NCBI RefSeq assembly: GCF_001447785.1
Contig: NW_015174867.1
Span: 1 to 64,000 of the forward strand
DNA: 64,000 bases
DNA from: Gekko japonicus
Taxonomy: Eukaryota
Direction: 5' to 3'
Both the position numbers and the translations under genes were made by a program. The notes under the pieces are model-generated. The model searched no databases. It was not told the DNA's origin and was given only the letters and a program-made list of their open reading frames with translations. This document shows positions 1 through 64,000 of the stretch, piece after piece (the stretch's first letter is position 1; every line of letters starts with the position of its first letter).

Positions 1-589
1 CTGTCCTTCCTTTTAGTACATCCCTTTTTCGGGTTTGCATTTCTGACGTCCCGGGAAGAAAGAAACAAATTGTACATTTGCACCAACGAAGCTAAGAAGA
101 TGAAAGGGGTTGGTTTGGATTATGAAAATAGAGGATTAATTCTTGTTCCAGCGCCACCACGGTTTTGATGAAACTCAGAACCTCCTGCAGCCCTTTGGCC
201 CATGGAGCAGATTCTGTTTTGCAACCAGAAGTGTGTGCGCTCGCGTGTGTAGAATTATGCATTTAAACACTAAACCTGCCTGTAGCTGAAGATGTTATCT
301 GTTGAACACGGCAGGTAACTACACAAATTTGGGATAGACCAGTTTCCAGAGGCCGTATGCCTCTGTCCTGACAATACCAGCATTTTATATTTGTTCTAAA
401 TGATGCATGTTTAAAGGTTGTTAAAACAGTAAAGCAAGGCAAAATTTGATAAGTTAGTTTCTTTCTGGTTTGCTCCTACCACGGGCTTAAAAATTTTCAG
501 GACTTTTTTGCATCTTTTCAGAGGGACTAGCCCATGTCAGACTGTAAACGAACCTTTGCAACCAAGTTCAGAGAGCCTTGCTGCCAGAC

Positions 590-1450
590 AAGGACTCGAA
601 CGCGGGCCCCCTTCCCGTTCACCGCCTACACCAATCACCTTCACCAGGCACCAACATGGGCAAGCCCCCGTCTTCTCTATGGTCCTTTTCTGAGAGAGCG
701 TCAACCCCCAAACAGGAAATCCGGAGGGAGTCTGCGGCCGGAGGGACTCTGTCGAGTGTCACGAGCCCCTAGCAGCCGCTGGAGTGGTCCGCGCGCCACC
801 CGGAAGTGGAGTGGGAGGGCGGATCCTTGGCTGGCGGAAGGGATGGCAGAGCCCCGGTGCTGGAGGCATCCAGAGAGCGGCCGGAGCCGCGCAGCTCTCG
901 TTGCCCGCTGCTTCCGGATGGGAGCGACGGAGTGATGTGACTGGGTCGCTCGCCCTGCCGCCCGGCTCTTCCAGTGTTTTCCCGGCGGAGGAAGGTGAGG
1001 GTGGGCCGAAGGGGTGCAGAGGTGGGCCTGTCTGGGCGGGTAATTGGGGAAGCCCTGCTGCATGAAAGCAAAAAGTTGGGGCTTCGGCTGCATTAGGAAT
1101 CCCTGACCCCTGGAATATGTTTGCCTTTGGCATGTGGGTCTGTTATTGTAAGGGACGAGATTATAGCTTTCTTGCGCGTGTCCAGAAGCACGCTAATTCG
1201 TGCTTCGTCCTTTCTAAGATCGAGCCCAGTCGGTCTGCGTACCCCTTGTAGCAACTTGGTTACATATTTTATAGTATTATATACTTTCTGTGTGTAATTC
1301 TGCCGTACGATAAATAAATAGTTCGAACCCCGCTGTTGCAAGTAAGAGGCGTTGGTCCATGAACGAAGTCTTGGAAGGCAGCAAGGCGGTGGCTCTGCAG
1401 TGCTGAGCAAAAGGTAGTGGGGCTCTCGTCGGCTTCCCAGCCACGCCTTG
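590..1450 (+). promoter_or_regulatory. LYSET: CpG-island promoter of LYSET
   Basis: CpG/GC-rich island in otherwise AT-rich DNA. ETS/GABP-type CCGGAAGT at 800-807 and CTTCCGG at 911-917. Contains a strong donor AAG|GTGAGG at 994/995. Confidence 0.75.
900..994 (+). other. LYSET: Probable non-coding first exon of LYSET (start approximate)
   Basis: Donor GAAG|GTGAGG at 994/995 inside the CpG island. The nearest downstream coding exon is LYSET, with acceptor ttttattttcaag|G at 15434/15435. Confidence 0.6.
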
Positions 1451-2698
1451 TAGTCTGAGTTTTCTCATGCACACTTGGAGGAGCGGCCTGGCTTCAATGC
1501 CATGGCACGGATGTATGTGCCTTTGTTCGTGCTCAGAGGCATGCTTCAGGCTGTTTCTGCAGGTGTGTCTTGTGTTGAGCAAAGGATCACATTAAGTTCT
1601 GGAGAAGGGTGAAAGGGCACGGTGCAAAAAAATGAAAACAAATGGCCTGACAGACTTCTGGGGTAGAAAAAGGGAGCCTGGTGCTTTGAGGATGTGATGT
1701 GAGAGTGATGGGGGAGCAGTGATCTACTGCTGAGATGGTGTGGGGGGAAGAGAGAGTGATAGAGCATCATATTTATTATCTCTTTATCTTTGAGTTCATA
1801 ACTGTTAGATATTTCCAGGGCTAGACAGTCTTTCAGTGCTCTCAGTGCTAAAAATCGTCCAAAATTAGCCTGCAAAGATGTTGGCATGCTGGCATATAAG
1901 TGTGTGCATTTGTGGAGACAGAGACCAGGGTTGCTTTTAGCTAGGCAGAAGAGCCCAGAAGCATTGCCTGTGTCTTCCAGTGTTCCCTTAGGCAGAGAAG
2001 TGGCCCACCTTGTTGACAACAGTGTGTGCCGCTATTCAGTGTGCATGTTGCAGATTTCCTATTCTTGGATTAAGCATTTCTTTTATGATACTATGGTCCT
2101 AATGCTCAACAATGGCAGTCTCCCTGTGAGCCTTGTGTACAGTGGAAGTGGGTTTGGGTGACTGAATAATCCCATGTAGTACAGCCAGTTTTTTAGGGGA
2201 GGCTGATCAGATAAAAATCTCTATGCTCTATTCATGCGGTTCAAAGTGAAAACAAGCATCTGACAGATGAGAAAAATGATAAGCGTAAAGTAGCTGGCTC
2301 CAGTTCTTAATCTGCTTACTTCAGCTAGTCTCTTCTACTTCAGAAGCAGGAGCTCGCATGAAGAGGCAACTCCAAAATAGGTCGGCTGAACAATGCAGCT
2401 TCTCTGTCCCTGTTGCGGGATGTAATTTGATGTTGTTTGTCCCTAGATTTGAGGCACGCAATTCAGATGGGTAAAGTGATCACATTTAACACACTTCAGA
2501 TTATGACTCAGGTAAAGATCAGGAAAGTGGGAAAGGACTTTTCCTGGTGGGGCTTTCTGGTCAACAGGTGGCTTCCCCCTTGAAACAGCTGCTGCTAGAT
2601 GATGTGTATGCTTTGAGCCTCTCTACGATATGTACCTCAGGGATAGAAGTAAAGGAACTGTTCTCTCCAACAGCCCACCCACTTCGCAGCCTCTAGAT

Positions 2699-2870
2699 CA
2701 GGGGTGTCGAACTCATTTGTTATGAAGGCCGGATCTGACACAAATGTTACTTTTCCAGGCCATGTATGCCATAAAATGTAATGCCACATACCGGAGATAT
2801 AAACTTTATAAAGGACTCAGGCAAACCCAATTAACAATATTATTTTTAATTCAAAATATAAACAAAAGCA
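2699..2870 (+). mobile_element. hAT-type MITE fragment
   Basis: Starts with CAGGGGTGTCGAACTCATTTG, a typical hAT/Charlie-like terminus. Confidence 0.55.
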
Positions 2871-3320
2871 ATTGATTCCTAGCAGTGAAAGCAATTGATT
2901 TACTGGGGAACCCATGAAAGCCCTAGTAAATGTATTTAATCATATGCAAGATGAGTTCCCCCCCCCCAAGGGATACCATAAAGGGGGGGGGGGTATTGTA
3001 CACTTCCATACAAATTAGATACTTTTAAAATATATACCACTTTTAGGAGATGAGTCATTGTCCTTGCAAGTAAATAAGGTAGTTTTTCAGAACCTCTCCG
3101 TACACCGAGCCTCAGCGGGTGAGCATGGCTACATCCCCATCCTGCCTCTGAGGATCTTGAGGAGACACACCAGATTCCCCACCAGCAACAGCCCTGTGAA
3201 GTGGGCCGGGCTGAGTGAGCAGCCCCAGGTGGCCCAGATGACAGGGTCCTGGCTCAGGAGGAGGGGGGATCTGAACCTGTCTCTTCCAGATCCCCCCCCC
3301 CCCATCCCCAGTTCTCATCC

Positions 3321-3560
3321 CAGTTTGGTGTAGTGGTTAAGAGTGGCAGACTCTAATCTGGAGAACCGGGTTTGATCCCCCCCTCCCCCAAATGCAGCCA
3401 GCTGAATGACCTTGGGTCAGTCACAGTTCTCTCTGAGCTGTTCTCTCAGAGCTCTCTCAGCCCCACCTTCCCCACAGGGTGTCTGTTGTGGGGAGAGGAA
3501 GGGAAGGAGACCTGGGACTCCCAAGTGAAGAGCGGGATATAAATCCAACTCTTCTTCTTC
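3321..3560 (+). mobile_element. tRNA-derived SINE (Squam3-like)
   Basis: A-box GGTGTAGTGGTTAAG, B-box-like GGTTTGATCCCC, conserved body and (CTT)n tail. Many similar copies in the window. Confidence 0.8.
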
Positions 3561-5796
3561 CCGCATTTCCCACAGAAGCGGTGAGGCTGAGGGAGTGCCT
3601 GATGGAGAGGTTGTTTCTGAACCCTCCAGGGAGTGCTTTTTGTTCTCCTCCAACCCCTTTTCCCTCATGGGCTGAGAAAAGGTGGGGGTGGGTGGAAGAA
3701 GGGAGGTCACCAATCCCCACCTGCCCCAACATTCTACCTCCTGGCTTTGCACCTCTTCAGACATGTGGTGCTCACACCCCCAGCCAGCCTCCAGCCTTCT
3801 CTCCCTCACACCAGTTGCTCGCGGGCCAGGTAAGAGCGCTGGATGGGCTGGATCTGGCCCCCGGGACTTATATTTGACACCCCTGCTCTAGATGCTTATC
3901 CCAGCACCCAGGTGGCTGTCAGCTGGACACCAAGCTGTCCACAGAGAAAAGAGAGTATAACCACTACAGTAGATGCCCAGGAAGAAAAAGAAGTTGGCCA
4001 GAGGGGGTGAGAGTGGTTTTACTCCCTTTCTCCATGGCCAGTTTAATGTCCTTCAGGTACCTTGGCAATCTCACTTTGTAGCGTTAGCTGCTATTTGTGA
4101 TGCCGGGGAGAGAGCAGAAGGCAGAGAGGCAAGGCCTTCCTCTCACTCCAGATACCCAAGGTTCAGCAGTGGTAGGGAGAGACAACCTTACATGCTGAGA
4201 AGTAGTCTTAATCCAGTACTTTAAAAGGTTATAGTGATATATTTAATATTAATGGTTATGTCTTCATTATTTTGTGAGTGTGTTTGTTGGGGAGGCTCAC
4301 AGGGCGTACAGTAGTCACGTGGCTCTTTGTGATTATGGTAGTTGTGAATGTGACTCTAACACTTCTGCACTAACACTTCTGCAGGGCTGGCCCAGCATGT
4401 TGCTTTATATTATGTTGGTGGAATGGTCAGGAGATAGAAGTGAGCACTGTTTTGCACACAGCAGAAACCCCAGATTTCCCACAGAATGTATGTTTTGTGA
4501 GTAGCTGCAGACAGCCATGGCTGTCTGTCAAGTGTACTTGTCTGATGCATGTCTTTGCAAAAATGTACTTATTGCATTAGTGCAGGTGCATTTCAAAAAT
4601 CTTAGATGTACAGCTGAAAGGGTAACATGTGAGATTATTTCAAGTGTTCAAATACTTTCCTTATCTCAGTGATCTTATAATGCAAGCCAGTGTCATTGAG
4701 CTGTTGAAGATAGGGGGTGAGATTAAGGGAATGGTAGCTTGCTGAAACCTTCCAGCGCTCAGTGGTGAGCAAAAACTAGATGTTTTCACTGCTCTTAAGG
4801 AGGGAAAGATCCACCAGTGAGCCTCTGATCAATTTCCAGCAGTTTGCGTAGTGTGTGCTAGAATTCTTGGTCTAATCCTGCAAGAAACTTCTCGTATTCC
4901 TTTGTAAAACTATACTTGGGATTAGTTAACACAGTTTGGCCTGGATATGCTATCTAGTTTTGCCAGTTTAAACGCAACAATGAGGTCTGGCCACCCTGCC
5001 CTCATGAGTGAGTGAGTAAGTCTTGAAATGAGGACTTTCGGACTCTGAGCTACGTGATATCCACTCCACTCTGTTATGCTTAACATGTTGCAATGGAATT
5101 TATTAAGGATCAGGGTATATGTATAATAATTTCTCGTTTTGAAATATTGCCTTTTACAGGCCTTGCAACAACAACAAAAGATATTTGTGTCTGCGACTGC
5201 AGTACAAATCACAGTGACTTGACCTACAGTGCAACTTATCAAAAGTTCTTGAGGCACCAGAATGTACCATAGTTTGCTGTGCTTGTCCTTGAGACAACAT
5301 TTTAAACAATTGTAAGTAGTGTTTGTGTAGTCAAGGTAACATAATGGATGTCTTATTCCTAAGGATGATAAAATAGTGATTGCATAGGAAGGGAGAGCAA
5401 ACTTAAATTGCATGGGATCATCTTCAGTGACAGTGTTCAGTTTAGGAGATTTGTAGTTTTGGTGAAGCCCACTGAAAACCTTGAAGATTTTAAACATGAG
5501 AGAATTGCCTTGCTGTATCAGACAAAGATCCATCTAGTCGAGCACTCAGTTGCCAAAAGCAGCCAGCTTTTTGCTTCTGGGAGATAACAGATAGGGCGAA
5601 GGCTTCCTCTCTTGGTAGTGGCCACCCAGCAGCTGTTATTCAGAAGTATACTGACTCATGGAAATTAATGATTATGGTTGATATGCACTAATAGATTAAC
5701 CTTTTAAGAAATGTGAAGTTAGATCTCTTAAAATGGGTTTGATACAGCTAGCTTTTTAATTCAGTCTCACCTAGTTCCCCTGCTTACTATGGTCCC

Positions 5797-6043
5797 CAGC
5801 GTGGTGTAGTGGTCAAGAGCAGCAGACTCTAATCTGGAGAACCAGGTTTGATTCCCTACTCCTCCTCCACATGAAGACTGCTGGGTGATCTTGGGCCAGT
5901 CACAGCTCTCTCAGAACTCTCTCAGACCCATCTACCTCACAAGGTGAATGTTGGGGAGAGGATAGGGAAGCCAGTTGTAAGCCACTTTGAGACTACTCAG
6001 GGTTAAGAAAAGTGGAGTATAAAAAACCAACTCTTTTTCTTCT
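5797..6043 (+). mobile_element. tRNA-derived SINE (Squam3-like)
   Basis: Same head, body and tail as 3321-3560. Confidence 0.8.
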
Positions 6044-6234
6044 TTCCGCCCCACATGGCTTTTGTAAATGATCTCCAGCAGAAACTTTTTTTGGGGGGGA
6101 GGGGGCTCCTTCCTTTTTCATCAGCTGAATCCAACCAAATGTGTTTGCCAAAATAAAGGTTTCCTGAGATACCATGAGAAGAACATTCTTGTAAAATGTT
6201 AATACAGTATTGTTACCTGTTCTATAAAATTCTG

Positions 6235-6581
6235 GGGTGTCCCTGCCGCCTCCAGAATATGCCTTTGTGGTATGGGTGAAGTGGATGATGTCGAGCATTA
6301 CATTCTGAGATGTTCATGGCACGAACCACTTAGGCAAAGGTTTATTTATCCTATTGTACCTCTGTATAATGGAATTTCAGAGCAGGATTTGACCGTTTTC
6401 TTGCTCTCTGATATTGATGCACATGTTACTAGCAGAATGGCTTTGTTTGCACTGGCGGCGAAAAAGATAAGACTGGGTCTAGGACTTACTGTAAATTACT
6501 GATGTATACTGTTGGTTGTGCTTTGATTTATTTTGTGTTGTTATGGCCAATGGCTAAGACAATAAACTAAACTTGGCTTGG
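6235..6581 (+). mobile_element. 5'-truncated LINE 3' end with 13-bp TSD
   Basis: ORF2-type C-terminal CCHC motif (ICLCGMGEVDDVEHYILRC), AATAAA and CTTGG-repeat tail. TSD CTATAAAATTCTG at 6222-6234 and 6582-6594. Confidence 0.75.
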
Positions 6582-6755
6582 CTATAAAATTCTGCTATTT
6601 TGATAGTGTTCAGGCTTGGCTTCAGTTTTTACATGATTAACTGTCTGATTGTCTCACTTCTGTGTACCTCCCTTCCAAATTCTTTGTAGTCATGGTTTGA
6701 AAACAAGGCTGTAAAGAAGTCGTCTTGATTTGACTGCTACCAAGGTCAGTCAGTC

Positions 6756-6912
6756 AGAACAAAGTTTGAGTCCAGTAGCACCTTTAAGACTAATGAAATT
6801 TTATTCAAGGTGTAAGCTTTCGTGTGCAAGCACAGTTCTCCAGATACAGTGTGCCACTGGAATCAAACTTTGTTCTGCTGCTTTCAGACTAACAGGGCTA
6901 CCCACTTGAATC
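6756..6912. mobile_element. Penelope-like element pseudo-LTR remnant with degenerate hammerhead core
   Basis: AGTCCAGTAGCACCTTTAAGAC and AGACTAACAGGGCTACCCAC motifs in inverted arrangement. Minus strand reads CTGGAGA...GAAAGCTT, a mutated core. Confidence 0.65.
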
Positions 6913-7579
6913 TGGGGTCAGACAGGAGTTCTCAAATCTGTGAGCTGAGCTTACATAATGATCCTGATGCATTTTGCAAATTTCTTGAATTCAGCCCTTC
7001 CAAAGACCGTTGGATGACTAATGGTTGTGTGTGGGGGGGGAAAGGGTTGGTTCTGCAGCTGCTTCTTCTGACCAACATTACTTTTGAGTGTCATAGTCAT
7101 ACTGGAGTGAGTGATACTGGCAGCCACATCCNNNNNNNNNNNNNNNNNNNNNNNNNNNNNNNNNNNNNNNNNNNNNNNNNNNNNNNNNTGCACAGAAGGG
7201 ATAGTGATTTAGATTGAAAACAAGTTCTACAAGCGGGGTCCCCCGTCTTTCTGATCCTTTGGGCACCTTTGGAATTTTGAAAGGAGGCGGTGTGCACTTC
7301 CCCAGCACGGCTGCCGCAGGAGATGGGGCCAAACCCGCAATGGCTGCTGCAGTACCTTCCTCCGCACTTTGCAAAAGAATCACAGAAGGGGAGTAAACAT
7401 GAATGAAGGATAATTGGAGGGGTGGGGTGGGGGGAAAATAAAAAGAATTAAATCCTGAAGGGAGACTGGAACCACACTGACTAAGGAAAACCCACTGCTT
7501 ACCAGTCCTGATCTTCCAGTGGCTGCAGTTGCTACTGCGACCATGGACAACCCTTTCCTTTGAAGGAGGGCAGCTGTTA

Positions 7580-7937
7580 AGAACATAAGAGACGCCAATG
7601 TTGGATCAGGCGAAAGGCCCCTCCAGTCCAACACTCTGTATCACACAGTGGCCAGAAATACCAGTGCCATCAGGAGGTCCAGCAGTGGGGCCAGGACACT
7701 AGGAGCCCTCCCACTATTGACCTCCCCAAGCACCAAGATGACAGAGCATCACTTGCCCCAGAGTCCATATCTATACCTTGTGGCTAATAGCCCCTGATGG
7801 ACCTCTGCTCCATATGCTTATCTAATTCCCTCTTGAAACCGTCCATGCTTGTAGCCACCACCACTTCCTGTGGCAGTGAATTCCATGTGTTAATCACTCT
7901 TTGGGTGAAGAAGTACTTCCTTTTATCTGTTCTAACC
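7580..7937 (-). mobile_element. CR1 LINE 3' end (nested in a hAT-like MITE at about 7231-8052)
   Basis: Translation VRTDKRKYFFTQRVINTWNSLPQEVV...FKRELDKHM is a CR1 ORF2 C-terminus, followed by a TTCTTATGTTCTT-type tail. Confidence 0.85.
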
Positions 7938-8953
7938 TCAGTTAACAAGTCTTGCCTTACAGTGGCCCCCAATGTTTCTGAAAAGCTTGGTGAGTGCCAG
8001 GGGATGTCGTGGCAGACACCATGGTGCCCATGGACACCGTCTTGGGAAGCCTGTTGTACAGGTTACCACTTGTTAAGTGAGAATTAGGGATGTTCGAGTA
8101 CAGCATACTTAAGGGCTTCTGAGTGGTGAAAAGTCCCAGGGCAGTGTCTACTGAGTTTAGTTTCCTTTGGATGGGGTGTGTGCAAGTACTGAAGTTCCAG
8201 GCTGTTTTTAATAATATCTATTTACAAATATACAAGCAGAACTTGCCAAAAGCAAGACTTCTAAAATCAGGTAGTGCAGCTGTTAACCCTAGTTCAAACT
8301 CCCAAAGGGTAAGTATGCTGCAAGGATACTTTTGTTTTTATGAACTTGTGCCAAAAACTCTTCAGTCTCTGGAGCCCAATCCATACTTTCCAGAAACTGG
8401 CTAGGATCCAGATAATTTTTCCCACGAGTGCAAGGACTTCTCCCTGATTACAAGGGGCGTTTTGGGCTGCTACTGGAAGGGGGAGGTGAGCAAAACACAC
8501 TGCCCAAGCAGATGGACTTCCACCTACAGAAATATTCATCTGGATCCTGTTTCTCTGTCCTTCGCACTAACTGAACAGTATAATCTTCAGCAGAGCAAGA
8601 GAGATTTCCAGCCATCAAGTACCTGATTAGCCATTAATTGCCCTTTGACAGCCGATTAACAGTAATTATTGCAGCCAAACCCCAAACAGTATATTCTGAA
8701 TATGCTTGGGAAGACAAGCTGTGTTGAGTCTGAAATCTACATGACACTGCCATATAACCTTGCAGCAGTTGTGACTGTACAAAGGGAAAAAGCTTGCACT
8801 GCTGTAGATAAAACACCATTCTGTAATGGGCAAGTAGAGGCAAAGTCTGTAGACATTACTCAGTATAACTGCCTCCAATAAACAGTATCAAAATAACCAA
8901 GTCATACAGGCATTCCTTAAATCTTACTTATCCTCTGTTATGCGTGTAGTTCT

Positions 8954-9561
8954 TAGAGATGTAAAGGCCTGGGAAAAAAGGGAAAAATTCGGGGGGGGAA
9001 ACGTTTTTTTTCCTGAAGCCTTTTTTGTTTTTTCCCGAAAAATTGGAAAAATTGAAAAAAGAAAAGAAAAAAAAATGATTATGGAACGTTTTATTTTAGC
9101 ATGATGAATAAAATATTTTAAGACAAGGCGTTCAAATATTTTCCAAATCATTTCTAATATATATATATATATATATGGTATCTGATCTAATGTCTGTGCA
9201 CTGAGGACAAGCAAGTCCTAGGTTACAAACTGAACTCTCCAATGCAAGAACAAGATGCATTTCTTCCTTTAGGAGGTGCGATTGTCAGAAGAAAATTAAA
9301 AAGTTTCAGTTTTGTTTTTGCATGTGGTTGGGTATTCTATTTGTAATAATTGTTTGGATACACTATATTTTTAATATGCTCGTTGTGATAATTTCATGCC
9401 AAGTAAAAATGTCCATAGTCATATTTTATGTTCCTAAAGTAACAGAATGACTTTCAATCTAGAAAAGACAAAAGAAATGCTAATGTAGCATTTTTTTCAA
9501 TTTTTCCGAAAATCTTCGTTTTTTTCCCAGCTTCAAAATTTCCGGAAATTTTACATCTCTA
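8954..9561. mobile_element. Non-autonomous hAT DNA transposon
   Basis: TIRs TAGAGATGTAAA / TTTACATCTCTA. 8-bp TSD GTAGTTCT / GTCGTTCT (7/8). Confidence 0.8.
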
Positions 9562-9569
9562 GTCGTTCT

Positions 9570-10319
9570 TAGAGATGTGGACTCACAGAACCCCCTCACA
9601 CACTGATTTTGGGGGGAACCTCACGTGAACTATTTTCTCTTTTAGAATGAGTGAAATGCTTTTGAGGACAGGATGGGCATGCTGTAGACAGATCTTAAAT
9701 CCAAGATGCATTTCTGCACCTAGAAGGATACCTAACCTTCACAAGGGGAACATACAGCACTTTAATTGCTTTTCAACTGTTGCAGGCTTTTTGTTGTCCT
9801 TTTGACTAGAGGTGGTTGACCTTGTGACCTCTCCCTCAAATGGCTGTGACACACATATCCACAAATTGGGTAACAAGTAGTTTATTTTCCTAACTTGTAG
9901 GAGAGTAGAAAGCTTAGAAGGAGGTGAGGCAGAGATTGCACCAAAGCTTCAGAGGGAAACTCTGAAAGTTTGAGAACTGAGCTCTTTAACCAGATAGCAA
10001 AAATTAAGGCATGTGTGCTGAGATAGCATAGGTTGCATCAGGTTGCAGTTTTCTCTCGAGTATTGTGTATGTTTGCAGTTTTGCTTGTACAAAATTTAAG
10101 GAATTTACAACTTTTAAATTCTATAAATATGTCAAATATTGCAGTTTCATATAGTAAATGAGTTATAAATGATGTATTTTATATTGTTAAAGCAGTAAAA
10201 TTAGTTTAGGTTTGATAGGTAAGTAAACATTGCATATATTTAAATTTTCCCCAAACTTCTGGGGTTTTTTTCCATTAAGCCCCCCCCCCCCCCCAATTGC
10301 CAGAAATTTTACATCTCTG
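9570..10319 (+). mobile_element. Non-autonomous hAT DNA transposon (family also at about 16554-17320 and 53878-54856)
   Basis: TAGAGATGT...ACATCTCTG termini. Internal sequence (AGAATGAGTGAAATGCTTT...) is shared with two other copies in the window. Confidence 0.7.
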
Positions 10320-11834
10320 GTCCTTGCCAGTTTAGGTAGCCCAGGCTTGCTGGTGTTGGATCAAGGGGCTGCTTTTGGGCTCCACTGGCCATTTCCACAG
10401 ATTAGGCCTGCCTTTGTGCATACCGTGGTACCTGGTATTTTAATCTGATTTGTGGCCTCTGTAGCTTCTAGGACTGGAGTGCTGGTCTGTTGCCATTAAT
10501 AGAAATGGACTGTATATTTTTCCCCCTTTGGCACAGGCTTGCTCCCCATACTAGACATTTGTTGTAATAGGAGTCTGCTGTAATGATATCTGCTCCCCAC
10601 TCCCATTCTGAAAGCGAATTAAGGCTGATGCAATCTTTAATTCATAGTGTCGAGGAAAGAAGGTGAACTTAAATAATGTAGCCTTGCGTCAGAGACATCT
10701 TATACTCATTAATAATCACTCAGGGACCAATCAGAATTTTCCCCTGCTGTTCAGCTGGGTCACAGCTAACATAAGAAATTGTTTGAGAATCACCGTTTTG
10801 AACTAACAGGTTTCCTCCCCCGCCCCATTGGAAAGGAGCTTAGCTGAGTCAGTGTTTATGACAGACATTCAACTTCCTCAATATTTTGTTTTGAGCAAAA
10901 GCAAAAAATAATATATATTTTTTCTGTTTTGAGGAAAATGTGACAGGCTCAGAAGCAAGTCTAGTACACTAATAGCTTCGGGGTTTGGACCTTAGGGGAC
11001 AAAAGGAGGAAGCTTTTATAGCTGAGCCTGGTGAACTTGTTTTCTGTCTACATTCTGATAGTATCTGTCAGGGAGGATTGAGTTTTCTGGGATAACCGCA
11101 GGCCTAAATCAATCTTTCCCATGTATATTATTTCAGTGGGCATTCCCCCCCTACATGTGAGCAATCCCAGTGTGCGACATGGCACTCCTATGCAAGAAAT
11201 AGGGGACAGTCAGAGCAATTGCTGGGATCATAATGGGTAGATAAAGTGACATAAAGAATTGTCCCGAGGACTCCACAGAGGCATGTTAGTGGTGCAGAAA
11301 GAGAAAATGCTTCTAGTTGTATCTGTATACACCTAGTTTACTCTTCGTGCAGTTGCAGTCCTATAAATAGCTAGCTGGCAGTGGTGATCTCAGCTGCTTG
11401 TGTTCACTAAAACTATGCAAGCTTGACCCTTAAGACTCAAAGTCTCTCACATAAGCTTGAGATATGGACCTGAGGAGACCCAGGTTTACATCCCTGTATG
11501 TCCTTGAGGCTCACGTGGGTCAGTTGCTATCTTTCAACCTAACCTATCAGAAGGCGGTTTTGGAGGTAAAACAGGGATATTGAGGTGGGTGGGAAATGAA
11601 CTTTAAGCTGAATTCCTAGGAGAAAGGACAAGATAAATATTAAATAAGATAAGCTTGGAATTACTCCAGGATGCGTGCTTTGAAGACGGCTGTTTATATC
11701 CATTTGGGATCACAGTCCATGCCAGCTAGTTCATCCCATTCACTTTTGTAGCCAAATGAGATGTGCTGAAAATGTGACATCCTTTTCTTAGCATGTTGTT
11801 TTTTATTGTTTATTCACAAAACGTATATCCCACC

Positions 11835-14600
11835 TTTTTATTTTATTTTTTTATTTATACATTCAGCTTATATACCGCCCTGACCCCGAAGGGTCTCTGG
11901 ACGGTTTACATACACAGTCTAAGTCTACTTTCCCTATCTACGGCCACATGGTACAGGGGCAGGGACCGGCACCCAGGTGGTGGGGCTTGCTGTTCTCCGG
12001 CTCGGCTCCTACTTCTTCCGGCGGTCTTTTTGCCCTTAGAAGGGCTGCCAAAGTGGCTAACAATTTAAAACATACAGGATAAAATGACATTACATAACCA
12101 TTAAAATCAACACTCTCCCTCCCAACCATACATCATTAAAACAATTATAAAAAGAGTTTTAAAAAACAGAGTTAAAATATATTTTAAAACATACAAACGT
12201 AAGGGGGAAATCACTGAGGGAATGCCAAAGGAAACAGTAAAGTTTTCACCTGCAGGTGGAAGACAGTAACAGAAGGGGACAGACAAATCTCCCTGGAGAG
12301 CGAGTTCTGGAGCTTTGGTGCCATGACTGAGAAGGCCCTGTCCCACGTTGCCACCCGCCTGATCACAGAAGGTGGGGGCACCTGAAGCAGGGCCTCCAAA
12401 GATTACCACAATGGTCAGGTGGGGTGATAAGGGATTAGGCGGTTCATCAGGTATGTTGGTCCCAAGCCATGTAGGGCTTTGAAAGTCAAGACTACCATCT
12501 CGAATTCTGCCCGAAAACAAATGGAAAGTCAGTATAGATAGACCAAGACTGGAGCTGTATGGTCCTTAAGACTCAACTCTAGTCAACACCTCGGCTGCAG
12601 AGTTCTGTACCAATTGAAGTTTCCAAACAGTTCTCAATGGCAGTCCTATGTAGAGCGCACTGGAGTAATCTAAACTAGACGTAGCCAAGGCATGCACCAC
12701 AGTGGCCAGATCTTTTCTATCCAGAAAAGGCCACAGCTGGCAAACCAATTGAAGCTGCTGAGTAGGTCCAAGAGCACCCCTAGACAATGAAACTGTTCTT
12801 TCAAGGGGAGTGCAGCCCCTTACAGGTGACACCTTAAATCCTGGGTCAGACCTTTCCTCCACTGGTAGCCCATCTAGTTGGGATTAAGTGTCAGTTTACT
12901 AGCCCGCACCCACCCCAACACTGCCTCCAGGCACAGGCTCAGGGTTTCTACAGCCTCCCTGGGATCAGCTGGAAGTGCGAGATAGAGCTGAGTGTCATCC
13001 GCATATCAGTGACAAGCCAGCAGTTTCATGTAGATGATAAGAGCATAGGGGACAGGAAGCTTGCGAAACCCAGAGGCCAAAGGCCGAGGAGATGAACAGC
13101 AGTCCCCTGGCACAACTTTCTGAAACCCACCCTCTAAGTAGGACTGGAGCCACCACAGAATGGTGCCTCCCAATCCCAGTCTAGATAGGTGATCCAGAAG
13201 GATACTGTGATCAATAGTATCAGAAGCTGCTCAGATGTCCAGGAAAATTAGTTGCCTTCCCTCTGTTCACTCCTGGCACAAGTCATCCACCAGGGCAACC
13301 AAAGCTGTTTTTAGTCCCATAATGAGGTCTAAACCCTGACTTGAAGAGGTCTAAACAATTTGCCTCATACAGGAAACCTTGGAGCTGTCCAGCACCACAT
13401 GTTCAATAACCATGCTCAGGAATGGAATGGTTGATAATTGGATCTCCTGAGTCAAGGTTAGTTTCCTTAAAAGTGGACACTATGCTGGAGCAACCACCCC
13501 GTTTCTTAAGGAAGCATTTGCCTCTCAAACCCAATCAGCCATTCCCCCTCCCAGGAGATTTAAGTAACCAGGAAGGGCAAGGGTCATAAAGCAGGTGGTA
13601 ACTCTCAAACTTCCAAGGATCCTGTCGACATCCTTAGATTGAATAAACTAAAAAGTATCCCAAACATTTGGTCAAGGTAGCACCCTGACACCATCCAACC
13701 CTCATTGCCACAGAGTATGCTCTAAAATGAGCTTTTGCTCATGTCCTATCAGATTCAACCCAAGTAAGCCAAGGGGCAACCTGGGCTCTTAGACCTGAGA
13801 GAGGGTGCCTGGGAGTGATTGTCTCAACTGCTTGGGTCATTTCCTCATTCCAGAGGTCGACCACGGCATCAACAGGAGCATCAGCCATATGCACAGAAAA
13901 AACCCCTAGAGCCAACAGGAAGCCATTTGGATCCATCCATGATTTTAATAGATCCCCCACCTCTTCAGAGTCTTGGTATCCTTGTAAGTCTAAAACCAAG
14001 CCAGCAATGATCTGTCCATGACAAAGGAATCATCACTTCCTCCACCCTAAGATCGCATTGCTCTTGCCTAGAACAAAATATCAGATCCAAGAGTATGACC
14101 TGCACAATGTTTAGGACCAGTTACTACCTGAGAAAGGCCCATGGTTGTCATGGAGGCCATGACATCCTGAGCTGCTCCTGACACGTGAGCCTTGGCATGA
14201 GTGTTGAAGTTCCTCAGGGCAAACATTCTAGTGGCCCTCAACATAATCCTTGAGGCCAGCTCTGCCATCTCAGGTAGGGAGACTGTTTAGGCAGCAGAGT
14301 TAGTAGTACACTAACAGAATTGCAATTCTCTCAATTCCAACATTAGTAACACAGCCTCAAAACCAGTAATAATGTCCTGGATTGGACACCATGCTAGGGG
14401 GTAGAATCCTTATAGACTACAGCAACACTGCCTCCCTGCCTGCCAGATCTATGCCGATGTATCACCAGCTATCCCTAGCCAAGGCTCAGTGATACATGCC
14501 GGGTCAGCCCTCTCTGCCTTTCCTGTGACTGACCTGGCATTTAGCAGCAGGATCGTTGTTGTGGGTTGGTTCTTGACGGGTTGTTATGGTTGCCAACGTC
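11835..14600 (-). mobile_element. Degraded L2-clade LINE
   Basis: Broken ORF2 pieces (LATVVHALATSSLDYSSALYIGLPLRTVWKLQLVQNSAA; RAFSVMAPKLQNSL; endonuclease-like GLSQVVTGPKHCAGHTL). A-rich tail at the low-coordinate end. Confidence 0.8.
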
Positions 14601-14719
14601 ACTTTGGCTGGTAGAAGAACCAGAAGGGGCAACAGCATGCAGTTGTCTGCTTTCCTTTCCCTTTAGTTCAGCTGTTTGAGACCCTAGTGCCATGTGATGG
14701 AGTGCGCTCCCATCTCTGG

Positions 14720-14908
14720 CCCCAGCTCCTGCCGACCTAGCAGTTTGAAAGCAAGAAATTGCAAGTAGATAAATAGGTACCGCTTTGGTGGGAAGGTAAC
14801 AGCATTCCGTGCGCCTCTGCGTTTAGTCATGCTGGCCACATGACCACGGAAATGTCTTTCGACAGTGCTGGCTCATCGGCTTGGAAACGGAGATGAGCAC
14901 CACCCCCT
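14720..14908 (+). mobile_element. Sauria SINE fragment
   Basis: GCAAGTAGATAAATAGGTACC...AGTCATGCTGGCCACATGACC...GGAGATGAGCACC core. Confidence 0.7.
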
Positions 14909-15139
14909 ATTCTGCTCCCCCCAGCACATCTCTTCCACCAGTAGGCAAAGGAAGAACATCTTTTTAATATACAGACCCATCTGGATCTTGGAAACAAAAA
15001 ACAAAGACAACACTGTTGTCCCAGTGGCACATCAGCACATCACATGTCTAATGGAAGTCCATAGGGAGGCCAAAAAAGTTAAATGGATCTGGCTTAAATA
15101 ATTCAGCTGTAATAACCAGATCTTGCCCTATAACAAGTA

Positions 15140-15360
15140 TTTGTAGTTAAGGGTGTTGGACTAGTATGTGTAAGATCCAGCTTTGATTCTCCACATTTAC
15201 CATGGAAGCTTTGTTGGCTGGACGAGCTTGGGCCAGTACACTCTAAGCCTAACCCTACCATACAGGGTTGTTGTGAGGATTAAATGGAGGCGAGGAGAAT
15301 GATGCAAGCCACTTTGAGTCCCCATTGGGGATAAAGGCAGAGTATACAGGAATTAAATCA
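15140..15360 (+). mobile_element. Squam3-like SINE
   Basis: Diverged copy of the same SINE family, just upstream of the LYSET acceptor. Confidence 0.65.
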
Positions 15361-15450
15361 ATGTATCCTTAAAAAAAAAAAAGTAATGGTCTTTTTTGAA
15401 AGTGCATAATTCCCCCCCCCCTTTTATTTTCAAGGTGCAGAGCATGGAGA

Positions 15451-15846
15451 ATGATGAACTTCCGCCAGAGGATGGGATGGATTGGTGTTGGATTATATCT
15501 AATAGCGAGTGCAGCAGCCTTTTACTACGTTTTCGAAATCAATGAGACTTATAACAGACTGGCACTGGAACATATACAGCAACCTCCTGAAAAACTCAGA
15601 GATGAAAGCACCTGGACACACTCCTTAAAAACGCGACTGCTGTCCTTGCCTTTTTGGCTGTGGGCTATTATCTTTCTAGTCCCCTATTTACAGATGTTCT
15701 TGTTCCTTTACTCCTGCACCAGAGCTGATCCCAAAACAGTGGGCTATTGCATCATTCCTATCTGCTTGGCTGTTGTTTGCAATCGTCACCAAACATTCGT
15801 GAAGGCCTCCAATCAAATCAGCAGACTGCAGTTGATTGACACTTAA
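15451..15846 (+). CDS. LYSET: Lysosomal enzyme trafficking factor (TMEM251/GCAF), 131 aa, single coding exon
   Basis: ORF MMNFRQRMGWIGVGLYL...NQISRLQLIDT closely matches the recalled vertebrate TMEM251 short isoform. Hydrophobic TM segments. Acceptor at 15434/15435. Expected neighbour of GON7/UBR7. Confidence 0.97.
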   Translation: MMNFRQRMGWIGVGLYLIASAAAFYYVFEINETYNRLALEHIQQPPEKLRDESTWTHSLKTRLLSLPFWLWAIIFLVPYLQMFLFLYSCTRADPKTVGYCIIPICLAVVCNRHQTFVKASNQISRLQLIDT

Positions 15847-16291
15847 AAATCATTCTGAATTTTCTCATGAGCTGTTTTAGATAATCATGAAGATGCTTGG
15901 CTGTGTCAACGAAACATGTGAATGGAACTTGGGAGTCTTTTTTGTCAAAGCGTTAACTACTGATTAGAGCTTCTGCCTTCTATTTTTTAAAGAAAGTTGC
16001 TTTTAAATATGGCTAATTTATACATGGTAGAATGACGGGGGCCCTCTTTGAGACTCGAGAGGGGCATTATTCATATTGCCTTACGACACAGAATTTCTAC
16101 ACTCCATCTGAATTTTTGTGAGGAAACATATTTGAAACCTTAATTCACTGTGCCCATGATACCCCAACTCTTTTAAGTGGAGAATCGATTAAAAAGGACT
16201 TTTCCTTTGTACTAATGTATAAAGTTTTGAATGATTACAAAGGTGGCATATAAGACACAGTTGTGTTTTCTCCTTCAACAGTGTTGCACTC

Positions 16292-16297
16292 AATAAA
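16292..16297 (+). terminator. LYSET: Candidate LYSET poly(A) signal
   Basis: AATAAA about 450 nt after the stop. A second AATAAA lies at about 16332. Confidence 0.5.
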
Positions 16298-16553
16298 CCA
16301 GGGCTCCATTCATAACATATGACTGAATGAAAATAAAGCCTTTGTTACTCTTTTCCTTCATGCTTGCAATGGTACAAAAGTAACTTGCCAGTGTACAGCT
16401 CTTGGGCCAAACTAGTTGTGACTTCAGGAGATCTAAGAATGTATCTCCCACAGGTTTTAGAAATGTAAATAAAAGAGATGAAAACATTAAGGGGAAAAGG
16501 TTAAACTAACCCCTGGTAACTCTGAGCCAAATTATGCCTCCCTGCCCCTCAAG

Positions 16554-17320
16554 TAGAGATGTCATATCTGGAAATTTTGAAGGAATGGAACAAAAACCAT
16601 GTTTTTTTCCCCTCGTTTTTTTCAGGAAATTTTTTTAGGGGAAAGTTGAAATATATACTTACTGTTCTATCAAACCTAAACTAATTTTACTGCTTTAACA
16701 GTATAACATGAGTAATTTATAACTTAGTATATAGAATTGTAACATTTGACATACTTATGGAATTTAAAAGTTATAAATGCATTAGTTTTGTACAAGCAAA
16801 ATTGCAAATATACTGAATACCTAAGAGAGAACTTCAAGCTCATGTACCCTATGCTATCTTAGCACACGTTTCTTAATTTTTGCTACCTGGTTAGGGAGAC
16901 CTAAGTTCTCAGTTATCCTCTGGGCTTTGGCCTAGTTTCTGCACCATTCCCTTCTGATCTTTTTTCTCCCTCCTGCAAGGTAGAGCAGTAAGGTACTTTC
17001 CCCCCAGACTGTGGGTACATGTGTCACAGTGGTGTGAGGAAGAGGTGAAAAGATCAACCAGATGATGTCAAAAGGACAACAGAAGGCATGCAACTATTGA
17101 GAAGCAATAAAAGTCCTGTGTACTCCCATCATGAACATTAGGTCGCCTTCTAGGTATAGAAAAGCATCTTGGATTTAAGAGCTGTCTATTATCTGCAGCA
17201 TGCCCACCATGTTTTTAAAAGCATTTCACTCATTCTAGAAGAGAAAACATTGTAGGAGGTTTTTTCCTCAGTAAACTCAGTTTCGAATTTTCCCACTTTT
17301 TTTCTTGGCCCCCATATTTC
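16554..17320 (-). mobile_element. Non-autonomous hAT element, same family as 9570-10319
   Basis: TAGAGATGT terminus and reverse-complement similarity to the 9570-10319 internal sequence. Confidence 0.65.
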
Positions 17321-19004
17321 TACCCCCCAATTCTATTAACTGCTCTTAAAAACAAACAAACCCTTAAGGGAGATCTATGTCATATTATTCCCAGTGTGAC
17401 AACTAGTTTGGCCCTTGGATCATGCCTCATTCCATGAATGAGTTGGGTTTAGAATGATAAAACGTTTGGGAGAAATTGTTTACCCTGAGGAAGTGGTTAC
17501 TTGCAAGACTATATTAGAGCAATGATAAACTGACTCAAATACAACAAACTTCTGAACTCGTAGGGCTCTTTGCTTTTGGCTGTTCAGATAACTAACCGGT
17601 TTCATCCTGTCAAGTTTTCTGGGCTTGCAAGCAGAGGACTTGGCAGTTTTTTTTGCTTTGTCTATTTCAGTTTCTTGGGCCAAGTCCTCAAATGGAAGTT
17701 GCTTAAGATTCACTGCCATTGTGCAGCCATTCATTTGAGTGTTCGCATCTCAGCAGTTTAAGTAAAAAAGAAGGTATTTGGGATTTTATTAATGATTTTT
17801 TTTAGCAGGAAAGGGGTACTGCAGCTCTTTAGCTCACATCAGATACCTGCCATGCTTCTGTCTGAATTTGTTCCACGTAGTGCTAGGCAGATAAAGAGAA
17901 TTCTGGACTATATGAGCATGTTAGATTCTACACAATCAGAATGCATTTCTAAACTTAATCATATACATGTTAATTTGGAAGTATGCCTCATTGATTTTGG
18001 TGGGACTTGCTCTCAGGCTTATATAGGATTGGAGCCAGGCTTAGGACAGAGAGTTCAGCAATGTGATACAAAAACAATGCCCTGTTGGAGATGTGAATTA
18101 CATGGGTCTAAGTATGTTCACTGATTTGTATTCAAGCATCTATACCTGTGAGTGCAAGATTGGGAATATTATACATAATGTGTATTAATGTGAGTTCATC
18201 ACCAATTTGAAATGGGCAGCTTGGTCTCAGGCAAAATGAAATTCCCTGCTTATGGAAGGAGTGGTCTAAAAATCAACATTTGCCTGTAATAACTCAGTTG
18301 CCTTCTTAGTTTAAATATGTGCAAATAATGTGAACTTCTATTCAGTTTAGGCTTAAACTGTTGCCTGCCTCAGAGAAAGTCTTTTGCATATTGCAAGCTT
18401 CACATAATTGGAATGTGTTGGAATTGCCTGTATACAACTAAATGGCACGAGAATCATTTAGAAGGCTGAATTTCAACAAAACCATTCCTTCGACAACATA
18501 TAAAACCACTCCTGAATGAACTTTTGCCAGTGAACATATGTGATATTCAATCATCCTTGTTAAAGAATTAGAAGGTACATTGATTTCTTATTGACAATCT
18601 GGGCTGGATGCTAAGCCTTGCTTTTGTTTGTCCCTTATGGAATTGGTCTGGCCATGCAGTGGTTTCCTCTGGTACTTGGTGCTTTGGGTCTTTTTGAAAG
18701 ATGCTAGTCTTAAGTGTGTATAAGCTCCTAACATTGCAGGACCAGCTCCTGCCATGGAAAACAACACGGCACAAGCAAAAAGCAGGCTTCTGATTCAAGC
18801 CTTGGCACTGAGGTCTGCAGTAAAAACCCAAACATGCACACCAATATGGCAGGACCCAGTGTTTTGTCTTTCCAGAGCCAGCGCAAAATAGTGGTTAAAG
18901 TGCTGGACTAGGCTGTGGGAGACCCAGGTTCAAATCCTTATTGCACTACAAAGCTTGCTGGGTGACTTTGAGCTAGTCACTGTCAGGCTACCTGTACTTA
19001 CAGG

Positions 19005-19211
19005 CAAGGCCCCCTCTAAGCTGTGGAGTCTTGTAGCAAAATTTTTACCTTGTGAGCTACTGGCATGAAAGTTGTGAGCCAGCGATTTGGCTACTGCATA
19101 ACTTAGTTTGCTCTGGAGCCAACCTTCCTGAGCGAAGACTAAAATGTGTGAGCTGGAGGCTAAAAAAAACTGCGAGCTAGCTCACACCAACTCAGCTTAG
19201 AGGGAACACTG
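19005..19211. mobile_element. hAT MITE inserted into a Squam3-like SINE (about 18878-19310)
   Basis: Terminus CAGCTTAGAGGGAACACTG and a degenerate left TIR. Perfect 8-bp TSD CTTACAGG (18997-19004, 19212-19219). Confidence 0.8.
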
Positions 19212-19439
19212 CTTACAGGGTAGCTGTGAAAGTGAAATGTAGAAGGGGAGACCCATCTATACACCACCATGAGCTTCTTGAAGGAAGGGTGGGATACAAA
19301 TGCACTAAATGAATGTTTCAAACTATCTACGATACGCAACAAGCCCCCCCCCCTAAAAAAAAACCTTGTGGGGGGATGCCATCCCCCTCATGGATGAGCT
19401 GGCACATCCAGGCCCAACCTTGGACCACAGAGTCTGGAA

Positions 19440-19800
19440 GCCGCTCTGAGCCCGGCGTGGCTCCTGGCATCTGCTGTTACCACACCCAGGCCCAAAGTGG
19501 TTTCTGGCATCTGCTGCCACAGCCAAGCCTGGAGCAGCTCCTGATGTGTGTTGCCATGGCGACTGAGCCCCGAGTGGCTCCTGACATGTGCCATGGCTAT
19601 GACTGGGCCTCAAGTGGTTCATGATGTGTGCTGATGCCCGTGCCCTGAGCGGCTCCCAGCATCCACTGATGCTGAGTTAGACCCTGAGTGGCTCCCCATG
19701 TGCTGCTGCCATGGCCAGGCCAACCCCTGCAGCATCTGCCGCCACAGCCAAGTCTGGAGAGGCTCCTGATGTGTGCCACTGTTGCAGCCAAGCCTGGACC
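19440..19800. repeat. Degenerate GC-rich minisatellite, 35-40 bp unit
   Basis: Recurrent GTGGCTCCTG(G/A)(C/T)(A/G)T motif at about 19457, 19497, 19534, 19574, 19614, 19649 and 19688. Confidence 0.7.
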
Positions 19801-20425
19801 ATCTCCTGTTGTCTGAGCATGTGCAAACAATGTCTTCTATTTTTAAATTGGGGGGGGGGAATCTAAACATTTCAGATTTTTCTGCAAACCTGGAGAGTTC
19901 CCCAAGTTTGCTGAAAAATCTGTTTAGCCTCTGTGTGGCCCCGATCTGCGAAATTAGTTATCTGCAGATGGGGACACATGTGGCTAATAGTATGTAGATA
20001 TGTTTGCACATTCAGCATCTTGTGAACATAGCATACTTGCAAGACTGCTTCATTAAGAACTGTGCTGTTTAAAACCTGCAATACAGGATTGATGGGGAAA
20101 CTCCCTTCAAAACTGTCTATATAGCAAGAGACAAACATGGGCTAAAATGTCATACTATCTTTTACAAATACAGCCCTAAAAGTTTTTATTCCAAAGGCTC
20201 CTAAAATTATCTAGATATATACAGCACAATCATCTTCCTATTATAATGTAACTGACACAAAAATGCCAGTTCAGGGGTTCCAGATTTATTTTGTTTATAG
20301 TTTCTGTGAAATGATGAAAGTTTGTTTGATATAGAATATTTATAGAATTTATTTTAACCAGTGGAATAAGGACTTGCCTTTATTTCAAGAACAGGGAAAC
20401 TCAACTGACTTTCCTGTAAGAGGGA

Positions 20426-20665
20426 GGGGCTGTAGCTCAGTGATAGAGCATGTGCTTGGCCCGCAGATATTTCCAGGTTCAATCTCGGCTAAAGACACCA
20501 GGTAGTAAGTGATGTGAAATTCTTTTTCTGAAGACCCTAGAGAGCTGCTGCCAATGTTTCAAACTATCTACAATAGATATACAATAGGTTTGCATCTAGA
20601 GAACTGCTGACAAAACTGATTTTGATGGCCCAAGGGTCTGATTCCGTATAAGACAGCTTCATGCT
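20426..20665 (+). mobile_element. tRNA-derived SINE (Squam2-like)
   Basis: GGGGCTGTAGCTCAGTGATAGAGC A-box and CAGGTTCAATC B-box head, with SINE body. Not a foldable tRNA. Confidence 0.65.
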
Positions 20666-21123
20666 TTCAATGTATAAGACAGCTTCTTGCTTCCCACTTC
20701 AGCCAACCAATCTCAATTAAACGCTGCTTTTGGGGAATAGGCGACTGAGGAATGACATGAAAGAACGTCTGCAGCAGGAAGCGGGAACTGGTAGAAATCG
20801 TCACTGCCGTCTGGTTGATTTTCAAAAGTTTTTGGTTGTAAGGAGCTCATTATCACAGGTTCATTCTATCAATGAATTATCAGCAAGAATAACAGTTTGC
20901 TTGGTGAAAGATGAAGCACTAAATGAAATGATTAAATCCTAGTAAGGCACAGGTGAAAGCACACTTCAAAAGGTGGTGAGTTGACAAATCTATGGCGACA
21001 TAAGCTAAAATCCTGTCTACAAGCAGAATGAATTGATAAAATACTGACAAATCAGAAGCATGACTAGGGCTTTACTCCTATAATCACTTATCTGGGATGA
21101 AGCCTGATTGAACGGTGGGATTT

Positions 21124-21390
21124 AGAAGAAGATATTGGATTTATACCCCGTCCTTCACTTGGAGTCTCAGAGTGGCTTACAAACTCCTTTCCCTCCCCCT
21201 CCCCACAACAGACACCCTGTGAGGTAGGTGGGGCTGAGAGAACTCTGACACAAACTGCTCTTTCAGGAACAGCTGTGCCAGAGCTTGTGACTGACCCAAG
21301 GTCACATCAGTAGGTGTAAGTGGAGGAGTGGGGAATCAAACCTGGTTCTCCAAGATTAGAGTCGGCACACTTAACCACTACACCAAACAG
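21124..21390 (-). mobile_element. Squam3-like SINE
   Basis: Reverse complement of the 3321-3560 family. Confidence 0.8.
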
Positions 21391-22457
21391 GCTCTCTTCT
21401 GAGAAAAAAAATCAGAGGTTCTTAACTAAACATAGAACTACTCTATATTGCACAAGAAACATGATATTGCCTGTATTTTACAATGTTATTAAGAACAAGG
21501 CATCACAATTAACATAGTTTTGATGTTTTACTTCGATAGGGTTTATACAAGCACAGTATGATTAGAAGTGATCAAGAACTTCAACATTATTTACAAACAT
21601 AGGTCATTGAGGTTGCAGTCCTAAGGACACATTCCTGGGTGTAAGACCTATTGATCTATAGGGGACTTGCTTCCAAACAGATTTGTACAGGACTGTGACT
21701 TTGGGCGTTACAGGATTCTAGCCATAAAAGGGGACAATCTTGTACTTGCTACTCTGAGCTTAACGGAACATCAGTATGGAAACAAGATGGTGAAATATGT
21801 GTACCCCAATGTCTACAAACCATTCAGACAATTCTCTTGTTAACTAATTCAGAGTCCATTTTGGGATCTGTTCCAGTTCTTTGGAACAGGCTGTCTGAAG
21901 AGGAAGCCCAATTTCATAGGGTGAAGCTGTCTTTTGTAGATGGGCATTTGATTGCTGTTGCTTCTACAGTTTCTTCATCAAGAGATAAACTTTAGTCTTC
22001 TTTTCCAAGAGGACCATGTTGGTAACAGTCACTCCCTCCCAGCTGTCATGGTGAAGGAGCTGGGAGATTAGAAAGGTCAGAGTAAAAAGAGTGAAAGGCT
22101 CAATGAAGTACTGGGAACCCTGGCCAAGTGAGCTTCTTCCACAGCAGAGATAGGCTTACTGGTAAGAATATTAGTGTGTGAAGCTGTTCTGGGTTTTAAT
22201 AATTTTGTCAACCAGTTTGGGTTGATTTGTGAGCTGCCTTGAGTTGCTATGTACAGTGAGAAAGTCAGAATAAAATGTTTTCATAAATGGCAAGATCCAT
22301 AAGAAGATTTTGTGACTCATCATACCGTACTAAAAAAAGTTACATCCTCTGAAGCTGTTAAATTAAAAATATAGGGCTGAGAAAGTAACAAAGAAAGCTT
22401 CATTGTACATGTACGAGTCTATGCATGCACGTAACTGGAACTGTGGATGGGAACAAC

Positions 22458-22463
22458 TTTATT
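22458..22463 (-). terminator. GON7: Candidate GON7 poly(A) signal
   Basis: TTTATT on + (AATAAA on -) about 420 nt after the GON7 stop. Confidence 0.55.
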
Positions 22464-22881
22464 GAAACACAGAGTTTAATTTTTGTAACCATTACTTCAA
22501 AGCAGTCTGTTGTTTGAAATGTTTGCTATGCTAGTATCAGCTGAGATGCTTATTACAAAGAAAAAAAACTCCCTAAGGCTGAGAAATGGGTATTTAAAAT
22601 TGTGTTAAATTTAAATATGCCAATATATTTAACAATTGAAACTGAATGGCCATTCTCACATACATAGGATTTTAATCGGTATTTACAGCTTTCAAATTAT
22701 AATATCACACTGTACAGCCAGAGAATTCACAAATAAATACAAACATCTACTTTGTTGTTAATAATAGTAAATATTAAAAAAGACATTTTTCTGGCTATCA
22801 AAATGGCACAGAAGTATTCGAGCAGAGAAAGTCCATAGATTTACAATTTCAATTCATACAAAATTCTATTTACAGCTTTTG

Positions 22882-22988
22882 TCAGGAGTGAGTTTTTGTC
22901 CGTTTTAACGGTGGCCCATCGCCACATGGTTTGGCATTAACATGATTTTCTTCCTCGTCTTCGTCCTCTTCACCTATATCCTCCTCCT
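22882..22988 (-). CDS. GON7: GON7 (KEOPS subunit, C14orf142) coding exon 2
   Basis: Acceptor ttttgtctttaaaaag|. Reads EEDIGEEDEDEEENHVNAKPCGDGPPLKRTKTHS*, matching the acidic tail and DGPxxKRxKTxS end of vertebrate GON7. An alternative in-frame acceptor is possible at 22974/22973. Confidence 0.88.
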
Positions 22989-23295
22989 CTTTTTAAAGAC
23001 AAAAGGCGCATATTAGCAAATTACATACAAGAACCCTTTCCTCAGGAACGGTTTCCCCAAAAGTACCATTCCAATATACTCCATGAACTGGGGCCTGACT
23101 ATGGACCGCCTACGGTTGTCAGCCTCCAGGTGGTGGCTGGAGATCTAATGCTATTACAACTCATGGCCAGGTGACAGAGATCAGCTCACCCGAGGAAAAC
23201 GGCCACTTTGGAAGTTGGACTCTGTGGCATTATGCCCCCAACCCCCCCCTCCTTAGCCCCCCCNNNNNNNNNNNNNNNNNNNNNNNNNNNNNNNN

Positions 23296-23406
23296 CAGCA
23301 GGACCAGGCCACTTAGCAGGCCCCGCAGGTCTCCTTGCGGCTGGCAACAAACTCGTAGCTGCCGCTTCAACCCGTCCCGGCCTGTCAGTTCCCCCCGGAG
23401 CTCCAT
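23296..23406 (-). CDS. GON7: GON7 coding exon 1 (3' part lost in N gap 23264-23295)
   Basis: ATG at 23406. MELRGELTGRDGLKRQLRVCCQPQGDLRGLLSGLVLL resembles recalled human MELLGEYVGQEGKPQKLRVSCE...GLLSGV. Head-to-head with UBR7. Confidence 0.9.
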
Positions 23407-23903
23407 CTTTTCCCTCCTCTCAGGAAACAAACAGCCTATCAAAGGACGAGTAGGCTCAGCGCCCGCTCACCCCCCTCCCGATGAACCGGAAGAGAAAGTA
23501 ACAGGCTAACGCTGGTCGAAGTTTCCGATAGGGCACCAACCGCTTTCTTGGCTCCGCCCACCGAACTCGCACTCCGCCTTCAAACAACTCAGACTTTTTT
23601 GTCCCGCTAACGTGCCTTGTCTCCTTCCGCCCTCAACGGTCTCCTTCTTCTCGTGATTGGCTCTGACAGCTCACGTGCCCCTTTACGTAAGTCACGTGCT
23701 CCTAGCCTTTTGTTCTGCGCGGAGCCTTTCCCGCTCAGCGTCCTTTTTTGTGACGGTGGTTATAGCGCGATAGCCGTTTTCCGCTTCCGGCTTTTGCTGT
23801 GGCGCCTCCTGGTGGCGGTTTCAGAGCTTTCCCGCCTTTTCCTCTTCTTCCTGCCACTTGTCTTCCTCGGCGGGGCTCTCTGAAGGAGCTGTTGTGCCGT
23901 GAG
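23407..23903. promoter_or_regulatory. Bidirectional CpG promoter shared by GON7 and UBR7
   Basis: About 500 bp between the two ATGs. CCGGAAG/CTTCCGG ETS sites, GC box CTCCGCCC, inverted CCAAT (ATTGG, about 23656), E-boxes TCACGTG at 23671 and GTCACGTG at 23691, TTACGTAA at 23683. Confidence 0.85.
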
Positions 23904-24065
23904 ATGGAAAAAGAGGCGCCCGAGTCTGTTGCCGGCGAAGGGGAAAGAAACGCCGAGGAGCCTGTCGTGTCGCTGGCCGAGGTGCTGGCCGAGAACGAGG
24001 AGCTCGAGAAAGAGGCGCGCGCCGTGCTGGGCGGGAGCGACCACGAACGTTGCAGCTATTCTCAG
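23904..24065 (+). CDS. UBR7: UBR7 E3 ubiquitin ligase, exon 1 of 11
   Basis: MEKEAPESV...PVVSLAEVLAENEELEKEARAVLGGSDHERCSYSQ. Donor CAG|GTTCCG, phase 0. Confidence 0.93.
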
Positions 24066-24882
24066 GTTCCGCCTTTCTTGGGATTCCCTCCTCCCGAGTC
24101 CTAGGCGGCTCATAGACCTCAGGTAAAAATGCAGCATAGAAACAGAGAAATACGACATACGTGTTATATTGTATTTATTTGTTAGATTTTTGTTAGATTG
24201 TTATAAACGTGTGCGTGTGTATAGGGCGCTGTACTCAAAACATGGGAATACAAAGATAAATAAGCCAATGTTTTAAAAATAAAAATGGCAGCGCAAAACA
24301 GTAAGGGTAAGAGTAGGAGGACGCTGGGGTTGTGAAAACACAACAGCAGTTAAAATTGAATTTCAGTGGCCAGAACGAAATAGTAGTCACCAAACGTTTC
24401 TCCTTTGTGCCTGGTGTTCAATCCAATATAGACCTCCCCTGCAACTCAACCATTGTTCCTTCAAGTGGCTGGTTAAGCTGTGTATCTTCTGATGGCTCGT
24501 CTGCTTGCTGATTGTGTTTAACTTTTTATAAATATTTTGAGTTTGTTGCCTTCACTTTTTGTTTACTACTGCTATCCTGGTAGGTAATTCAAACTTGGGA
24601 ACTAGAAACAGAGGCCCTGTGAATAGCATGAAAGTAGCCCTGGTTGGAATACAGGCTGTGGCACCTATACCTGGCTGGATCAGGAATTAAAGATATATAC
24701 TTGTGCCAGTGCCCTGTGTCTGTAGCTACTTAAGAAATGCAGAAATCATTAGAATTCTCTGTGAGGCTGAAAGCTCTAATTCTCTAATTCAGGTTGCTGA
24801 CTGTCTTTGATATTTCACCTAAATTGCCAGTGTGGCGTTATTTTCTTTATTTCTATTTTTTATATTGCTCTTGTCTTTGCAG

Positions 24883-25016
24883 GGAGCAGTGAAGCGGCAA
24901 GCCCTGTATGCGTGCAGTACATGTACCCCACCAGGAGAAGAACCAGCAGGGATCTGTTTAGCATGCAGTTATGAATGTCATGGAACACACAAACTATTTG
25001 AGCTGTATACAAAAAG
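24883..25016 (+). CDS. UBR7: UBR7 exon 2 (UBR-box zinc finger)
   Basis: GAVKRQALYACSTCTPPGEEPAGICLACSYECHGTHKLFELYTKR. Canonical AG/GT sites. Confidence 0.97.
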
Positions 25017-25211
25017 GTAATATTGACTGGTGGAGGTGTCTTGTGAAAGAGTATTTGTACTATGTTGTAAACGAGTGCATTTCAAACAAGTTGCCAATTT
25101 TTTTGTTTGCACGAAAGGAAATGGCTAGTAAATGTTCTTAGGGAACCTCTCACTTCTAGTTGAGACAGAAACATTACTTATACGAGATCAACAGGATGCA
25201 CAAACCATTTT

Positions 25212-25775
25212 TTTGGACAAAAGTCCACAATGAAATGCAAAAAATACTGAAATGTTCTTTTAAAAAAGCACCGGAAATTCTGCTTTTGGGACTCAAAATG
25301 GAAGAAGTAAATACGACTAAAAAAACTTTACTCTGGTACCTGATAGTGACAGCGAGAATGATTTATGCTCAGTTTTGGAAGACGGAAAAGGTACCAGAGG
25401 TTGAAGACTGGATACAAAAAGTTCTGTTCATGGCACAAATGGATAAGATTACAAAAAAACTGAATAACAAAGAAGACGATGAGTTTTTTGGAGAATGGAA
25501 TGATTTTAAAATTTATCTGGAAAAGAACTGGGATGTGAAACAAAACTTAATATGTTTAGATCAATATTAAGTCAAACAATGTTATCTTTAGATTGTAATG
25601 ATGAAAAACTGATATTGTTGATGATATGAAGTAATTTGGAGCAGGGGTGGAAGCATTGTGGGAAGCCATTGGAGGGAGGGGAGGAACTGGGAATGGGGTA
25701 GACAATTGATAGAATGAAATGTTTTATATGTTGTATTCCTGAGAAAATAAAATTTGTTTACCAAAAAAAAAAAAA
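25212..25775 (+). mobile_element. Young 5'-truncated L1 with poly(A) tail and 19-bp TSD, in UBR7 intron 2
   Basis: Uninterrupted L1 ORF2 C-terminus (FW...PEILLLG...ARMIYAQFWK...P...W) ending at 25570. AATAAA at 25746-25751, A-tail. TSD AGGATGCACAAACCATTTT at 25193-25211 and 25776-25794. Confidence 0.9.
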
Positions 25776-26044
25776 AGGATGCACAAACCATTTTATTGTG
25801 TGGGTGATTTTTTTAAAAAAATAGAAGCCTTTGTTGTTAAGATATCTTCAAAGATCCAAATGGAAAAAAGCATAACAGTTGTAGCACTCCAAGCACACTT
25901 TTTTTGCTGCAAGTGTATTTATGGTTTGTGAGTCTGCAGTGATAAATATCCAAAATCAAGAAGCGCACTTCTTCACAGCTTTATTCATAATGTATGTCAT
26001 GTTATCTGTATCCGCATTAGAACACAGTAGGAGTGATTATTCTT

Positions 26045-26395
26045 GTTATTTTGCCATCAAGTCGCAGATGACAAGTTATGGCGATCCCATAGTGTTTTCA
26101 AGGCAATAGGTGGTTTGCCATTACCTGCCTCTGTGTTGCAGCCCTGGACTTCCTTGGCAGTCTCCCATCCAAGTATCAACCAGGTCCAACCCTGCTTAGC
26201 TTCTGAGATTGTGCTAGCGTGGGCCATCCATGTCTCTGTGTGTAAAGTGCTGTCAAGTTACAGCCGATTTGTGGCAAAATATGGATTTTCGTGGCAAGAG
26301 ACTAATGGTGGTGGTTTGCGGTTGCCTGCCTCTGCATAGCAACCCTGGTATTCCTTAGTGGTCTCCCATCCAAATATTAACTAGGCCTGACCCTG
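26045..26395 (-). mobile_element. Two tandem 5S rRNA-derived SINE fragments
   Basis: Reverse complement resembles the 5S internal control region (GAAGCTAAGCAGGG...TTGGATGGGAGAC). Confidence 0.6.
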
Positions 26396-26568
26396 CCCTG
26401 GTTAGGGCAGATTGAATAATACGAGATAATGAATCAGAAATATGTGTTTCGGTATATAATTATTTGTCCATTCATACTTCCCATACAAATGCAGTTAGTG
26501 GTCTACTTGCTTCAGCTTTGGCTGAACTGTATGAAACATTAACATTAAGAACATTTTGTTTCTTCCAG

Positions 26569-26629
26569 AAACTTCCGCTGTGATTGTGGAAACAGTAAAT
26601 TCAAAAATTTGCAGTGCAAGCTACTTCCT
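26569..26629 (+). CDS. UBR7: UBR7 exon 3
   Basis: NFRCDCGNSKFKNLQCKLLP. Phases 2/0 are consistent with neighbours. Confidence 0.96.
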
Positions 26630-26859
26630 GTAAGTATAAAGATAAGAACTAAAATGATAGTCAGACTGTTGTTTTAGCATTTGGCCTTGTATTGAAAAAA
26701 AAATCATCAGGTTCAGGTATCAATTGCTGTGGTCTGGTTGCCAATATTCTATTTTTGGATAAGGCACTAGAATGGTAGCTGTCCGCCTCCAAATAATATT
26801 GGACAAAAGTGAATATCTACACCTGTTTCAGCTGGGTCAGCTGAGTCTGGGGCTGACCT

Positions 26860-27900
26860 TTTTATTTGAATCAGTGTAAATTCTGAATCATTGCCTGGAG
26901 GATATAGTGGGATTAATGAGGGCCAGTAAACTGATGGTTAATCCAGATAAGACTAAGCTTCTGTTTGGTGGTGGTAGGGCTGATTGTCAAACAGCCTGCT
27001 TTGGATGTGCCCACGAGTTCTGTAATAGGTCCTGCAAGGCCCTGATATCAAGTGGGAGCTCTGCTGCTCAACACCTTCTGGTTGTCCCTGGCCCCTACGT
27101 GGTGGAACATGCTCCCACTTGATATCAGGGCCTTGCAGGACCTATTACAGTTCTGCAGGGCCTGTAAAACAGCTGTTCCACCAGGCTTTTAGTTGAGGCA
27201 GTGGACACCCACTGTACTCTCCATGTACCTTGGAAGGATAAAGTTTGTAGATTGGGGGTGCTATATCAAAATCTACAGTTGGATGCACAGATGTCAGCTG
27301 TAATATGTAACACCTCTAAAAAGCTCTGACTGTTCAAGTAGTGAGATTCGGCCACAGTTTGGCCAGTTTTTCATCACCTCCAGGTTAGGTTAGATACTAA
27401 ATGTGGAGCTGTCCTTGAGTTTTGCTCAGAACTTTAATCCAGAATACAACAGTGGAACTCCAGTTGGGCATGCTCCTGGGCAGCTTGTCTTCACTTGTAC
27501 ATTTCCAGCCACTGCTCAAGCTGCTGGTTTTAACTTTTAAAACCTTATTAAGTCTGGGATCAGGACATTTGAAGGGGTGCATGTTCTCATGTATTCCTGC
27601 CTGGACATTGCATTCATTTGCACAGGCTCTGTGATGACTATCCCTCCCCACCCATCAGAAGGAATGACCACCATGAGTGAGGTGGGTTGCCATCAAGGAT
27701 GGGGCCTTCTTGGGTGATGGTCCCTCTTTTGATTGTGCCCCCCCCCCCAGCCCCTGCTGGTGTTTTGTTGCTCAGTCCCTTGTTTTTGTTGTTGCTGCTG
27801 TTCTTAATTTGTGTGTAGCTAGTTTTAGGATTTTGTTTTGTTTTTAGTTGTTACATTGTAAATCATTTGCATGTGAGCTGGTATATGAATATTTTAAACA
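26860..27900 (+). mobile_element. Degraded L2 LINE fragments
   Basis: KLMVNPDKTKLL and LKLLVLTFK-like remnants, similar to the 44835-46075 copy. Confidence 0.55.
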
Positions 27901-28380
27901 ATAAGTAAACATACTAATATGAACTATTGCCTATTGTCATAGTTATGTATGTACATCAGCATTTCAGAAGAATGATTAAAAATATCTGAGATACGTGAAA
28001 TTGGCCTTAGATGCACACAAATATTAGTGGTCCTGAACGTGTGTGCCTATATCTGATTGCATCAAAGGTTGAACCTACCCAGCTTAGTGGGGGCTAGATA
28101 AGTACTGCACTGTATATGTGGATCGGATACATTAATGGACATCTGCCTTGGCTTCTAGATTTCTTTTCGTGAGTTGTGTGATGTTGAAGTTCTGCTGGTT
28201 ATAAATGTAGCATTAATATGCATTCAGTTTATCTACTAAACTGAAATATTTTGGAGGGCTTTTAAGAAACACACTGATTTGATCAGAGTTGCTGAAAGTG
28301 ATGTTGTGAGCAGGTTCCCTAGATTTCTTTATTTTATTTATGTAATTCCTTTATATACTGCCTTTCTCCCTGGTGGGGAC

Positions 28381-28555
28381 CAATGCTCCCTCTAACCTGT
28401 GGAGTCAATTCTATTTTGTGAGCTACTGGCACTAAAGTTGTGAGCATAGTAGTTTGCTCTGGAGCCATCCTTTCTGAGCTAAGAGAAAACGTGTGAGCCG
28501 GAGGCTAAAAAAACTGTGAGCTAGCTCACACAAACTCAACTTAGAGGGAACACTG
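28381..28555. mobile_element. hAT MITE (same family as 19005-19211) inside a minus-strand Squam3-like SINE (about 28330-28745)
   Basis: Termini CAATGCTCCCTCTAACCTG / CTTAGAGGGAACACTG. Degenerate 8-bp TSD GTGGGGAC / ATGGGAAC. Confidence 0.7.
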
Positions 28556-29103
28556 ATGGGAACCCAAAGCAGCTTACATTCTTCTGCCCTCGATTTTATT
28601 CTCACAACAAGCCTGTGAGAAGTAGGTTAGGCTGAGAGAGTGTGACTGGACCAGGGTCACCCAGCAAGCTTCCATGGCACAAGAAGGGATTCAAACCTGG
28701 ATCTTCCAGATCCTAATCCGACACTCTTAGCTACTATGCCATGCTAGCTCTCTTTTTTCAGTTAAAAGGGATTATTTATTTATTTATTACATTTATAAAT
28801 TGCCCTATCACAGCTACTCTATGTTCCCCATTAGGTTGTTCTGTTGAAGTTATTTTTTCCCCAGTTTCATGCTGCTCTCAATGTAAAATCAATTCATCTT
28901 CTGATTAGCCAGTGCTTCTCTCACTTATGGAATCACAAATTATTTCATATATCAAAATCATAAGGCCTGATGAGAGATTCAAGAGGGGATGCTTGGTATG
29001 TATTCAAGATGCCAAGACTTTAAATGTTTCTGGAGTTGTGAAGTTACAAAGTGCTTTCCTGTTTACATCCCCCCACCTCCCATGTTCTGTCATTTATTTC
29101 TAG

Positions 29104-29199
29104 GAAAAGGCGAAGTTGAATCCAGGAAATAAGTATAACCACAATTTCTATGGTTTGTATTGCGTCTGTAAAAGACCTTACCCAGATCCAGAAGATGAG
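29104..29199 (+). CDS. UBR7: UBR7 exon 4
   Basis: EKAKLNPGNKYNHNFYGLYCVCKRPYPDPEDE. Canonical sites. Confidence 0.96.
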
Positions 29200-29689
29200 G
29201 TAAGATGGCTTCTTAGAGTCTTGTACAGAAGATGCAAATATTCTTTATTTGGTTTTTCATTATTTGATCAGTAAATTTGCTGCATTTGTTATATGTGTTA
29301 AAATGAAGTGAGGAGTCCATTGTACAGAGTTGGGAATGCTCTGCATTATGTGCGACTGCTTTCCATAACACTAGAAATCACAGAAGGCTACAAAAACTAG
29401 CAGCATTTTTTTGCACAGTATGTCTAGGGCATCTTATTCACAAAATACTGAATCTGCTACTTTACTAACACAAATAAGTGAAATAAGGTAACTAAACTAT
29501 TTCCCGAAAGTGCCTGTACTGCAGTTCAAACAATCACCTTTGCATCTTTAATGGCTGCTGCTTTATTTACAATGACAGGCATATTGAGTGACTGGCAGGT
29601 ACCTGCTCAAAAGAGAGAGGGAAGTTTTATTTCCACAGATTTAGACTTGAAGGATTAGTACATTTTGTAATACTGTGGCTCTGAATTAG

Positions 29690-29743
29690 ATTCCAGATGA
29701 AATGATCCAGTGCATAATTTGTGAAGATTGGTTTCATGGAAGG
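29690..29743 (+). CDS. UBR7: UBR7 exon 5 (PHD finger)
   Basis: IPDEMIQCIICEDWFHGR. Donor AGG|GTGAGT. Confidence 0.96.
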
Positions 29744-30180
29744 GTGAGTACATCTAATAAAATAACTCCATTAAATAAAAGGGATGGAAGTATAACAGTG
29801 GTAACTGTAAACTGCCAGACCAGATTTTTTTCTAGCTTGTAAAAACCTTTGCATTTCTGAGGCTGCTTAGTTTAAAATAACCACACAAATCCCACAAGCA
29901 CTATTCTGCAACAATTAAGCTCCAGTTCAGAACCGGTATACTTAATTTTATTTACCTTCGTGTTGTCGAATCTTAGTTTTAGTGGAATGTGTACCATTTG
30001 AATGTATAAATTCCAGCTTTTACTTTGGATGAAGGTTTTGAGATAAAATTAATTCTGGCTGGCTGGATAATGCAGTATACGTTAGAGACATGGGAAGTCC
30101 CAATGCTTTCCATTTTTGCTGAAGAAGTGCTATTTATTGGTCTGATATTGCCATGTGTTCCTGTTTTTTCCTCCTCCTAG

Positions 30181-30286
30181 CATCTTGGTGCTGTTCCTCC
30201 AGATAGTGGGGACTTTCATGAAATGGTGTGTCAGGCATGCATGGATCGCTGTCCATTCCTATGGAGCTATGCCTCTCAGTTAGCAG
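30181..30286 (+). CDS. UBR7: UBR7 exon 6
   Basis: HLGAVPPDSGDFHEMVCQACMDRCPFLWSYASQLA. Canonical sites. Confidence 0.96.
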
Positions 30287-30895
30287 GTGAGAAGAATAAG
30301 AGCAGCTGGTGTGCTAACAGTCTTCTGCTAGAGAAGCCTCTTAACTTGCTTTAAGGAATGTGCTTCAGTATTTTAGTTTTATTGAGGTGAGTGAAACTGC
30401 GGCCTGTTCAAGATGTGAAAAAAGTATAGGTTACATTCTATGGAGCACGAAGTGCTTGTGGAAATGTATCTCCCCAGCCCCCTAAGATTCCCAGAAAGTG
30501 AATGCTGGGGGGTTTGAGGACCCTCATGGACAAAATGCCACAAGGCACTGGGGAGGGGAAAGGGTTGTGAGGAAGGGGGAAATGGACTGAAATGGCTCCC
30601 ACTTCTCTTTCTGCAGACTGAGCAAACTTACTGTTGGTGCAAGGAGGAGGGAGGATTTAATCCAATGCCCTTTCCTCTTTTTGACACTCACATTTTTATC
30701 CTGCTCTTCATCCAAGGAATTTAGAGCAACGTACATGGTTTCCCCCTTTTCCATTTTTACCCTCACAACAACTCTTTAAGGTGGGCCATGCCCCTCTCTC
30801 TCTCTGCAGTAGAGTGCAGTTTTGATGCTTCAGAGAATAACAATGTGTTCAACAGACAAACTGATACTGAGCGTATGAATGCTTGTACTTTGTAG

Positions 30896-31068
30896 TTCCC
30901 ACTGTGACCAAAGTTACCCCTGCTGCTGAAGAGGGTGCTGCGCTGAATGTTGAAGAAGCTGAAGAAATTAAAAAGGAAAACCGTACAGACTGCCACATAA
31001 AGACTGAAGAAGAGAAAGTAGTACCGAGTAATGAGCCATCCACCAGCTCTGGCACTGAATGTTCAGAG
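30896..31068 (+). CDS. UBR7: UBR7 exon 7 (variable acidic linker; GC donor)
   Basis: VPTVTKVTPAAEEG...SSGTECSE. Donor GAG|GCAAGT gives phase 0, which fits exon 8. Confidence 0.85.
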
Positions 31069-31194
31069 GCAAGTGTGTGTTCCTTCTCTGGCAGGTTAAG
31101 GCTTCAAGTTGTCACATCTGTGTTTGAGATCCATTAATGGAAGAGAGTTTTAAAAAAGCATAGTAGCATCATTTTTTTATACTTTGTGTGTGTG

Positions 31195-31397
31195 CTTGCC
31201 TGGAAGTCATGGTGACTTCTGGTGATCCCTACTGGAGGCCTGGATGTTTTACAGAGAGGTATCTTGATTAGCCTGCTTTTGTGCATGCCTCTGGTATTGC
31301 TTGGAGGTTGCCCTTCCAAGTACTTGCCATAGTCGGCCCTGCTTAGCTTCTGAGACCTGACGAGTTCAGGCTTGCCTGGGCTGTCCAGGTCAGGGTT
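31195..31397 (-). mobile_element. 5S rRNA-derived SINE
   Basis: Reverse complement CCTGAACTCGTCAGGTCTCAGAAGCTAAGCAGGGCCGAC...GTACTTGGAAGGG resembles 5S rRNA. Confidence 0.7.
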
Positions 31398-32616
31398 TAG
31401 TGGTAGCGTCATTTTTAATTAGCAGTTAACAGCAGAGAAATTGTTGACATTAGACACTTTCAAGAGGGCCTGGTGAAAGAAACCTAATTAACTTTTGCTG
31501 GCTGTCTCTGGTTCAAGAGGCAGCTAGGAAGGCTTAGTAGGACTGATCCATGCAGTGTATGCAGTCCTGTGAAAGCATAATTTTACACAGGTGTCTGCTG
31601 CTAGAAGCCTTGGACACAGAGAATGTGGGTGTGCAGCCACTTAGCAACCTGAGTCTGCCGCCTCCTTCTCAGCTGCTATTCTATGGTGTCAGCCTCTTCC
31701 TGGCTCTGTAATCTTCCTAGTGGAAGAGTTGCCTGTGGGATATTAGACAGCATGAGCATTTAGTGTGTGAAGTGCATGAACCGGTGTGGTTAGGCAGTTT
31801 TCATTCTGCCAGAGGCTCATTCACGTTCACCAGTGGTGTAGGATTGCTTGAGCAGTGTTTATACAAGCAGCTAGCATTGCGGTTGGGGATCCTGGTGGCA
31901 GCACCCTCACGTCAAAATAGCATGGATTCAACAATGAACAAGCAGAAGCATAAATTTAGCACAATTCTCTTTGCACAAGACCTTGTTGCAACACTTGGCA
32001 GTATCCTCCTTGTATATTATAGTGCCCAGAAATTGGTTGCACGGGATCTTACACAAGTGGAAATGCAGGTGCTGGTCCAATAAGTTTGACTTGACAGCAA
32101 TGGCTACTGTGGTGTTTCCGCTTGCACGAGAACTCTAGCATAATCAGAAATTTTGTGCTGGATCTAATTCTGTGTCTAAATTGGCCTCTGGTAGTACAGC
32201 TTCTGTAGCTTTGGACAAGCTGTGACTTGTGAGGGAGCAGACTATAGCATGCCAAAGTTGTCTTTGGTGTTGGGAATAACCGAGGGATGCTTTATTTCTT
32301 GTGATGGTGGTCTGACATCCTTTGCTAGAAAGATTTGCTAGGGTGAGGTTTTTATCAGTTCCATATTAAGAAATTTGGTGTGTGTGATAACCCTTTAAAA
32401 ATCTAAAGTGTCAGTTAGGGTAGGTGATCTTTCTGTGCAAGGTTTTTGTGTGGCATTCTGGCCCATTAATTTCTGGCTTCACGATCTTCCCCATAATGTT
32501 GCTGAAGTGTGGAGCTGGAAGTAGATAATTTTATATACATCTGGGAAATTAAGAAAGCTTCAAGCCTCAGTGAGTTTGGAAATGGAAGTGAAAAGTGGTT
32601 TTTAATTTTACTACAG

Positions 32617-32745
32617 GCAGTTAAGAATGAAACACCCACCTGCAAGCTGCAAGAACTTCAAACCAATCAACACCTAAAGACCAACACGGCCACATTTTGG
32701 CCTCACAACTGGCGGAGCAAATTGTGCACTTGCAAAGAATGTGTG
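32617..32745 (+). CDS. UBR7: UBR7 exon 8
   Basis: AVKNETPTCKLQEL...ATFWPHNWRSKLCTCKECV. Confidence 0.94.
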
Positions 32746-33593
32746 GTATGTAGGGGTTTTTTTAGTACAGTTTGTGGTTGAAGGCTATAGAAGTATCCAA
32801 AATGAAACTTTTTAATAAAAATGTAACTGAATAGAAATGTTTGGAAGTAGTAGCTTCTATGTTGGGTGATGTTTGTCTTAAGAAATATACAAAATAGTAA
32901 AGGACATGTTGTGAATAAATGTTGCTCGTCTGCAACATGTATAATCCGTTAGCATGTGAAAAATCGGTCAACCAGTTGCTATTAGACTTCTCAAAATGGG
33001 GAGAGGTCATCAGGATTGGCTAAACGAAGTTCCAGACATGCTGAAGAGAGCGATGTGCCATCACAGTAAGTTGCCATTTGACAGACCTTCTATTTTGCTA
33101 TTCTTGGCATGGACTGTGGAAACGCATGTTCCTCTGGAGGCAAGCCCAGTAAGTGTGGCTCCAGGCTTCCTTGGCTGGCTCAGTTTCTCCCTGGAGTTGC
33201 TCTCCTCATTGGGTTCAAGTTAATGAGCATCAACTGCATATCCTTGTGGCTTCCTTCACAACAATTGAAAAGTATTTTAAAGCAAACACATTTCTGTATA
33301 AAGCAATCATGCTTCAAAATGAATGTGTTTTCAAAGGATGAATGAAAGGCACTTGTTTCAGATGAAGGAAACACTGAGCCCATTGCACAAGTTTTGAAAA
33401 ATTAATTTTTTTGCCGTGAAAAAAATAAATTCCCTAGGGGTCTGCTGCAGTAAAACAAAAACGAAGAATCTACTTAAGACCAATGACATCAGATGCTTTT
33501 TGAGCCAGATGTGTTTGATGAAGCAAGCTCATGCCACAGTGAATTCATTAGTGTTTAAAGTGCCCCAAGACTTTTTATTATTTTGTTTTTTAG

Positions 33594-33756
33594 AAGATGT
33601 ACTTGGATCTGGAAGTCTCATTCCTAACAGATGAATGTGATACTGTCTTGGCCTATGAAGATAAAGGGACTAGTGACCAGGAAGCGGACAGGAGAGATCC
33701 CCTGATGGACACACTTAGCAGCATGAATAGAGTCCAGCAAGTAGAGCTCATCTGTG
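33594..33756 (+). CDS. UBR7: UBR7 exon 9
   Basis: KMYLDLEVSFLTDECDTVLAYEDKG...DPLMDTLSSMNRVQQVELIC. TAG/AAG tandem acceptor. Confidence 0.96.
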
Positions 33757-35018
33757 GTAAGTAACTTCATTGTGTAATCTGCAACTGAATTTTCAAAACA
33801 TCCTTTCACAGGTGCATATGGAGGTAGAGGTGGCACATGACTTTCTTACTTAATGGGGTGTTGCCTTTTAGTACCAGCTAATTTTCTAAAATTTAAAATT
33901 TCTTAAACTTATGTAGGTCTTTAACATGATATCTGCTCAGACTAAGCACTACCATTTTACTTGGCTGCTTCAACAGAGAATTTGCCGACCATTCCCTTGG
34001 TTCTTCTTTCGCCTTCTCTCGGTTTACCTGTGCTATGGCAGTACAGTCTGTTTTGCTTCTGCAGTGTACTTCGGGTAACAAAAACAAAGGCAGTCCTTTG
34101 TGTACTCTACTGTTTGCGTGAACTCTTACTTTGAATGATGTATGTTGCTGCTAATCAGGAGGAGGCACATGGAGTTCCATAGTACACAGAAGCCCTTCCT
34201 CCGGTTACTGGAAACCTTACTTGCCAACTCCTCTAACTTATGAGATGTTTCTAAGCATTTCTCACATGTTTGCAAGCGTATCTTCACTAGTATTAGGGCA
34301 AGAAAGTGGTGCTCTATTTTTTTAACAAAAATTCTAGTTCTGGGAAGATGGCGGTAGTGTCGATTAACTCATTCTGTGGTTATTTTGGAGTGTCTTGAAA
34401 TGTAGCCTGCGCAATAAGGAACTGGGTAGATGGGATTTTACTTTGTGTAACTAGTGATGGGGACTAGAATATTTATCTGTGTGTAAGGAAGGGCTTTGCT
34501 TTCAGTCACATTTAGACATAGTGTTAAAGTTATAAATTATTTGTATTTGCTGGGCCGCAAGATGCTGCAGCCAATATTTTACAAAATGTAAGGTTTCCTT
34601 TCTGAGGTGTGTATTGTTTTAGATGCCATGTATAACTTTCTGGAAATAGAACTTAAGTCTCATTAGAAGGGCAACAGAAAGACCTAAGTCTTTGGTAGAA
34701 TGGACTCTGATACAGCTCTGGCATTGCATTTTGGTTCAGTTAAACCTTCTGCCTTTTGTCAGAGAGGTAATACTGTTCTTTGGACTGGCCTTTAGATGAT
34801 CAAGGGGAATTGGGGTGTCCTAGGATTGAAACTTGTGTAGAACTTGTTCCATTATGATCTACACTAAAGTGTTGGAGACAAAAATGAGTGGGGGGCTGAG
34901 AGGTAGTATGGCAAAGATGCTTTCTCATATCTTTGTCCAGTAAGCAAAAGTGGAGGTAAAGATGCCTCTCTAAGGTTAAAGGCTCAACTGCAGCAAAACT
35001 GTTTTTTACCCTATCCAG

Positions 35019-35080
35019 AATATAATGACCTGAAAACAGAGTTAACAGACTATCTGAGAAGGTTTGCAGATGAAGGAACT
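35019..35080 (+). CDS. UBR7: UBR7 exon 10
   Basis: EYNDLKTELTDYLRRFADEGT. Confidence 0.96.
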
Positions 35081-36506
35081 GTAAGTATGTTTGACTTTGT
35101 ATTTTATTACTATTACTGGGGAATTTTTGGAGAACTGGAAAATAGTTACTGTCTTCAGTGTTAATGAGAAATGAATCATAACAATCTATTGTGAAAGAAA
35201 GACATTCCTAGCTGATTAACTTGCTGTTGGATCTGGTAACTTATTTTATTAACAAATGGGGTGGAATTCTCTCTGTTTGAACTACAGTAAAATAAAAAGC
35301 CTCAATTCCTACCCACTTAAAGACATAAAATTTGTCAACAGCAAGCTAACTTGCACAAGGTTTTTTCCTCACAGGATTTTCACAATTTATTGAAGACCTA
35401 AGACTGCATATTATGAACTGTTGTGGGGGCAGTTTCACCCAGTTTTTTCTCATTGCTTTAATCTTAGTACTGTATGGCATTTTGTTTGAGGCTCCTGTGA
35501 CACTGTCCCCCAGTCCCATACACCTTTTCCTGGGTCCCATGGAAGTGGGGAAAATGGACACTTGCTACTCATGGGATCCTACCTGATGTTACTATACTTG
35601 TTACTGAGAAATATCATTTGGAGCATCTGAAGTTAATTTAATCCCTGCAGTAGCAAAGTCTATTTTATGTAAATCTCCCATTTTTTATAGCCAGCTCCAA
35701 ATGCTTACAATTTATATACACAGCTGAGTGTGTGAAGAATTGTTATAAGCAGTTGAGAGTTAAAGGAGAAGGACAGAGAAAGTGAGCTTGCAGCTTTTGA
35801 GAAGTTACAGAATTATTAAGGGATGAGATTTTCCGTTTGCATCCCCCCCATTCTCTGGTATCCTCCATGCTGGTTTTGTTTTTCCCCATGTGAAATGACT
35901 TTGTAAATTAATCTATAATTTACAAATTCATTCTGGAGGGTCCCCTTCAGGTATGTAGACCCCTTGTCCTGCTATGGGTGGCTTGCTTTTTGCTGCTGAA
36001 TAAGAACCAGTCAGTTTCCTATTAAGCTATACTGGAATAAAGGCTAAGATCTTGCCCATAATATTCCCTCACTCTCCCTTTAGTTTTGATGCTTCAGTGG
36101 TAATAGATAAATCAGTCACATGCTCTGTCATGCTTCTAAAGGATCATGGAGCTGTGCTCTGGAAAGCGCCGGCTCAAATGAAGCCCTGCTGCCAGGGAAA
36201 GGAAGTGACTTAAAAGGGGGGGGGGAGGCTGAACAAGGGAAGAAAACAAACTGTAACCCACACGAAAGTAAGTTTTTGTTCTCTTCAGCAGCCCAGTTTC
36301 CAGACTGGATTTTGATCCCTTCATCAGCCAAGAGTACAACAAATAATTGTCTTCAGTACAATTTTGTGTTAAGACTCTTGCCTGGAATCCAAAGTGCAAG
36401 CTTGCTTCACGTAGGGAGCATGTTATGTTCATTGTGCAACCCTAATTGTGCAGTGTTGGCTTTGTCAGTTTTAATATTCTCTTCTATTGACTTTATTTCC
36501 CAACAG

Positions 36507-36599
36507 GTTGTTAAGAGAGAGGACATCCATCAATTCTTTGAAGAATTTCAATCTCGAAAGAGGAGGAGGACAGACCAGATGCAGTATTACTGCAGCTAG
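36507..36599 (+). CDS. UBR7: UBR7 exon 11 (last coding exon)
   Basis: VVKREDIHQFFEEFQSRKRRRTDQMQYYCS*. Total spliced CDS is 1233 nt = 410 aa + stop. Confidence 0.97.
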   Translation, partial: VVKREDIHQFFEEFQSRKRRRTDQMQYYCS

Positions 36600-38215
36600 A
36601 CTGGCTTGGACGTCTCTGCTAGCTTTCCACTCCTCTCTCCCCTCTCTGATTTAATCTACTTTCTTACGGCCTAGACATGTTCTCTAATGTGAGAGCAGCT
36701 GTACTAAACAAAACAAAACACAGAATCATGGGTTTTTTAGAATGTGGGGGGGGGTTGTGTGGAAGGGGATGTTATTTGATTAAGGTTACTTGAACTTTGG
36801 CCCTAGATATCCTTTAGGCTTATTTTTAGTGTCAAAGGTACATGTTTAGAAAAGGAACAGCAATCCTCCTGAACTGGTATAGGTGAACTATTTTTCATGT
36901 GTGTGGTTTTTAAAAATTAGATCAGTGTGCTTGGCATATTAATATTTAGGATCAAGGTGTGCCCCATGTGATACAGACCTCTCATCTTTTAACATAAGGG
37001 TTTGTATCTGCTTGGTTTAAATGTGTATCCATTTTAATTTCTGCTCTATGGTCTGGTCTGTTGGCTTCTGCTTCTGAAAAGCTACCCATGCCAAATGTGA
37101 ATTCATGAGCTGTTTCTGAACTAAAATTTCTAATCCGTTAGAAAAGAACAAGGCTGTCCCTTTGACACACGAGTACTTATTCCAGACAGTAGTTCCTTGT
37201 TGGAAAAAATCACTTCTCCTGTATAGGGTTGCTATCAGTTTCCCTCACCCGCCTAACAGAATGTAAATGAAATGCCTGCTGCAGGCTGGTTCTGTTAGGT
37301 TCTGTTTTTAGACCAAAGGGGAGATCTCAGTGTTTGGAAAATGACACACTTGTATTAGTTTGTAAATGGTTAAAAGGAGATAGATTACAAGGTTATTTAC
37401 TAACTGTAAAATATGAAGTTTTGATCTTTTTTGTAGAGAAACTTAACAGGTGTACTACAAAGGATGTTAACCAACTTAAATTGGATCGGTTTTTATGAAC
37501 CTGACCATCTCTTAAGTAGGCTAAGCAAGCAAAGTGCATATGTTCACAGATCAATGCAATAGTTGCTTAAGCAGGCACAGCCAGTACATACAATATTTGG
37601 GGATCTCTCTACTGTAGTTAAGAGAAGGCACTGGGCCATTCATGTTCCATATTGGTTTTAAACAGGTTAAGCAATATAGTGGCACTTTGAACAGTGTCAG
37701 TGTCAGATTACCACTTGGGATGAGGAAGGCTGCATAAATTCACTTGTGAGAAAGAGTATGATTCTGGAACTTGTTTCTACTTAGTCATACATGAGAGAGA
37801 CCCTGTATATTGTTGTGGCGGCAGCCTGACTGGCTAGGGAAATGTAAATATCATGCAAATAACGCTCCATTTATTTTGTGCTTTAATAAGTGGTGGGAGT
37901 TATATGCTTAAAAGATCCCCCCCACATCAAATATTCACATTCTAATTGGTTCAGAATATTAAGTGAAAAGTCTTATCTGTTCAGCAAGGATACTGGGGGA
38001 GTGTATCGCTGAGCCACATCTGTATTGGCAAGAAGCTCAGCTCTACATTTCTTGATACAGAATAATGCAGCTCGCCTATGAGAGCAGAACAGAGAAAGGA
38101 AGCGAGTTTTACAGTTTGAAAAGGGTATCTTTTGGGCTAGGGGAATGAAGGTGTAGTTTATTTTATGTACACAACTGGAAGTGGAATCAGCTAGAGTGTA
38201 TACTATTAACCAACC

Positions 38216-38221
38216 AATAAA
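38216..38221 (+). terminator. UBR7: Candidate UBR7 poly(A) signal (3' UTR about 1.6 kb)
   Basis: AATAAA at the end of a repeat-free, T-rich UTR-like stretch, followed by GT-rich sequence. Confidence 0.6.
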
Positions 38222-40159
38222 GACTAACTGTCAGAAAGTATAATTGTTTTGGTCTGTGAAACTGAACTGCATGTCTGTGCAAGAGCTTGTTCAGATTTGT
38301 GTGGTGGTGGCTTTATTTTAGTGACATCAGGTTTTACAGTCTCAGTTCTCTCCTTTTTCTTTGTGAAATGCATACTGCTGCCTTAATGTAGTTTGTACTC
38401 TCTGTGTTCCTGTCACAGACGGGATGTAATGGGCTGTGTACAGCCCTGCTCTTCAGGAGCAGCATCAGAGGCAGCAAAAGGTGTTACAGGGAAAGTAAAA
38501 CCTTTTACTCTATGCAACACTGAAAATGCTTCAGCTCTCTGAATCCATGTCGTGTTACATATGTAGGAACATGAGTCTTACTAGAATCATGGATTCCGTT
38601 TTTAAAAACGCCGGTTATAGTTGTCCATCATGGCAACATACCTACTGAATGGCACATTATTAGTTCAGTTCAAATCAGGACTTGTGNNNNNNNNNNNNNN
38701 NNNNNNNNNNNNNNNNNNNNNNNNNNNNNNNNNNNNNNNNNNNNNNNNNNNNACTGGCAGTGTTCGGAATGCAAAGGAGCCCAAGATCAATTGGTAGCAG
38801 TGGGTGGAGAGAACTGCTGGGACATGGGGCTGAGATGTTATTTACTGTTGTAAGAGCTGTCTTCACAGGTTTGGGGATTTATAAATCCCTATCAACCTTT
38901 CCAGTTTTTAGTTTTTTCTGGAAGGAGCCCCATCAAGACATGGCTTTATTTTGGGTCTCCCCCCCAAAAAAAATCTGAATTCTAGGGCCATTGTTTAGAA
39001 TTAGCTACAACAAAGAAGGAACCTGCCAGGGTTTGTAGGATGGGGTCACTTCATTTCTCCCTGTATCCTTTCCTTCACAGTATGTCCTTTCTTACCTCTG
39101 GACACCTTCCCATACAGTCTTTCCATGCTTTCTTCTGTGCCTTCCATTCACCAAACAACCTTTCTTCTATTTGACCCTTTCAGCTTTTTTACTTTATTTC
39201 CGACCCTTCTCCGCACTGGGAACCCAAAGCAGTTTACATAACTCTCCTAGGTAGCTTAGGCTGATTATGTGTGACTGACCCAAGGATACCTAGCAAGTTT
39301 CCACTGTAGAGTGGGGATTCATACCTAGATCTCCCAGATACTACTCTGAGATTTTTAACTACTACTGTACCAGCTGTCAGGTTTTCCTCCTTCCTTTGAC
39401 CTAGGAGCTGCTACCTGGGAAAAGTCTGCCCAAGAGGCAAAAATAGTGCAGTATGAAGCTACTTGTGTGAGTTCTGTAGTGGCCATGTCTGGCCTAGGCA
39501 AGTTATGTGGCATCAAATTGTCTGGAAGCCACAACGGCACATAGGTGATTTGCATGGTGGGAACTTGCCCAATGGTTGCTGCTGGACCTGACCCCAGAGT
39601 CCTCCCTTCAGGGGTGGATGGGGAGGCCAACACAGCCCTGGAAGGCCCTCTGCCTTTTACTGACAAACCAAGGTTTGAAGGCTGGCAGTATTGTGATTGC
39701 TAACAACCTCAGTAAGATACATTGAGATCTTTCTTATGGATACAGGTTAGGGATGGGCACAAACTGGCCAACAAACTAAAGTTCATCACAAATTTTGGTT
39801 GGTGAAGAACATGAACTTCCATGAATTTTGGTGCAGTTCGTGGCAGTTTGTGCAGTTAATAAAAACAGCTTGGAGCCATTTAAAGAAAACAGCCGAGTGG
39901 CAGTCCCTGGCACTCAGCTGAAACCCCTGCTTTCTGCTCCCCATAAAAAGCCGCAGGGAGCAGGGGTTTAAACTTTAAATGTCTCTGGCTTTAAGTATCC
40001 ACATATGGGGCCATGCTGAGAATTAGATATATGGACCAGTGGGGGAAACCTAAGGACTTGCAGGAGGCTTCTCATTTTCCCTCCCCCACTATTTCTTCCT
40101 TCCCTGAAAGCCCCCGTAGGCTCCTCCCTTCCCCCCCAAAAAAACCATCCCCCCATCTC

Positions 40160-40375
40160 CAGCTATATTTATTTCCGATCTTCCTCTACACTGGGAACCC
40201 ACAGCAGCCTGCATTGTCGTCTTCTGTATTTCATCTTCACAGCTCTGAGGTATGGTGGGGCTGAGTGTGCGTGACTGACTCAAGGGCCTCTAGCGAGCTT
40301 CCATGGCTGAGTGGATATTTGAACCTGGGTCTCCCAGATCCTAGTCTGAAATTTTAACTACTCCACTCCACTGGC
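40160..40375 (-). mobile_element. Squam3-like SINE (another at about 39190-39370)
   Basis: Reverse complement of the SINE family. Confidence 0.65.
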
Positions 40376-40794
40376 TTTTGTGGAGTGGCTGCTTTTGAAC
40401 AGTAGCAAGCCGCCAGTCCTGGGTGAGTCATGCAAGTTGCACAGCAGCAGGTTACTTAGTGGTTGCCATCACGGCAGGCCCCAGTGAGTCCTCCCTCAAA
40501 GGCCAAAGTAGCCCTGTAAGAGCCCTGCCTCCTCAGCACTGCCTTTGAGTGACAAAAACTAAGGACTGAAGGCCGATTGCCTATCAACTCCCAGAGTGAC
40601 CACTGAGGGCATTCATTTCTTAAAGCTACAGGCACTGCTGCTATTTCAGATTTTTCTGCAAACCTGGAACTTTTCTCAGCTTTATAAAAAGATCTGGCTT
40701 GTCTGTTCATGATCCCAGTCTCCAGCTTTAAGGATTCACAGATGAGGCCATGTTGGAAATTGGATATATTCTTGGGGGGGGGGGGTTGGGGTGG

Positions 40795-40999
40795 TGGTGT
40801 GCCTGGAAGTCAAGGTTGACTTCTAGCAACCTCTAGTGGGACTGGATGTTTCAGAGAGGTGGCTTTCTATTGCCTGCCTCTGCATCCAAGCCATGGTATT
40901 CCTTGAAGGTCTCTCTTCCAGATACTTCCCAGGGTTGGCCCTGCTTAGCTTCCAAGATCTGACGAGATTGGACTTGCCGGGGCTATCCAGGTCAGGGCT
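40795..40999 (-). mobile_element. 5S rRNA-derived SINE
   Basis: Reverse complement ATCTCGTCAGATCTTGGAAGCTAAGCAGGG matches the 5S rRNA core. Confidence 0.75.
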
Positions 41000-41239
41000 A
41001 GAATTAGAGAAAAGCATCTGTTACTGCAAAATGTACGCCTTTAATATTGAAGTTAACTGTAGAACTATGTAATACAGGACTGTGTAGAATTTCCTTCAAG
41101 ACACAGGGCTTAACAGTTATGCACAGTAATTAAGATACGTTCTAGTCTTCCACTGAAATTTGTTTCTATAATTTAGTACTGTGCAGACAGGAGTACAACA
41201 ATATTGTCCCTTGTGACTAAATCAAAACAATTCCATGTT

Positions 41240-42138
41240 CATTTTTCTAGACAAGCCATTTATTTGAAATGCCAACTATATGTAGGATAAAGTCTGTGTT
41301 AACATGCTTCTCAGCAACAGTAGAAAAATAGAACCAGTGAAAACCTTTTTACAACTGTAATGGTACTCAAAAGAGAAATGTATTGTTTTACAATGCATCA
41401 CACAAGACTAGAATTCAATTCTAGAGGTACCTAAATAAAAATACTATATTTTCTTAAAAAACCAATATGTACAGTTGAAGCGTAAACAAGTTTTACAAAG
41501 TACTGGTTATGCAGGTTGTAGAAAAAACACTTGCATAGGACATGAAGTTGGTTTTAAGAAAATTTCTGAGCCTTTAGCATTGAAGGCACTTGACTTTATA
41601 CCAGTAACAGCACAAGAACAATGTAACATCATGGACACTTAACACCTTCCAGGAATACATACAAGCACAGAAATACTAAATTAGTTTTTCTTCTTCAGCT
41701 TCACCCAGCATTTCACACATAACCCTTCACCATATAAACATAATCATTGTTGGAACAGTGCTACCTGCAGCCCATTTCAAAATAAGTTACATAAAAGATG
41801 AGGGAACAAAAAAACCCCCAGGGCCAATTAATTTTTTTTTATGCTTTTGGGGGGGGGGGGGGACTGCAATTAGGACTTGAGAAGGATCCTCTTTGATGTT
41901 AATTTTAGGGTATATTAGTTGCTGACAAATGTGCTTCCCAAGTGTTTGTTTTTTTAAATTCAGTAGGCATCCTGCCTGCAGCTACTCCCCAAAGCAGCAC
42001 TGCTCTGATTTCCAAGCCTAGTAATACTGGTGTGGATGAAGCAGCAGCTTCTCCCAAATGTTCTGGATCTTCTGTCACTGCTGGAGTAGCACATACTACA
42101 GTGGCTTCCACAAATGAAAAAACACAGAGAGAAAAAGC
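41240..42138 (-). other. 3'-UTR-like terminal segment of a minus-strand transcript (possibly the BTBD7 3' end)
   Basis: AATAAA on - at 41259-41264. Repeat-free, U-rich, with a TGTACATA motif. Tail-to-tail with UBR7, where BTBD7 normally ends. Identity is an inference. Confidence 0.45.
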
Positions 42139-42498
42139 CTAACAATCAAATGGAATAATGCTTGACTCATTTTTCAATTCCAATAATTTTCAATTAGCCA
42201 AAGACCTAAGGAGCACAACAAGTTTCTCTCTTATATACTTCACAAGAGCAAAAAAACACCCTTTACCCTGGATGTAAAGGCCTTTAAAAGGTTTCCAGAG
42301 ACTTAGTCATGTTTTTACTTGGTGCTCTGGCCCTTCCCCACTTTTTCTACAATTGCATGCTATATGGCACCTAACACGCATGGTTTAGTACAGAAGCCCC
42401 AAACAGGAATTTTAGAAAACTTCTGTTTAGACACAAACTAAGGGCAAGTCTTAATGATAAAAGCACTTTTAAAAGTTTATAAATACTCTGGAATAATA

Positions 42499-42729
42499 TA
42501 AAAGAGCAAGAGTCCAGTAGCACCTTAAAAACCAGGTGGCAGGGTATGAGCTTTCGTGATTCACAGCTCACTTCTTCACTTCCGTGAGTCACGGGTCACT
42601 TCTTCAGTTTTTTCACGGTGAGCCATGACTCACAAAAGCTCATACCCTGCCACATATTTTGGTAGTCTTTAAGGTGGTACTGGACTCTTGCTATTTTCTA
42701 CTGCTACAAACTAACACAGCTACCCATCT
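42499..42729. mobile_element. Penelope-derived insertion: inverted pseudo-LTR pair with 10-bp TSD
   Basis: GAGTCCAGTAGCACCTTAAA is inverted against TTTAAGGTGGTACTGGACTC. Ends CTAACACAGCTACCCATCT. TSD TGGAATAATA at 42489-42498 and 42730-42739. Confidence 0.75.
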
Positions 42730-44834
42730 TGGAATAATACAGGAACCTTCAGTTGAACAATAACAAGGCTAACAATAAAAAGTATGGCTGTAACAGGCAT
42801 TTGATATTCATCTTACACTCTACTACTTCAAGGCAATTCATTTTGTAAGCAAGTGAGACATTGAGGGAAATACTAGTTGCAAGCTTCAGTGATTCAAAAT
42901 GGAGCAGTCAATATATTTCATTACAGAATAATGAACTGATGTCTATTGATTCCATGTACAGGCATGATGCACACAGACATGTTCAACAAAGTGGTAAAAC
43001 ATCTATAAACTTACAGACCATGCTGACCACACATTTATTTAAAACATTTCTATGCTGCCTTTCCCACCCAAATAGGATCCCCAAGACATTACAACATTAA
43101 AGCAGCATTTAAAATAAGGTATATATAAAATATAGGCATACAAGCATACGTAACACAACCAGAGAGGAAAGCATTAAGAGTTACTGGGGATATGACAACC
43201 CCCCCCCCCCAAAAAAAAACCCTCCTCACCTGCTGGTGAAAGATGAAGGAATTCCAAAGCTTTGCCACTATGATCAAGAAGGCCCTTACAGACCACCTTT
43301 CATATGTATACACTGCTGCACATTTGATCTAAGAATCAACTATGGGAATACAGTTTCATCTTGGTGTGGACATAAAAATAAAAATGCTCATATGCTGCTG
43401 TAGTTTCATTTTACTTTCATAAACAAGATTAATTTAAGCAGACAAAACCCACAATCCAATAAAAGCTACTTTCTAGCCATATAACCACTATTATTAACCT
43501 GCCAAAATGTACAAGAAGGAACTGTCCACAAATATGCATTGTAAGCTATCATGGACCTGATCAGCACTTGGAAGGAAGATCCCAGGAAAATCCATGTAAG
43601 ATATTCAGACTTTTAACAAAAGTCTGGGATATAAGTACACCAAATAAAATGGCTGCCATTCATACTAATTTTGCACCTGCCAGCTGCTAAAGAAATGCAT
43701 TCTTTACTCTTACTTTCCTGAGAGAATCTATTAGCCACTTCACATACATGACAGTGCAGATATATAATTTTACTAAGAGAAATATACAATTCACAAATTC
43801 AGATTTACATCTTTGTGTCACAATCCAATGCAGATTAACTGTGCTTAGATCTCCATTGAGTTGTGGCATTTGAATGTGCGGATCACAAAACTGAAGTTTG
43901 CTATGACCATTCAAGTCAGCGTTTCTGAGAGCAAGAGTAATTTATTATTCATTGCTTTCCTATTAATCTTCTCTCCTGAATGTCAAGATGACAAAATATG
44001 TGTTTTCTGTAAGTTACTGGAAAAAATAGAGTATTATGAAGTTACCTTGTACAGTTAAAATTCATACTGTACAGGTAAATGTTGTATACTAAAAATCTCA
44101 AAGAATTTAGTGATCAACAAGAAAGTTATTCAAATGAGTTTTCGAAGCCTCTAGCAACCTGAGATTTTAAAAGGAAGTGTCATAGTATACCAAATAGCAA
44201 CAGGTGAGGAGGCCTGTATTCCCTGTTTCCCACTTCGAATGAGGTACAGGCAGCACGATTAGAACCACAAGGGAAAGTGAGTTACTGGCATAACAGCTAC
44301 CAGGCAGTAAAGCAGCACTGTTAATGAGCTCCATTGGGTACCTAGCTAGCCTGTGCTATTTAAGCCGCTATTAACAATTAAGCATCATTTTAATAAGAAG
44401 AATATTAAAGTAAGGGAAAGGCAAGGGTGTGATTAAGCTTGGCTCATTTTATATTCTCTAACTTTGGAGTAAAAAAAAATTAAGATCAGAACTTAGTGGG
44501 GGGCCCTTTTAAAGATACTGATTTCCTCCGTTCTTAATCTAGGCTTCAAGTTATGCTAATGAGATGGAGCTATCAGGATTTCAAGGACAGGAGAAAACCC
44601 CTGCAGGTGAGGGGCTAACCCTCAACTATAGAGCTAGCTAGGATCTTCATATGCAGGCGGGGCCATTAAAAACTGCATACCCAAAAAACCAAAGCTTGCA
44701 ATATTAAAATTATTTCCACGTTTTAAAAGTCAAGGGAGCCCTAGTTTGTTTGTTTGTGAGGGGGAGAGCTCTAAGCAACTTAATGCTTATGTGGGGGTGC
44801 CAATGTGGGGATACGGGGAACTGCTTTGCAGTGG

Positions 44835-46075
44835 CTGTCCTTCCTTTCTCTGTGGTTGGGGACAGAGGGTGGCACTTGGAGAGAGGGTCTCACCACGTTA
44901 TCCACTGGTATGTGGTGGCCCGCAAGGGGCAATCTTCTCCCCAATGTTATTTAATAACTATATGCACCCCCTTGTCCAGTTGATCTGGAGGGGTTGGGCT
45001 GGGCTATCACCAGTACGCTGATGACACCCAGATGTATCTCCTGATGGACGGATAGGACCCTGACATTTTGGATAGGGCCTTGGAAGCCATGGCTGACTGA
45101 TTACAACAGAGTTGGTTGAAACTTAATCCAGCTAAAATGGAGGTTCTGTTCCTTGGTCATGGGGTATGGGTTCGGGAATCCGACTCTCAGCCCTTGGTGG
45201 GGCACTGTTAATTCCTGCACCAATTGTGAGGAGTTTTGGAATGCTCCTGCATGCTTCCCTATCTATGGAGGCCCAAGTCACTACTGTTGCTAGGTCAGCC
45301 TTTTACCATCTTTGGCTGGTCAGGCAACTAGTCCCCTATCTTTCTTCCTGTCACCTAGCAACAGTGATCTACGCAATAGTCACTTCTAGGCTTGACTACT
45401 GCAACTCGCTCTACACAGGCCTACCCTTAAACTTGATCTGGAAGCTTCAGCTGGTACAAAATGCAGTGGCACACCTGCTGATTGTGACACCTATGCGGAC
45501 ACACATTCAGCCAGGGCTTTGCCAGCTGTATCAGTTGCCAGTCGAGTACTGAGCCAGGTTTAACGTTATGGTTTTAACCTTTAAGGCTCTATGTGGCCAG
45601 GGACCAACATACCTGCAGGACTGCCTTTCCCTATATGTTCCCTTTTCAGCCCTGGCCCTGGCCTGGTGGAACATGCTCCTGATTGAGATCAGAGCCCTGA
45701 GAGACCTGTTGCAATTCCACAGGGCCTGTAAGACTGAGCTTTTCTGCCAAGTCTTTGGTTGAGGCAGCGGACGTCAAATAACTTCGGCCTCCTCAAGCTT
45801 TAAGTCAAACTCTTGTGCCATTTAGAACTGCCAAAGTAGTGGATCTATCCCATCAAAGTATCTACCACCCTTCCTGGCCTTAGTGAAGTGGTCATAAGAA
45901 TGGATGCTAACTATTGAGAAGCTAATAGGTTTTTTAAACTGAGTTAATTATTCTTTTAAATTGGTCAATGTTATTTTAATGCTGCAATGTTTTAACTTAC
46001 TGTTGTATGAAATGTTGTAAGCTGCCTTGAGCCTGCTTGCAGGGTACGGCAGGGTAAAAATCCCTAAATAAATAA
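44835..46075 (+). mobile_element. L2-clade LINE 3' portion (degraded RT)
   Basis: GPQGAIFSPMLFNNYM, Y-A-D-D motif (TACGCTGATGAC), SRLDYCNSLYTGLP...KLQLVQNA, and a TAAATAAATAA tail. Confidence 0.85.
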
Positions 46076-46692
46076 TGCAGTTGTGTGGACTTCATTACGC
46101 TGCATGCCAAAATGCAAATAAGGAAGAAATACCTCCTTGTTGCCCTTTCAAGAGCCCAGAGGGCATGGAATATTCAGCTGAAAGTTGAAAGCAGTAAGAG
46201 TTATTGCAGACCAGATGCAGGAAACATGTTTGAGGGCAAAAGCTGAGTATGCTAGATCAGGAGAGGCAACAAATAGAGGAAGAATGAACAAGCGAGAAGG
46301 TAACAGGAAAACTAAGAATGGGGGCAGGGGACAACTCCTGCAAGACATTCTTCTGCAACTGCCACCCCATTGATTGAAAAATCAATTGCTAACAGTTCTC
46401 CAAACAAGTATTACAGCTGTTGGGGGGATACCACAGAAGCAGCAAAATGTCACAGGTGAAAATAGAGCCCATTCCTCCAAATGGCCTATACCTAACAGAA
46501 CTCTTTGCCCTCATGTACCAGAAGAACCCAAAAGTGTTTGCATGTCAGTGTGACAGGCCCTTTCTTGGAACCAAGGGGACCCACATGGCCTCTTATGGTT
46601 TTGGGGAATCAGGTTTGTTTAAAACTGTAAAGCTTTGCCTCAGTTATGTGATGTTCTTAACGTTGCAAGTGCAAAGACTTTAAGTTCACTGC

Positions 46693-47331
46693 TGTGAGGC
46701 AAGACTTGTGGTGAGCAAGAAGAACATGGAGATCACTGAGGCAGGAGTTTTATGCTAGTAACAAAGAAGAATTATTTATTTACAAGTCGGTTTTAAATAA
46801 CAAAATCAGCAGCACAGATCTCCAGACAGCCAGAGGAGAAACTAGCTGAGGCACATAAGTTTAAGCTAGTTATGGCTTCAGAGGGTGGTTTGAATTATCT
46901 TTAATATTTGAAGGTACGAAGAGGCTTTACCTGACAAGCCAAGGTTTGATCCTTTCACACACATACAGGATTCCACCGACAACAACCTATCCTTTCCCAA
47001 GAGCCAGAATAAATGGCACAAGGTCTGCTCATCACCAAAGACAGCCCTCACATTCTGTCCTCTCTCAGAGATAGAGCTAAACCACTCTCCCATGCTACCA
47101 GACATAGCTATCCTTTAAACTGTCTGCTCTTTTGCTGAGGCAAACCCAAAACTCTCACTATACTCTCCCCGAGACAGACCTGAACTGACTGCTGTTGTGC
47201 TTCCTTCCAACATTCCATTCCCTCTCTGAAAGGTGACTGGATGCTGGAACAGCACTCCTGTAGGCTCAGGGATGAAACAGCTGAGCAGCTGTTTTTCCAT
47301 TCAGGAGCAGGACAGCCTCCTATCTGTCACA
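46693..47331 (-). mobile_element. Possible solo LTR
   Basis: TGTGA...TCACA termini and a minus-strand AATAAA at about 46776. No clear TSD. Confidence 0.3.
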
Positions 47332-48015
47332 GTCAGCTACTTTAGTAGGTTACCTTTTATAATGGCAAGTAAATTTCAGTCAGATCTTGACTGTTCATTA
47401 ATGAAAATGTTGAAATGGCCCAAGACATGTAATTTTATGATGTGGATGATTACAGCAAAGCCGTTTTCTCAGCCTTGTGAAAGCAGAACTGCTCTCATGT
47501 TATTTGCCCTTTGCTACATTATAGTCAGTGCTGGTGGTCTGGGAAGCAAGTTGGCAATTCAGTAGGCTCAGGCAGGGCTTCCAAGCAGTAGTAGCTCAAC
47601 CTGCAAAGAGCAACAGACTGCTTTAACTTAACAGCTGGGCAGCTGTTGATAGGATTTTATTGGTTCCTCATGTCACTTGATTTGGCTGGCCCATCTACAG
47701 GAACAGTGCTGCAAGTGGCATATCAAGGGGGGGGGGCGGTCCGCCCCAGGTGCAGCTCAAGGAAGGCCTTTGAAGGGAGCCCTCGAAGCCAGTGTCATCC
47801 CGCTGCCTCTAGACGAATGTCTTCCCTTTTATTTTTAAAATGCAGTTCTGGCTGCAGCCACTAGGAGTGCAGGGAAGTCTGAGCATAGCAGTAAGCTCTA
47901 GGATCAGCTAAGCTTCTCTTTTCTCCAAGACTCAAGTAAACTTCCTTATCAGATCATGTTGATAGCTGCTACAGTAACTGCCAACCTGAAGGTCATTTTC
48001 TCCGATAGCCTAGCC

Positions 48016-48485
48016 CAGGTATGTTCAACAGGTAGATTGCGATCTACCAGTAGATCGCGGAGGGGTCAGAGGTAGATCACCAGCCCCACCCACTTGGTCT
48101 CACTAATGGTCTCACTAATGAGCAAGAGAAAAGTTTTAAAGTTTGTGCAAGAACAGCCTGGATCAATACTTGACCTACATTTAACACAAATAACTCTGAA
48201 TAAAAGTTAAAGAAAGTTATTGAGACAGTTAAAGAGAGTTATAACTCAATAAAAAAATGTTTGCAGTTCTTTCTGGATCTTCGTCTCTCTGTTTTGTTTT
48301 TGCTTATTTTGCTTACCAGTAAATGATAGAAGGTGCATTATAAATGGGGGGGGCGGGGCGGTGGAACCCAAATTTAGTGGGTTAAAATCTAATTTGAAAC
48401 TTTTTTTTTCATGGTGTTTTTTTCATCACCGGCAATTTTGGCCGTAAAAAATAGATCACTACCTGTTCGAAGTTGGACATGCCTG
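48016..48485. mobile_element. hAT MITE
   Basis: TIRs CAGGTATGTTCAAC / GTTGGACATGCCTG. Perfect 8-bp TSD GCCTAGCC. Confidence 0.85.
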
Positions 48486-49853
48486 GCCTAGCCTATCTCT
48501 CTCCCTTTCCTTGTGCCCAGCTCAGCCAGATCTTGCAAAGCTAAGTTAGGGTGTTGCAGCAAGATAAAGCAACCTTTCTCTCTTAATTTCTCTCCTCTTT
48601 TCCACACGTTTTCCATTCATTTCTGTCTTCCTTCACCTAATTTTTCTGTGTCCCCCTCCCCCTTTATTTTCACTTCTTGGTCTCAAGACCTAATAATCCC
48701 TATCCTGCTTGGTGACAGAATGTATTTAAGAGTAGTATAGCAGCAAACCGTTGTTAATATTATGCTCGGTACTCTGTACATTGCATTGGTTCTGCTGGGG
48801 TGCAGAAATGACCCCTTTCCGTTTCTCTGGTTTGACTTTAGTTATTTGAAAACAATGGAGGATGGGGGCACCTTCGTTGGGGGGCAATGTGTTTCTTAAC
48901 ATCCAGTCTGGTGAAGCTTGCAATCACTATGTAGTGATGCTTTGGCTAGTGTTACTAAGTTAGTACAAAGGCAGACTCCTAACTCCCAGAAATGCCTTGC
49001 AGATGTTTGGGATAGTCATTTCTTGGGCTGTAAAACGGAGAACAGAAGCCCCCACCCCAAGTGGTACAACGGAATTTTTTTTTTACTGCCAAGTCACAGC
49101 TGAGTCAATCAGTCAATGTTTATCATGGTAAAAAAACCAGCATAAGATCAAAGCATGTCTTAGAACAATCTAATATTTATAAAACTTGGAGCTCAAAAAA
49201 ACAATTACATTAATTTCAAACATTTCCGCTTTCTAACTGCTATAGTACAGAATTTTGCTACTGCATAAGTTACAGATTTCTGCATATCTTCTAAGAGATA
49301 TCTCCAGAGTACTTCAGATCAAAAGTTCATATAATACTTTAGTGGTATGAATTTAGAGAGGAGTGGAAAAGTCGCAGCTGACTTATGGAGATCCTGTAAG
49401 GTTTTCAAGGCAAGAGGTGGGTTATCATTGCCTGCTTTCACACTGGCCTTTCTTAGCTTTTGAGATCTGATGAGGTCAGACTATCCTGGGGTTATCCAGA
49501 TCAGGGCTAGGCTGAGTGTAATGTGACTGGCCCAAGGTCATCCAGCAAGCTTCCATGGCACAAGTGAGGATGTTGGGGAAGTTCGCCTCTCGGTTCGAAA
49601 TTGGATTTCCCAGATCCTAGTCCAACACTTTAAGCACTACACCACACTGGCTCTTGTGATGGAATAGTGCACTGGAATTTGATTTTTTTTTTTACTGACA
49701 TGAATCTATATACAAAGTTAAATACAAGAAATTTTTCACTGTCTGCATTTTTTTTTTTTGCCACTGAATACAAAGTTTGGGTCCAGTGGCACCTTTAAAA
49801 CCAAACTTGCTGCTTCAGACCAACACGGCTACCCACCCAACAAGATTTTCAGG

Positions 49854-49893
49854 GTATAAGCTTTCGAGAATCAAAGCTCCCTTCCTCAGATAC
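49854..49893 (-). ncRNA. Minimal type I hammerhead ribozyme motif within a Penelope remnant (about 49770-49894)
   Basis: Minus strand GUAU-CUGAGGA-A-GGGAG-CUUUGA-UUCUC-GAAA-GC-UU-AUAC: CUGANGA and GAAA cores, stem II, 4-bp stem I, palindromic AGCU stem III. Confidence 0.6.
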
Positions 49894-50154
49894 GTTCACC
49901 AGGGGTAAAATAGACAACTGTTTCAGATTATCATTTCTAGCACATTAATTTTTTTCTTGGAAATCTCTTCTCCTCTTCTCTAGCTACAAAAAGAAGCTTC
50001 CTGCTTTCCAGTAAAAATGGGCAGTAGAAAGAAACAGAAAAATGCTCATTTAAAATAGCAGATTTACCAGATTCTTCAGTGTATTTCCAACCATACAGCA
50101 TAGTGAGTAGGGGAAAAATTGTATTTTTCAGATTTGGGTATAATGAAGACAATT

Positions 50155-51330
50155 TTTTTCAGTATTCCTGAATATACCCGAATACCAGTACTGGTCATGT
50201 ATTGGTATCTGGCAATATTCGGGAATACTAAAAAAATTCAGCTTCATTATATCCTATGGTGTCATTGTAGTCAATGGCTAAACTAATGAGTATTCAGTGG
50301 GTGGGGGGGGGAGGAATGGGGTGTTAGGAAGAAGCATCAAAGTTGTCCTGTAACTGCTGGATCCTCTCCCCAAAAGAACCCCCAAGTTTGGAAAAGTTTG
50401 GACCAGGGGATCCAATTCTAGGGGCACCCAAAGAGGATGCCCCCATCCTCCATTGTTACCAAAGGCAGGCAAATAAAACAGCCCAGCAGTTTCTCCCAGA
50501 GAATATCTGCAGTAGAAACTGAGTGAGGTGTGGTGTGAGGGGGGCACATTTGCAAGGCCAGCAGCAGAATCAGTGCAATGTGCCCACCAGAACCAGTGCC
50601 ATTCTCAGATCAAATCTCTGAATCTCTGGAGTATAGAGGGCATGTTTGCAAGGCCAGCAGCAGAACCAGTGCAGTGTTCCAATGCTAGTGCCCAGCAGCA
50701 GTACCCAGTGCCAACCTACCTATCAACAGAATCCAGTGCCAACCTACTAGCTGAACTCAATGCCATTGTGGCAAAAGCCAGGTCAACAGGAGGACTGATG
50801 TGAACTTAAGCACAGAATCATCACAACAATATACAGAAGAATTTCAAAAAAGAACTTCTGAGATTGGCCAAAGAGCAGTGTGCCCTTACCTGTAATCCTA
50901 TTGGCCAGTGCTCCTCCCCCCTCCTGTCCCTGGGAAAACAAGCTAGTAGTTGGACTTCAAGTTTGAAGCCAGCAGGAACAGCCTTGCAAACTGCAATGCC
51001 ATTTGAAAATTCATTGCAGTGATATGTAAGGTCCCTCTTTCCCCTCCCTTCTGGAAAGCAGAGCAAAGGGTGAGAAAGAGACAGAAATGACAAGAAAGAG
51101 AAGGTAAGTGCAGCCCTTTAAAGTTAAATCCTCTGAGCCTGTATTCAACAATGCCAAACAATTCTGAACAAAAAGTGAATAGTTTCAGCTTTTATTCAGC
51201 ATTCTGTATTCGGCAGCTTAATCATATCAGAGATTCTGATTTGGCTTGGCAAATACAAAAAAAAATGCTGAAAATTATTTTTTGGAGGTTTGGGGTTTTT
51301 TGGTTCTGCTTTACCGAATGCACACTCCTA
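50155..51330. mobile_element. Non-autonomous DNA transposon remnant with internal CCAGTGCC repeats
   Basis: Sub-terminal CCGAATA/TATTCGG repeats and terminus CCGAATGCACACTCCTA. Confidence 0.5.
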
Positions 51331-52163
51331 GTAGTGAGCCAGCAACTGGCTACACCACTACCTACCAGTGAAATCAAACAGCAAACAATAGTGCATGTCA
51401 CATATATTGTACACATATAACAACTCTGTTCCAGGTTCCTATAAACAGAGAAACAAGAAGAAATAACACTGTGGAGTAGAAAATAAGAGTTGTTCCCAAC
51501 ACATTACTATTGGTATGTGTCCATGAAACATATGTTCATTCATTTACACATTCCACCAGTCAAGACAACATGAGAACATATTGGTTGTTCTAAGATTCCA
51601 CTATGCAGGAGTCCCCTTAGTAGGGCCAAGAAACAAAGATGACTTTTCATAAGATAGCTCAGTGGGGCTAGAGGTATACACATACATATAAACAGAGAGT
51701 TCAGCAATGTTGCTAAAGCTTGTCAGATGGAACTGGGTGCCAACTACCTTTCTGCAGGTTACAACTCACACAGGAGAGGGAGGAGATTCCCTTTCCACCA
51801 CCCTTTCCACTACTATGCCTGATGAGGACAGAGAAAATATATTTTTACTGTATTTTTACTGTATGACTGATGACATTATTGTAATTAAGTGGAATACTCA
51901 AAAGTGCAAATGAACCAAACATGTCTTGAATGCATCTGTGTGCGGTGATGAAGATGGAACTGACCATTTAAAAAGTCCCTTTCATAAGAATGTGATGCAC
52001 AAGGAAGGGTGTTTTCTTGCTAGATACCAGTCATATTGATTCTCAAAAACAAAGTAACCAGAAAATAAATATCAATAACTGGCTAAACAGAAAAGTTTGT
52101 CACTCCTTCCCTTCCTCAATTAAAAAACTGATGATGCCTTTGCTACAAGAATTCCCCCTTCTC

Positions 52164-53254
52164 GGCGTGGTTCTCAAAGTCCGAGAGTGGAGGAAGGAGA
52201 TGTTTTCTCCACACTAACAGAGCTGCTTCGGCCCATTCATGAAAGACTCGATGGCCTTAACCAATTGATTGCTGCTTCAAACCAGAGCATGGCAAAACAG
52301 CAACAGCAGATCACCGAGCTTCTGAAAAAATCGATCCAAACTGATGAAAAACTTAAAGAGACCACACATGATGCTAAAAAGCTGAAGAAAAGAGTTGGTC
52401 TGATGGAACAAAAGCAGGATCTACACGAAAGGAAGCTATTGAACCTACAAATGGACAAAGCGAATAAAACCCTTAGATTCCAAGGGGTGGCTGAGACGAC
52501 AGGAGAAATTTTGAAAGATGTGGCAGCTGAGCTAATCGCTCTATCGCTCGGCATTGCAACGGCTGAAGCGCATGCAGAGATAGAAGTGACATATCGTTCT
52601 TACTCTAAATATATTAAGCAAAACAAACTGCCGGGCAAGATCGTGGTCAAATTTCTCCGACGACAGACAAGAGATGATATTCTCAAAGCAACAGCAGACA
52701 AACCCCTGCAAATGGGATCAGCAAGTATCAGGGTCCTTAAGGACGTTCCATTTGAGGTTCGACAGAAAAGAAAAGCGTACAAAGAACTCATCTCAACACT
52801 TCAGATCAACCAAATTCAATACTCCTGGCTTTTTCCAGAAAGGGTCCAATTCAAATATAGAGACAAAAGAGAAAAAATCGACTCGGTGTTAAAAGCAGAA
52901 GAATGGTTGAAGCAATTCTTCGGACAGAAAGAGGAAGAGCAGCAAGACGGAGGAGGCCAGGCAGCTGACCTGGAAGAGACGGACAGAGACCTACTTGGAG
53001 CAGAAGGAGGCACGGCCAGAGAAGCATATGACTTGCGGCTAAGAGTTGCCAAATAGCACTTATGAACTAAAAAGACTTATGGATGAGCTGGAAGAAGTCT
53101 ATGTGCACACTGAGAAGAAATTAGATATACAACAAAATGGACTAACTAATCTCCTAAATTCCTTGACTTAATGAAAGCATTAATCTTTATAACTAACTGC
53201 ATACTAACTGTTAATGACCCTACTTTCTTGGGTTTTTAGTTATAGTGTGAAAAA
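52164..53254 (+). mobile_element. ORF1-only L1-derived retroelement (HAL1-like) with 17-bp TSD
   Basis: TSD AAGAATTCCCCCTTCTC at 52147-52163 and 53255-53271. Intact ORF1 frame, about 190 nt of 3' sequence, short A tract, no ORF2. Confidence 0.85.
52187..53056 (+). CDS. LINE-1 ORF1p-like RNA-binding protein (5'-truncated; first ATG at 52289)
   Basis: Coiled coil, then RRM (TLRFQGVAE...PGKIVVKF...RDDIL) and CTD (KDVPFEVRQKRKAY...YSWLFP), typical of L1 ORF1p/Transposase_22. Confidence 0.8.
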   Translation: MEEGDVFSTLTELLRPIHERLDGLNQLIAASNQSMAKQQQQITELLKKSIQTDEKLKETTHDAKKLKKRVGLMEQKQDLHERKLLNLQMDKANKTLRFQGVAETTGEILKDVAAELIALSLGIATAEAHAEIEVTYRSYSKYIKQNKLPGKIVVKFLRRQTRDDILKATADKPLQMGSASIRVLKDVPFEVRQKRKAYKELISTLQINQIQYSWLFPERVQFKYRDKREKIDSVLKAEEWLKQFFGQKEEEQQDGGGQAADLEETDRDLLGAEGGTAREAYDLRLRVAK

Positions 53255-53877
53255 AAGAATTCCCCCTTCTCTTCTTTAACAGCAAGACTCTCATGTCTTC
53301 TTAGCAGCAACTTCCCTTCTCATTTCAACCTTGGTCCATCTTTAACTATGCTTTTGTCCCTTTCTTATGACCTCTCCTCCCCAACTTTTCCCCCCCCCAA
53401 ACTCACTGGACTCCAGAACATCTACAAATTAAACAGAATTTACAAAGATTAGATTCGTTTTTAATTAGGCAGACTGGAGGTGATTAGGAGGATAGGTTAC
53501 TTTGTATCTTATTGCTATGTAATCATTTGCTTTTTGATTTTATGATTTTCTCTACTTTCCATATGTCACATTTGTATTTCTTAACGTGCTGTATTGTTTG
53601 TGTTAGCTTATGCTTTATGATATAGAGCACCTAGAAAACAACTTTAATTCATGTTAGTCAAATTATTATATGTTCCTTACTGGTCAGTATTCATTCAGTG
53701 GTGAAAATTTGGAGACAGATTTTAACTGTCACTCAACACAGTGAACAGAAGTGCAGCAAACTGCATGGCTTTAACTCCCAGTGTAATCTCCAGATCAGCT
53801 GCACATTTCCTGGTGAAGACTCACAAAACTAGTCCATCTATTACACTCATTCTCTGGCATGTCTCCTTAAGAGGCTA

Positions 53878-54856
53878 GTAGAGATGTGAAAGCCTAGGGA
53901 AAAATAGAAAAGAACAGTTTTTCCCTCTCAGCCCCCCCCCTTTCCAATGGAAAAACTGGAGAATATTGGGGGGTGGAACCCCCTATGGAATATATTCTCT
54001 TTTAGAATGAGTGAAATGCTTTTAAAGACAAAGTGGGCATGCTCCAGACACATACAATTCTTAAATCCAAGTTGCATTTCTGCACCAAAAAGTATACCTT
54101 CATGAGGGCAGCATACAGGGCTTTCATTGGTTCTCAACTGTTGCATACCCTCTGTTGTTCTTTTGAACTGATGTGTTGACCTTTTCACCTCTCCCATAAC
54201 CCACTGTGACACATTTACCCACAGACTGGGTAAAAAGTAGCTTATTGCCCTACCTTGAAAGTGGGAGAAAAAAGATCAGAAGTAGGTGGGGCAGAAACTG
54301 CACCAAAGCCTCAGAGGAAAACTGAAAAATTCATTGAGAACTTAGTTCTCTCTAATAGATAACAAAAATTAAGGTACATGTGCTAAGATAGCACAGGGTG
54401 CATCAGCTTGCAGTTCTCTCTCAAGCACTGTGTATATTTGCAATTTTGGTTGTACAAAACCAAGGCATTCAATTCCATGAATATGTCAAATATTGTAATT
54501 CTATATGCTAAGTAGCTAATAAATTATGCATTATGGTTAAAGCAGCAGGGCTGCCAAGGCCTGGTCGGGAAATTCCTGGAGATTTGGGAGTGGAGCCTGG
54601 AGAGAGCAGGGTTTGGATAGGGGAGGGATATCAGTGGGGCATAATGCTCCCAATCCACCAAAGTAGCCCTTGAGATCAGTAGTAATTTCGAGATCTCAAG
54701 GCCCCACCTGGAGGATGGCAACCATAAGCAGCAAAATTAATTTAGGCTTGATATGACAGTAAGTATTACATATATTTCATTTCCCCACCCCGCAAAAAAA
54801 ATCCCCCCCTTAAAATACTGCGGGGGACTCCCCCCCCCCGGTTTCAATATCTCTAG
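53878..54856 (+). mobile_element. Non-autonomous hAT element (family of 9570-10319) with nested MITE at about 54545-54722
   Basis: TAGAGATGTGAAA...ATATCTCTA termini. Internal similarity to 9570-10319. Confidence 0.7.
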
Positions 54857-55376
54857 AAGCTAGTTAAGTATATTTCAGCATAATAAAATGGTATGATATT
54901 TCAATGGATGTCCTCAAGACCAAACTTGCACATGATAATTAACACCAGGATGTAACTACAAGCTGCAAGACATAAGATGGTTCCTATGGAGCGCTGTCTA
55001 GCAACAACTTTAAATGAAAAATCTCATCAGAAGAGAACGGAGCCATTCCAAAGTTGAAACAATGCAACATAATTGAGTTAGTGAACTCTGTTCAAAAGCT
55101 GCATTACTAAGCATGTGTGATCAATGGGGCTTTTGACTTTTTCCCCTAACAGCAGACTCCACTCTATAGCAAACTGTTTTGGAAGTATGGAACTGATTTA
55201 GAAGCAAGCCATTCACAAAAAAATACGTCAGGAGGCCTGCTGGATGTGCAAGCCTCTAGAAATGCCTATGTTTTCTGAATTGTTACTTCCCAGGGCCTGC
55301 TAGCAGTTCTAACCATGTTCATATTATGCCCGTCCTGACAGTGCAGGTCAGTAATTCCAGTATTAATACCTCCAAG

Positions 55377-56315
55377 CAGGCCCGGAGCTAACGCGGGGCC
55401 CACCCTCCTCCCATTTCTTCTGGGCCCCCTCCCTCCTGGGCTGTCCCCTAAGTGCCTCAACTTACCACCTGCGCGCCACTTTGCACTCTGACTGAGAAAC
55501 ACCTCCACTTAAATCTTCTTCGGACTGCAAAGACCTGGGGTGGAAGACAGCCACACCTTTTTTTAACTTGGGGGCGTGTAATTTATGCAGGATGTCAAAA
55601 GCGGGAGGGGGGGAGAGAAGTGGCCTTCTGCCAAGCTGGGGATGCCACAGTGTGAAATTGACCAGCATGCTGAAACTGACTGGAAACCTCAAAGTCCTTT
55701 GCGAAACAAACACAAAACACAACAAGATTTTCTGGGAAAGGAAACAAAAGGAAAGGGAGATCGGAAGTGCTGAGCCAGAAAATACTTGGGGGGGGGGGGG
55801 GCAGACTAATTTTTAAAGTGCTTTCCTGGGCATCAGGCAGCTTCAGTAGACCTGGGTAAGACTCTGCTCGGGTCAGGGTTCCTGCAGAAATGGGGCCAAG
55901 TCAAAGGCAGAAAGGGAAAGTAGTTTAAAAAAAATGGAGAAAAGCTGAAAGGAAGGAAAAGGTAGCAGAAATGAAGGGACTGAAACGAAGGTGTTGAGGA
56001 AAGGGGACATCTCAGAAAGGGGGTCACCAGAAGAAAAGAGAAGAAAAGAAAAGACAAGTGTTTGGAGTGGCCGAGAGAGCACGTGGCTTGCCGCCACCGG
56101 CAGAGGGTTATCTATATTGGTGTAGCCGTACTTGCTAGCTATCCTCTTGGCTTCGGGGAGCCCACCACTTATCCTCACCGCCCAGTGGCTGGTGTATACG
56201 TGAGTCCTGCAGCTGCTGGGCATTACCCCCCATCCACCTGCTCTGGAAGTTTTGATTAAATTAGCTGCCACCCCCCCATGGCCCCCTCCCCAGAAAGTCC
56301 CTAGCTACAGGGCTG
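55377..56315. mobile_element. hAT-type non-autonomous transposon carrying captured host-gene fragments
   Basis: TIRs CAGGCCCGGAGCTA / reverse complement CAGCCCTGTAGCTA (11/14). 8-bp TSD CCTCCAAG / CCCCCAAG (7/8). GC-rich heterogeneous interior. Confidence 0.75.
56113..56211 (-). pseudogene. PCSK5: Captured fragment of PCSK5 exon 1 (proprotein convertase prodomain start)
   Basis: CRTHVYTSHWAVRISGGLPEAKRIASKYGYTNI versus recalled human PCSK5 CRTRVYTNHWAVKIAGGFPEANRIASKYGFINI. No other PCSK exons seen in the window. Confidence 0.85.
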
Positions 56316-57689
56316 CCCCCAAGCATCTCACTATTTCATAAATTCTAGAATCTCATATTCAGAAATTAGCCAAAACCAAAGGCATAAAGATTACCTAGAT
56401 TGTTGACATTATTCATGTAACTCCAAACATTTATTCCTTAAAGAACAAATGGTGGTTTCTCAGTTAAGCCCTTGTTTTAACAATTCTGTACTTCTAAACA
56501 AGCATTTTACATCATGCCTGATGATACTGTCTCATAAACAATAGTATATACTTCTGATAACTCCAAGAAAATACAATACAAATTTGCTGGAAGCAAAATT
56601 ACAAGAGTTTTCATACACACCCTATAGAATCATACTGAGCTGTGAGTATACAGTGCAAAAAAAAATGACCCACATAGCAAATTTAGTCATTTTACTTGTT
56701 ACATCAGTTCTAATAGAGAGAGTATGTTAAACAAAATATACCCTAAAAATCAATGGCTGGATGCCCCAGATCTATTTTGCCAATGGAGGTGTTTTTCTCT
56801 TGCAAAAGGAGCCCCCCCCCCCAAAGTAAGCACCTGCATTAGGAGATTAGGACTGCAGGATCCAATATAGTAGGATTCAATCCAGTAACTCCTAAGAGCT
56901 GTTACCAAGTCAAGACAAGAACCCCTAGACAGAGTTGGGGGGGAAACCCTAGCAATTTAAGATGGCAAAAATGACACCACTGATAAAAAGATAGCAGACA
57001 TATCAGAGTTTTAAAAGTTCTTGCACTTCATTTTTCATATACCAGTCCTCGAACTACAATACCATGTTTGACTACTAAAGAAAGGCAGTAAGAATACACT
57101 AGGTTTTTTGATTACAGAGGCCTGTTTAAATTTTCTACAGTGGTAGATTTTCTTTTAAAAGCCTCCCCCCCACTCAGGTCTTGGCTATATTCAGATGACC
57201 ATGAAGCCTTGGAAGACTATGGGCATATACATTCCCTACTGTCTCTACTCAAGTACTCCTCAAGAGTGCTCTTGAGGAGCAAAATTAAAAACATTTGTTG
57301 TTATATCCAAATCAAGCTCTCTAACAAACCATGACTTGTTTCTTGCACATAAATAATTATTTGTAGGTAAGAAAAAATACATTTGCTAAAGAACCCAATA
57401 AGGAAATCACAACAAACTGTAGTTAATTTTAAATCAAAAATATTTTCATTATCCATGTATTGGGGGAAGTTAACAGAGAAGTCAGTAGCTTCTATGGATC
57501 TGTTCAAGATGTCTGGATGATGATATAGGTAACTACTCTGAGTAAATAGTTATCACCAACCAGGAAAAAAACTCTTAACACTTATAAATGTGTTAATGCG
57601 GTGACCAAACCATTCAGAAACAAATACAGGCGAAATCAGATGCACGGATAAATGGAATTACTCTGATCATTATAGAAAGATAACTAGTA

Positions 57690-57918
57690 TAGGATAGGAG
57701 CTAGAGTATTGGGCTGAATCTGGGAGACCCAGGTTCAAATCCCCACTCTGCCATGGAACCTTGCTAGGTGACCTTGGGCCAGTCACACACTCTCAAGCCT
57801 AACTTACTTCACCAAGTTTGCTTTGAGGATAAAATGCAGGACAGGAGATTGATGTAAGCGACTTTGGGACCCCATTGGGGAGAAAGGTGGGATATAAATG
57901 AAGTAAATAAATAAATAA
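57690..57918 (+). mobile_element. Squam3-like SINE
   Basis: CAGGTTCAAATCCCCAC B-box, SINE body and (TAAA)n tail. Confidence 0.75.
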
Positions 57919-60399
57919 TTCATTGGTATGTTAATTTTCCTAACTGACTGCTTACTGCATTTGGGCTTAAAAGATAAAATTTGTATATACATTCCATAAG
58001 GTTTTTAAACTATTACAGCAGTATGAAAAATACATCAATATGCCAGGAAGTGGAATAGAACTTTTAGAAAGTCATGGCACAAGCACAAATGATACAGGGT
58101 CATAGAATACCAGTGGAATATATATATTCCAAGACTTCAGTCTTTCATACCATCTCTTTTATGCAATTCACAATTAAATATATATTGGTTAATTTTCAGC
58201 ATATGAGCAACAGATATGAAAAAAGACCCTTAACTGCACCCTAAATAGCTTCTGCCAGTATTTGTATATAACCTTTCCTCCTTATTCAAGGAGCTTATGG
58301 ATGTTAACAAATTAAAATAGAAAAGACTTTGTAAAAGCCATTAGAAACTATAAAACTTATAGAATATCAAGTAGTTACTAAAGCAGGACATCCAACATTT
58401 ATCCCATAAACACAAATCCAAATAAAAATGTTTTCATATTTCTAAAAGAAGTCAATGTTAGAATATGGCAAGCCCTTCTCAGGAGAAGGTTCCAATGCCA
58501 AAGTTCCTTGACGGAGAAAACACTGCCCAAAAATCTTCACACACTTAACTTCTTGGCTAGACAGAATTAAGAGCAGGGCCTTCTTCAATATCCCTCACAC
58601 AGTGAGCTCCAACTCAAGCACTTTGCTACTTCATTACACTTTACTAGTGGGACGCCCACAGAATAGTTGGATGATACTGAAAAGTGGAGTAGGATGGGAT
58701 GGGTGATTTTATTATTTTGTTACTCCTGGTTATCTAAAGGTCTGGAGATGGTGTGCCTGCCTTCCCAGGGAAACGCACACAGTTTTCTCTGCTGATTTTT
58801 CCTTATCTCTGTATACCCAAATTCATTCTTGATACTTTATTGCTGGACTTGTTAAGTCATTGGCACCACTCTCAGAGAAAGGAGTACTGGTTGCTATGCA
58901 TGCAAATACATCTGAAATGAGGATAGGGGTTAAACGAAAGGTTTAATTTAATTTAATTTCCATTTAATTAAAATTCCTGCTTAAAAGGTAAACAATACTG
59001 TTCCCCTATTTGTGCTAACAGGAAAGGGACATGGCAGGGTAGCTGCAGATTCTTTCCCTTCCTTATGACACTTCTCACATCCATAGCAGTAAAGTAGTCC
59101 CTACTCGCAGCATCATGGGATACTTAAAGGTGCAGCATTAAATCAATGTTGGTTAACAATTCATTGACAATATGTGGCATACAAGATGACACTAAAGTCA
59201 TTGTGTTTGTAGCAAAGTTTGTAACAACCTCCACTACCTAATAGAATTCTTCCCATATTTTTCTAGGATTCACACAGGACACTCACTCATGTATGAAACA
59301 TTAGTTTTATGAACATTTTACTGTAATTTAATGTATACCCGTGCATGTGTCCACACATATACATGGAAAACTTCTTGTTCTACATTGGCTCTTCTGTGAC
59401 TTCTGTAGGGTTATACAGAACACATGCTTTTAAGACTTTCATTGTTTGTCTAAATAGTTCCAAACTCCACTCCTGAAGATGTCTCAAAATAATGAACTAA
59501 CCAATTCACCTGTTAATAATTCAACATTGTCATTATTTATTTGTAAAACTTAAGCAATAAATTTAGGCCACAATCCAGAGAGCAATTCATTGACTTAAGC
59601 ACCACCCAAAGGAGTGGACTGACATCTCTTTTTCAAGCAGCAGCCTCCTGCTCAGCATGACAAAGTGCTTTAGAAACTCAAGGGAATTTCCAAAGCAGTT
59701 TGGATCAATGCTGCATTGGGGAGGGGTGTATATTAAAAGAAAGAGGGGAAAACAACAACCAGAAACTCTGCTGGGCAATAACCTAACAGAACTACGGCCT
59801 TAAATTTTTGGCACTCAAGGCCCACACTCCTAAAGATTTTCTATTCTGCCTATGAATGCTGTTTTCACAAACAACAAGCATTTACCTATGGGATTACAGC
59901 ATGACAGAGGTGTAGTTGACTCATGGGATCAATTAAAAGGGTCAGCATTTATTGCTTGCTCCTTTTAAATTATCCCAATGTTCAAACATCACTGCATTTT
60001 AATGACGTACCAAAAACATATATTTTTATGCTATACTTACAGGGCAAGTACAGATCAGCATTGCCTACAGAAGTATTCACCTGAAACAAATGTTAACTTT
60101 AAAAGAAATATGAAGTCAGAAGAAGTTCAGCTGGAGCATTCTAACCCTATCTATACAAAGTATAATATTTCACAGTCTGATGTTTAGTGAACAAGCAACT
60201 TACACATGTTTAAACAAAAAAATGCCTAACTATTAAATGAAAAACTGATACTAAAGTACACACCTGTTTTCTTGTATAATTCATCAGCACCATTATATTC
60301 ACAATCAAAATAAAAGGAGCATGAAAATAAACCTTTGCAATTTAAAAAACAAATTTAGGGAAACCCAATTTCCAAACAGACAGAATTTGTTATACTTAC

Positions 60400-60459
60400 A
60401 GAGTGTTTCTCCTGCTGGCCCATAACTCCATGGTTTGCTGGGATTGCAAGAGGTTTCAT
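60400..60459 (-). CDS. RAPGEF2: RAPGEF2 (PDZ-GEF1) alternative first coding exon
   Basis: ATG at 60459. MKPLAIPANHGVMGQQEKHS followed by donor TCT|GTAAGT (phase 0) equals the recalled first 20 aa of human RAPGEF2. The next exon (LPADFTKLHL...) was not found in the window. Confidence 0.85.
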
Positions 60460-61254
60460 AATGAACAAATATATGCTGAACTGAATGTACACATCATGTA
60501 CCAATTTCTCATGGATAGTAAATCACCCTCTACTGCATTAAATTAAACAAAAAAATCAAGGAAAAAAACCAAGCCAAGAGCTCAAAGCATTGCTCACAAA
60601 ATCCTTCACACTTGTAGTGCAGAAAAGCAATCCAAACAGCAGCATTTGTCTCCATTTTTCTAACACTTGAAGTCTTAAGCGTGCAAGGATGTAAAGTGCC
60701 TGGCAACACCATACATATCCAGCATTCTTTTACAAGAATGAGAGCATTCCCTGAGAGCGAAAGGGAGGAAAAAGAGGAGGGGGGAAAAAAAGCTAAAATG
60801 GCTGACTGCACACAGACTCCCTCAAAAAAGCTTAATACAGTATTATATTAGTCAGGATGCAGAAACCAGCTTCCTGCATTCAAGCCAAGCCTTGTTAATA
60901 GTCCAGTTTAATTTGCAATCACACTACAAGAGATCCCCTCACCCCCCATTAAAAAAAAAAATCAGGGCAGAGCATGTGAATAGGGACCTCCTCCCTGGCT
61001 GCTAACGATGCTGACAGGGTGACCAGTGATCTCTGTTCCACTCAACTAACCAAGTTCGCACAATTAATCCAAGCAGCATGACATTGACGGACATTTAATT
61101 TAATGATGCCTGTCCCTCATATTCAAGAAAACCATGTTTACCACCAAAAGAGTCACTAAGGGAGGGGGGAACATAGGCACATAACAGAGAGAAAAACCTA
61201 GAGAATCATGAGTCTGAATGTAATACGCCAATATAATTACGTTATTGTGCTTAC

Positions 61255-61267
61255 TTTGGAAGACCAT
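61255..61267 (-). CDS. RAPGEF2: Candidate RAPGEF2 alternative first exon (MVFQ-T...)
   Basis: Optimal Kozak GCCATGG, ATG GTC TTC CAA A|GTAAGC. Splices in frame to the internal acceptor cccag| at 60438/60437, giving MVFQTNHGVMGQQEKHS. Confidence 0.55.
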
Positions 61268-61727
61268 GGCTGCAGGCAGTTGGCATAGCAACGCACAAGG
61301 AAAGCCATTTCCTGGGTAGAAAGAACGCTTCCTTTTCTAAATAAAAAATTCCTCTTACGATACAAACGGCATTGCTGCTTCCTGCAGAAAGCAAAGACAC
61401 TGTAGTCTGTCTCTTAACCTGCACACAGGCACACTCAATGCAGTTCTAATGATGTAAGTGGATCTCTTGCAGCCTCCCTCCCTCTCCCCCTATACATCGA
61501 AATATCCAACTCAAATGGAAGACATTCCTTGTGGCTCGCCCCCTCGCCTGCTTAACTATTTCACTCATTAAGGTACAGATGGACAATTCAGATAGAGTAA
61601 CAAGCGCTTGCCTGTATTATGTCAGCTTCTGTAGGTCAACCAAATCCCAGAGGGGAAGGAATCCATTGATTGCTGGCTCCAGTGAATACCACTGAAGGCA
61701 GAGTCGGAATAAGGGGAAAAGACTTAC

Positions 61728-61754
61728 TTGAACAAGCTCAGAAGTAAATATCAT
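61728..61754 (-). CDS. RAPGEF2: Candidate RAPGEF2 alternative first exon (MIFTSELVQ)
   Basis: AAAATGA context, 9 codons, donor CAA|GTAAGT in phase 0 like the MKPL exon. Confidence 0.35.
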
Positions 61755-63360
61755 TTTTCACCAAGGTGAATATAAAGCAAGGGTGTTTGCTGACACCTCC
61801 TCTTCCCCCTCCCCCATCCAAAAATAATGTTGCGGCAAAGCTGAATATACCTCTATCAAGTATTTATTAATGGCACACTTGACAAACTCTCATAGACATA
61901 CAGGTTTGATACTGTTTATGCTGTAGGTAGTGAACTAAATGAGGAATGGTCATAAATCTTCTCAGTCCTCAATTTGCTTAAATCCTAAACTTAGCTAAAG
62001 GTACCATTTTTACTAAAATTGTCTAATTCACTCAAATTTCACTAATACAGACCATAGAACATAAGGCTGGAAAAGGCAAGGCACAGGTCGTAACTTCTAC
62101 AGTTTCAACATGTCTCTTTAAATTATACTTCATTTTTTAAAACAGAGCAATACCTAACCACTCCCATGTAAAAAGCAGCTCTCCCCAACCCCCACCTTGG
62201 TGCATGAACTAAGCTAAAGGACACACTCCAGCAAAGAAACTATTACATGTATATATTACAAACACTACAAGCAATAGGAATCCATGCTGTTTTTATGCAA
62301 GTCATAATGAAGGGAAGCCAGTAATATCTAAGAGAGAGAGTAACGGCTGGTTTTGCCTTTGATTTTCACCACCAAATTTGACCTTTTTTATGTGAACAAT
62401 GTGTTTCTGAATCTGGAGTCCATATATGTTCTCAACACCTTTGCAGGATTTGGAAAAGAGTGGGAGGGGCAAACTGCTCATTTCTGCTGCTGCAGTAAGG
62501 ATTGAATCTGTATATAACAACCTTACACATGCATATGCACTTCTGAATGATCTAGAAAAGTGCTTAAGAAAGACTGCAGCTGTCTCTACAAGACACATGC
62601 AGCCTCAGTTAATCTAATCTACCATACAGTGATGCTTTGCTAGCTATACTGCAGGTCACAGAGGCTAAAAGCTCACTGAAAATGCAGACCATAAGCCTAT
62701 TTTTACAAAATCATTGGTGTTTTACATTTAGCATCTCTTACTAATTTAGATGATTCCATTTTGTGTTATTGTAATCATGTGTCCTTTATTTTTTGACCCA
62801 TATACAATAAACTACTTCCAGGAGCATTCAAAATTATGGTGAGATGTAGATTGAAGCAGTAGTTCTTAAACTGACTCTAGATGCAGCTGATGGTGTTATA
62901 TGCATCTCCTTTGAACAATGGTTTTCTTAACTACAAATCCTTTCCAACATACAATCTACAAACTGAGGGAACCCTGCCCCTGTCCTGGACTCTCCAGGTG
63001 TAGGATGGTGGGCAAGGCCACCAATGTTGTACCGGTTTACTTCTTCCCATACTCTATGTTTCTGCTGCCTTTTTGCCCCAGACCCATATTCTACCTTCAT
63101 GCCTCAGGGGACACATCAGACTAACCTGGTGGTTTTTGAAATCATAGTGCTACATGAAACAATTAATCACAACACATCCATAGAACACTTCAGCAGTGAA
63201 TTCCACTAGAAAAAGTAGCCACAGCATGAGGGAAAGTCTGGAAGTTGCTTCTCTTACTGCATGTTCTGGCTCCCTGAGAATTCATATTCCAACACTGAAT
63301 CAAAGCAACCCACAGGTATCCTCTTGGTCAGCTAGAACAAGCAAACTAACTGACTGAATT

Positions 63361-63550
63361 AGAACAAAATTTAAGTCCAGAGCCACCTCTAAGACCCAAC
63401 AAAATTTACTTCTGGGTTTAAGCTTTTGTGTGCATGAAATGTGCATGCACATGAAAGCTTATACCCAGAATTAAACTCCGTTGGTCCTAAAAGTACCACT
63501 GGACTCAAAACTTTGTTCTATTCCTTCAAACCAACACAGCTACCCACCTG
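63361..63550. mobile_element. Penelope-derived inverted pseudo-LTR remnant
   Basis: Long imperfect palindrome (AGAACAAAA...AAGCTTTTGTG / ATGAAAGCTT...TTTGTTCT) ending CAACACAGCTACCCACCTG. Confidence 0.65.
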
Positions 63551-64000
63551 AATTCAGTAGACTGCATGCTACTCGTAGGGCTAGTAGAGAAGAATTTTGT
63601 TAGAACAATCACTGTGTCTTACACAGGACAAGGAGAAAAGGCATTCATGCTTTTAAAAAGCACAAAGCAATAAGAGAGAAACATAATAGGATCATATAAT
63701 ATACATATCTGACCAATTTCTTTTAGAACTGTGATTTTGCTAGGGCACACTACACTAATGCTAAAATAGTTATATTACAATTACAGGCAAAAGTTGCTTC
63801 CATCATTTTACATTTTCCTAGCTAGAACAGGAAAGAAACAGGTGAGACTCAAGAAGATCAAGCCCACATCTCATGGGATTCCTTTCTATGCTTAAATAAA
63901 TAAGCAGAATCTACTGCTGGTTCGAAGTATCAGGATGTGCAAATACACTTCTGCCAAATCTACTAAGGCCAGGAGGATCCTTCGTTGATCATTGCAAGAT

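Follow-up and report, generated by a model that had tools for sequence, protein, structure and literature searches.

Neuronal first exons of RAPGEF2 beside UBR7 in a Gekko japonicus scaffold: a probable assembly mis-join

The genes LYSET, GON7, UBR7 and BTBD7 form a contiguous block in human, which we take to lie at 14q32, with RAPGEF2 at 4q32. Chicken chromosome 5 carries ITPK1-UBR7-BTBD7-UNC79 (PMC12814845, accessible text). The Gekko japonicus sequence analysed here (64,000 nucleotides, hereafter "the window") exhibits RAPGEF2 sequence past the 3' end of UBR7, where BTBD7 is expected. Does this adjacency exist in the animal, or is it a product of the assembly?

The left part of the window contains the following features:

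15451..15846, + strand: LYSET (TMEM251) coding region, intact, 131 aa
22880..23406, - strand: GON7 (exon 1, 23406-23296, entering the N gap 23264-23295; exon 2, about 22988-22880)
23904..36599, + strand: UBR7 coding region, intact as far as mapped
36600..38240, + strand: probable UBR7 3' UTR (AATAAA at 38216; predicted end)

LYSET matches the Pfam TMEM251 family (E-value = 5.7e-73), and its protein is identical at 130 of 131 residues to the gekkonid records P0537 and P0541, and at 128 of 131 to P0399 and P0401. GON7 exon 1, cut by the N gap within a G/C run, exhibits a match under the curated cut-off (E-value = 3.3e-5) to Pfam DUF4611, presumably the GON7 family; exon 2 was identified from the translation. 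UBR7, named from the cluster of P0248, exhibits a Pfam zf-UBR match and ten exons by tblastn (56-93% identity), plus a divergent one recognized by eye near 30.9-31.1 kb. Its probable 3' UTR contains no repeat with a second copy within the window. The N gaps of the window are located at 7132-7188, 23264-23295 and 38687-38752.

Two RAPGEF2 exons were identified on the right, on the opposite strand to UBR7:

60400..60750, - strand: RAPGEF2 MKP (MKPL) alternative first exon (coding part 60459-60400; candidate acceptor at 60751, predicted from sequence only)
61255..61308, - strand: RAPGEF2 MAF (MAFL) alternative first exon, coding part, 18 aa

The coding part of the MKPL exon, MKPLAIPANHGVMGQQEKHS, is followed by the phase-0 donor GTAAGT and is identical at all 20 residues to positions 1-20 of RAPGEF2 isoforms from turtle and narwhal (tblastn, E-value = 7.5e-14). 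This confirms the intact minus-strand exon reported in the initial annotation, as well as its match to RAPGEF2. The MAFL exon (61308-61255), which that annotation had not named, reads MAFLVRCYANCLQPWSSK followed by the phase-0 donor GTAAGC; all 18 residues match the N-terminus of 13 members among 120 screened from the RAPGEF2 cluster. Both donors directly follow whole codons, so that either exon could join the LPAD exon, and the named proteins do run on into LPADF. MAF and MKP are the internal neuronal first exons of the RAPGEF2 exon-1' cluster (PMC5611689, accessible text). This cluster is located inside an intron of the long MASYVD isoform, in which 181 residues precede LPADF. The earlier designation "RAPGEF2 promoter/first exons" is thus correct as to the first exons; the promoter concerned is not the main one but that of the internal neuronal cluster.

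No further part of RAPGEF2 was found. With three RAPGEF2 proteins as tblastn queries, nothing in the window besides the MKPL exon scored better than E-value = 0.08. With 120 proteins (E-value<0.01), all 39 matches fell on the MKPL exon, the LPADF exon being absent from the whole window; a further 120 (E-value<1e-3) matched only the MKPL and MAFL exons. The stretch from 38.7 to 60.4 kb yielded no first exon of the MLP or MIVV type. These searches bear out the initial statement that no other RAPGEF2 exon lies between the MKPL exon and UBR7. That LPADF is missing does not point to truncation, as the intron past these exons may exceed 22 kb; in human we take it to be about 36 kb.

The reported lack of a BTBD7 coding ORF holds as well, on indirect grounds: absence was judged from open frames, domain profiles and short motifs. 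The last coding exon of BTBD7 is long (>200 aa). The longest minus-strand open frame past 36.6 kb is 143 aa and lies inside a hAT-type element. Within 38753-64000, none of 87 frames (minus strand, at least 55 aa; plus strand, at least 75 aa) matches a BTB, BACK or RAPGEF domain, and two C-terminal motifs and one N-terminal motif of BTBD7 are absent. Weak Pfam matches (HBV X, PTS-HPr, RTA1 and others), all under cut-off, were dismissed as chance. The Rfam search returned no match.

The RAPGEF2 exons exhibit no decay: not one of the 38 residues has changed, and each GT donor is kept. Over about 94 constrained sites, the chance of zero change is P = 0.06 at 3% neutral divergence and 0.009 at 5%. 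These values suggest that the MAF and MKP exons are in use or were very recently copied. Loss of Rapgef2 is embryonic-lethal in mouse (PMC5611689, accessible text). As the two exons form the internal neuronal promoter of a gene that mice require, and none of their 38 residues has changed, any break is unlikely to be old or destructive. A breakpoint truncating RAPGEF2, as initially suggested, would split such a gene and leave undecayed exons behind; the one plausible version of that suggestion is an extra copy of recent origin.

Comparison with another gekkonid bears on the question. LYSET and RAPGEF2 are on different chromosomes in the close relative Heteronotia binoei, on sequences of 200,515,534 bp (P0541) and 126,895,027 bp (P0480), respectively, a comparison of the lengths of the carrying sequences rather than an alignment, in which differing assembly versions could mislead. 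The RAPGEF2-UBR7 adjacency is therefore not common to all gekkonids. In P0480 the protein runs from MASYVD through ECTKQQ into LPADF, so the intron holding the MAF/MKP exons is unbroken there. The sequences carrying RAPGEF2 and LYSET or UBR7 also differ in length in all nine further tetrapods compared by eye in single-contig rows (LYSET in Bombina, Discoglossus, Rhinatrema, Rana, Spea, Notamacropus and Erinaceus; UBR7 in Neovison and Manis javanica). RAPGEF2 is presumably on chicken 4q; our literature search returned no work placing it on chicken GGA4. Searches by title and abstract start found nothing on a RAPGEF2/BTBD7/UBR7 adjacency, those on RAPGEF2 in gecko chromosomes gave unrelated work only, and those on gecko misassembly or synteny with chicken gave work on Zootoca only. 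In Gekko hokouensis, genes of chicken chromosome 5 correspond to GHO2 and those of chicken 4q to GHO7 (PMC4524605, accessible text).

In our view the window likely represents a chimeric scaffold of a draft, presumably short-read, gekkonid assembly, in which a mis-join set the start of RAPGEF2 beside UBR7. The left part would be the normal LYSET-GON7-UBR7 block, belonging to the linkage group of chicken chromosome 5, perhaps with the far end of the BTBD7 3' UTR. The right part would be a piece of RAPGEF2 intron from another chromosome, carrying the internal neuronal promoter with both first exons. The assembler would have linked the two at a small gap or via a repeat. In the animal, BTBD7 would come after UBR7, and the MAF and MKP exons would splice to LPADF on the chromosome of RAPGEF2. 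The separate chromosomes in H. binoei support this reading, as do the differing sequences in the nine other tetrapods, the unchanged exons and donors and, with RAPGEF2 presumed on chicken 4q, the GHO2/GHO7 split in G. hokouensis. So does the position of the break, which would part all promoters and start codons from the body of a gene lethal when lost in mouse, and so does the draft quality of the sequence, with three short N gaps and several repeats in the interval. The synteny break of the initial annotation is present in the sequence as assembled, and a mis-join is its best reading; the N gap proposed there is one of several candidate points for the join.

The join probably lies somewhere in the interval from about 38.2 to 59.5 kb; of the three candidate joins listed here, the N gap is just one:

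38687..38752: 66-base N gap, first candidate join
41025..44630, - strand: AT-rich, repeat-poor stretch delimited by eye, ending in ATTAAA (41045) facing UBR7
44638..46070, + strand: decayed LINE remnant with a reverse-transcriptase trace (right end by eye), second candidate join
52124..53056, + strand: open 310-aa LINE-1 ORF1, no ORF2 frame behind, third candidate join

The LINE remnant, which we take to be L2-like, exhibits a Pfam RVT_1 match under the cut-off (E-value = 0.005), and part of it matches a copy at 27086-27206. The ORF1 matches the LINE-1 ORF1p 2YKP (phmmer, E-value = 3.7e-5; Atlas 0.94). Target-site duplications of 12 repeats were all in the chance range (5-11 bases), no chimeric repeat being demonstrable, and strand skew and GC content marked no switch point. 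Among the 24 sequencing runs listed in a search with 38753-48700, 20 cover part of this segment and two at least half (X1, 0.70; X2, 0.63; both labelled "DNA?"), shares that are silent on order and expression; none of the 24 is an RNA run covering the segment.

Judged by eye, the stretch 41025-44630 is possibly a far 3' UTR remnant of BTBD7; if so, the join would lie inside gap-free sequence. Between 36.5 and 47 kb the minus strand carries 18 AATAAA/ATTAAA hexamers, of which this ATTAAA is one. A motif test gave p = 0.415 for TGTA and 0.12 for other motifs in 41025-42480, and 0.10 and 1.0 in 42715-44630; it is non-discriminating, with TGTA at p = 0.01 in the UBR7 UTR control yet p = 0.02 and 0.0 in intronic controls. 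None of five published human BTBD7 UTR primers, which may not match gecko sequence, has its best match in 41.0-44.6 kb, and two other published BTBD7 primers match nowhere in the window at up to 3 mismatches. One of the five reached p = 0.017 against shuffles and was rejected, its match lying inside the LINE-1 ORF1. Two of three seeds of BTBD7-linked miRNAs occur in the stretch but are uninformative, each 7-mer occurring 3-12 times per strand across the window.

Unrelated to the synteny question, the hAT-type element at 55377..56315 exhibits terminal inverted repeats alike at 11 of 16 positions and flanking 8-mers alike at 7 of 8. It encloses a proprotein-convertase pro-domain fragment (56223-56104, minus strand; Pfam S8_pro-domain, E-value = 7.1e-6, 27 bits against a cut-off of 25.5; Atlas 0.91) with no match in the PDB. 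In the Pack-TIRs (PMC8277862), a host-gene fragment is likewise enclosed by hAT-type ends with an 8-bp repeat flanking them; the main text of that paper contains neither "lizard" nor "anole".

That the adjacency is real and young, the RAPGEF2 neuronal promoter block having been copied, or the LYSET-GON7-UBR7 block moved, across chromosomes in one gecko lineage, has a minor but appreciable probability. In the form of a recent segmental duplication or insertion, which we regard as unlikely, the promoter block would have been copied just past UBR7, in or near the BTBD7 3' end, with the original RAPGEF2 whole elsewhere. The block would measure at least 4-5 kb and extend off the right end of the window; its promoter would fire towards UBR7, and transcription could end at the ATTAAA at 41045. 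Several observations that speak against a mis-join favour such a copy: the sequence from 38753 to 60400 is free of N; the locus is able to duplicate, as Podarcis and Zootoca (lacertids) carry a second "LYSET-like" copy; and PCR confirmed as real 41 (83.67%) and 58 (84.06%) of the synteny-break regions examined in short-read bird scaffolds (PMC5411781, accessible text), a base rate that weighs against reading such breaks as artefacts. That no repeat could be demonstrated as chimeric likewise speaks against a mis-join. LINE remnants in the interval could also act as recombination substrates. However, 38 undecayed codons and two intact donors allow only a very young copy, an orphan copy being expected to decay; the insertion would disturb the BTBD7 3' end, and it is absent from H. 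binoei as far as sequence lengths tell.

Movement of the LYSET-GON7-UBR7 block (45 kb or more) into a RAPGEF2 intron would keep RAPGEF2 whole, continuing left of the window, and would account for both the perfect conservation of the exons and the absence of LPADF from the whole window. We find this very improbable. It needs a multi-gene inter-chromosomal move where fusions dominate (PMC12820338, accessible text), the arrangement is not so in H. binoei, and the GON7 terminal exon on the RAPGEF2 strand, together with the minus-strand ATTAAA, could shorten RAPGEF2 transcripts. A true translocation, separating the first exons of RAPGEF2 from LPADF and splitting or displacing BTBD7, fits the sequence as assembled but is extremely unlikely: the gene body would be left without promoter or start, for a gene whose knockout is lethal in mouse, and exons severed from their gene should decay, which the MKP and MAF exons have not.

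A mis-join would be a mere warning that the RAPGEF2 and BTBD7 gene models and the synteny taken from this scaffold would be wrong. If the adjacency were real, sequence would have moved between chromosomes within a linkage block that has persisted from amphibians to mammals, a rare event in a group dominated by fusions; a new neighbourhood would also have captured a neuronal promoter, a case open to testing. If also young, the adjacency would have a brain-specific promoter firing towards UBR7 in place of the BTBD7 3' end, and a new MKP/MAF-led transcript could end near 41.0 kb.

Relative to the conserved ITPK1-LYSET-GON7-UBR7-BTBD7-UNC79 block, the window holds LYSET, GON7 and UBR7 arranged and oriented as usual and, to the extent mapped, intact, but no BTBD7 coding sequence within 27 kb past UBR7, RAPGEF2 sequence lying there instead. 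Relative to the neuronal exon-1' cluster (Rapgef2-MAF and X5-MKP of NCS-Rapgef2, PMC5611689), both first exons are present, with protein identical to the mammal and turtle isoforms and phase-0 donors; here, in contrast, the shared LPAD exon 2 is not in the window. The synteny breaks of short-read bird scaffolds resemble the present case in that a switch occurs within one scaffold, with a gap and repeats near. Those breaks were mostly real on PCR (PMC5411781, accessible text), whereas the gecko switch falls within an essential gene and brings two linkage groups together.

Two coding first exons of RAPGEF2 lie on the minus strand:

60459-60400, minus strand: MKPL (MKP) exon, MKPLAIPANHGVMGQQEKHS followed by GTAAGT
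61308-61255, minus strand: MAF exon, MAFLVRCYANCLQPWSSK followed by GTAAGC

The first 20 residues of RAPGEF2 isoforms from two turtles and the narwhal are the same as the MKPL peptide, which confirms the placement and identity given to this exon in the initial annotation. The MAF peptide is identical to the N-terminus in 13 of the 120 RAPGEF2 cluster members screened. Searches with three, then 120, then another 120 proteins revealed no further RAPGEF2 exon in the window, in agreement with the earlier claim for the sequence before the 3' end of UBR7. The two exons exhibit no change over 38 residues and two donors. The probability of no change at the ~94 constrained sites is 0.06 at 3% neutral divergence and 0.009 at 5%, so that the exons appear to be either functioning or very recently duplicated. 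A possible non-coding leader exon is suggested by another GTAAGT donor that precedes the MAF exon at 61727 (minus strand), together with a strong acceptor ahead of the MKPL exon at 60751 (minus strand).

In the accessible text of PMC5611689, the common exon 2 of RAPGEF2 starts with LPAD, the upstream exons form two families, and brain is the only tissue where MAF and MKP transcripts are detected. In the long isoform (MASYVD...), 181 residues precede LPADF. The MKP/MAF site is thus an internal neuronal promoter, located in a long-isoform intron, rather than the outer start of the gene. By itself, the lack of an LPADF exon over 22 kb says little, because the intron may be longer; the corresponding human intron is about 36 kb.

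In the left block, LYSET is intact; its 130/131 identity to gekkonid records assigns the window to a gekkonid gecko. A CpG-rich stretch at about 700-1000 (by eye; position 15435 noted with it) is likely the LYSET promoter, ~14 kb from the coding exon. GON7 exon 1 matches DUF4611 and enters a 32-base N gap (23264-23295), which probably hides more than 32 bases, since the visible coding parts of GON7 give ~72 residues versus the 96 positions of the Pfam model. Ten UBR7 exons were mapped against a 425-aa relative (cluster named UBR7), and one additional divergent exon was read by eye. A LYSET-UBR7 read-through is annotated elsewhere: the primate protein model P0243 fuses LYSET residues 1-69 to UBR7 from exon 2 on. 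The lacertids Podarcis muralis, P. raffonei and Zootoca vivipara (protein records P0013, P0562 and P0055) have a second gene, "LYSET-like"; in P. raffonei, the sequences carrying this gene and LYSET are equal in length, which suggests a lacertid duplication at the locus.

The length of the sequence record carrying each gene served as chromosome label in relatives. In Heteronotia binoei, LYSET is on a 200,515,534-bp sequence and a 1575-aa RAPGEF2, continuous across the intron holding the MKP/MAF exons, on a 126,895,027-bp sequence. The LYSET/UBR7 and RAPGEF2 sequences likewise differ (by eye) in 9/9 further tetrapods with single-contig rows; this count excludes fishes, small scaffolds, rows with more than one contig or named "LYSET-like", and also Xenopus laevis, which has two subgenomes, and Pleurodeles, whose rows may come from two assemblies. 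RAPGEF2 is on 4q in chicken. As far as the accessible portions of these papers go, chicken chromosome 5 carries ITPK1, UBR7, BTBD7 and UNC79 in that order (PMC12814845), a salmon candidate-gene list includes PRIMA1, UBR7, ITPK1B and BTBD7 (PMC6786245), chicken chromosome 5 and 4q genes map to GHO2 and GHO7 of Gekko hokouensis (PMC4524605), and inter-chromosomal changes in reptiles are mainly fusions (PMC12820338).

The putative join falls within an interval that starts at the probable poly(A) signal of UBR7 (38216), ends at the RAPGEF2 promoter region (~59.5 kb, by eye) and has the following features:

38687-38752: 66-base N gap, join candidate
44.6-46.1 kb: decayed LINE, join candidate
46690-47250: LTR-like stretch (by eye), minus-strand AATAAA at 46780, no clear target-site duplication
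48016-48485: non-autonomous hAT-type element, perfect 8-bp target-site duplication
51052-50893, minus strand: exon-like segment of 160 bases, long pyrimidine tract with AG acceptor, GTAAGG donor; no match to RAPGEF2 or Pfam
52124-53056, plus strand: open LINE-1 ORF1 (310 aa) without ORF2, join candidate
55377-56315: hAT-type element of 939 bp, TIR 11/16

The LINE-1 ORF1 belongs to an element that has ORF1 only or an internal deletion, or else to a collapsed repeat. A join inside either hAT-type element is unlikely, because the flanking 8-mers still match (8/8 at 48016-48485, 7/8 at 55377-56315).

The reported lack of a BTBD7 coding ORF held in an indirect test: beyond 36.6 kb no minus-strand frame is longer than 143 aa, none of the 87 frames scanned hits a BTB, BACK or RAPGEF domain, and three motifs, which we take to be characteristic of BTBD7, are absent from the window. 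The stretch at 41.0-44.6 kb resembles by eye a minus-strand 3' UTR ending at ATTAAA 41045, in the position and orientation presumably expected of BTBD7. A UTR motif test gave no discrimination; seed sites for miRNAs linked to BTBD7 in the accessible text of PMC6381672, PMC8140396 and PMC12240168 were uninformative as a marker, and BTBD7 primers in the accessible parts of PMC9152417 and of PMC6710852 with its supplement did not match the stretch. A BTBD7 identity would place the join to the right of 44.6 kb, where the sequence has no gap; otherwise the simplest site would be the N gap. The gap proposed initially as the mis-join point stays a candidate, beside the two LINE sites.

The best reading of the sequence, which we hold to be quite probable, is a chimeric scaffold: the assembler would have joined sequences of two chromosomes between the UBR7 3' end and the RAPGEF2 promoter region. 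Of the options first listed, this one is best supported, by the separation in H. binoei and all nine tetrapods, although the N gap is only one possible site. Three short N gaps interrupt the window, one of them in a G/C run of a coding exon, a pattern that would be typical of short-read drafts. Against a mis-join stand the lacertid LYSET duplication, the lack of gaps right of 38752 and the finding, in the accessible text of PMC5411781, that PCR confirmed about 84% of the synteny breaks tested in short-read scaffolds of birds.

The component parts are known genes, and the RAPGEF2/UBR7 adjacency is probably not genuine; our literature searches found no paper on it. A recent duplication, for which the lacertid LYSET locus offers a parallel, is rather unlikely; with 38 residues and both donors unchanged, the copy would have to be very young. 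It is very improbable that the UBR7 block is nested in a RAPGEF2 intron. A true split of RAPGEF2 is hardly credible, because every promoter would be cut from the gene body and mouse Rapgef2 knockouts die as embryos (PMC5611689, accessible text). Should long reads span the join, the adjacency would reflect a recent transfer of a neuronal promoter between chromosomes, to which we give a small but appreciable chance.

The hAT-type element at 55377-56315 contains ~40 codons that match the proprotein-convertase pro-domain at 56223-56104, minus strand (Pfam PF16470, E 7.1e-6, above cut-off; Atlas 0.91). We take this fragment to resemble PCSK5 exon 1. The element is a candidate for gene capture in gecko, resembling in its hAT-type structure with a convertase fragment the Pack-TIRs described in the accessible text of PMC8277862.

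What the first reader, a model, noticed from the sequence alone, without database searches (positions are those of the whole stretch)
55377..56315. Pack-type DNA transposon carrying an in-frame piece of PCSK5 exon 1
Seen: a 939-bp element with TIRs and an 8-bp TSD (hAT signature) whose interior (56113-56211, minus strand) encodes 33 stop-free codons, CRTHVYTSHWAVRISGGLPEAKRIASKYGYTNI. Known: this matches the start of the PCSK5 prodomain, and Pack-MULEs in plants preferentially capture GC-rich 5' gene ends. Inference: transduplication of a host CpG-island exon by a reptile hAT element. Gene capture by TIR elements is rarely documented in vertebrates. The family may have spread this fragment genome-wide and may be a source of chimeric exons or antisense/small RNAs against PCSK5.
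Basis: partly seen in the sequence, partly recalled or inferred. Interest (0 to 1): 0.85.

Follow-up and report, generated by a model that had tools for sequence, protein, structure and literature searches.

The report
Mobile hAT transposon carrying PCSK5 exon piece
A 939-base non-autonomous hAT-type DNA transposon that picked up about 132 bases of the first coding exon of the protease gene PCSK5 has inserted here; a related species lacks this insertion, and read data indicate many other copies, which makes it a rare multi-copy vertebrate case of a known process (Pack-TIR gene capture).

Summary
The block 55377-56315 is a real insertion. A contig from a related species joins 55371 directly to 56319, which is an empty site with a single CCTCCAAG. 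The ends are short CAG...CTG inverted repeats flanked by an 8-bp duplication. Such a combination is expected about 0.1 times per window by chance.

The minus-strand stretch 56113-56211 passes Pfam's threshold for the Peptidase S8 pro-domain (28.9 bits against a cut-off of 25.5). Its best named relatives are PCSK5 at 77% identity, against 58-65% for PCSK6. No other PCSK5 exon is in the window, which holds TMEM251 instead.

Reads show three layers:
- The termini belong to a family of several hundred copies, mostly MITEs of roughly 165-175 bp.
- The interior is present at about 10-40 times.
- A few copies join 56110 to 56243, so they lack exactly the PCSK5 piece. This delimits a cargo of about 132 nt.

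The related species holds the same backbone-cargo-terminus chimera at another locus. Capture therefore came before the species split, and this insertion came after it. The cargo-bearing element transposed.

This is a new member of a known kind (Pack-TIR, Tan et al. 2021). It is notable because multicopy cases are very rare in vertebrates. There is no evidence of function.

The parts
55369..55376 (.). Left target-site duplication, CCTCCAAG
   Evidence: The related species has this 8-mer once at the empty site (joint 55371->56319).
55377..55393 (+). Left terminal inverted repeat (CAGGCCCGGAGCTAACG)
   Evidence: 11 of 14 ungapped matches to the right end. It occurs only once in the window.
55377..55472 (.). 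Left end shared with a high-copy short MITE family
   Evidence: DNA read depth is about 370-470 here, against 0 in the flanks. 508 reads leave the window sequence at 55472 with a common continuation (agreement 0.89). Joints 55472->56272/56280 with 29-37 other letters between define a canonical element of roughly 165-175 bp.
55473..56110 (.). Family backbone (internal non-coding sequence of the longer non-autonomous element)
   Evidence: depth is 8-45, with several deletion-derivative joints (55688->56271, 55521->56157). No Pfam match in any ORF. The canonical MITE middle looks like the two sides of this interior joined near 55512 and 56255.
56111..56242 (-). Captured PCSK5 exon-1 fragment (cargo, about 132 nt, GC 0.57)
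   Evidence: The limits come from copies lacking it: joints 56110->56243/56244 with 1-2 letters between, and 56091/56095->56243 with 16-17 divergent letters between, seen in X7, X14 and X13. Protein similarity covers 56229-56112.
56113..56211 (-).
56243..56315 (.). Right end shared with the MITE family, including the right TIR at 56299-56315
   Evidence: depth is about 100, and loose ends at 56315/56316 run into unrelated flanks (agreement 0.34-0.40). One search places the TIR.
56316..56323 (.). Right target-site duplication, CCCCCAAG (one change from the left copy)
55873..56271 (-). 132-codon open frame across right end, cargo and backbone; probably fortuitous
   Evidence: Only residues 29-56 match any family. 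The 5.8-billion-protein set holds no relatives of the rest.

Best explanation
This is one copy of a mobile, non-autonomous hAT-type DNA transposon of the Pack-TIR (Pack-hAT) kind.

Its roughly 800-bp backbone acquired about 132 nt from inside the first coding exon of PCSK5. The likely route is template switching during double-strand-break or gap repair, or during replication.

The chimera was then mobilised in trans by a hAT transposase. It amplified to roughly ten to a few tens of copies and gave rise to deletion derivatives. The family's termini are also shared with a short MITE of several hundred copies.

The copy in the window inserted at CCTCCAAG, far from PCSK5 and about 40 kb from TMEM251, after the lineage split from the related species sampled.

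The fragment encodes only the end of the signal peptide and about a third of the prodomain. It has no start codon of the gene and no splice donor, so it is most likely inert passenger DNA.

Shown: the insertion, the TSD and TIRs, the PCSK5 identity of the fragment, the multicopy state, and the same chimera at another locus in the sister species.

Inferred: the hAT superfamily, the capture mechanism, and the lack of function.
For: Empty site. The related species has a single target copy and no footprint (joint 55371->56319, side 255, one contig at the single-copy depth of 29.5).

TIR and TSD. The combination is far above chance: 4 found against 0.1 expected per window, and the other 3 look like ordinary hAT MITEs.

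PCSK5 identity.
- Pfam S8_pro-domain scores above its gathering cut-off.
- phmmer gives 75 hits with a best E of 5.6e-12, all over the same 35 residues.
- The clusters named PCSK5 are 77% (birds) and 66% (one JGI-named cluster) identical; those named PCSK6 are 58% and 65% identical.

Isolated fragment. A full-length PCSK5 of 1864 aa gives only this one significant HSP in the window. The window instead carries an intact TMEM251 ORF.

Multicopy state.
- DNA read depth is 24-37 on the cargo and 8-45 on the backbone, against 0 on the flanks, from about 1.9 Gb of reads.
- 6-7 contigs of the related species cover cargo positions 56146 and 56197.

Same chimera elsewhere. X7 record 15 (2517 nt) covers 56063-56314 continuously, running through backbone, cargo and terminus, and then continues for 2260 nt of unrelated flank.

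Copies without cargo. Joints 56110->56243/56244 were seen in two species and three runs.

Shared descent from PCSK5. 22 of 23 reads have G at 56146, giving Asn as in PCSK5. The window's Lys is therefore a private change.

Fit to the literature. The multicopy animal Pack-TIRs reported so far lay far from their parent genes and tended to carry GC-rich cargo, and the median cargo across all animal Pack-TIRs was 224 bp (PMC8277862).
Against: - Direction of transfer, exact breakpoints and microhomology therefore rest on inference.
- The joints that define cargo-less copies have short sides (21-26 letters) and few reads. They could be deletion derivatives rather than the ancestral form.
- Copy number is estimated from one low-coverage read sample. 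Its flanks show 0 reads where about 5 were expected, so the single-copy baseline is uncertain.
- Logan contigs collapse repeats, so contig counts are imprecise.
- The fifth base of the TIR departs from the usual hAT YARNG motif.
- No transposase partner was identified.
- Weak matches just past the exon end (NPL, SRPL) in read-through ORFs of other species leave a small chance that some intron 1 sequence was captured as well.
Confidence: 0.8

Rival explanations
1. Transposition-independent patch. A hAT element already sitting at this locus suffered a break, and the break was filled with PCSK5 sequence. This would be a single-copy gap-filling Pack-TIR, the commonest kind in animals.
For: Tan et al. 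2021 find that most animal Pack-TIRs arise this way. An earlier follow-up in this same genome reached that verdict for a BMPR2 exon copy in a MITE (s1-835267).
Against: The related species lacks the whole element at this site, not just the cargo. It also holds the same chimera at another locus. Depth on the cargo is 24-37 against 0 on the flanks. The parent gene is not nearby, whereas gap-filling cases show a strong cis bias.
Confidence: 0.05
2. The element is real and mobile, but the cargo-bearing form is low-copy (2-3 copies). On this reading, most reads on 56111-56242 come from PCSK5 itself, from paralogues, or from an unrelated repeat.
For: The single-copy baseline in X14 is uncertain because the flanks show 0 reads. 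91% of laid reads run on into unlike sequence. min_likeness was set to 80.
Against: A parent gene plus paralogues would add about 1-3 times depth, not 24-37 times. Depth is continuous from backbone into cargo. No strong loose-end pile-up at 56111 or 56242 appears among the best-supported rows. A deletion derivative (55521->56157, 5 reads) retains half of the cargo joined to the family's left part. Seven contigs in the sister species cover the cargo.
Confidence: 0.1
3. Not a transposon cargo at all. The stretch would be a decayed exon or a processed pseudogene of a proprotein convertase, lying by chance between inverted repeats.
For: The stretch is open for 132 codons.
Against: Only 35-39 residues are homologous. 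There is no poly(A), no other exon and no start of the gene. The whole 939 bp is absent from the orthologous site of the related species, with a clean single target. The termini are a repeat of several hundred copies.
Confidence: 0.02

Closest known systems
Multicopy Pack-TIRs of vertebrates, e.g. Pack-hAT-N8_XT carrying 291 bp of the CAPSL 5'UTR in Xenopus tropicalis (Tan et al. 2021, Nat Commun 12:4280, PMC8277862)
   Same: Both are non-autonomous hAT elements with a short, GC-rich slice of a host gene's 5' region. Both are amplified by transposition to sites far from the parent gene. In both, the element is absent from the orthologous site in an outgroup.
   Different: The cargo here is coding exon sequence rather than UTR. 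The host is, per the scan's own notes, a squamate reptile. Copy number appears to be tens rather than three. Putative pre-capture copies of the backbone are still detectable, which the frog and alligator cases lacked.
Pack-MULEs and Pack-TYPE elements of plants (rice Pack-MULEs; Pack-CACTA; survey in PMC8903248)
   Same: TIR elements carry gene fragments, favour GC-rich 5' parts of genes, and amplify the chimera.
   Different: The superfamily differs: hAT-like with an 8-bp TSD and roughly 14-17-nt TIRs, against Mutator with 9-10-bp TSDs and long TIRs. There is one small fragment and no multi-gene chimera. There is no evidence of expression or of siRNA.
Single-copy gap-filling Pack-TIRs of animals (Tan et al. 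2021), and the BMPR2-exon-in-MITE case noted earlier in this genome (s1-835267)
   Same: A host exon piece lies inside a hAT MITE, and the likely molecular step is template switching during repair.
   Different: Those cases arose in place and never moved. Here the chimera is absent from the orthologous site of a relative and present at other loci.

Membership tests
hAT superfamily (non-autonomous member) | 8-bp target-site duplication | tested here: met
   The repeats are CCTCCAAG and CCCCCAAG. The related species has the 8-mer once at the empty site. Only this one copy's TSD could be read.
hAT superfamily (non-autonomous member) | Short TIRs (about 10-25 bp) beginning with the YARNG motif | tested here: inconclusive
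   The TIRs are about 14-17 nt and start CAGGC and CAGCC. The first three bases fit, but the fifth is C rather than G.
hAT superfamily (non-autonomous member) | Autonomous partner encoding a hAT transposase (BED finger, DDE domain, hAT dimerisation domain) with matching ends | not testable with these tools
Pack-TIR (gene-fragment-carrying TIR element) | Both TIRs and the TSD of a repeated TIR family enclose the fragment | tested here: met
   The termini are shared with a family of several hundred copies, and the ends lie exactly at 55377 and 56315.
Pack-TIR (gene-fragment-carrying TIR element) | The internal segment derives from a host gene whose parental copy lies elsewhere | tested here: met
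   The S8 pro-domain match is above cut-off. PCSK5 is the closest named paralogue. No other PCSK5 exon lies in the 64-kb window, which holds TMEM251. A DNA-level comparison with this genome's own PCSK5 was not possible.
Pack-TIR (gene-fragment-carrying TIR element) | No transposase of its own | tested here: met
   The element is 939 bp, and no Pfam family other than the cargo matches any ORF.
Multicopy (transposition-dependent) Pack-TIR | Several copies of the same chimera at different loci, and absence at the orthologous site of an outgroup | tested here: met
   Empty site in organism B. The same chimera occurs in a 2517-nt contig of organism B with different flanks. Depth on the cargo is 24-37, and 6-7 contigs cover it. 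The distinct TSDs of the other copies could not be read.
PCSK5 (proprotein convertase 5) as source gene | Closer to PCSK5 than to the other convertase paralogues over the matched residues | tested here: met
   Identity is 77% (birds) and 66% (one JGI-named cluster) to clusters named PCSK5, and up to 80-81% to unnamed exon-1 ORFs. It is 58% and 65% to the clusters named PCSK6, and the match to PC1/3 in the PDB is at E 0.85.

The most novel reading that the evidence does not exclude
This genome hosts a recently active hAT family that behaves like plant Pack-MULEs. On this reading it repeatedly takes up GC-rich first-exon pieces and amplifies the chimeras to tens of copies. The captures would include PCSK5 here and, by unchecked first-reader notes elsewhere in the genome, GLUD1, PTPN1, MTARC, BCL2L10 and others. 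That would be the first high-copy, recurrent Pack-TIR system described in a vertebrate. It would also be a tractable case in which pre-capture backbone, chimera and parent gene all survive, so the capture mechanism could be read from the junctions.
Probability: 0.25. Interest if true: 0.7.

Novelty: new member of a known kind. Interest (0 to 1): 0.45.

Why it matters
Gene-fragment capture by cut-and-paste transposons is a major route of exon shuffling in plants. In animals it has been seen almost only as one-off repair patches. Among 100 animal genomes, only four Pack-TIRs were multicopy (PMC8277862).

This case shows a vertebrate element that carried a coding-exon piece through later rounds of transposition. 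Apparent pre-capture relatives still exist in the genome, and the insertion is dated against a sister species by its empty site.

With the full assembly, three things could be tested. The first is how the fragment was acquired, from junction microhomology and from comparison of gap repair against replication-fork switching. The second is how often this family does it. The third is whether tens of dispersed PCSK5-homologous segments have any effect on PCSK5, for example through antisense or small RNAs or ectopic recombination.

By itself the copy looks functionally inert.

Tried and rejected
1. RNA-mediated capture. The cargo seemed to end at the exon-1 boundary. It does not. Read-through ORFs from many vertebrates place the donor after ...NIGQ, and the homology stops 5 nt earlier.

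2. Extension of the capture into intron 1. tblastn with read-through ORFs gives only NPL and SRPL matches beyond the exon, and these add no score. I treat this as chance, but it is not excluded.

4. Other Pack copies among predicted proteins. A search with the 132-aa ORF found only two true PCSK5 exon-1 ORFs.

5. Longer TIRs or subterminal repeats. The best local alignment of the two 150-nt ends is no better than shuffles.

6. Other copies of the element or its TIRs in the window. There are none.

7. Rfam at gathering thresholds on the whole window. No match.

8. Pfam on nine other ORFs of the element. No match.

9. PDB sequence search. Only marginal PC1/3 prodomain matches, at E about 1.

10. 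Earlier-findings look-ups by sequence. Blank.

11. Mammal-like hits. Some protein hits (P0012-P0016) look mammalian. I fetched their sequences with the other hits and they went into one local tblastn batch against the window with all other fetched proteins. I did not pursue them further.

Full report
**What is there**

A 939-bp block is richer in G+C (0.52) than the window (0.42). It begins CAGGCCCGGAGCTA and ends with the reverse complement of CAGCCCTGTAGCTA, matching at 11 of 14 positions. It is flanked by CCTCCAAG and CCCCCAAG. The inverted similarity does not extend significantly beyond about 17 nt.

I scanned the whole window for the same combination: an 8-bp direct repeat with at most one mismatch, next to 14-nt inverted termini with at least 11 matches that start CAG or TAG, 200-3000 bp apart. 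The window has four such cases, against a mean of 0.1 in 20 Markov shuffles. The other three look like ordinary hAT MITEs, so the signature is not a chance pattern.

**It is an insertion**

Contigs of a related species (organism B, run X7) were laid on 54950-56750. One 1816-nt contig matches 54972-55371 and then continues at 56319-56750. It skips 947 bases and keeps a single copy of the target octamer.
- The flanks differ by about 7%, so this is a different species and not the source of the window.
- No footprint is present, which points to a site that was never occupied rather than to an excision.
- In the DNA reads of the window's own species (X14), 151 reads leave the sequence exactly at 56315/56316 and go into mutually unrelated sequence.
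- Contigs of X3 begin to match at 55376.

**The coding piece is PCSK5**

The 33 codons on the minus strand of 56113-56211 match Pfam's Peptidase S8 pro-domain over profile positions 1-26 of 79. The score is 28.9 bits, above the curated cut-off of 25.5.

A 46-residue query was run through phmmer against 1.84 billion representative proteins. It gave 75 hits at E of 0.001 or better, with a best E of 5.6e-12, and all of them align to the same 35 residues.
- Clusters that carry names are PCSK5 at 77% identity (three bird proteins of 1832-1898 aa), a JGI protein named PCSK5 at 66%, and PCSK6 at 58% and 65%.
- Many hits are short ORFs called on genomic contigs. They read through the end of exon 1 as ...NIGQ followed by V and then unrelated residues. 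Spliced products read ...NIGQIG.LKDYYHF.
- Exon 1 therefore ends after the Gln codon, and the homology in the window stops 5 nt short of that.
- Upstream, similarity runs to about 56229, which is the last residues of the signal peptide.
- A full-length PCSK5 gives no other significant match anywhere in the 64 kb.
- The window instead carries a complete TMEM251 ORF at 15451-15846.
- The fragment is therefore an isolated slice of exon 1 at a foreign locus.

**Anatomy of the family, from the reads**

About 1.9 Gb of raw DNA reads of the same species give depth 0 on both flanks. Depth is about 370-470 on 55377-55498 and about 100 on 56231-56352. Across the interior it is 8-45, and on the PCSK5 piece 24-37.
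- The high-copy form is a short MITE. Hundreds of reads leave the window sequence at 55472 with a common continuation. Joints connect 55472 to 56272/56280 with 29-37 other letters between.
- That middle segment resembles the two sides of the window's interior joined near 55512 and 56255. The MITE therefore looks like an internal-deletion derivative of the longer element.
- Other deletion derivatives are seen: 55688->56271 in 7 DNA and 2 RNA reads, and 55521->56157 in 5 reads. The second keeps half of the PCSK5 piece.
- A few reads and contigs join 56110 directly to 56243/56244 with one or two letters between. Equivalent joints run from 56091/56095 to 56243 with 16-17 divergent letters that correspond to 56092-56110.
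- These joints come from three runs and two species. They are copies of the backbone without the PCSK5 piece, and they delimit the cargo as 56111-56242 (132 nt, G+C 0.57).
- Their shorter sides are only 21-26 letters, so I treat this as good but not conclusive evidence for a surviving pre-capture form.

**The chimera moved**

In organism B, a 2517-nt contig matches 56063-56314 continuously, running through backbone, cargo and right end at about 82-86% identity. It then runs for 2260 nt into sequence unlike the window.
- Six to seven contigs of that species cover positions inside the cargo.
- The capture therefore predates the split of the two species, whereas the insertion in the window postdates it. 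The cargo-bearing element must have transposed after capture.
- Some reads over the cargo differ from the window at only 2-3 further positions per 150 nt, so close relatives exist.
- At 56146, 22 of 23 reads carry G. That turns the window's Lys codon into Asn, the residue PCSK5 has there. This fits descent of all copies from one PCSK5-derived capture, with private decay in this copy.

**Mechanism**

- Shown: a non-autonomous TIR element with an 8-bp TSD, a 132-nt exon-derived insert, amplification, and lineage-specific insertion.
- Inferred, superfamily: hAT, from the 8-bp TSD, the short CAG...CTG ends, and the abundance of hAT MITEs in the same window. The fifth TIR base departs from the usual motif, and no transposase partner could be sought.
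- Inferred, capture step: template switching during repair or replication, as proposed for animal Pack-TIRs (PMC8277862).
- This case resembles that paper's transposition-dependent multicopy class in three ways: the parent is distal, the cargo is GC-rich, and the element is absent from the outgroup's orthologous site.
- The junctions cannot be analysed without the parent locus.

**Function**

- The fragment lacks the gene's start codon, most of the signal peptide, two thirds of the prodomain and the splice donor.
- The 132-codon frame that crosses it has no relatives outside the PCSK5 part.
- In the RNA run X13, the flanks of this copy have no reads and the cargo has a depth of 0.6-3. RNA reads pile up only on the MITE end, and first mates fall on both strands. 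There is no sign that this copy is expressed, and no basis for a strand-specific claim.

**Comparison and novelty**

Pack-TIRs are documented in animals: 370 in 100 genomes, of which 208 are hAT, with a median cargo of 224 bp and 13.4% exonic. Only four were multicopy, three in Xenopus tropicalis and one in alligator (PMC8277862). Full-text searches turned up no study of Pack-TIR capture in squamates or other reptiles beyond that paper.

This is therefore a new member of a known kind. It has the uncommon features of a coding cargo, an apparent copy number in the tens, and surviving cargo-less relatives.

First-reader notes elsewhere in this genome list many similar candidates: GLUD1, PTPN1, MTARC and BCL2L10 first exons, with 64 notes fitting 'Pack captur'. 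One follow-up judged a BMPR2 case a one-off repair patch. I did not test any of these, and they are not independent evidence. They do raise the possibility of a genome-wide phenomenon, which is the novel reading I score separately.

**Caveats**

- Copy numbers rest on one low-coverage sample. Its flanks unexpectedly show no reads at all, where about five were expected at 1x coverage.
- Logan contigs collapse repeats.
- min_likeness was 80, so some laid reads may be distant relatives.
- The TSDs of other copies were not readable.
- The look-up of sequencing runs and read laying allow one call each, so none of this could be repeated on other runs.

Noticed in passing
window 15451-15846 (+): An intact 131-codon ORF matches the whole Pfam TMEM251 model (E 3.8e-73). 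The window is therefore the TMEM251 neighbourhood, not the PCSK5 locus.
   Followed up: partly
window 2699-3885, 8954-9561, 48016-48485: Three further TIR-plus-8-bp-TSD elements turned up in the same scan. Their TSDs are CTCTAGAT (perfect), GTAGTTCT/GTCGTTCT, and GCCTAGCC (perfect). Their TIRs start CAGGGGTGTC, TAGAGATGTAAA and CAGGTATGTTCAAC. They are probably ordinary hAT MITEs of other families. The first holds two ORFs of about 130 codons; the one I tested (3479-3877, + strand) has no Pfam match.
   Followed up: partly
window 55450-55461 (minus strand), inside the high-copy MITE end: The minus strand reads CAGGTGGTAAGT, a near-consensus 5' splice site, within the part of the MITE that has by far the highest RNA read depth (about 100-150 in X13). 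Exonisation of this MITE family in transcripts may be worth a look.
   Followed up: no
window 54950-55376 and 56353-56750 (flanks), run X14: About 1.9 Gb of genomic reads of the same species label put no read on roughly 850 nt of unique flank, where about five were expected. Six reads match the element at 99% or more. This is unexplained: it could be chance, a larger genome, or a filter.
   Followed up: no
window 52187-53056 (+): This 289-codon ORF lies within the stretch another note calls an ORF1-only L1 retrocopy. Pfam gives only a weak coiled-coil-type match (CENP-H, E 0.004), so the L1 ORF1 identity was not verified here.
   Followed up: partly
window 55792-55802 and 56268-56276: A G11 run and a C-rich run inside the element form a 13-nt inverted pair (92% complementary, 460 nt apart). 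Homopolymer-rich spots like these could be fragile sites where breaks and template switches occur.
   Followed up: no
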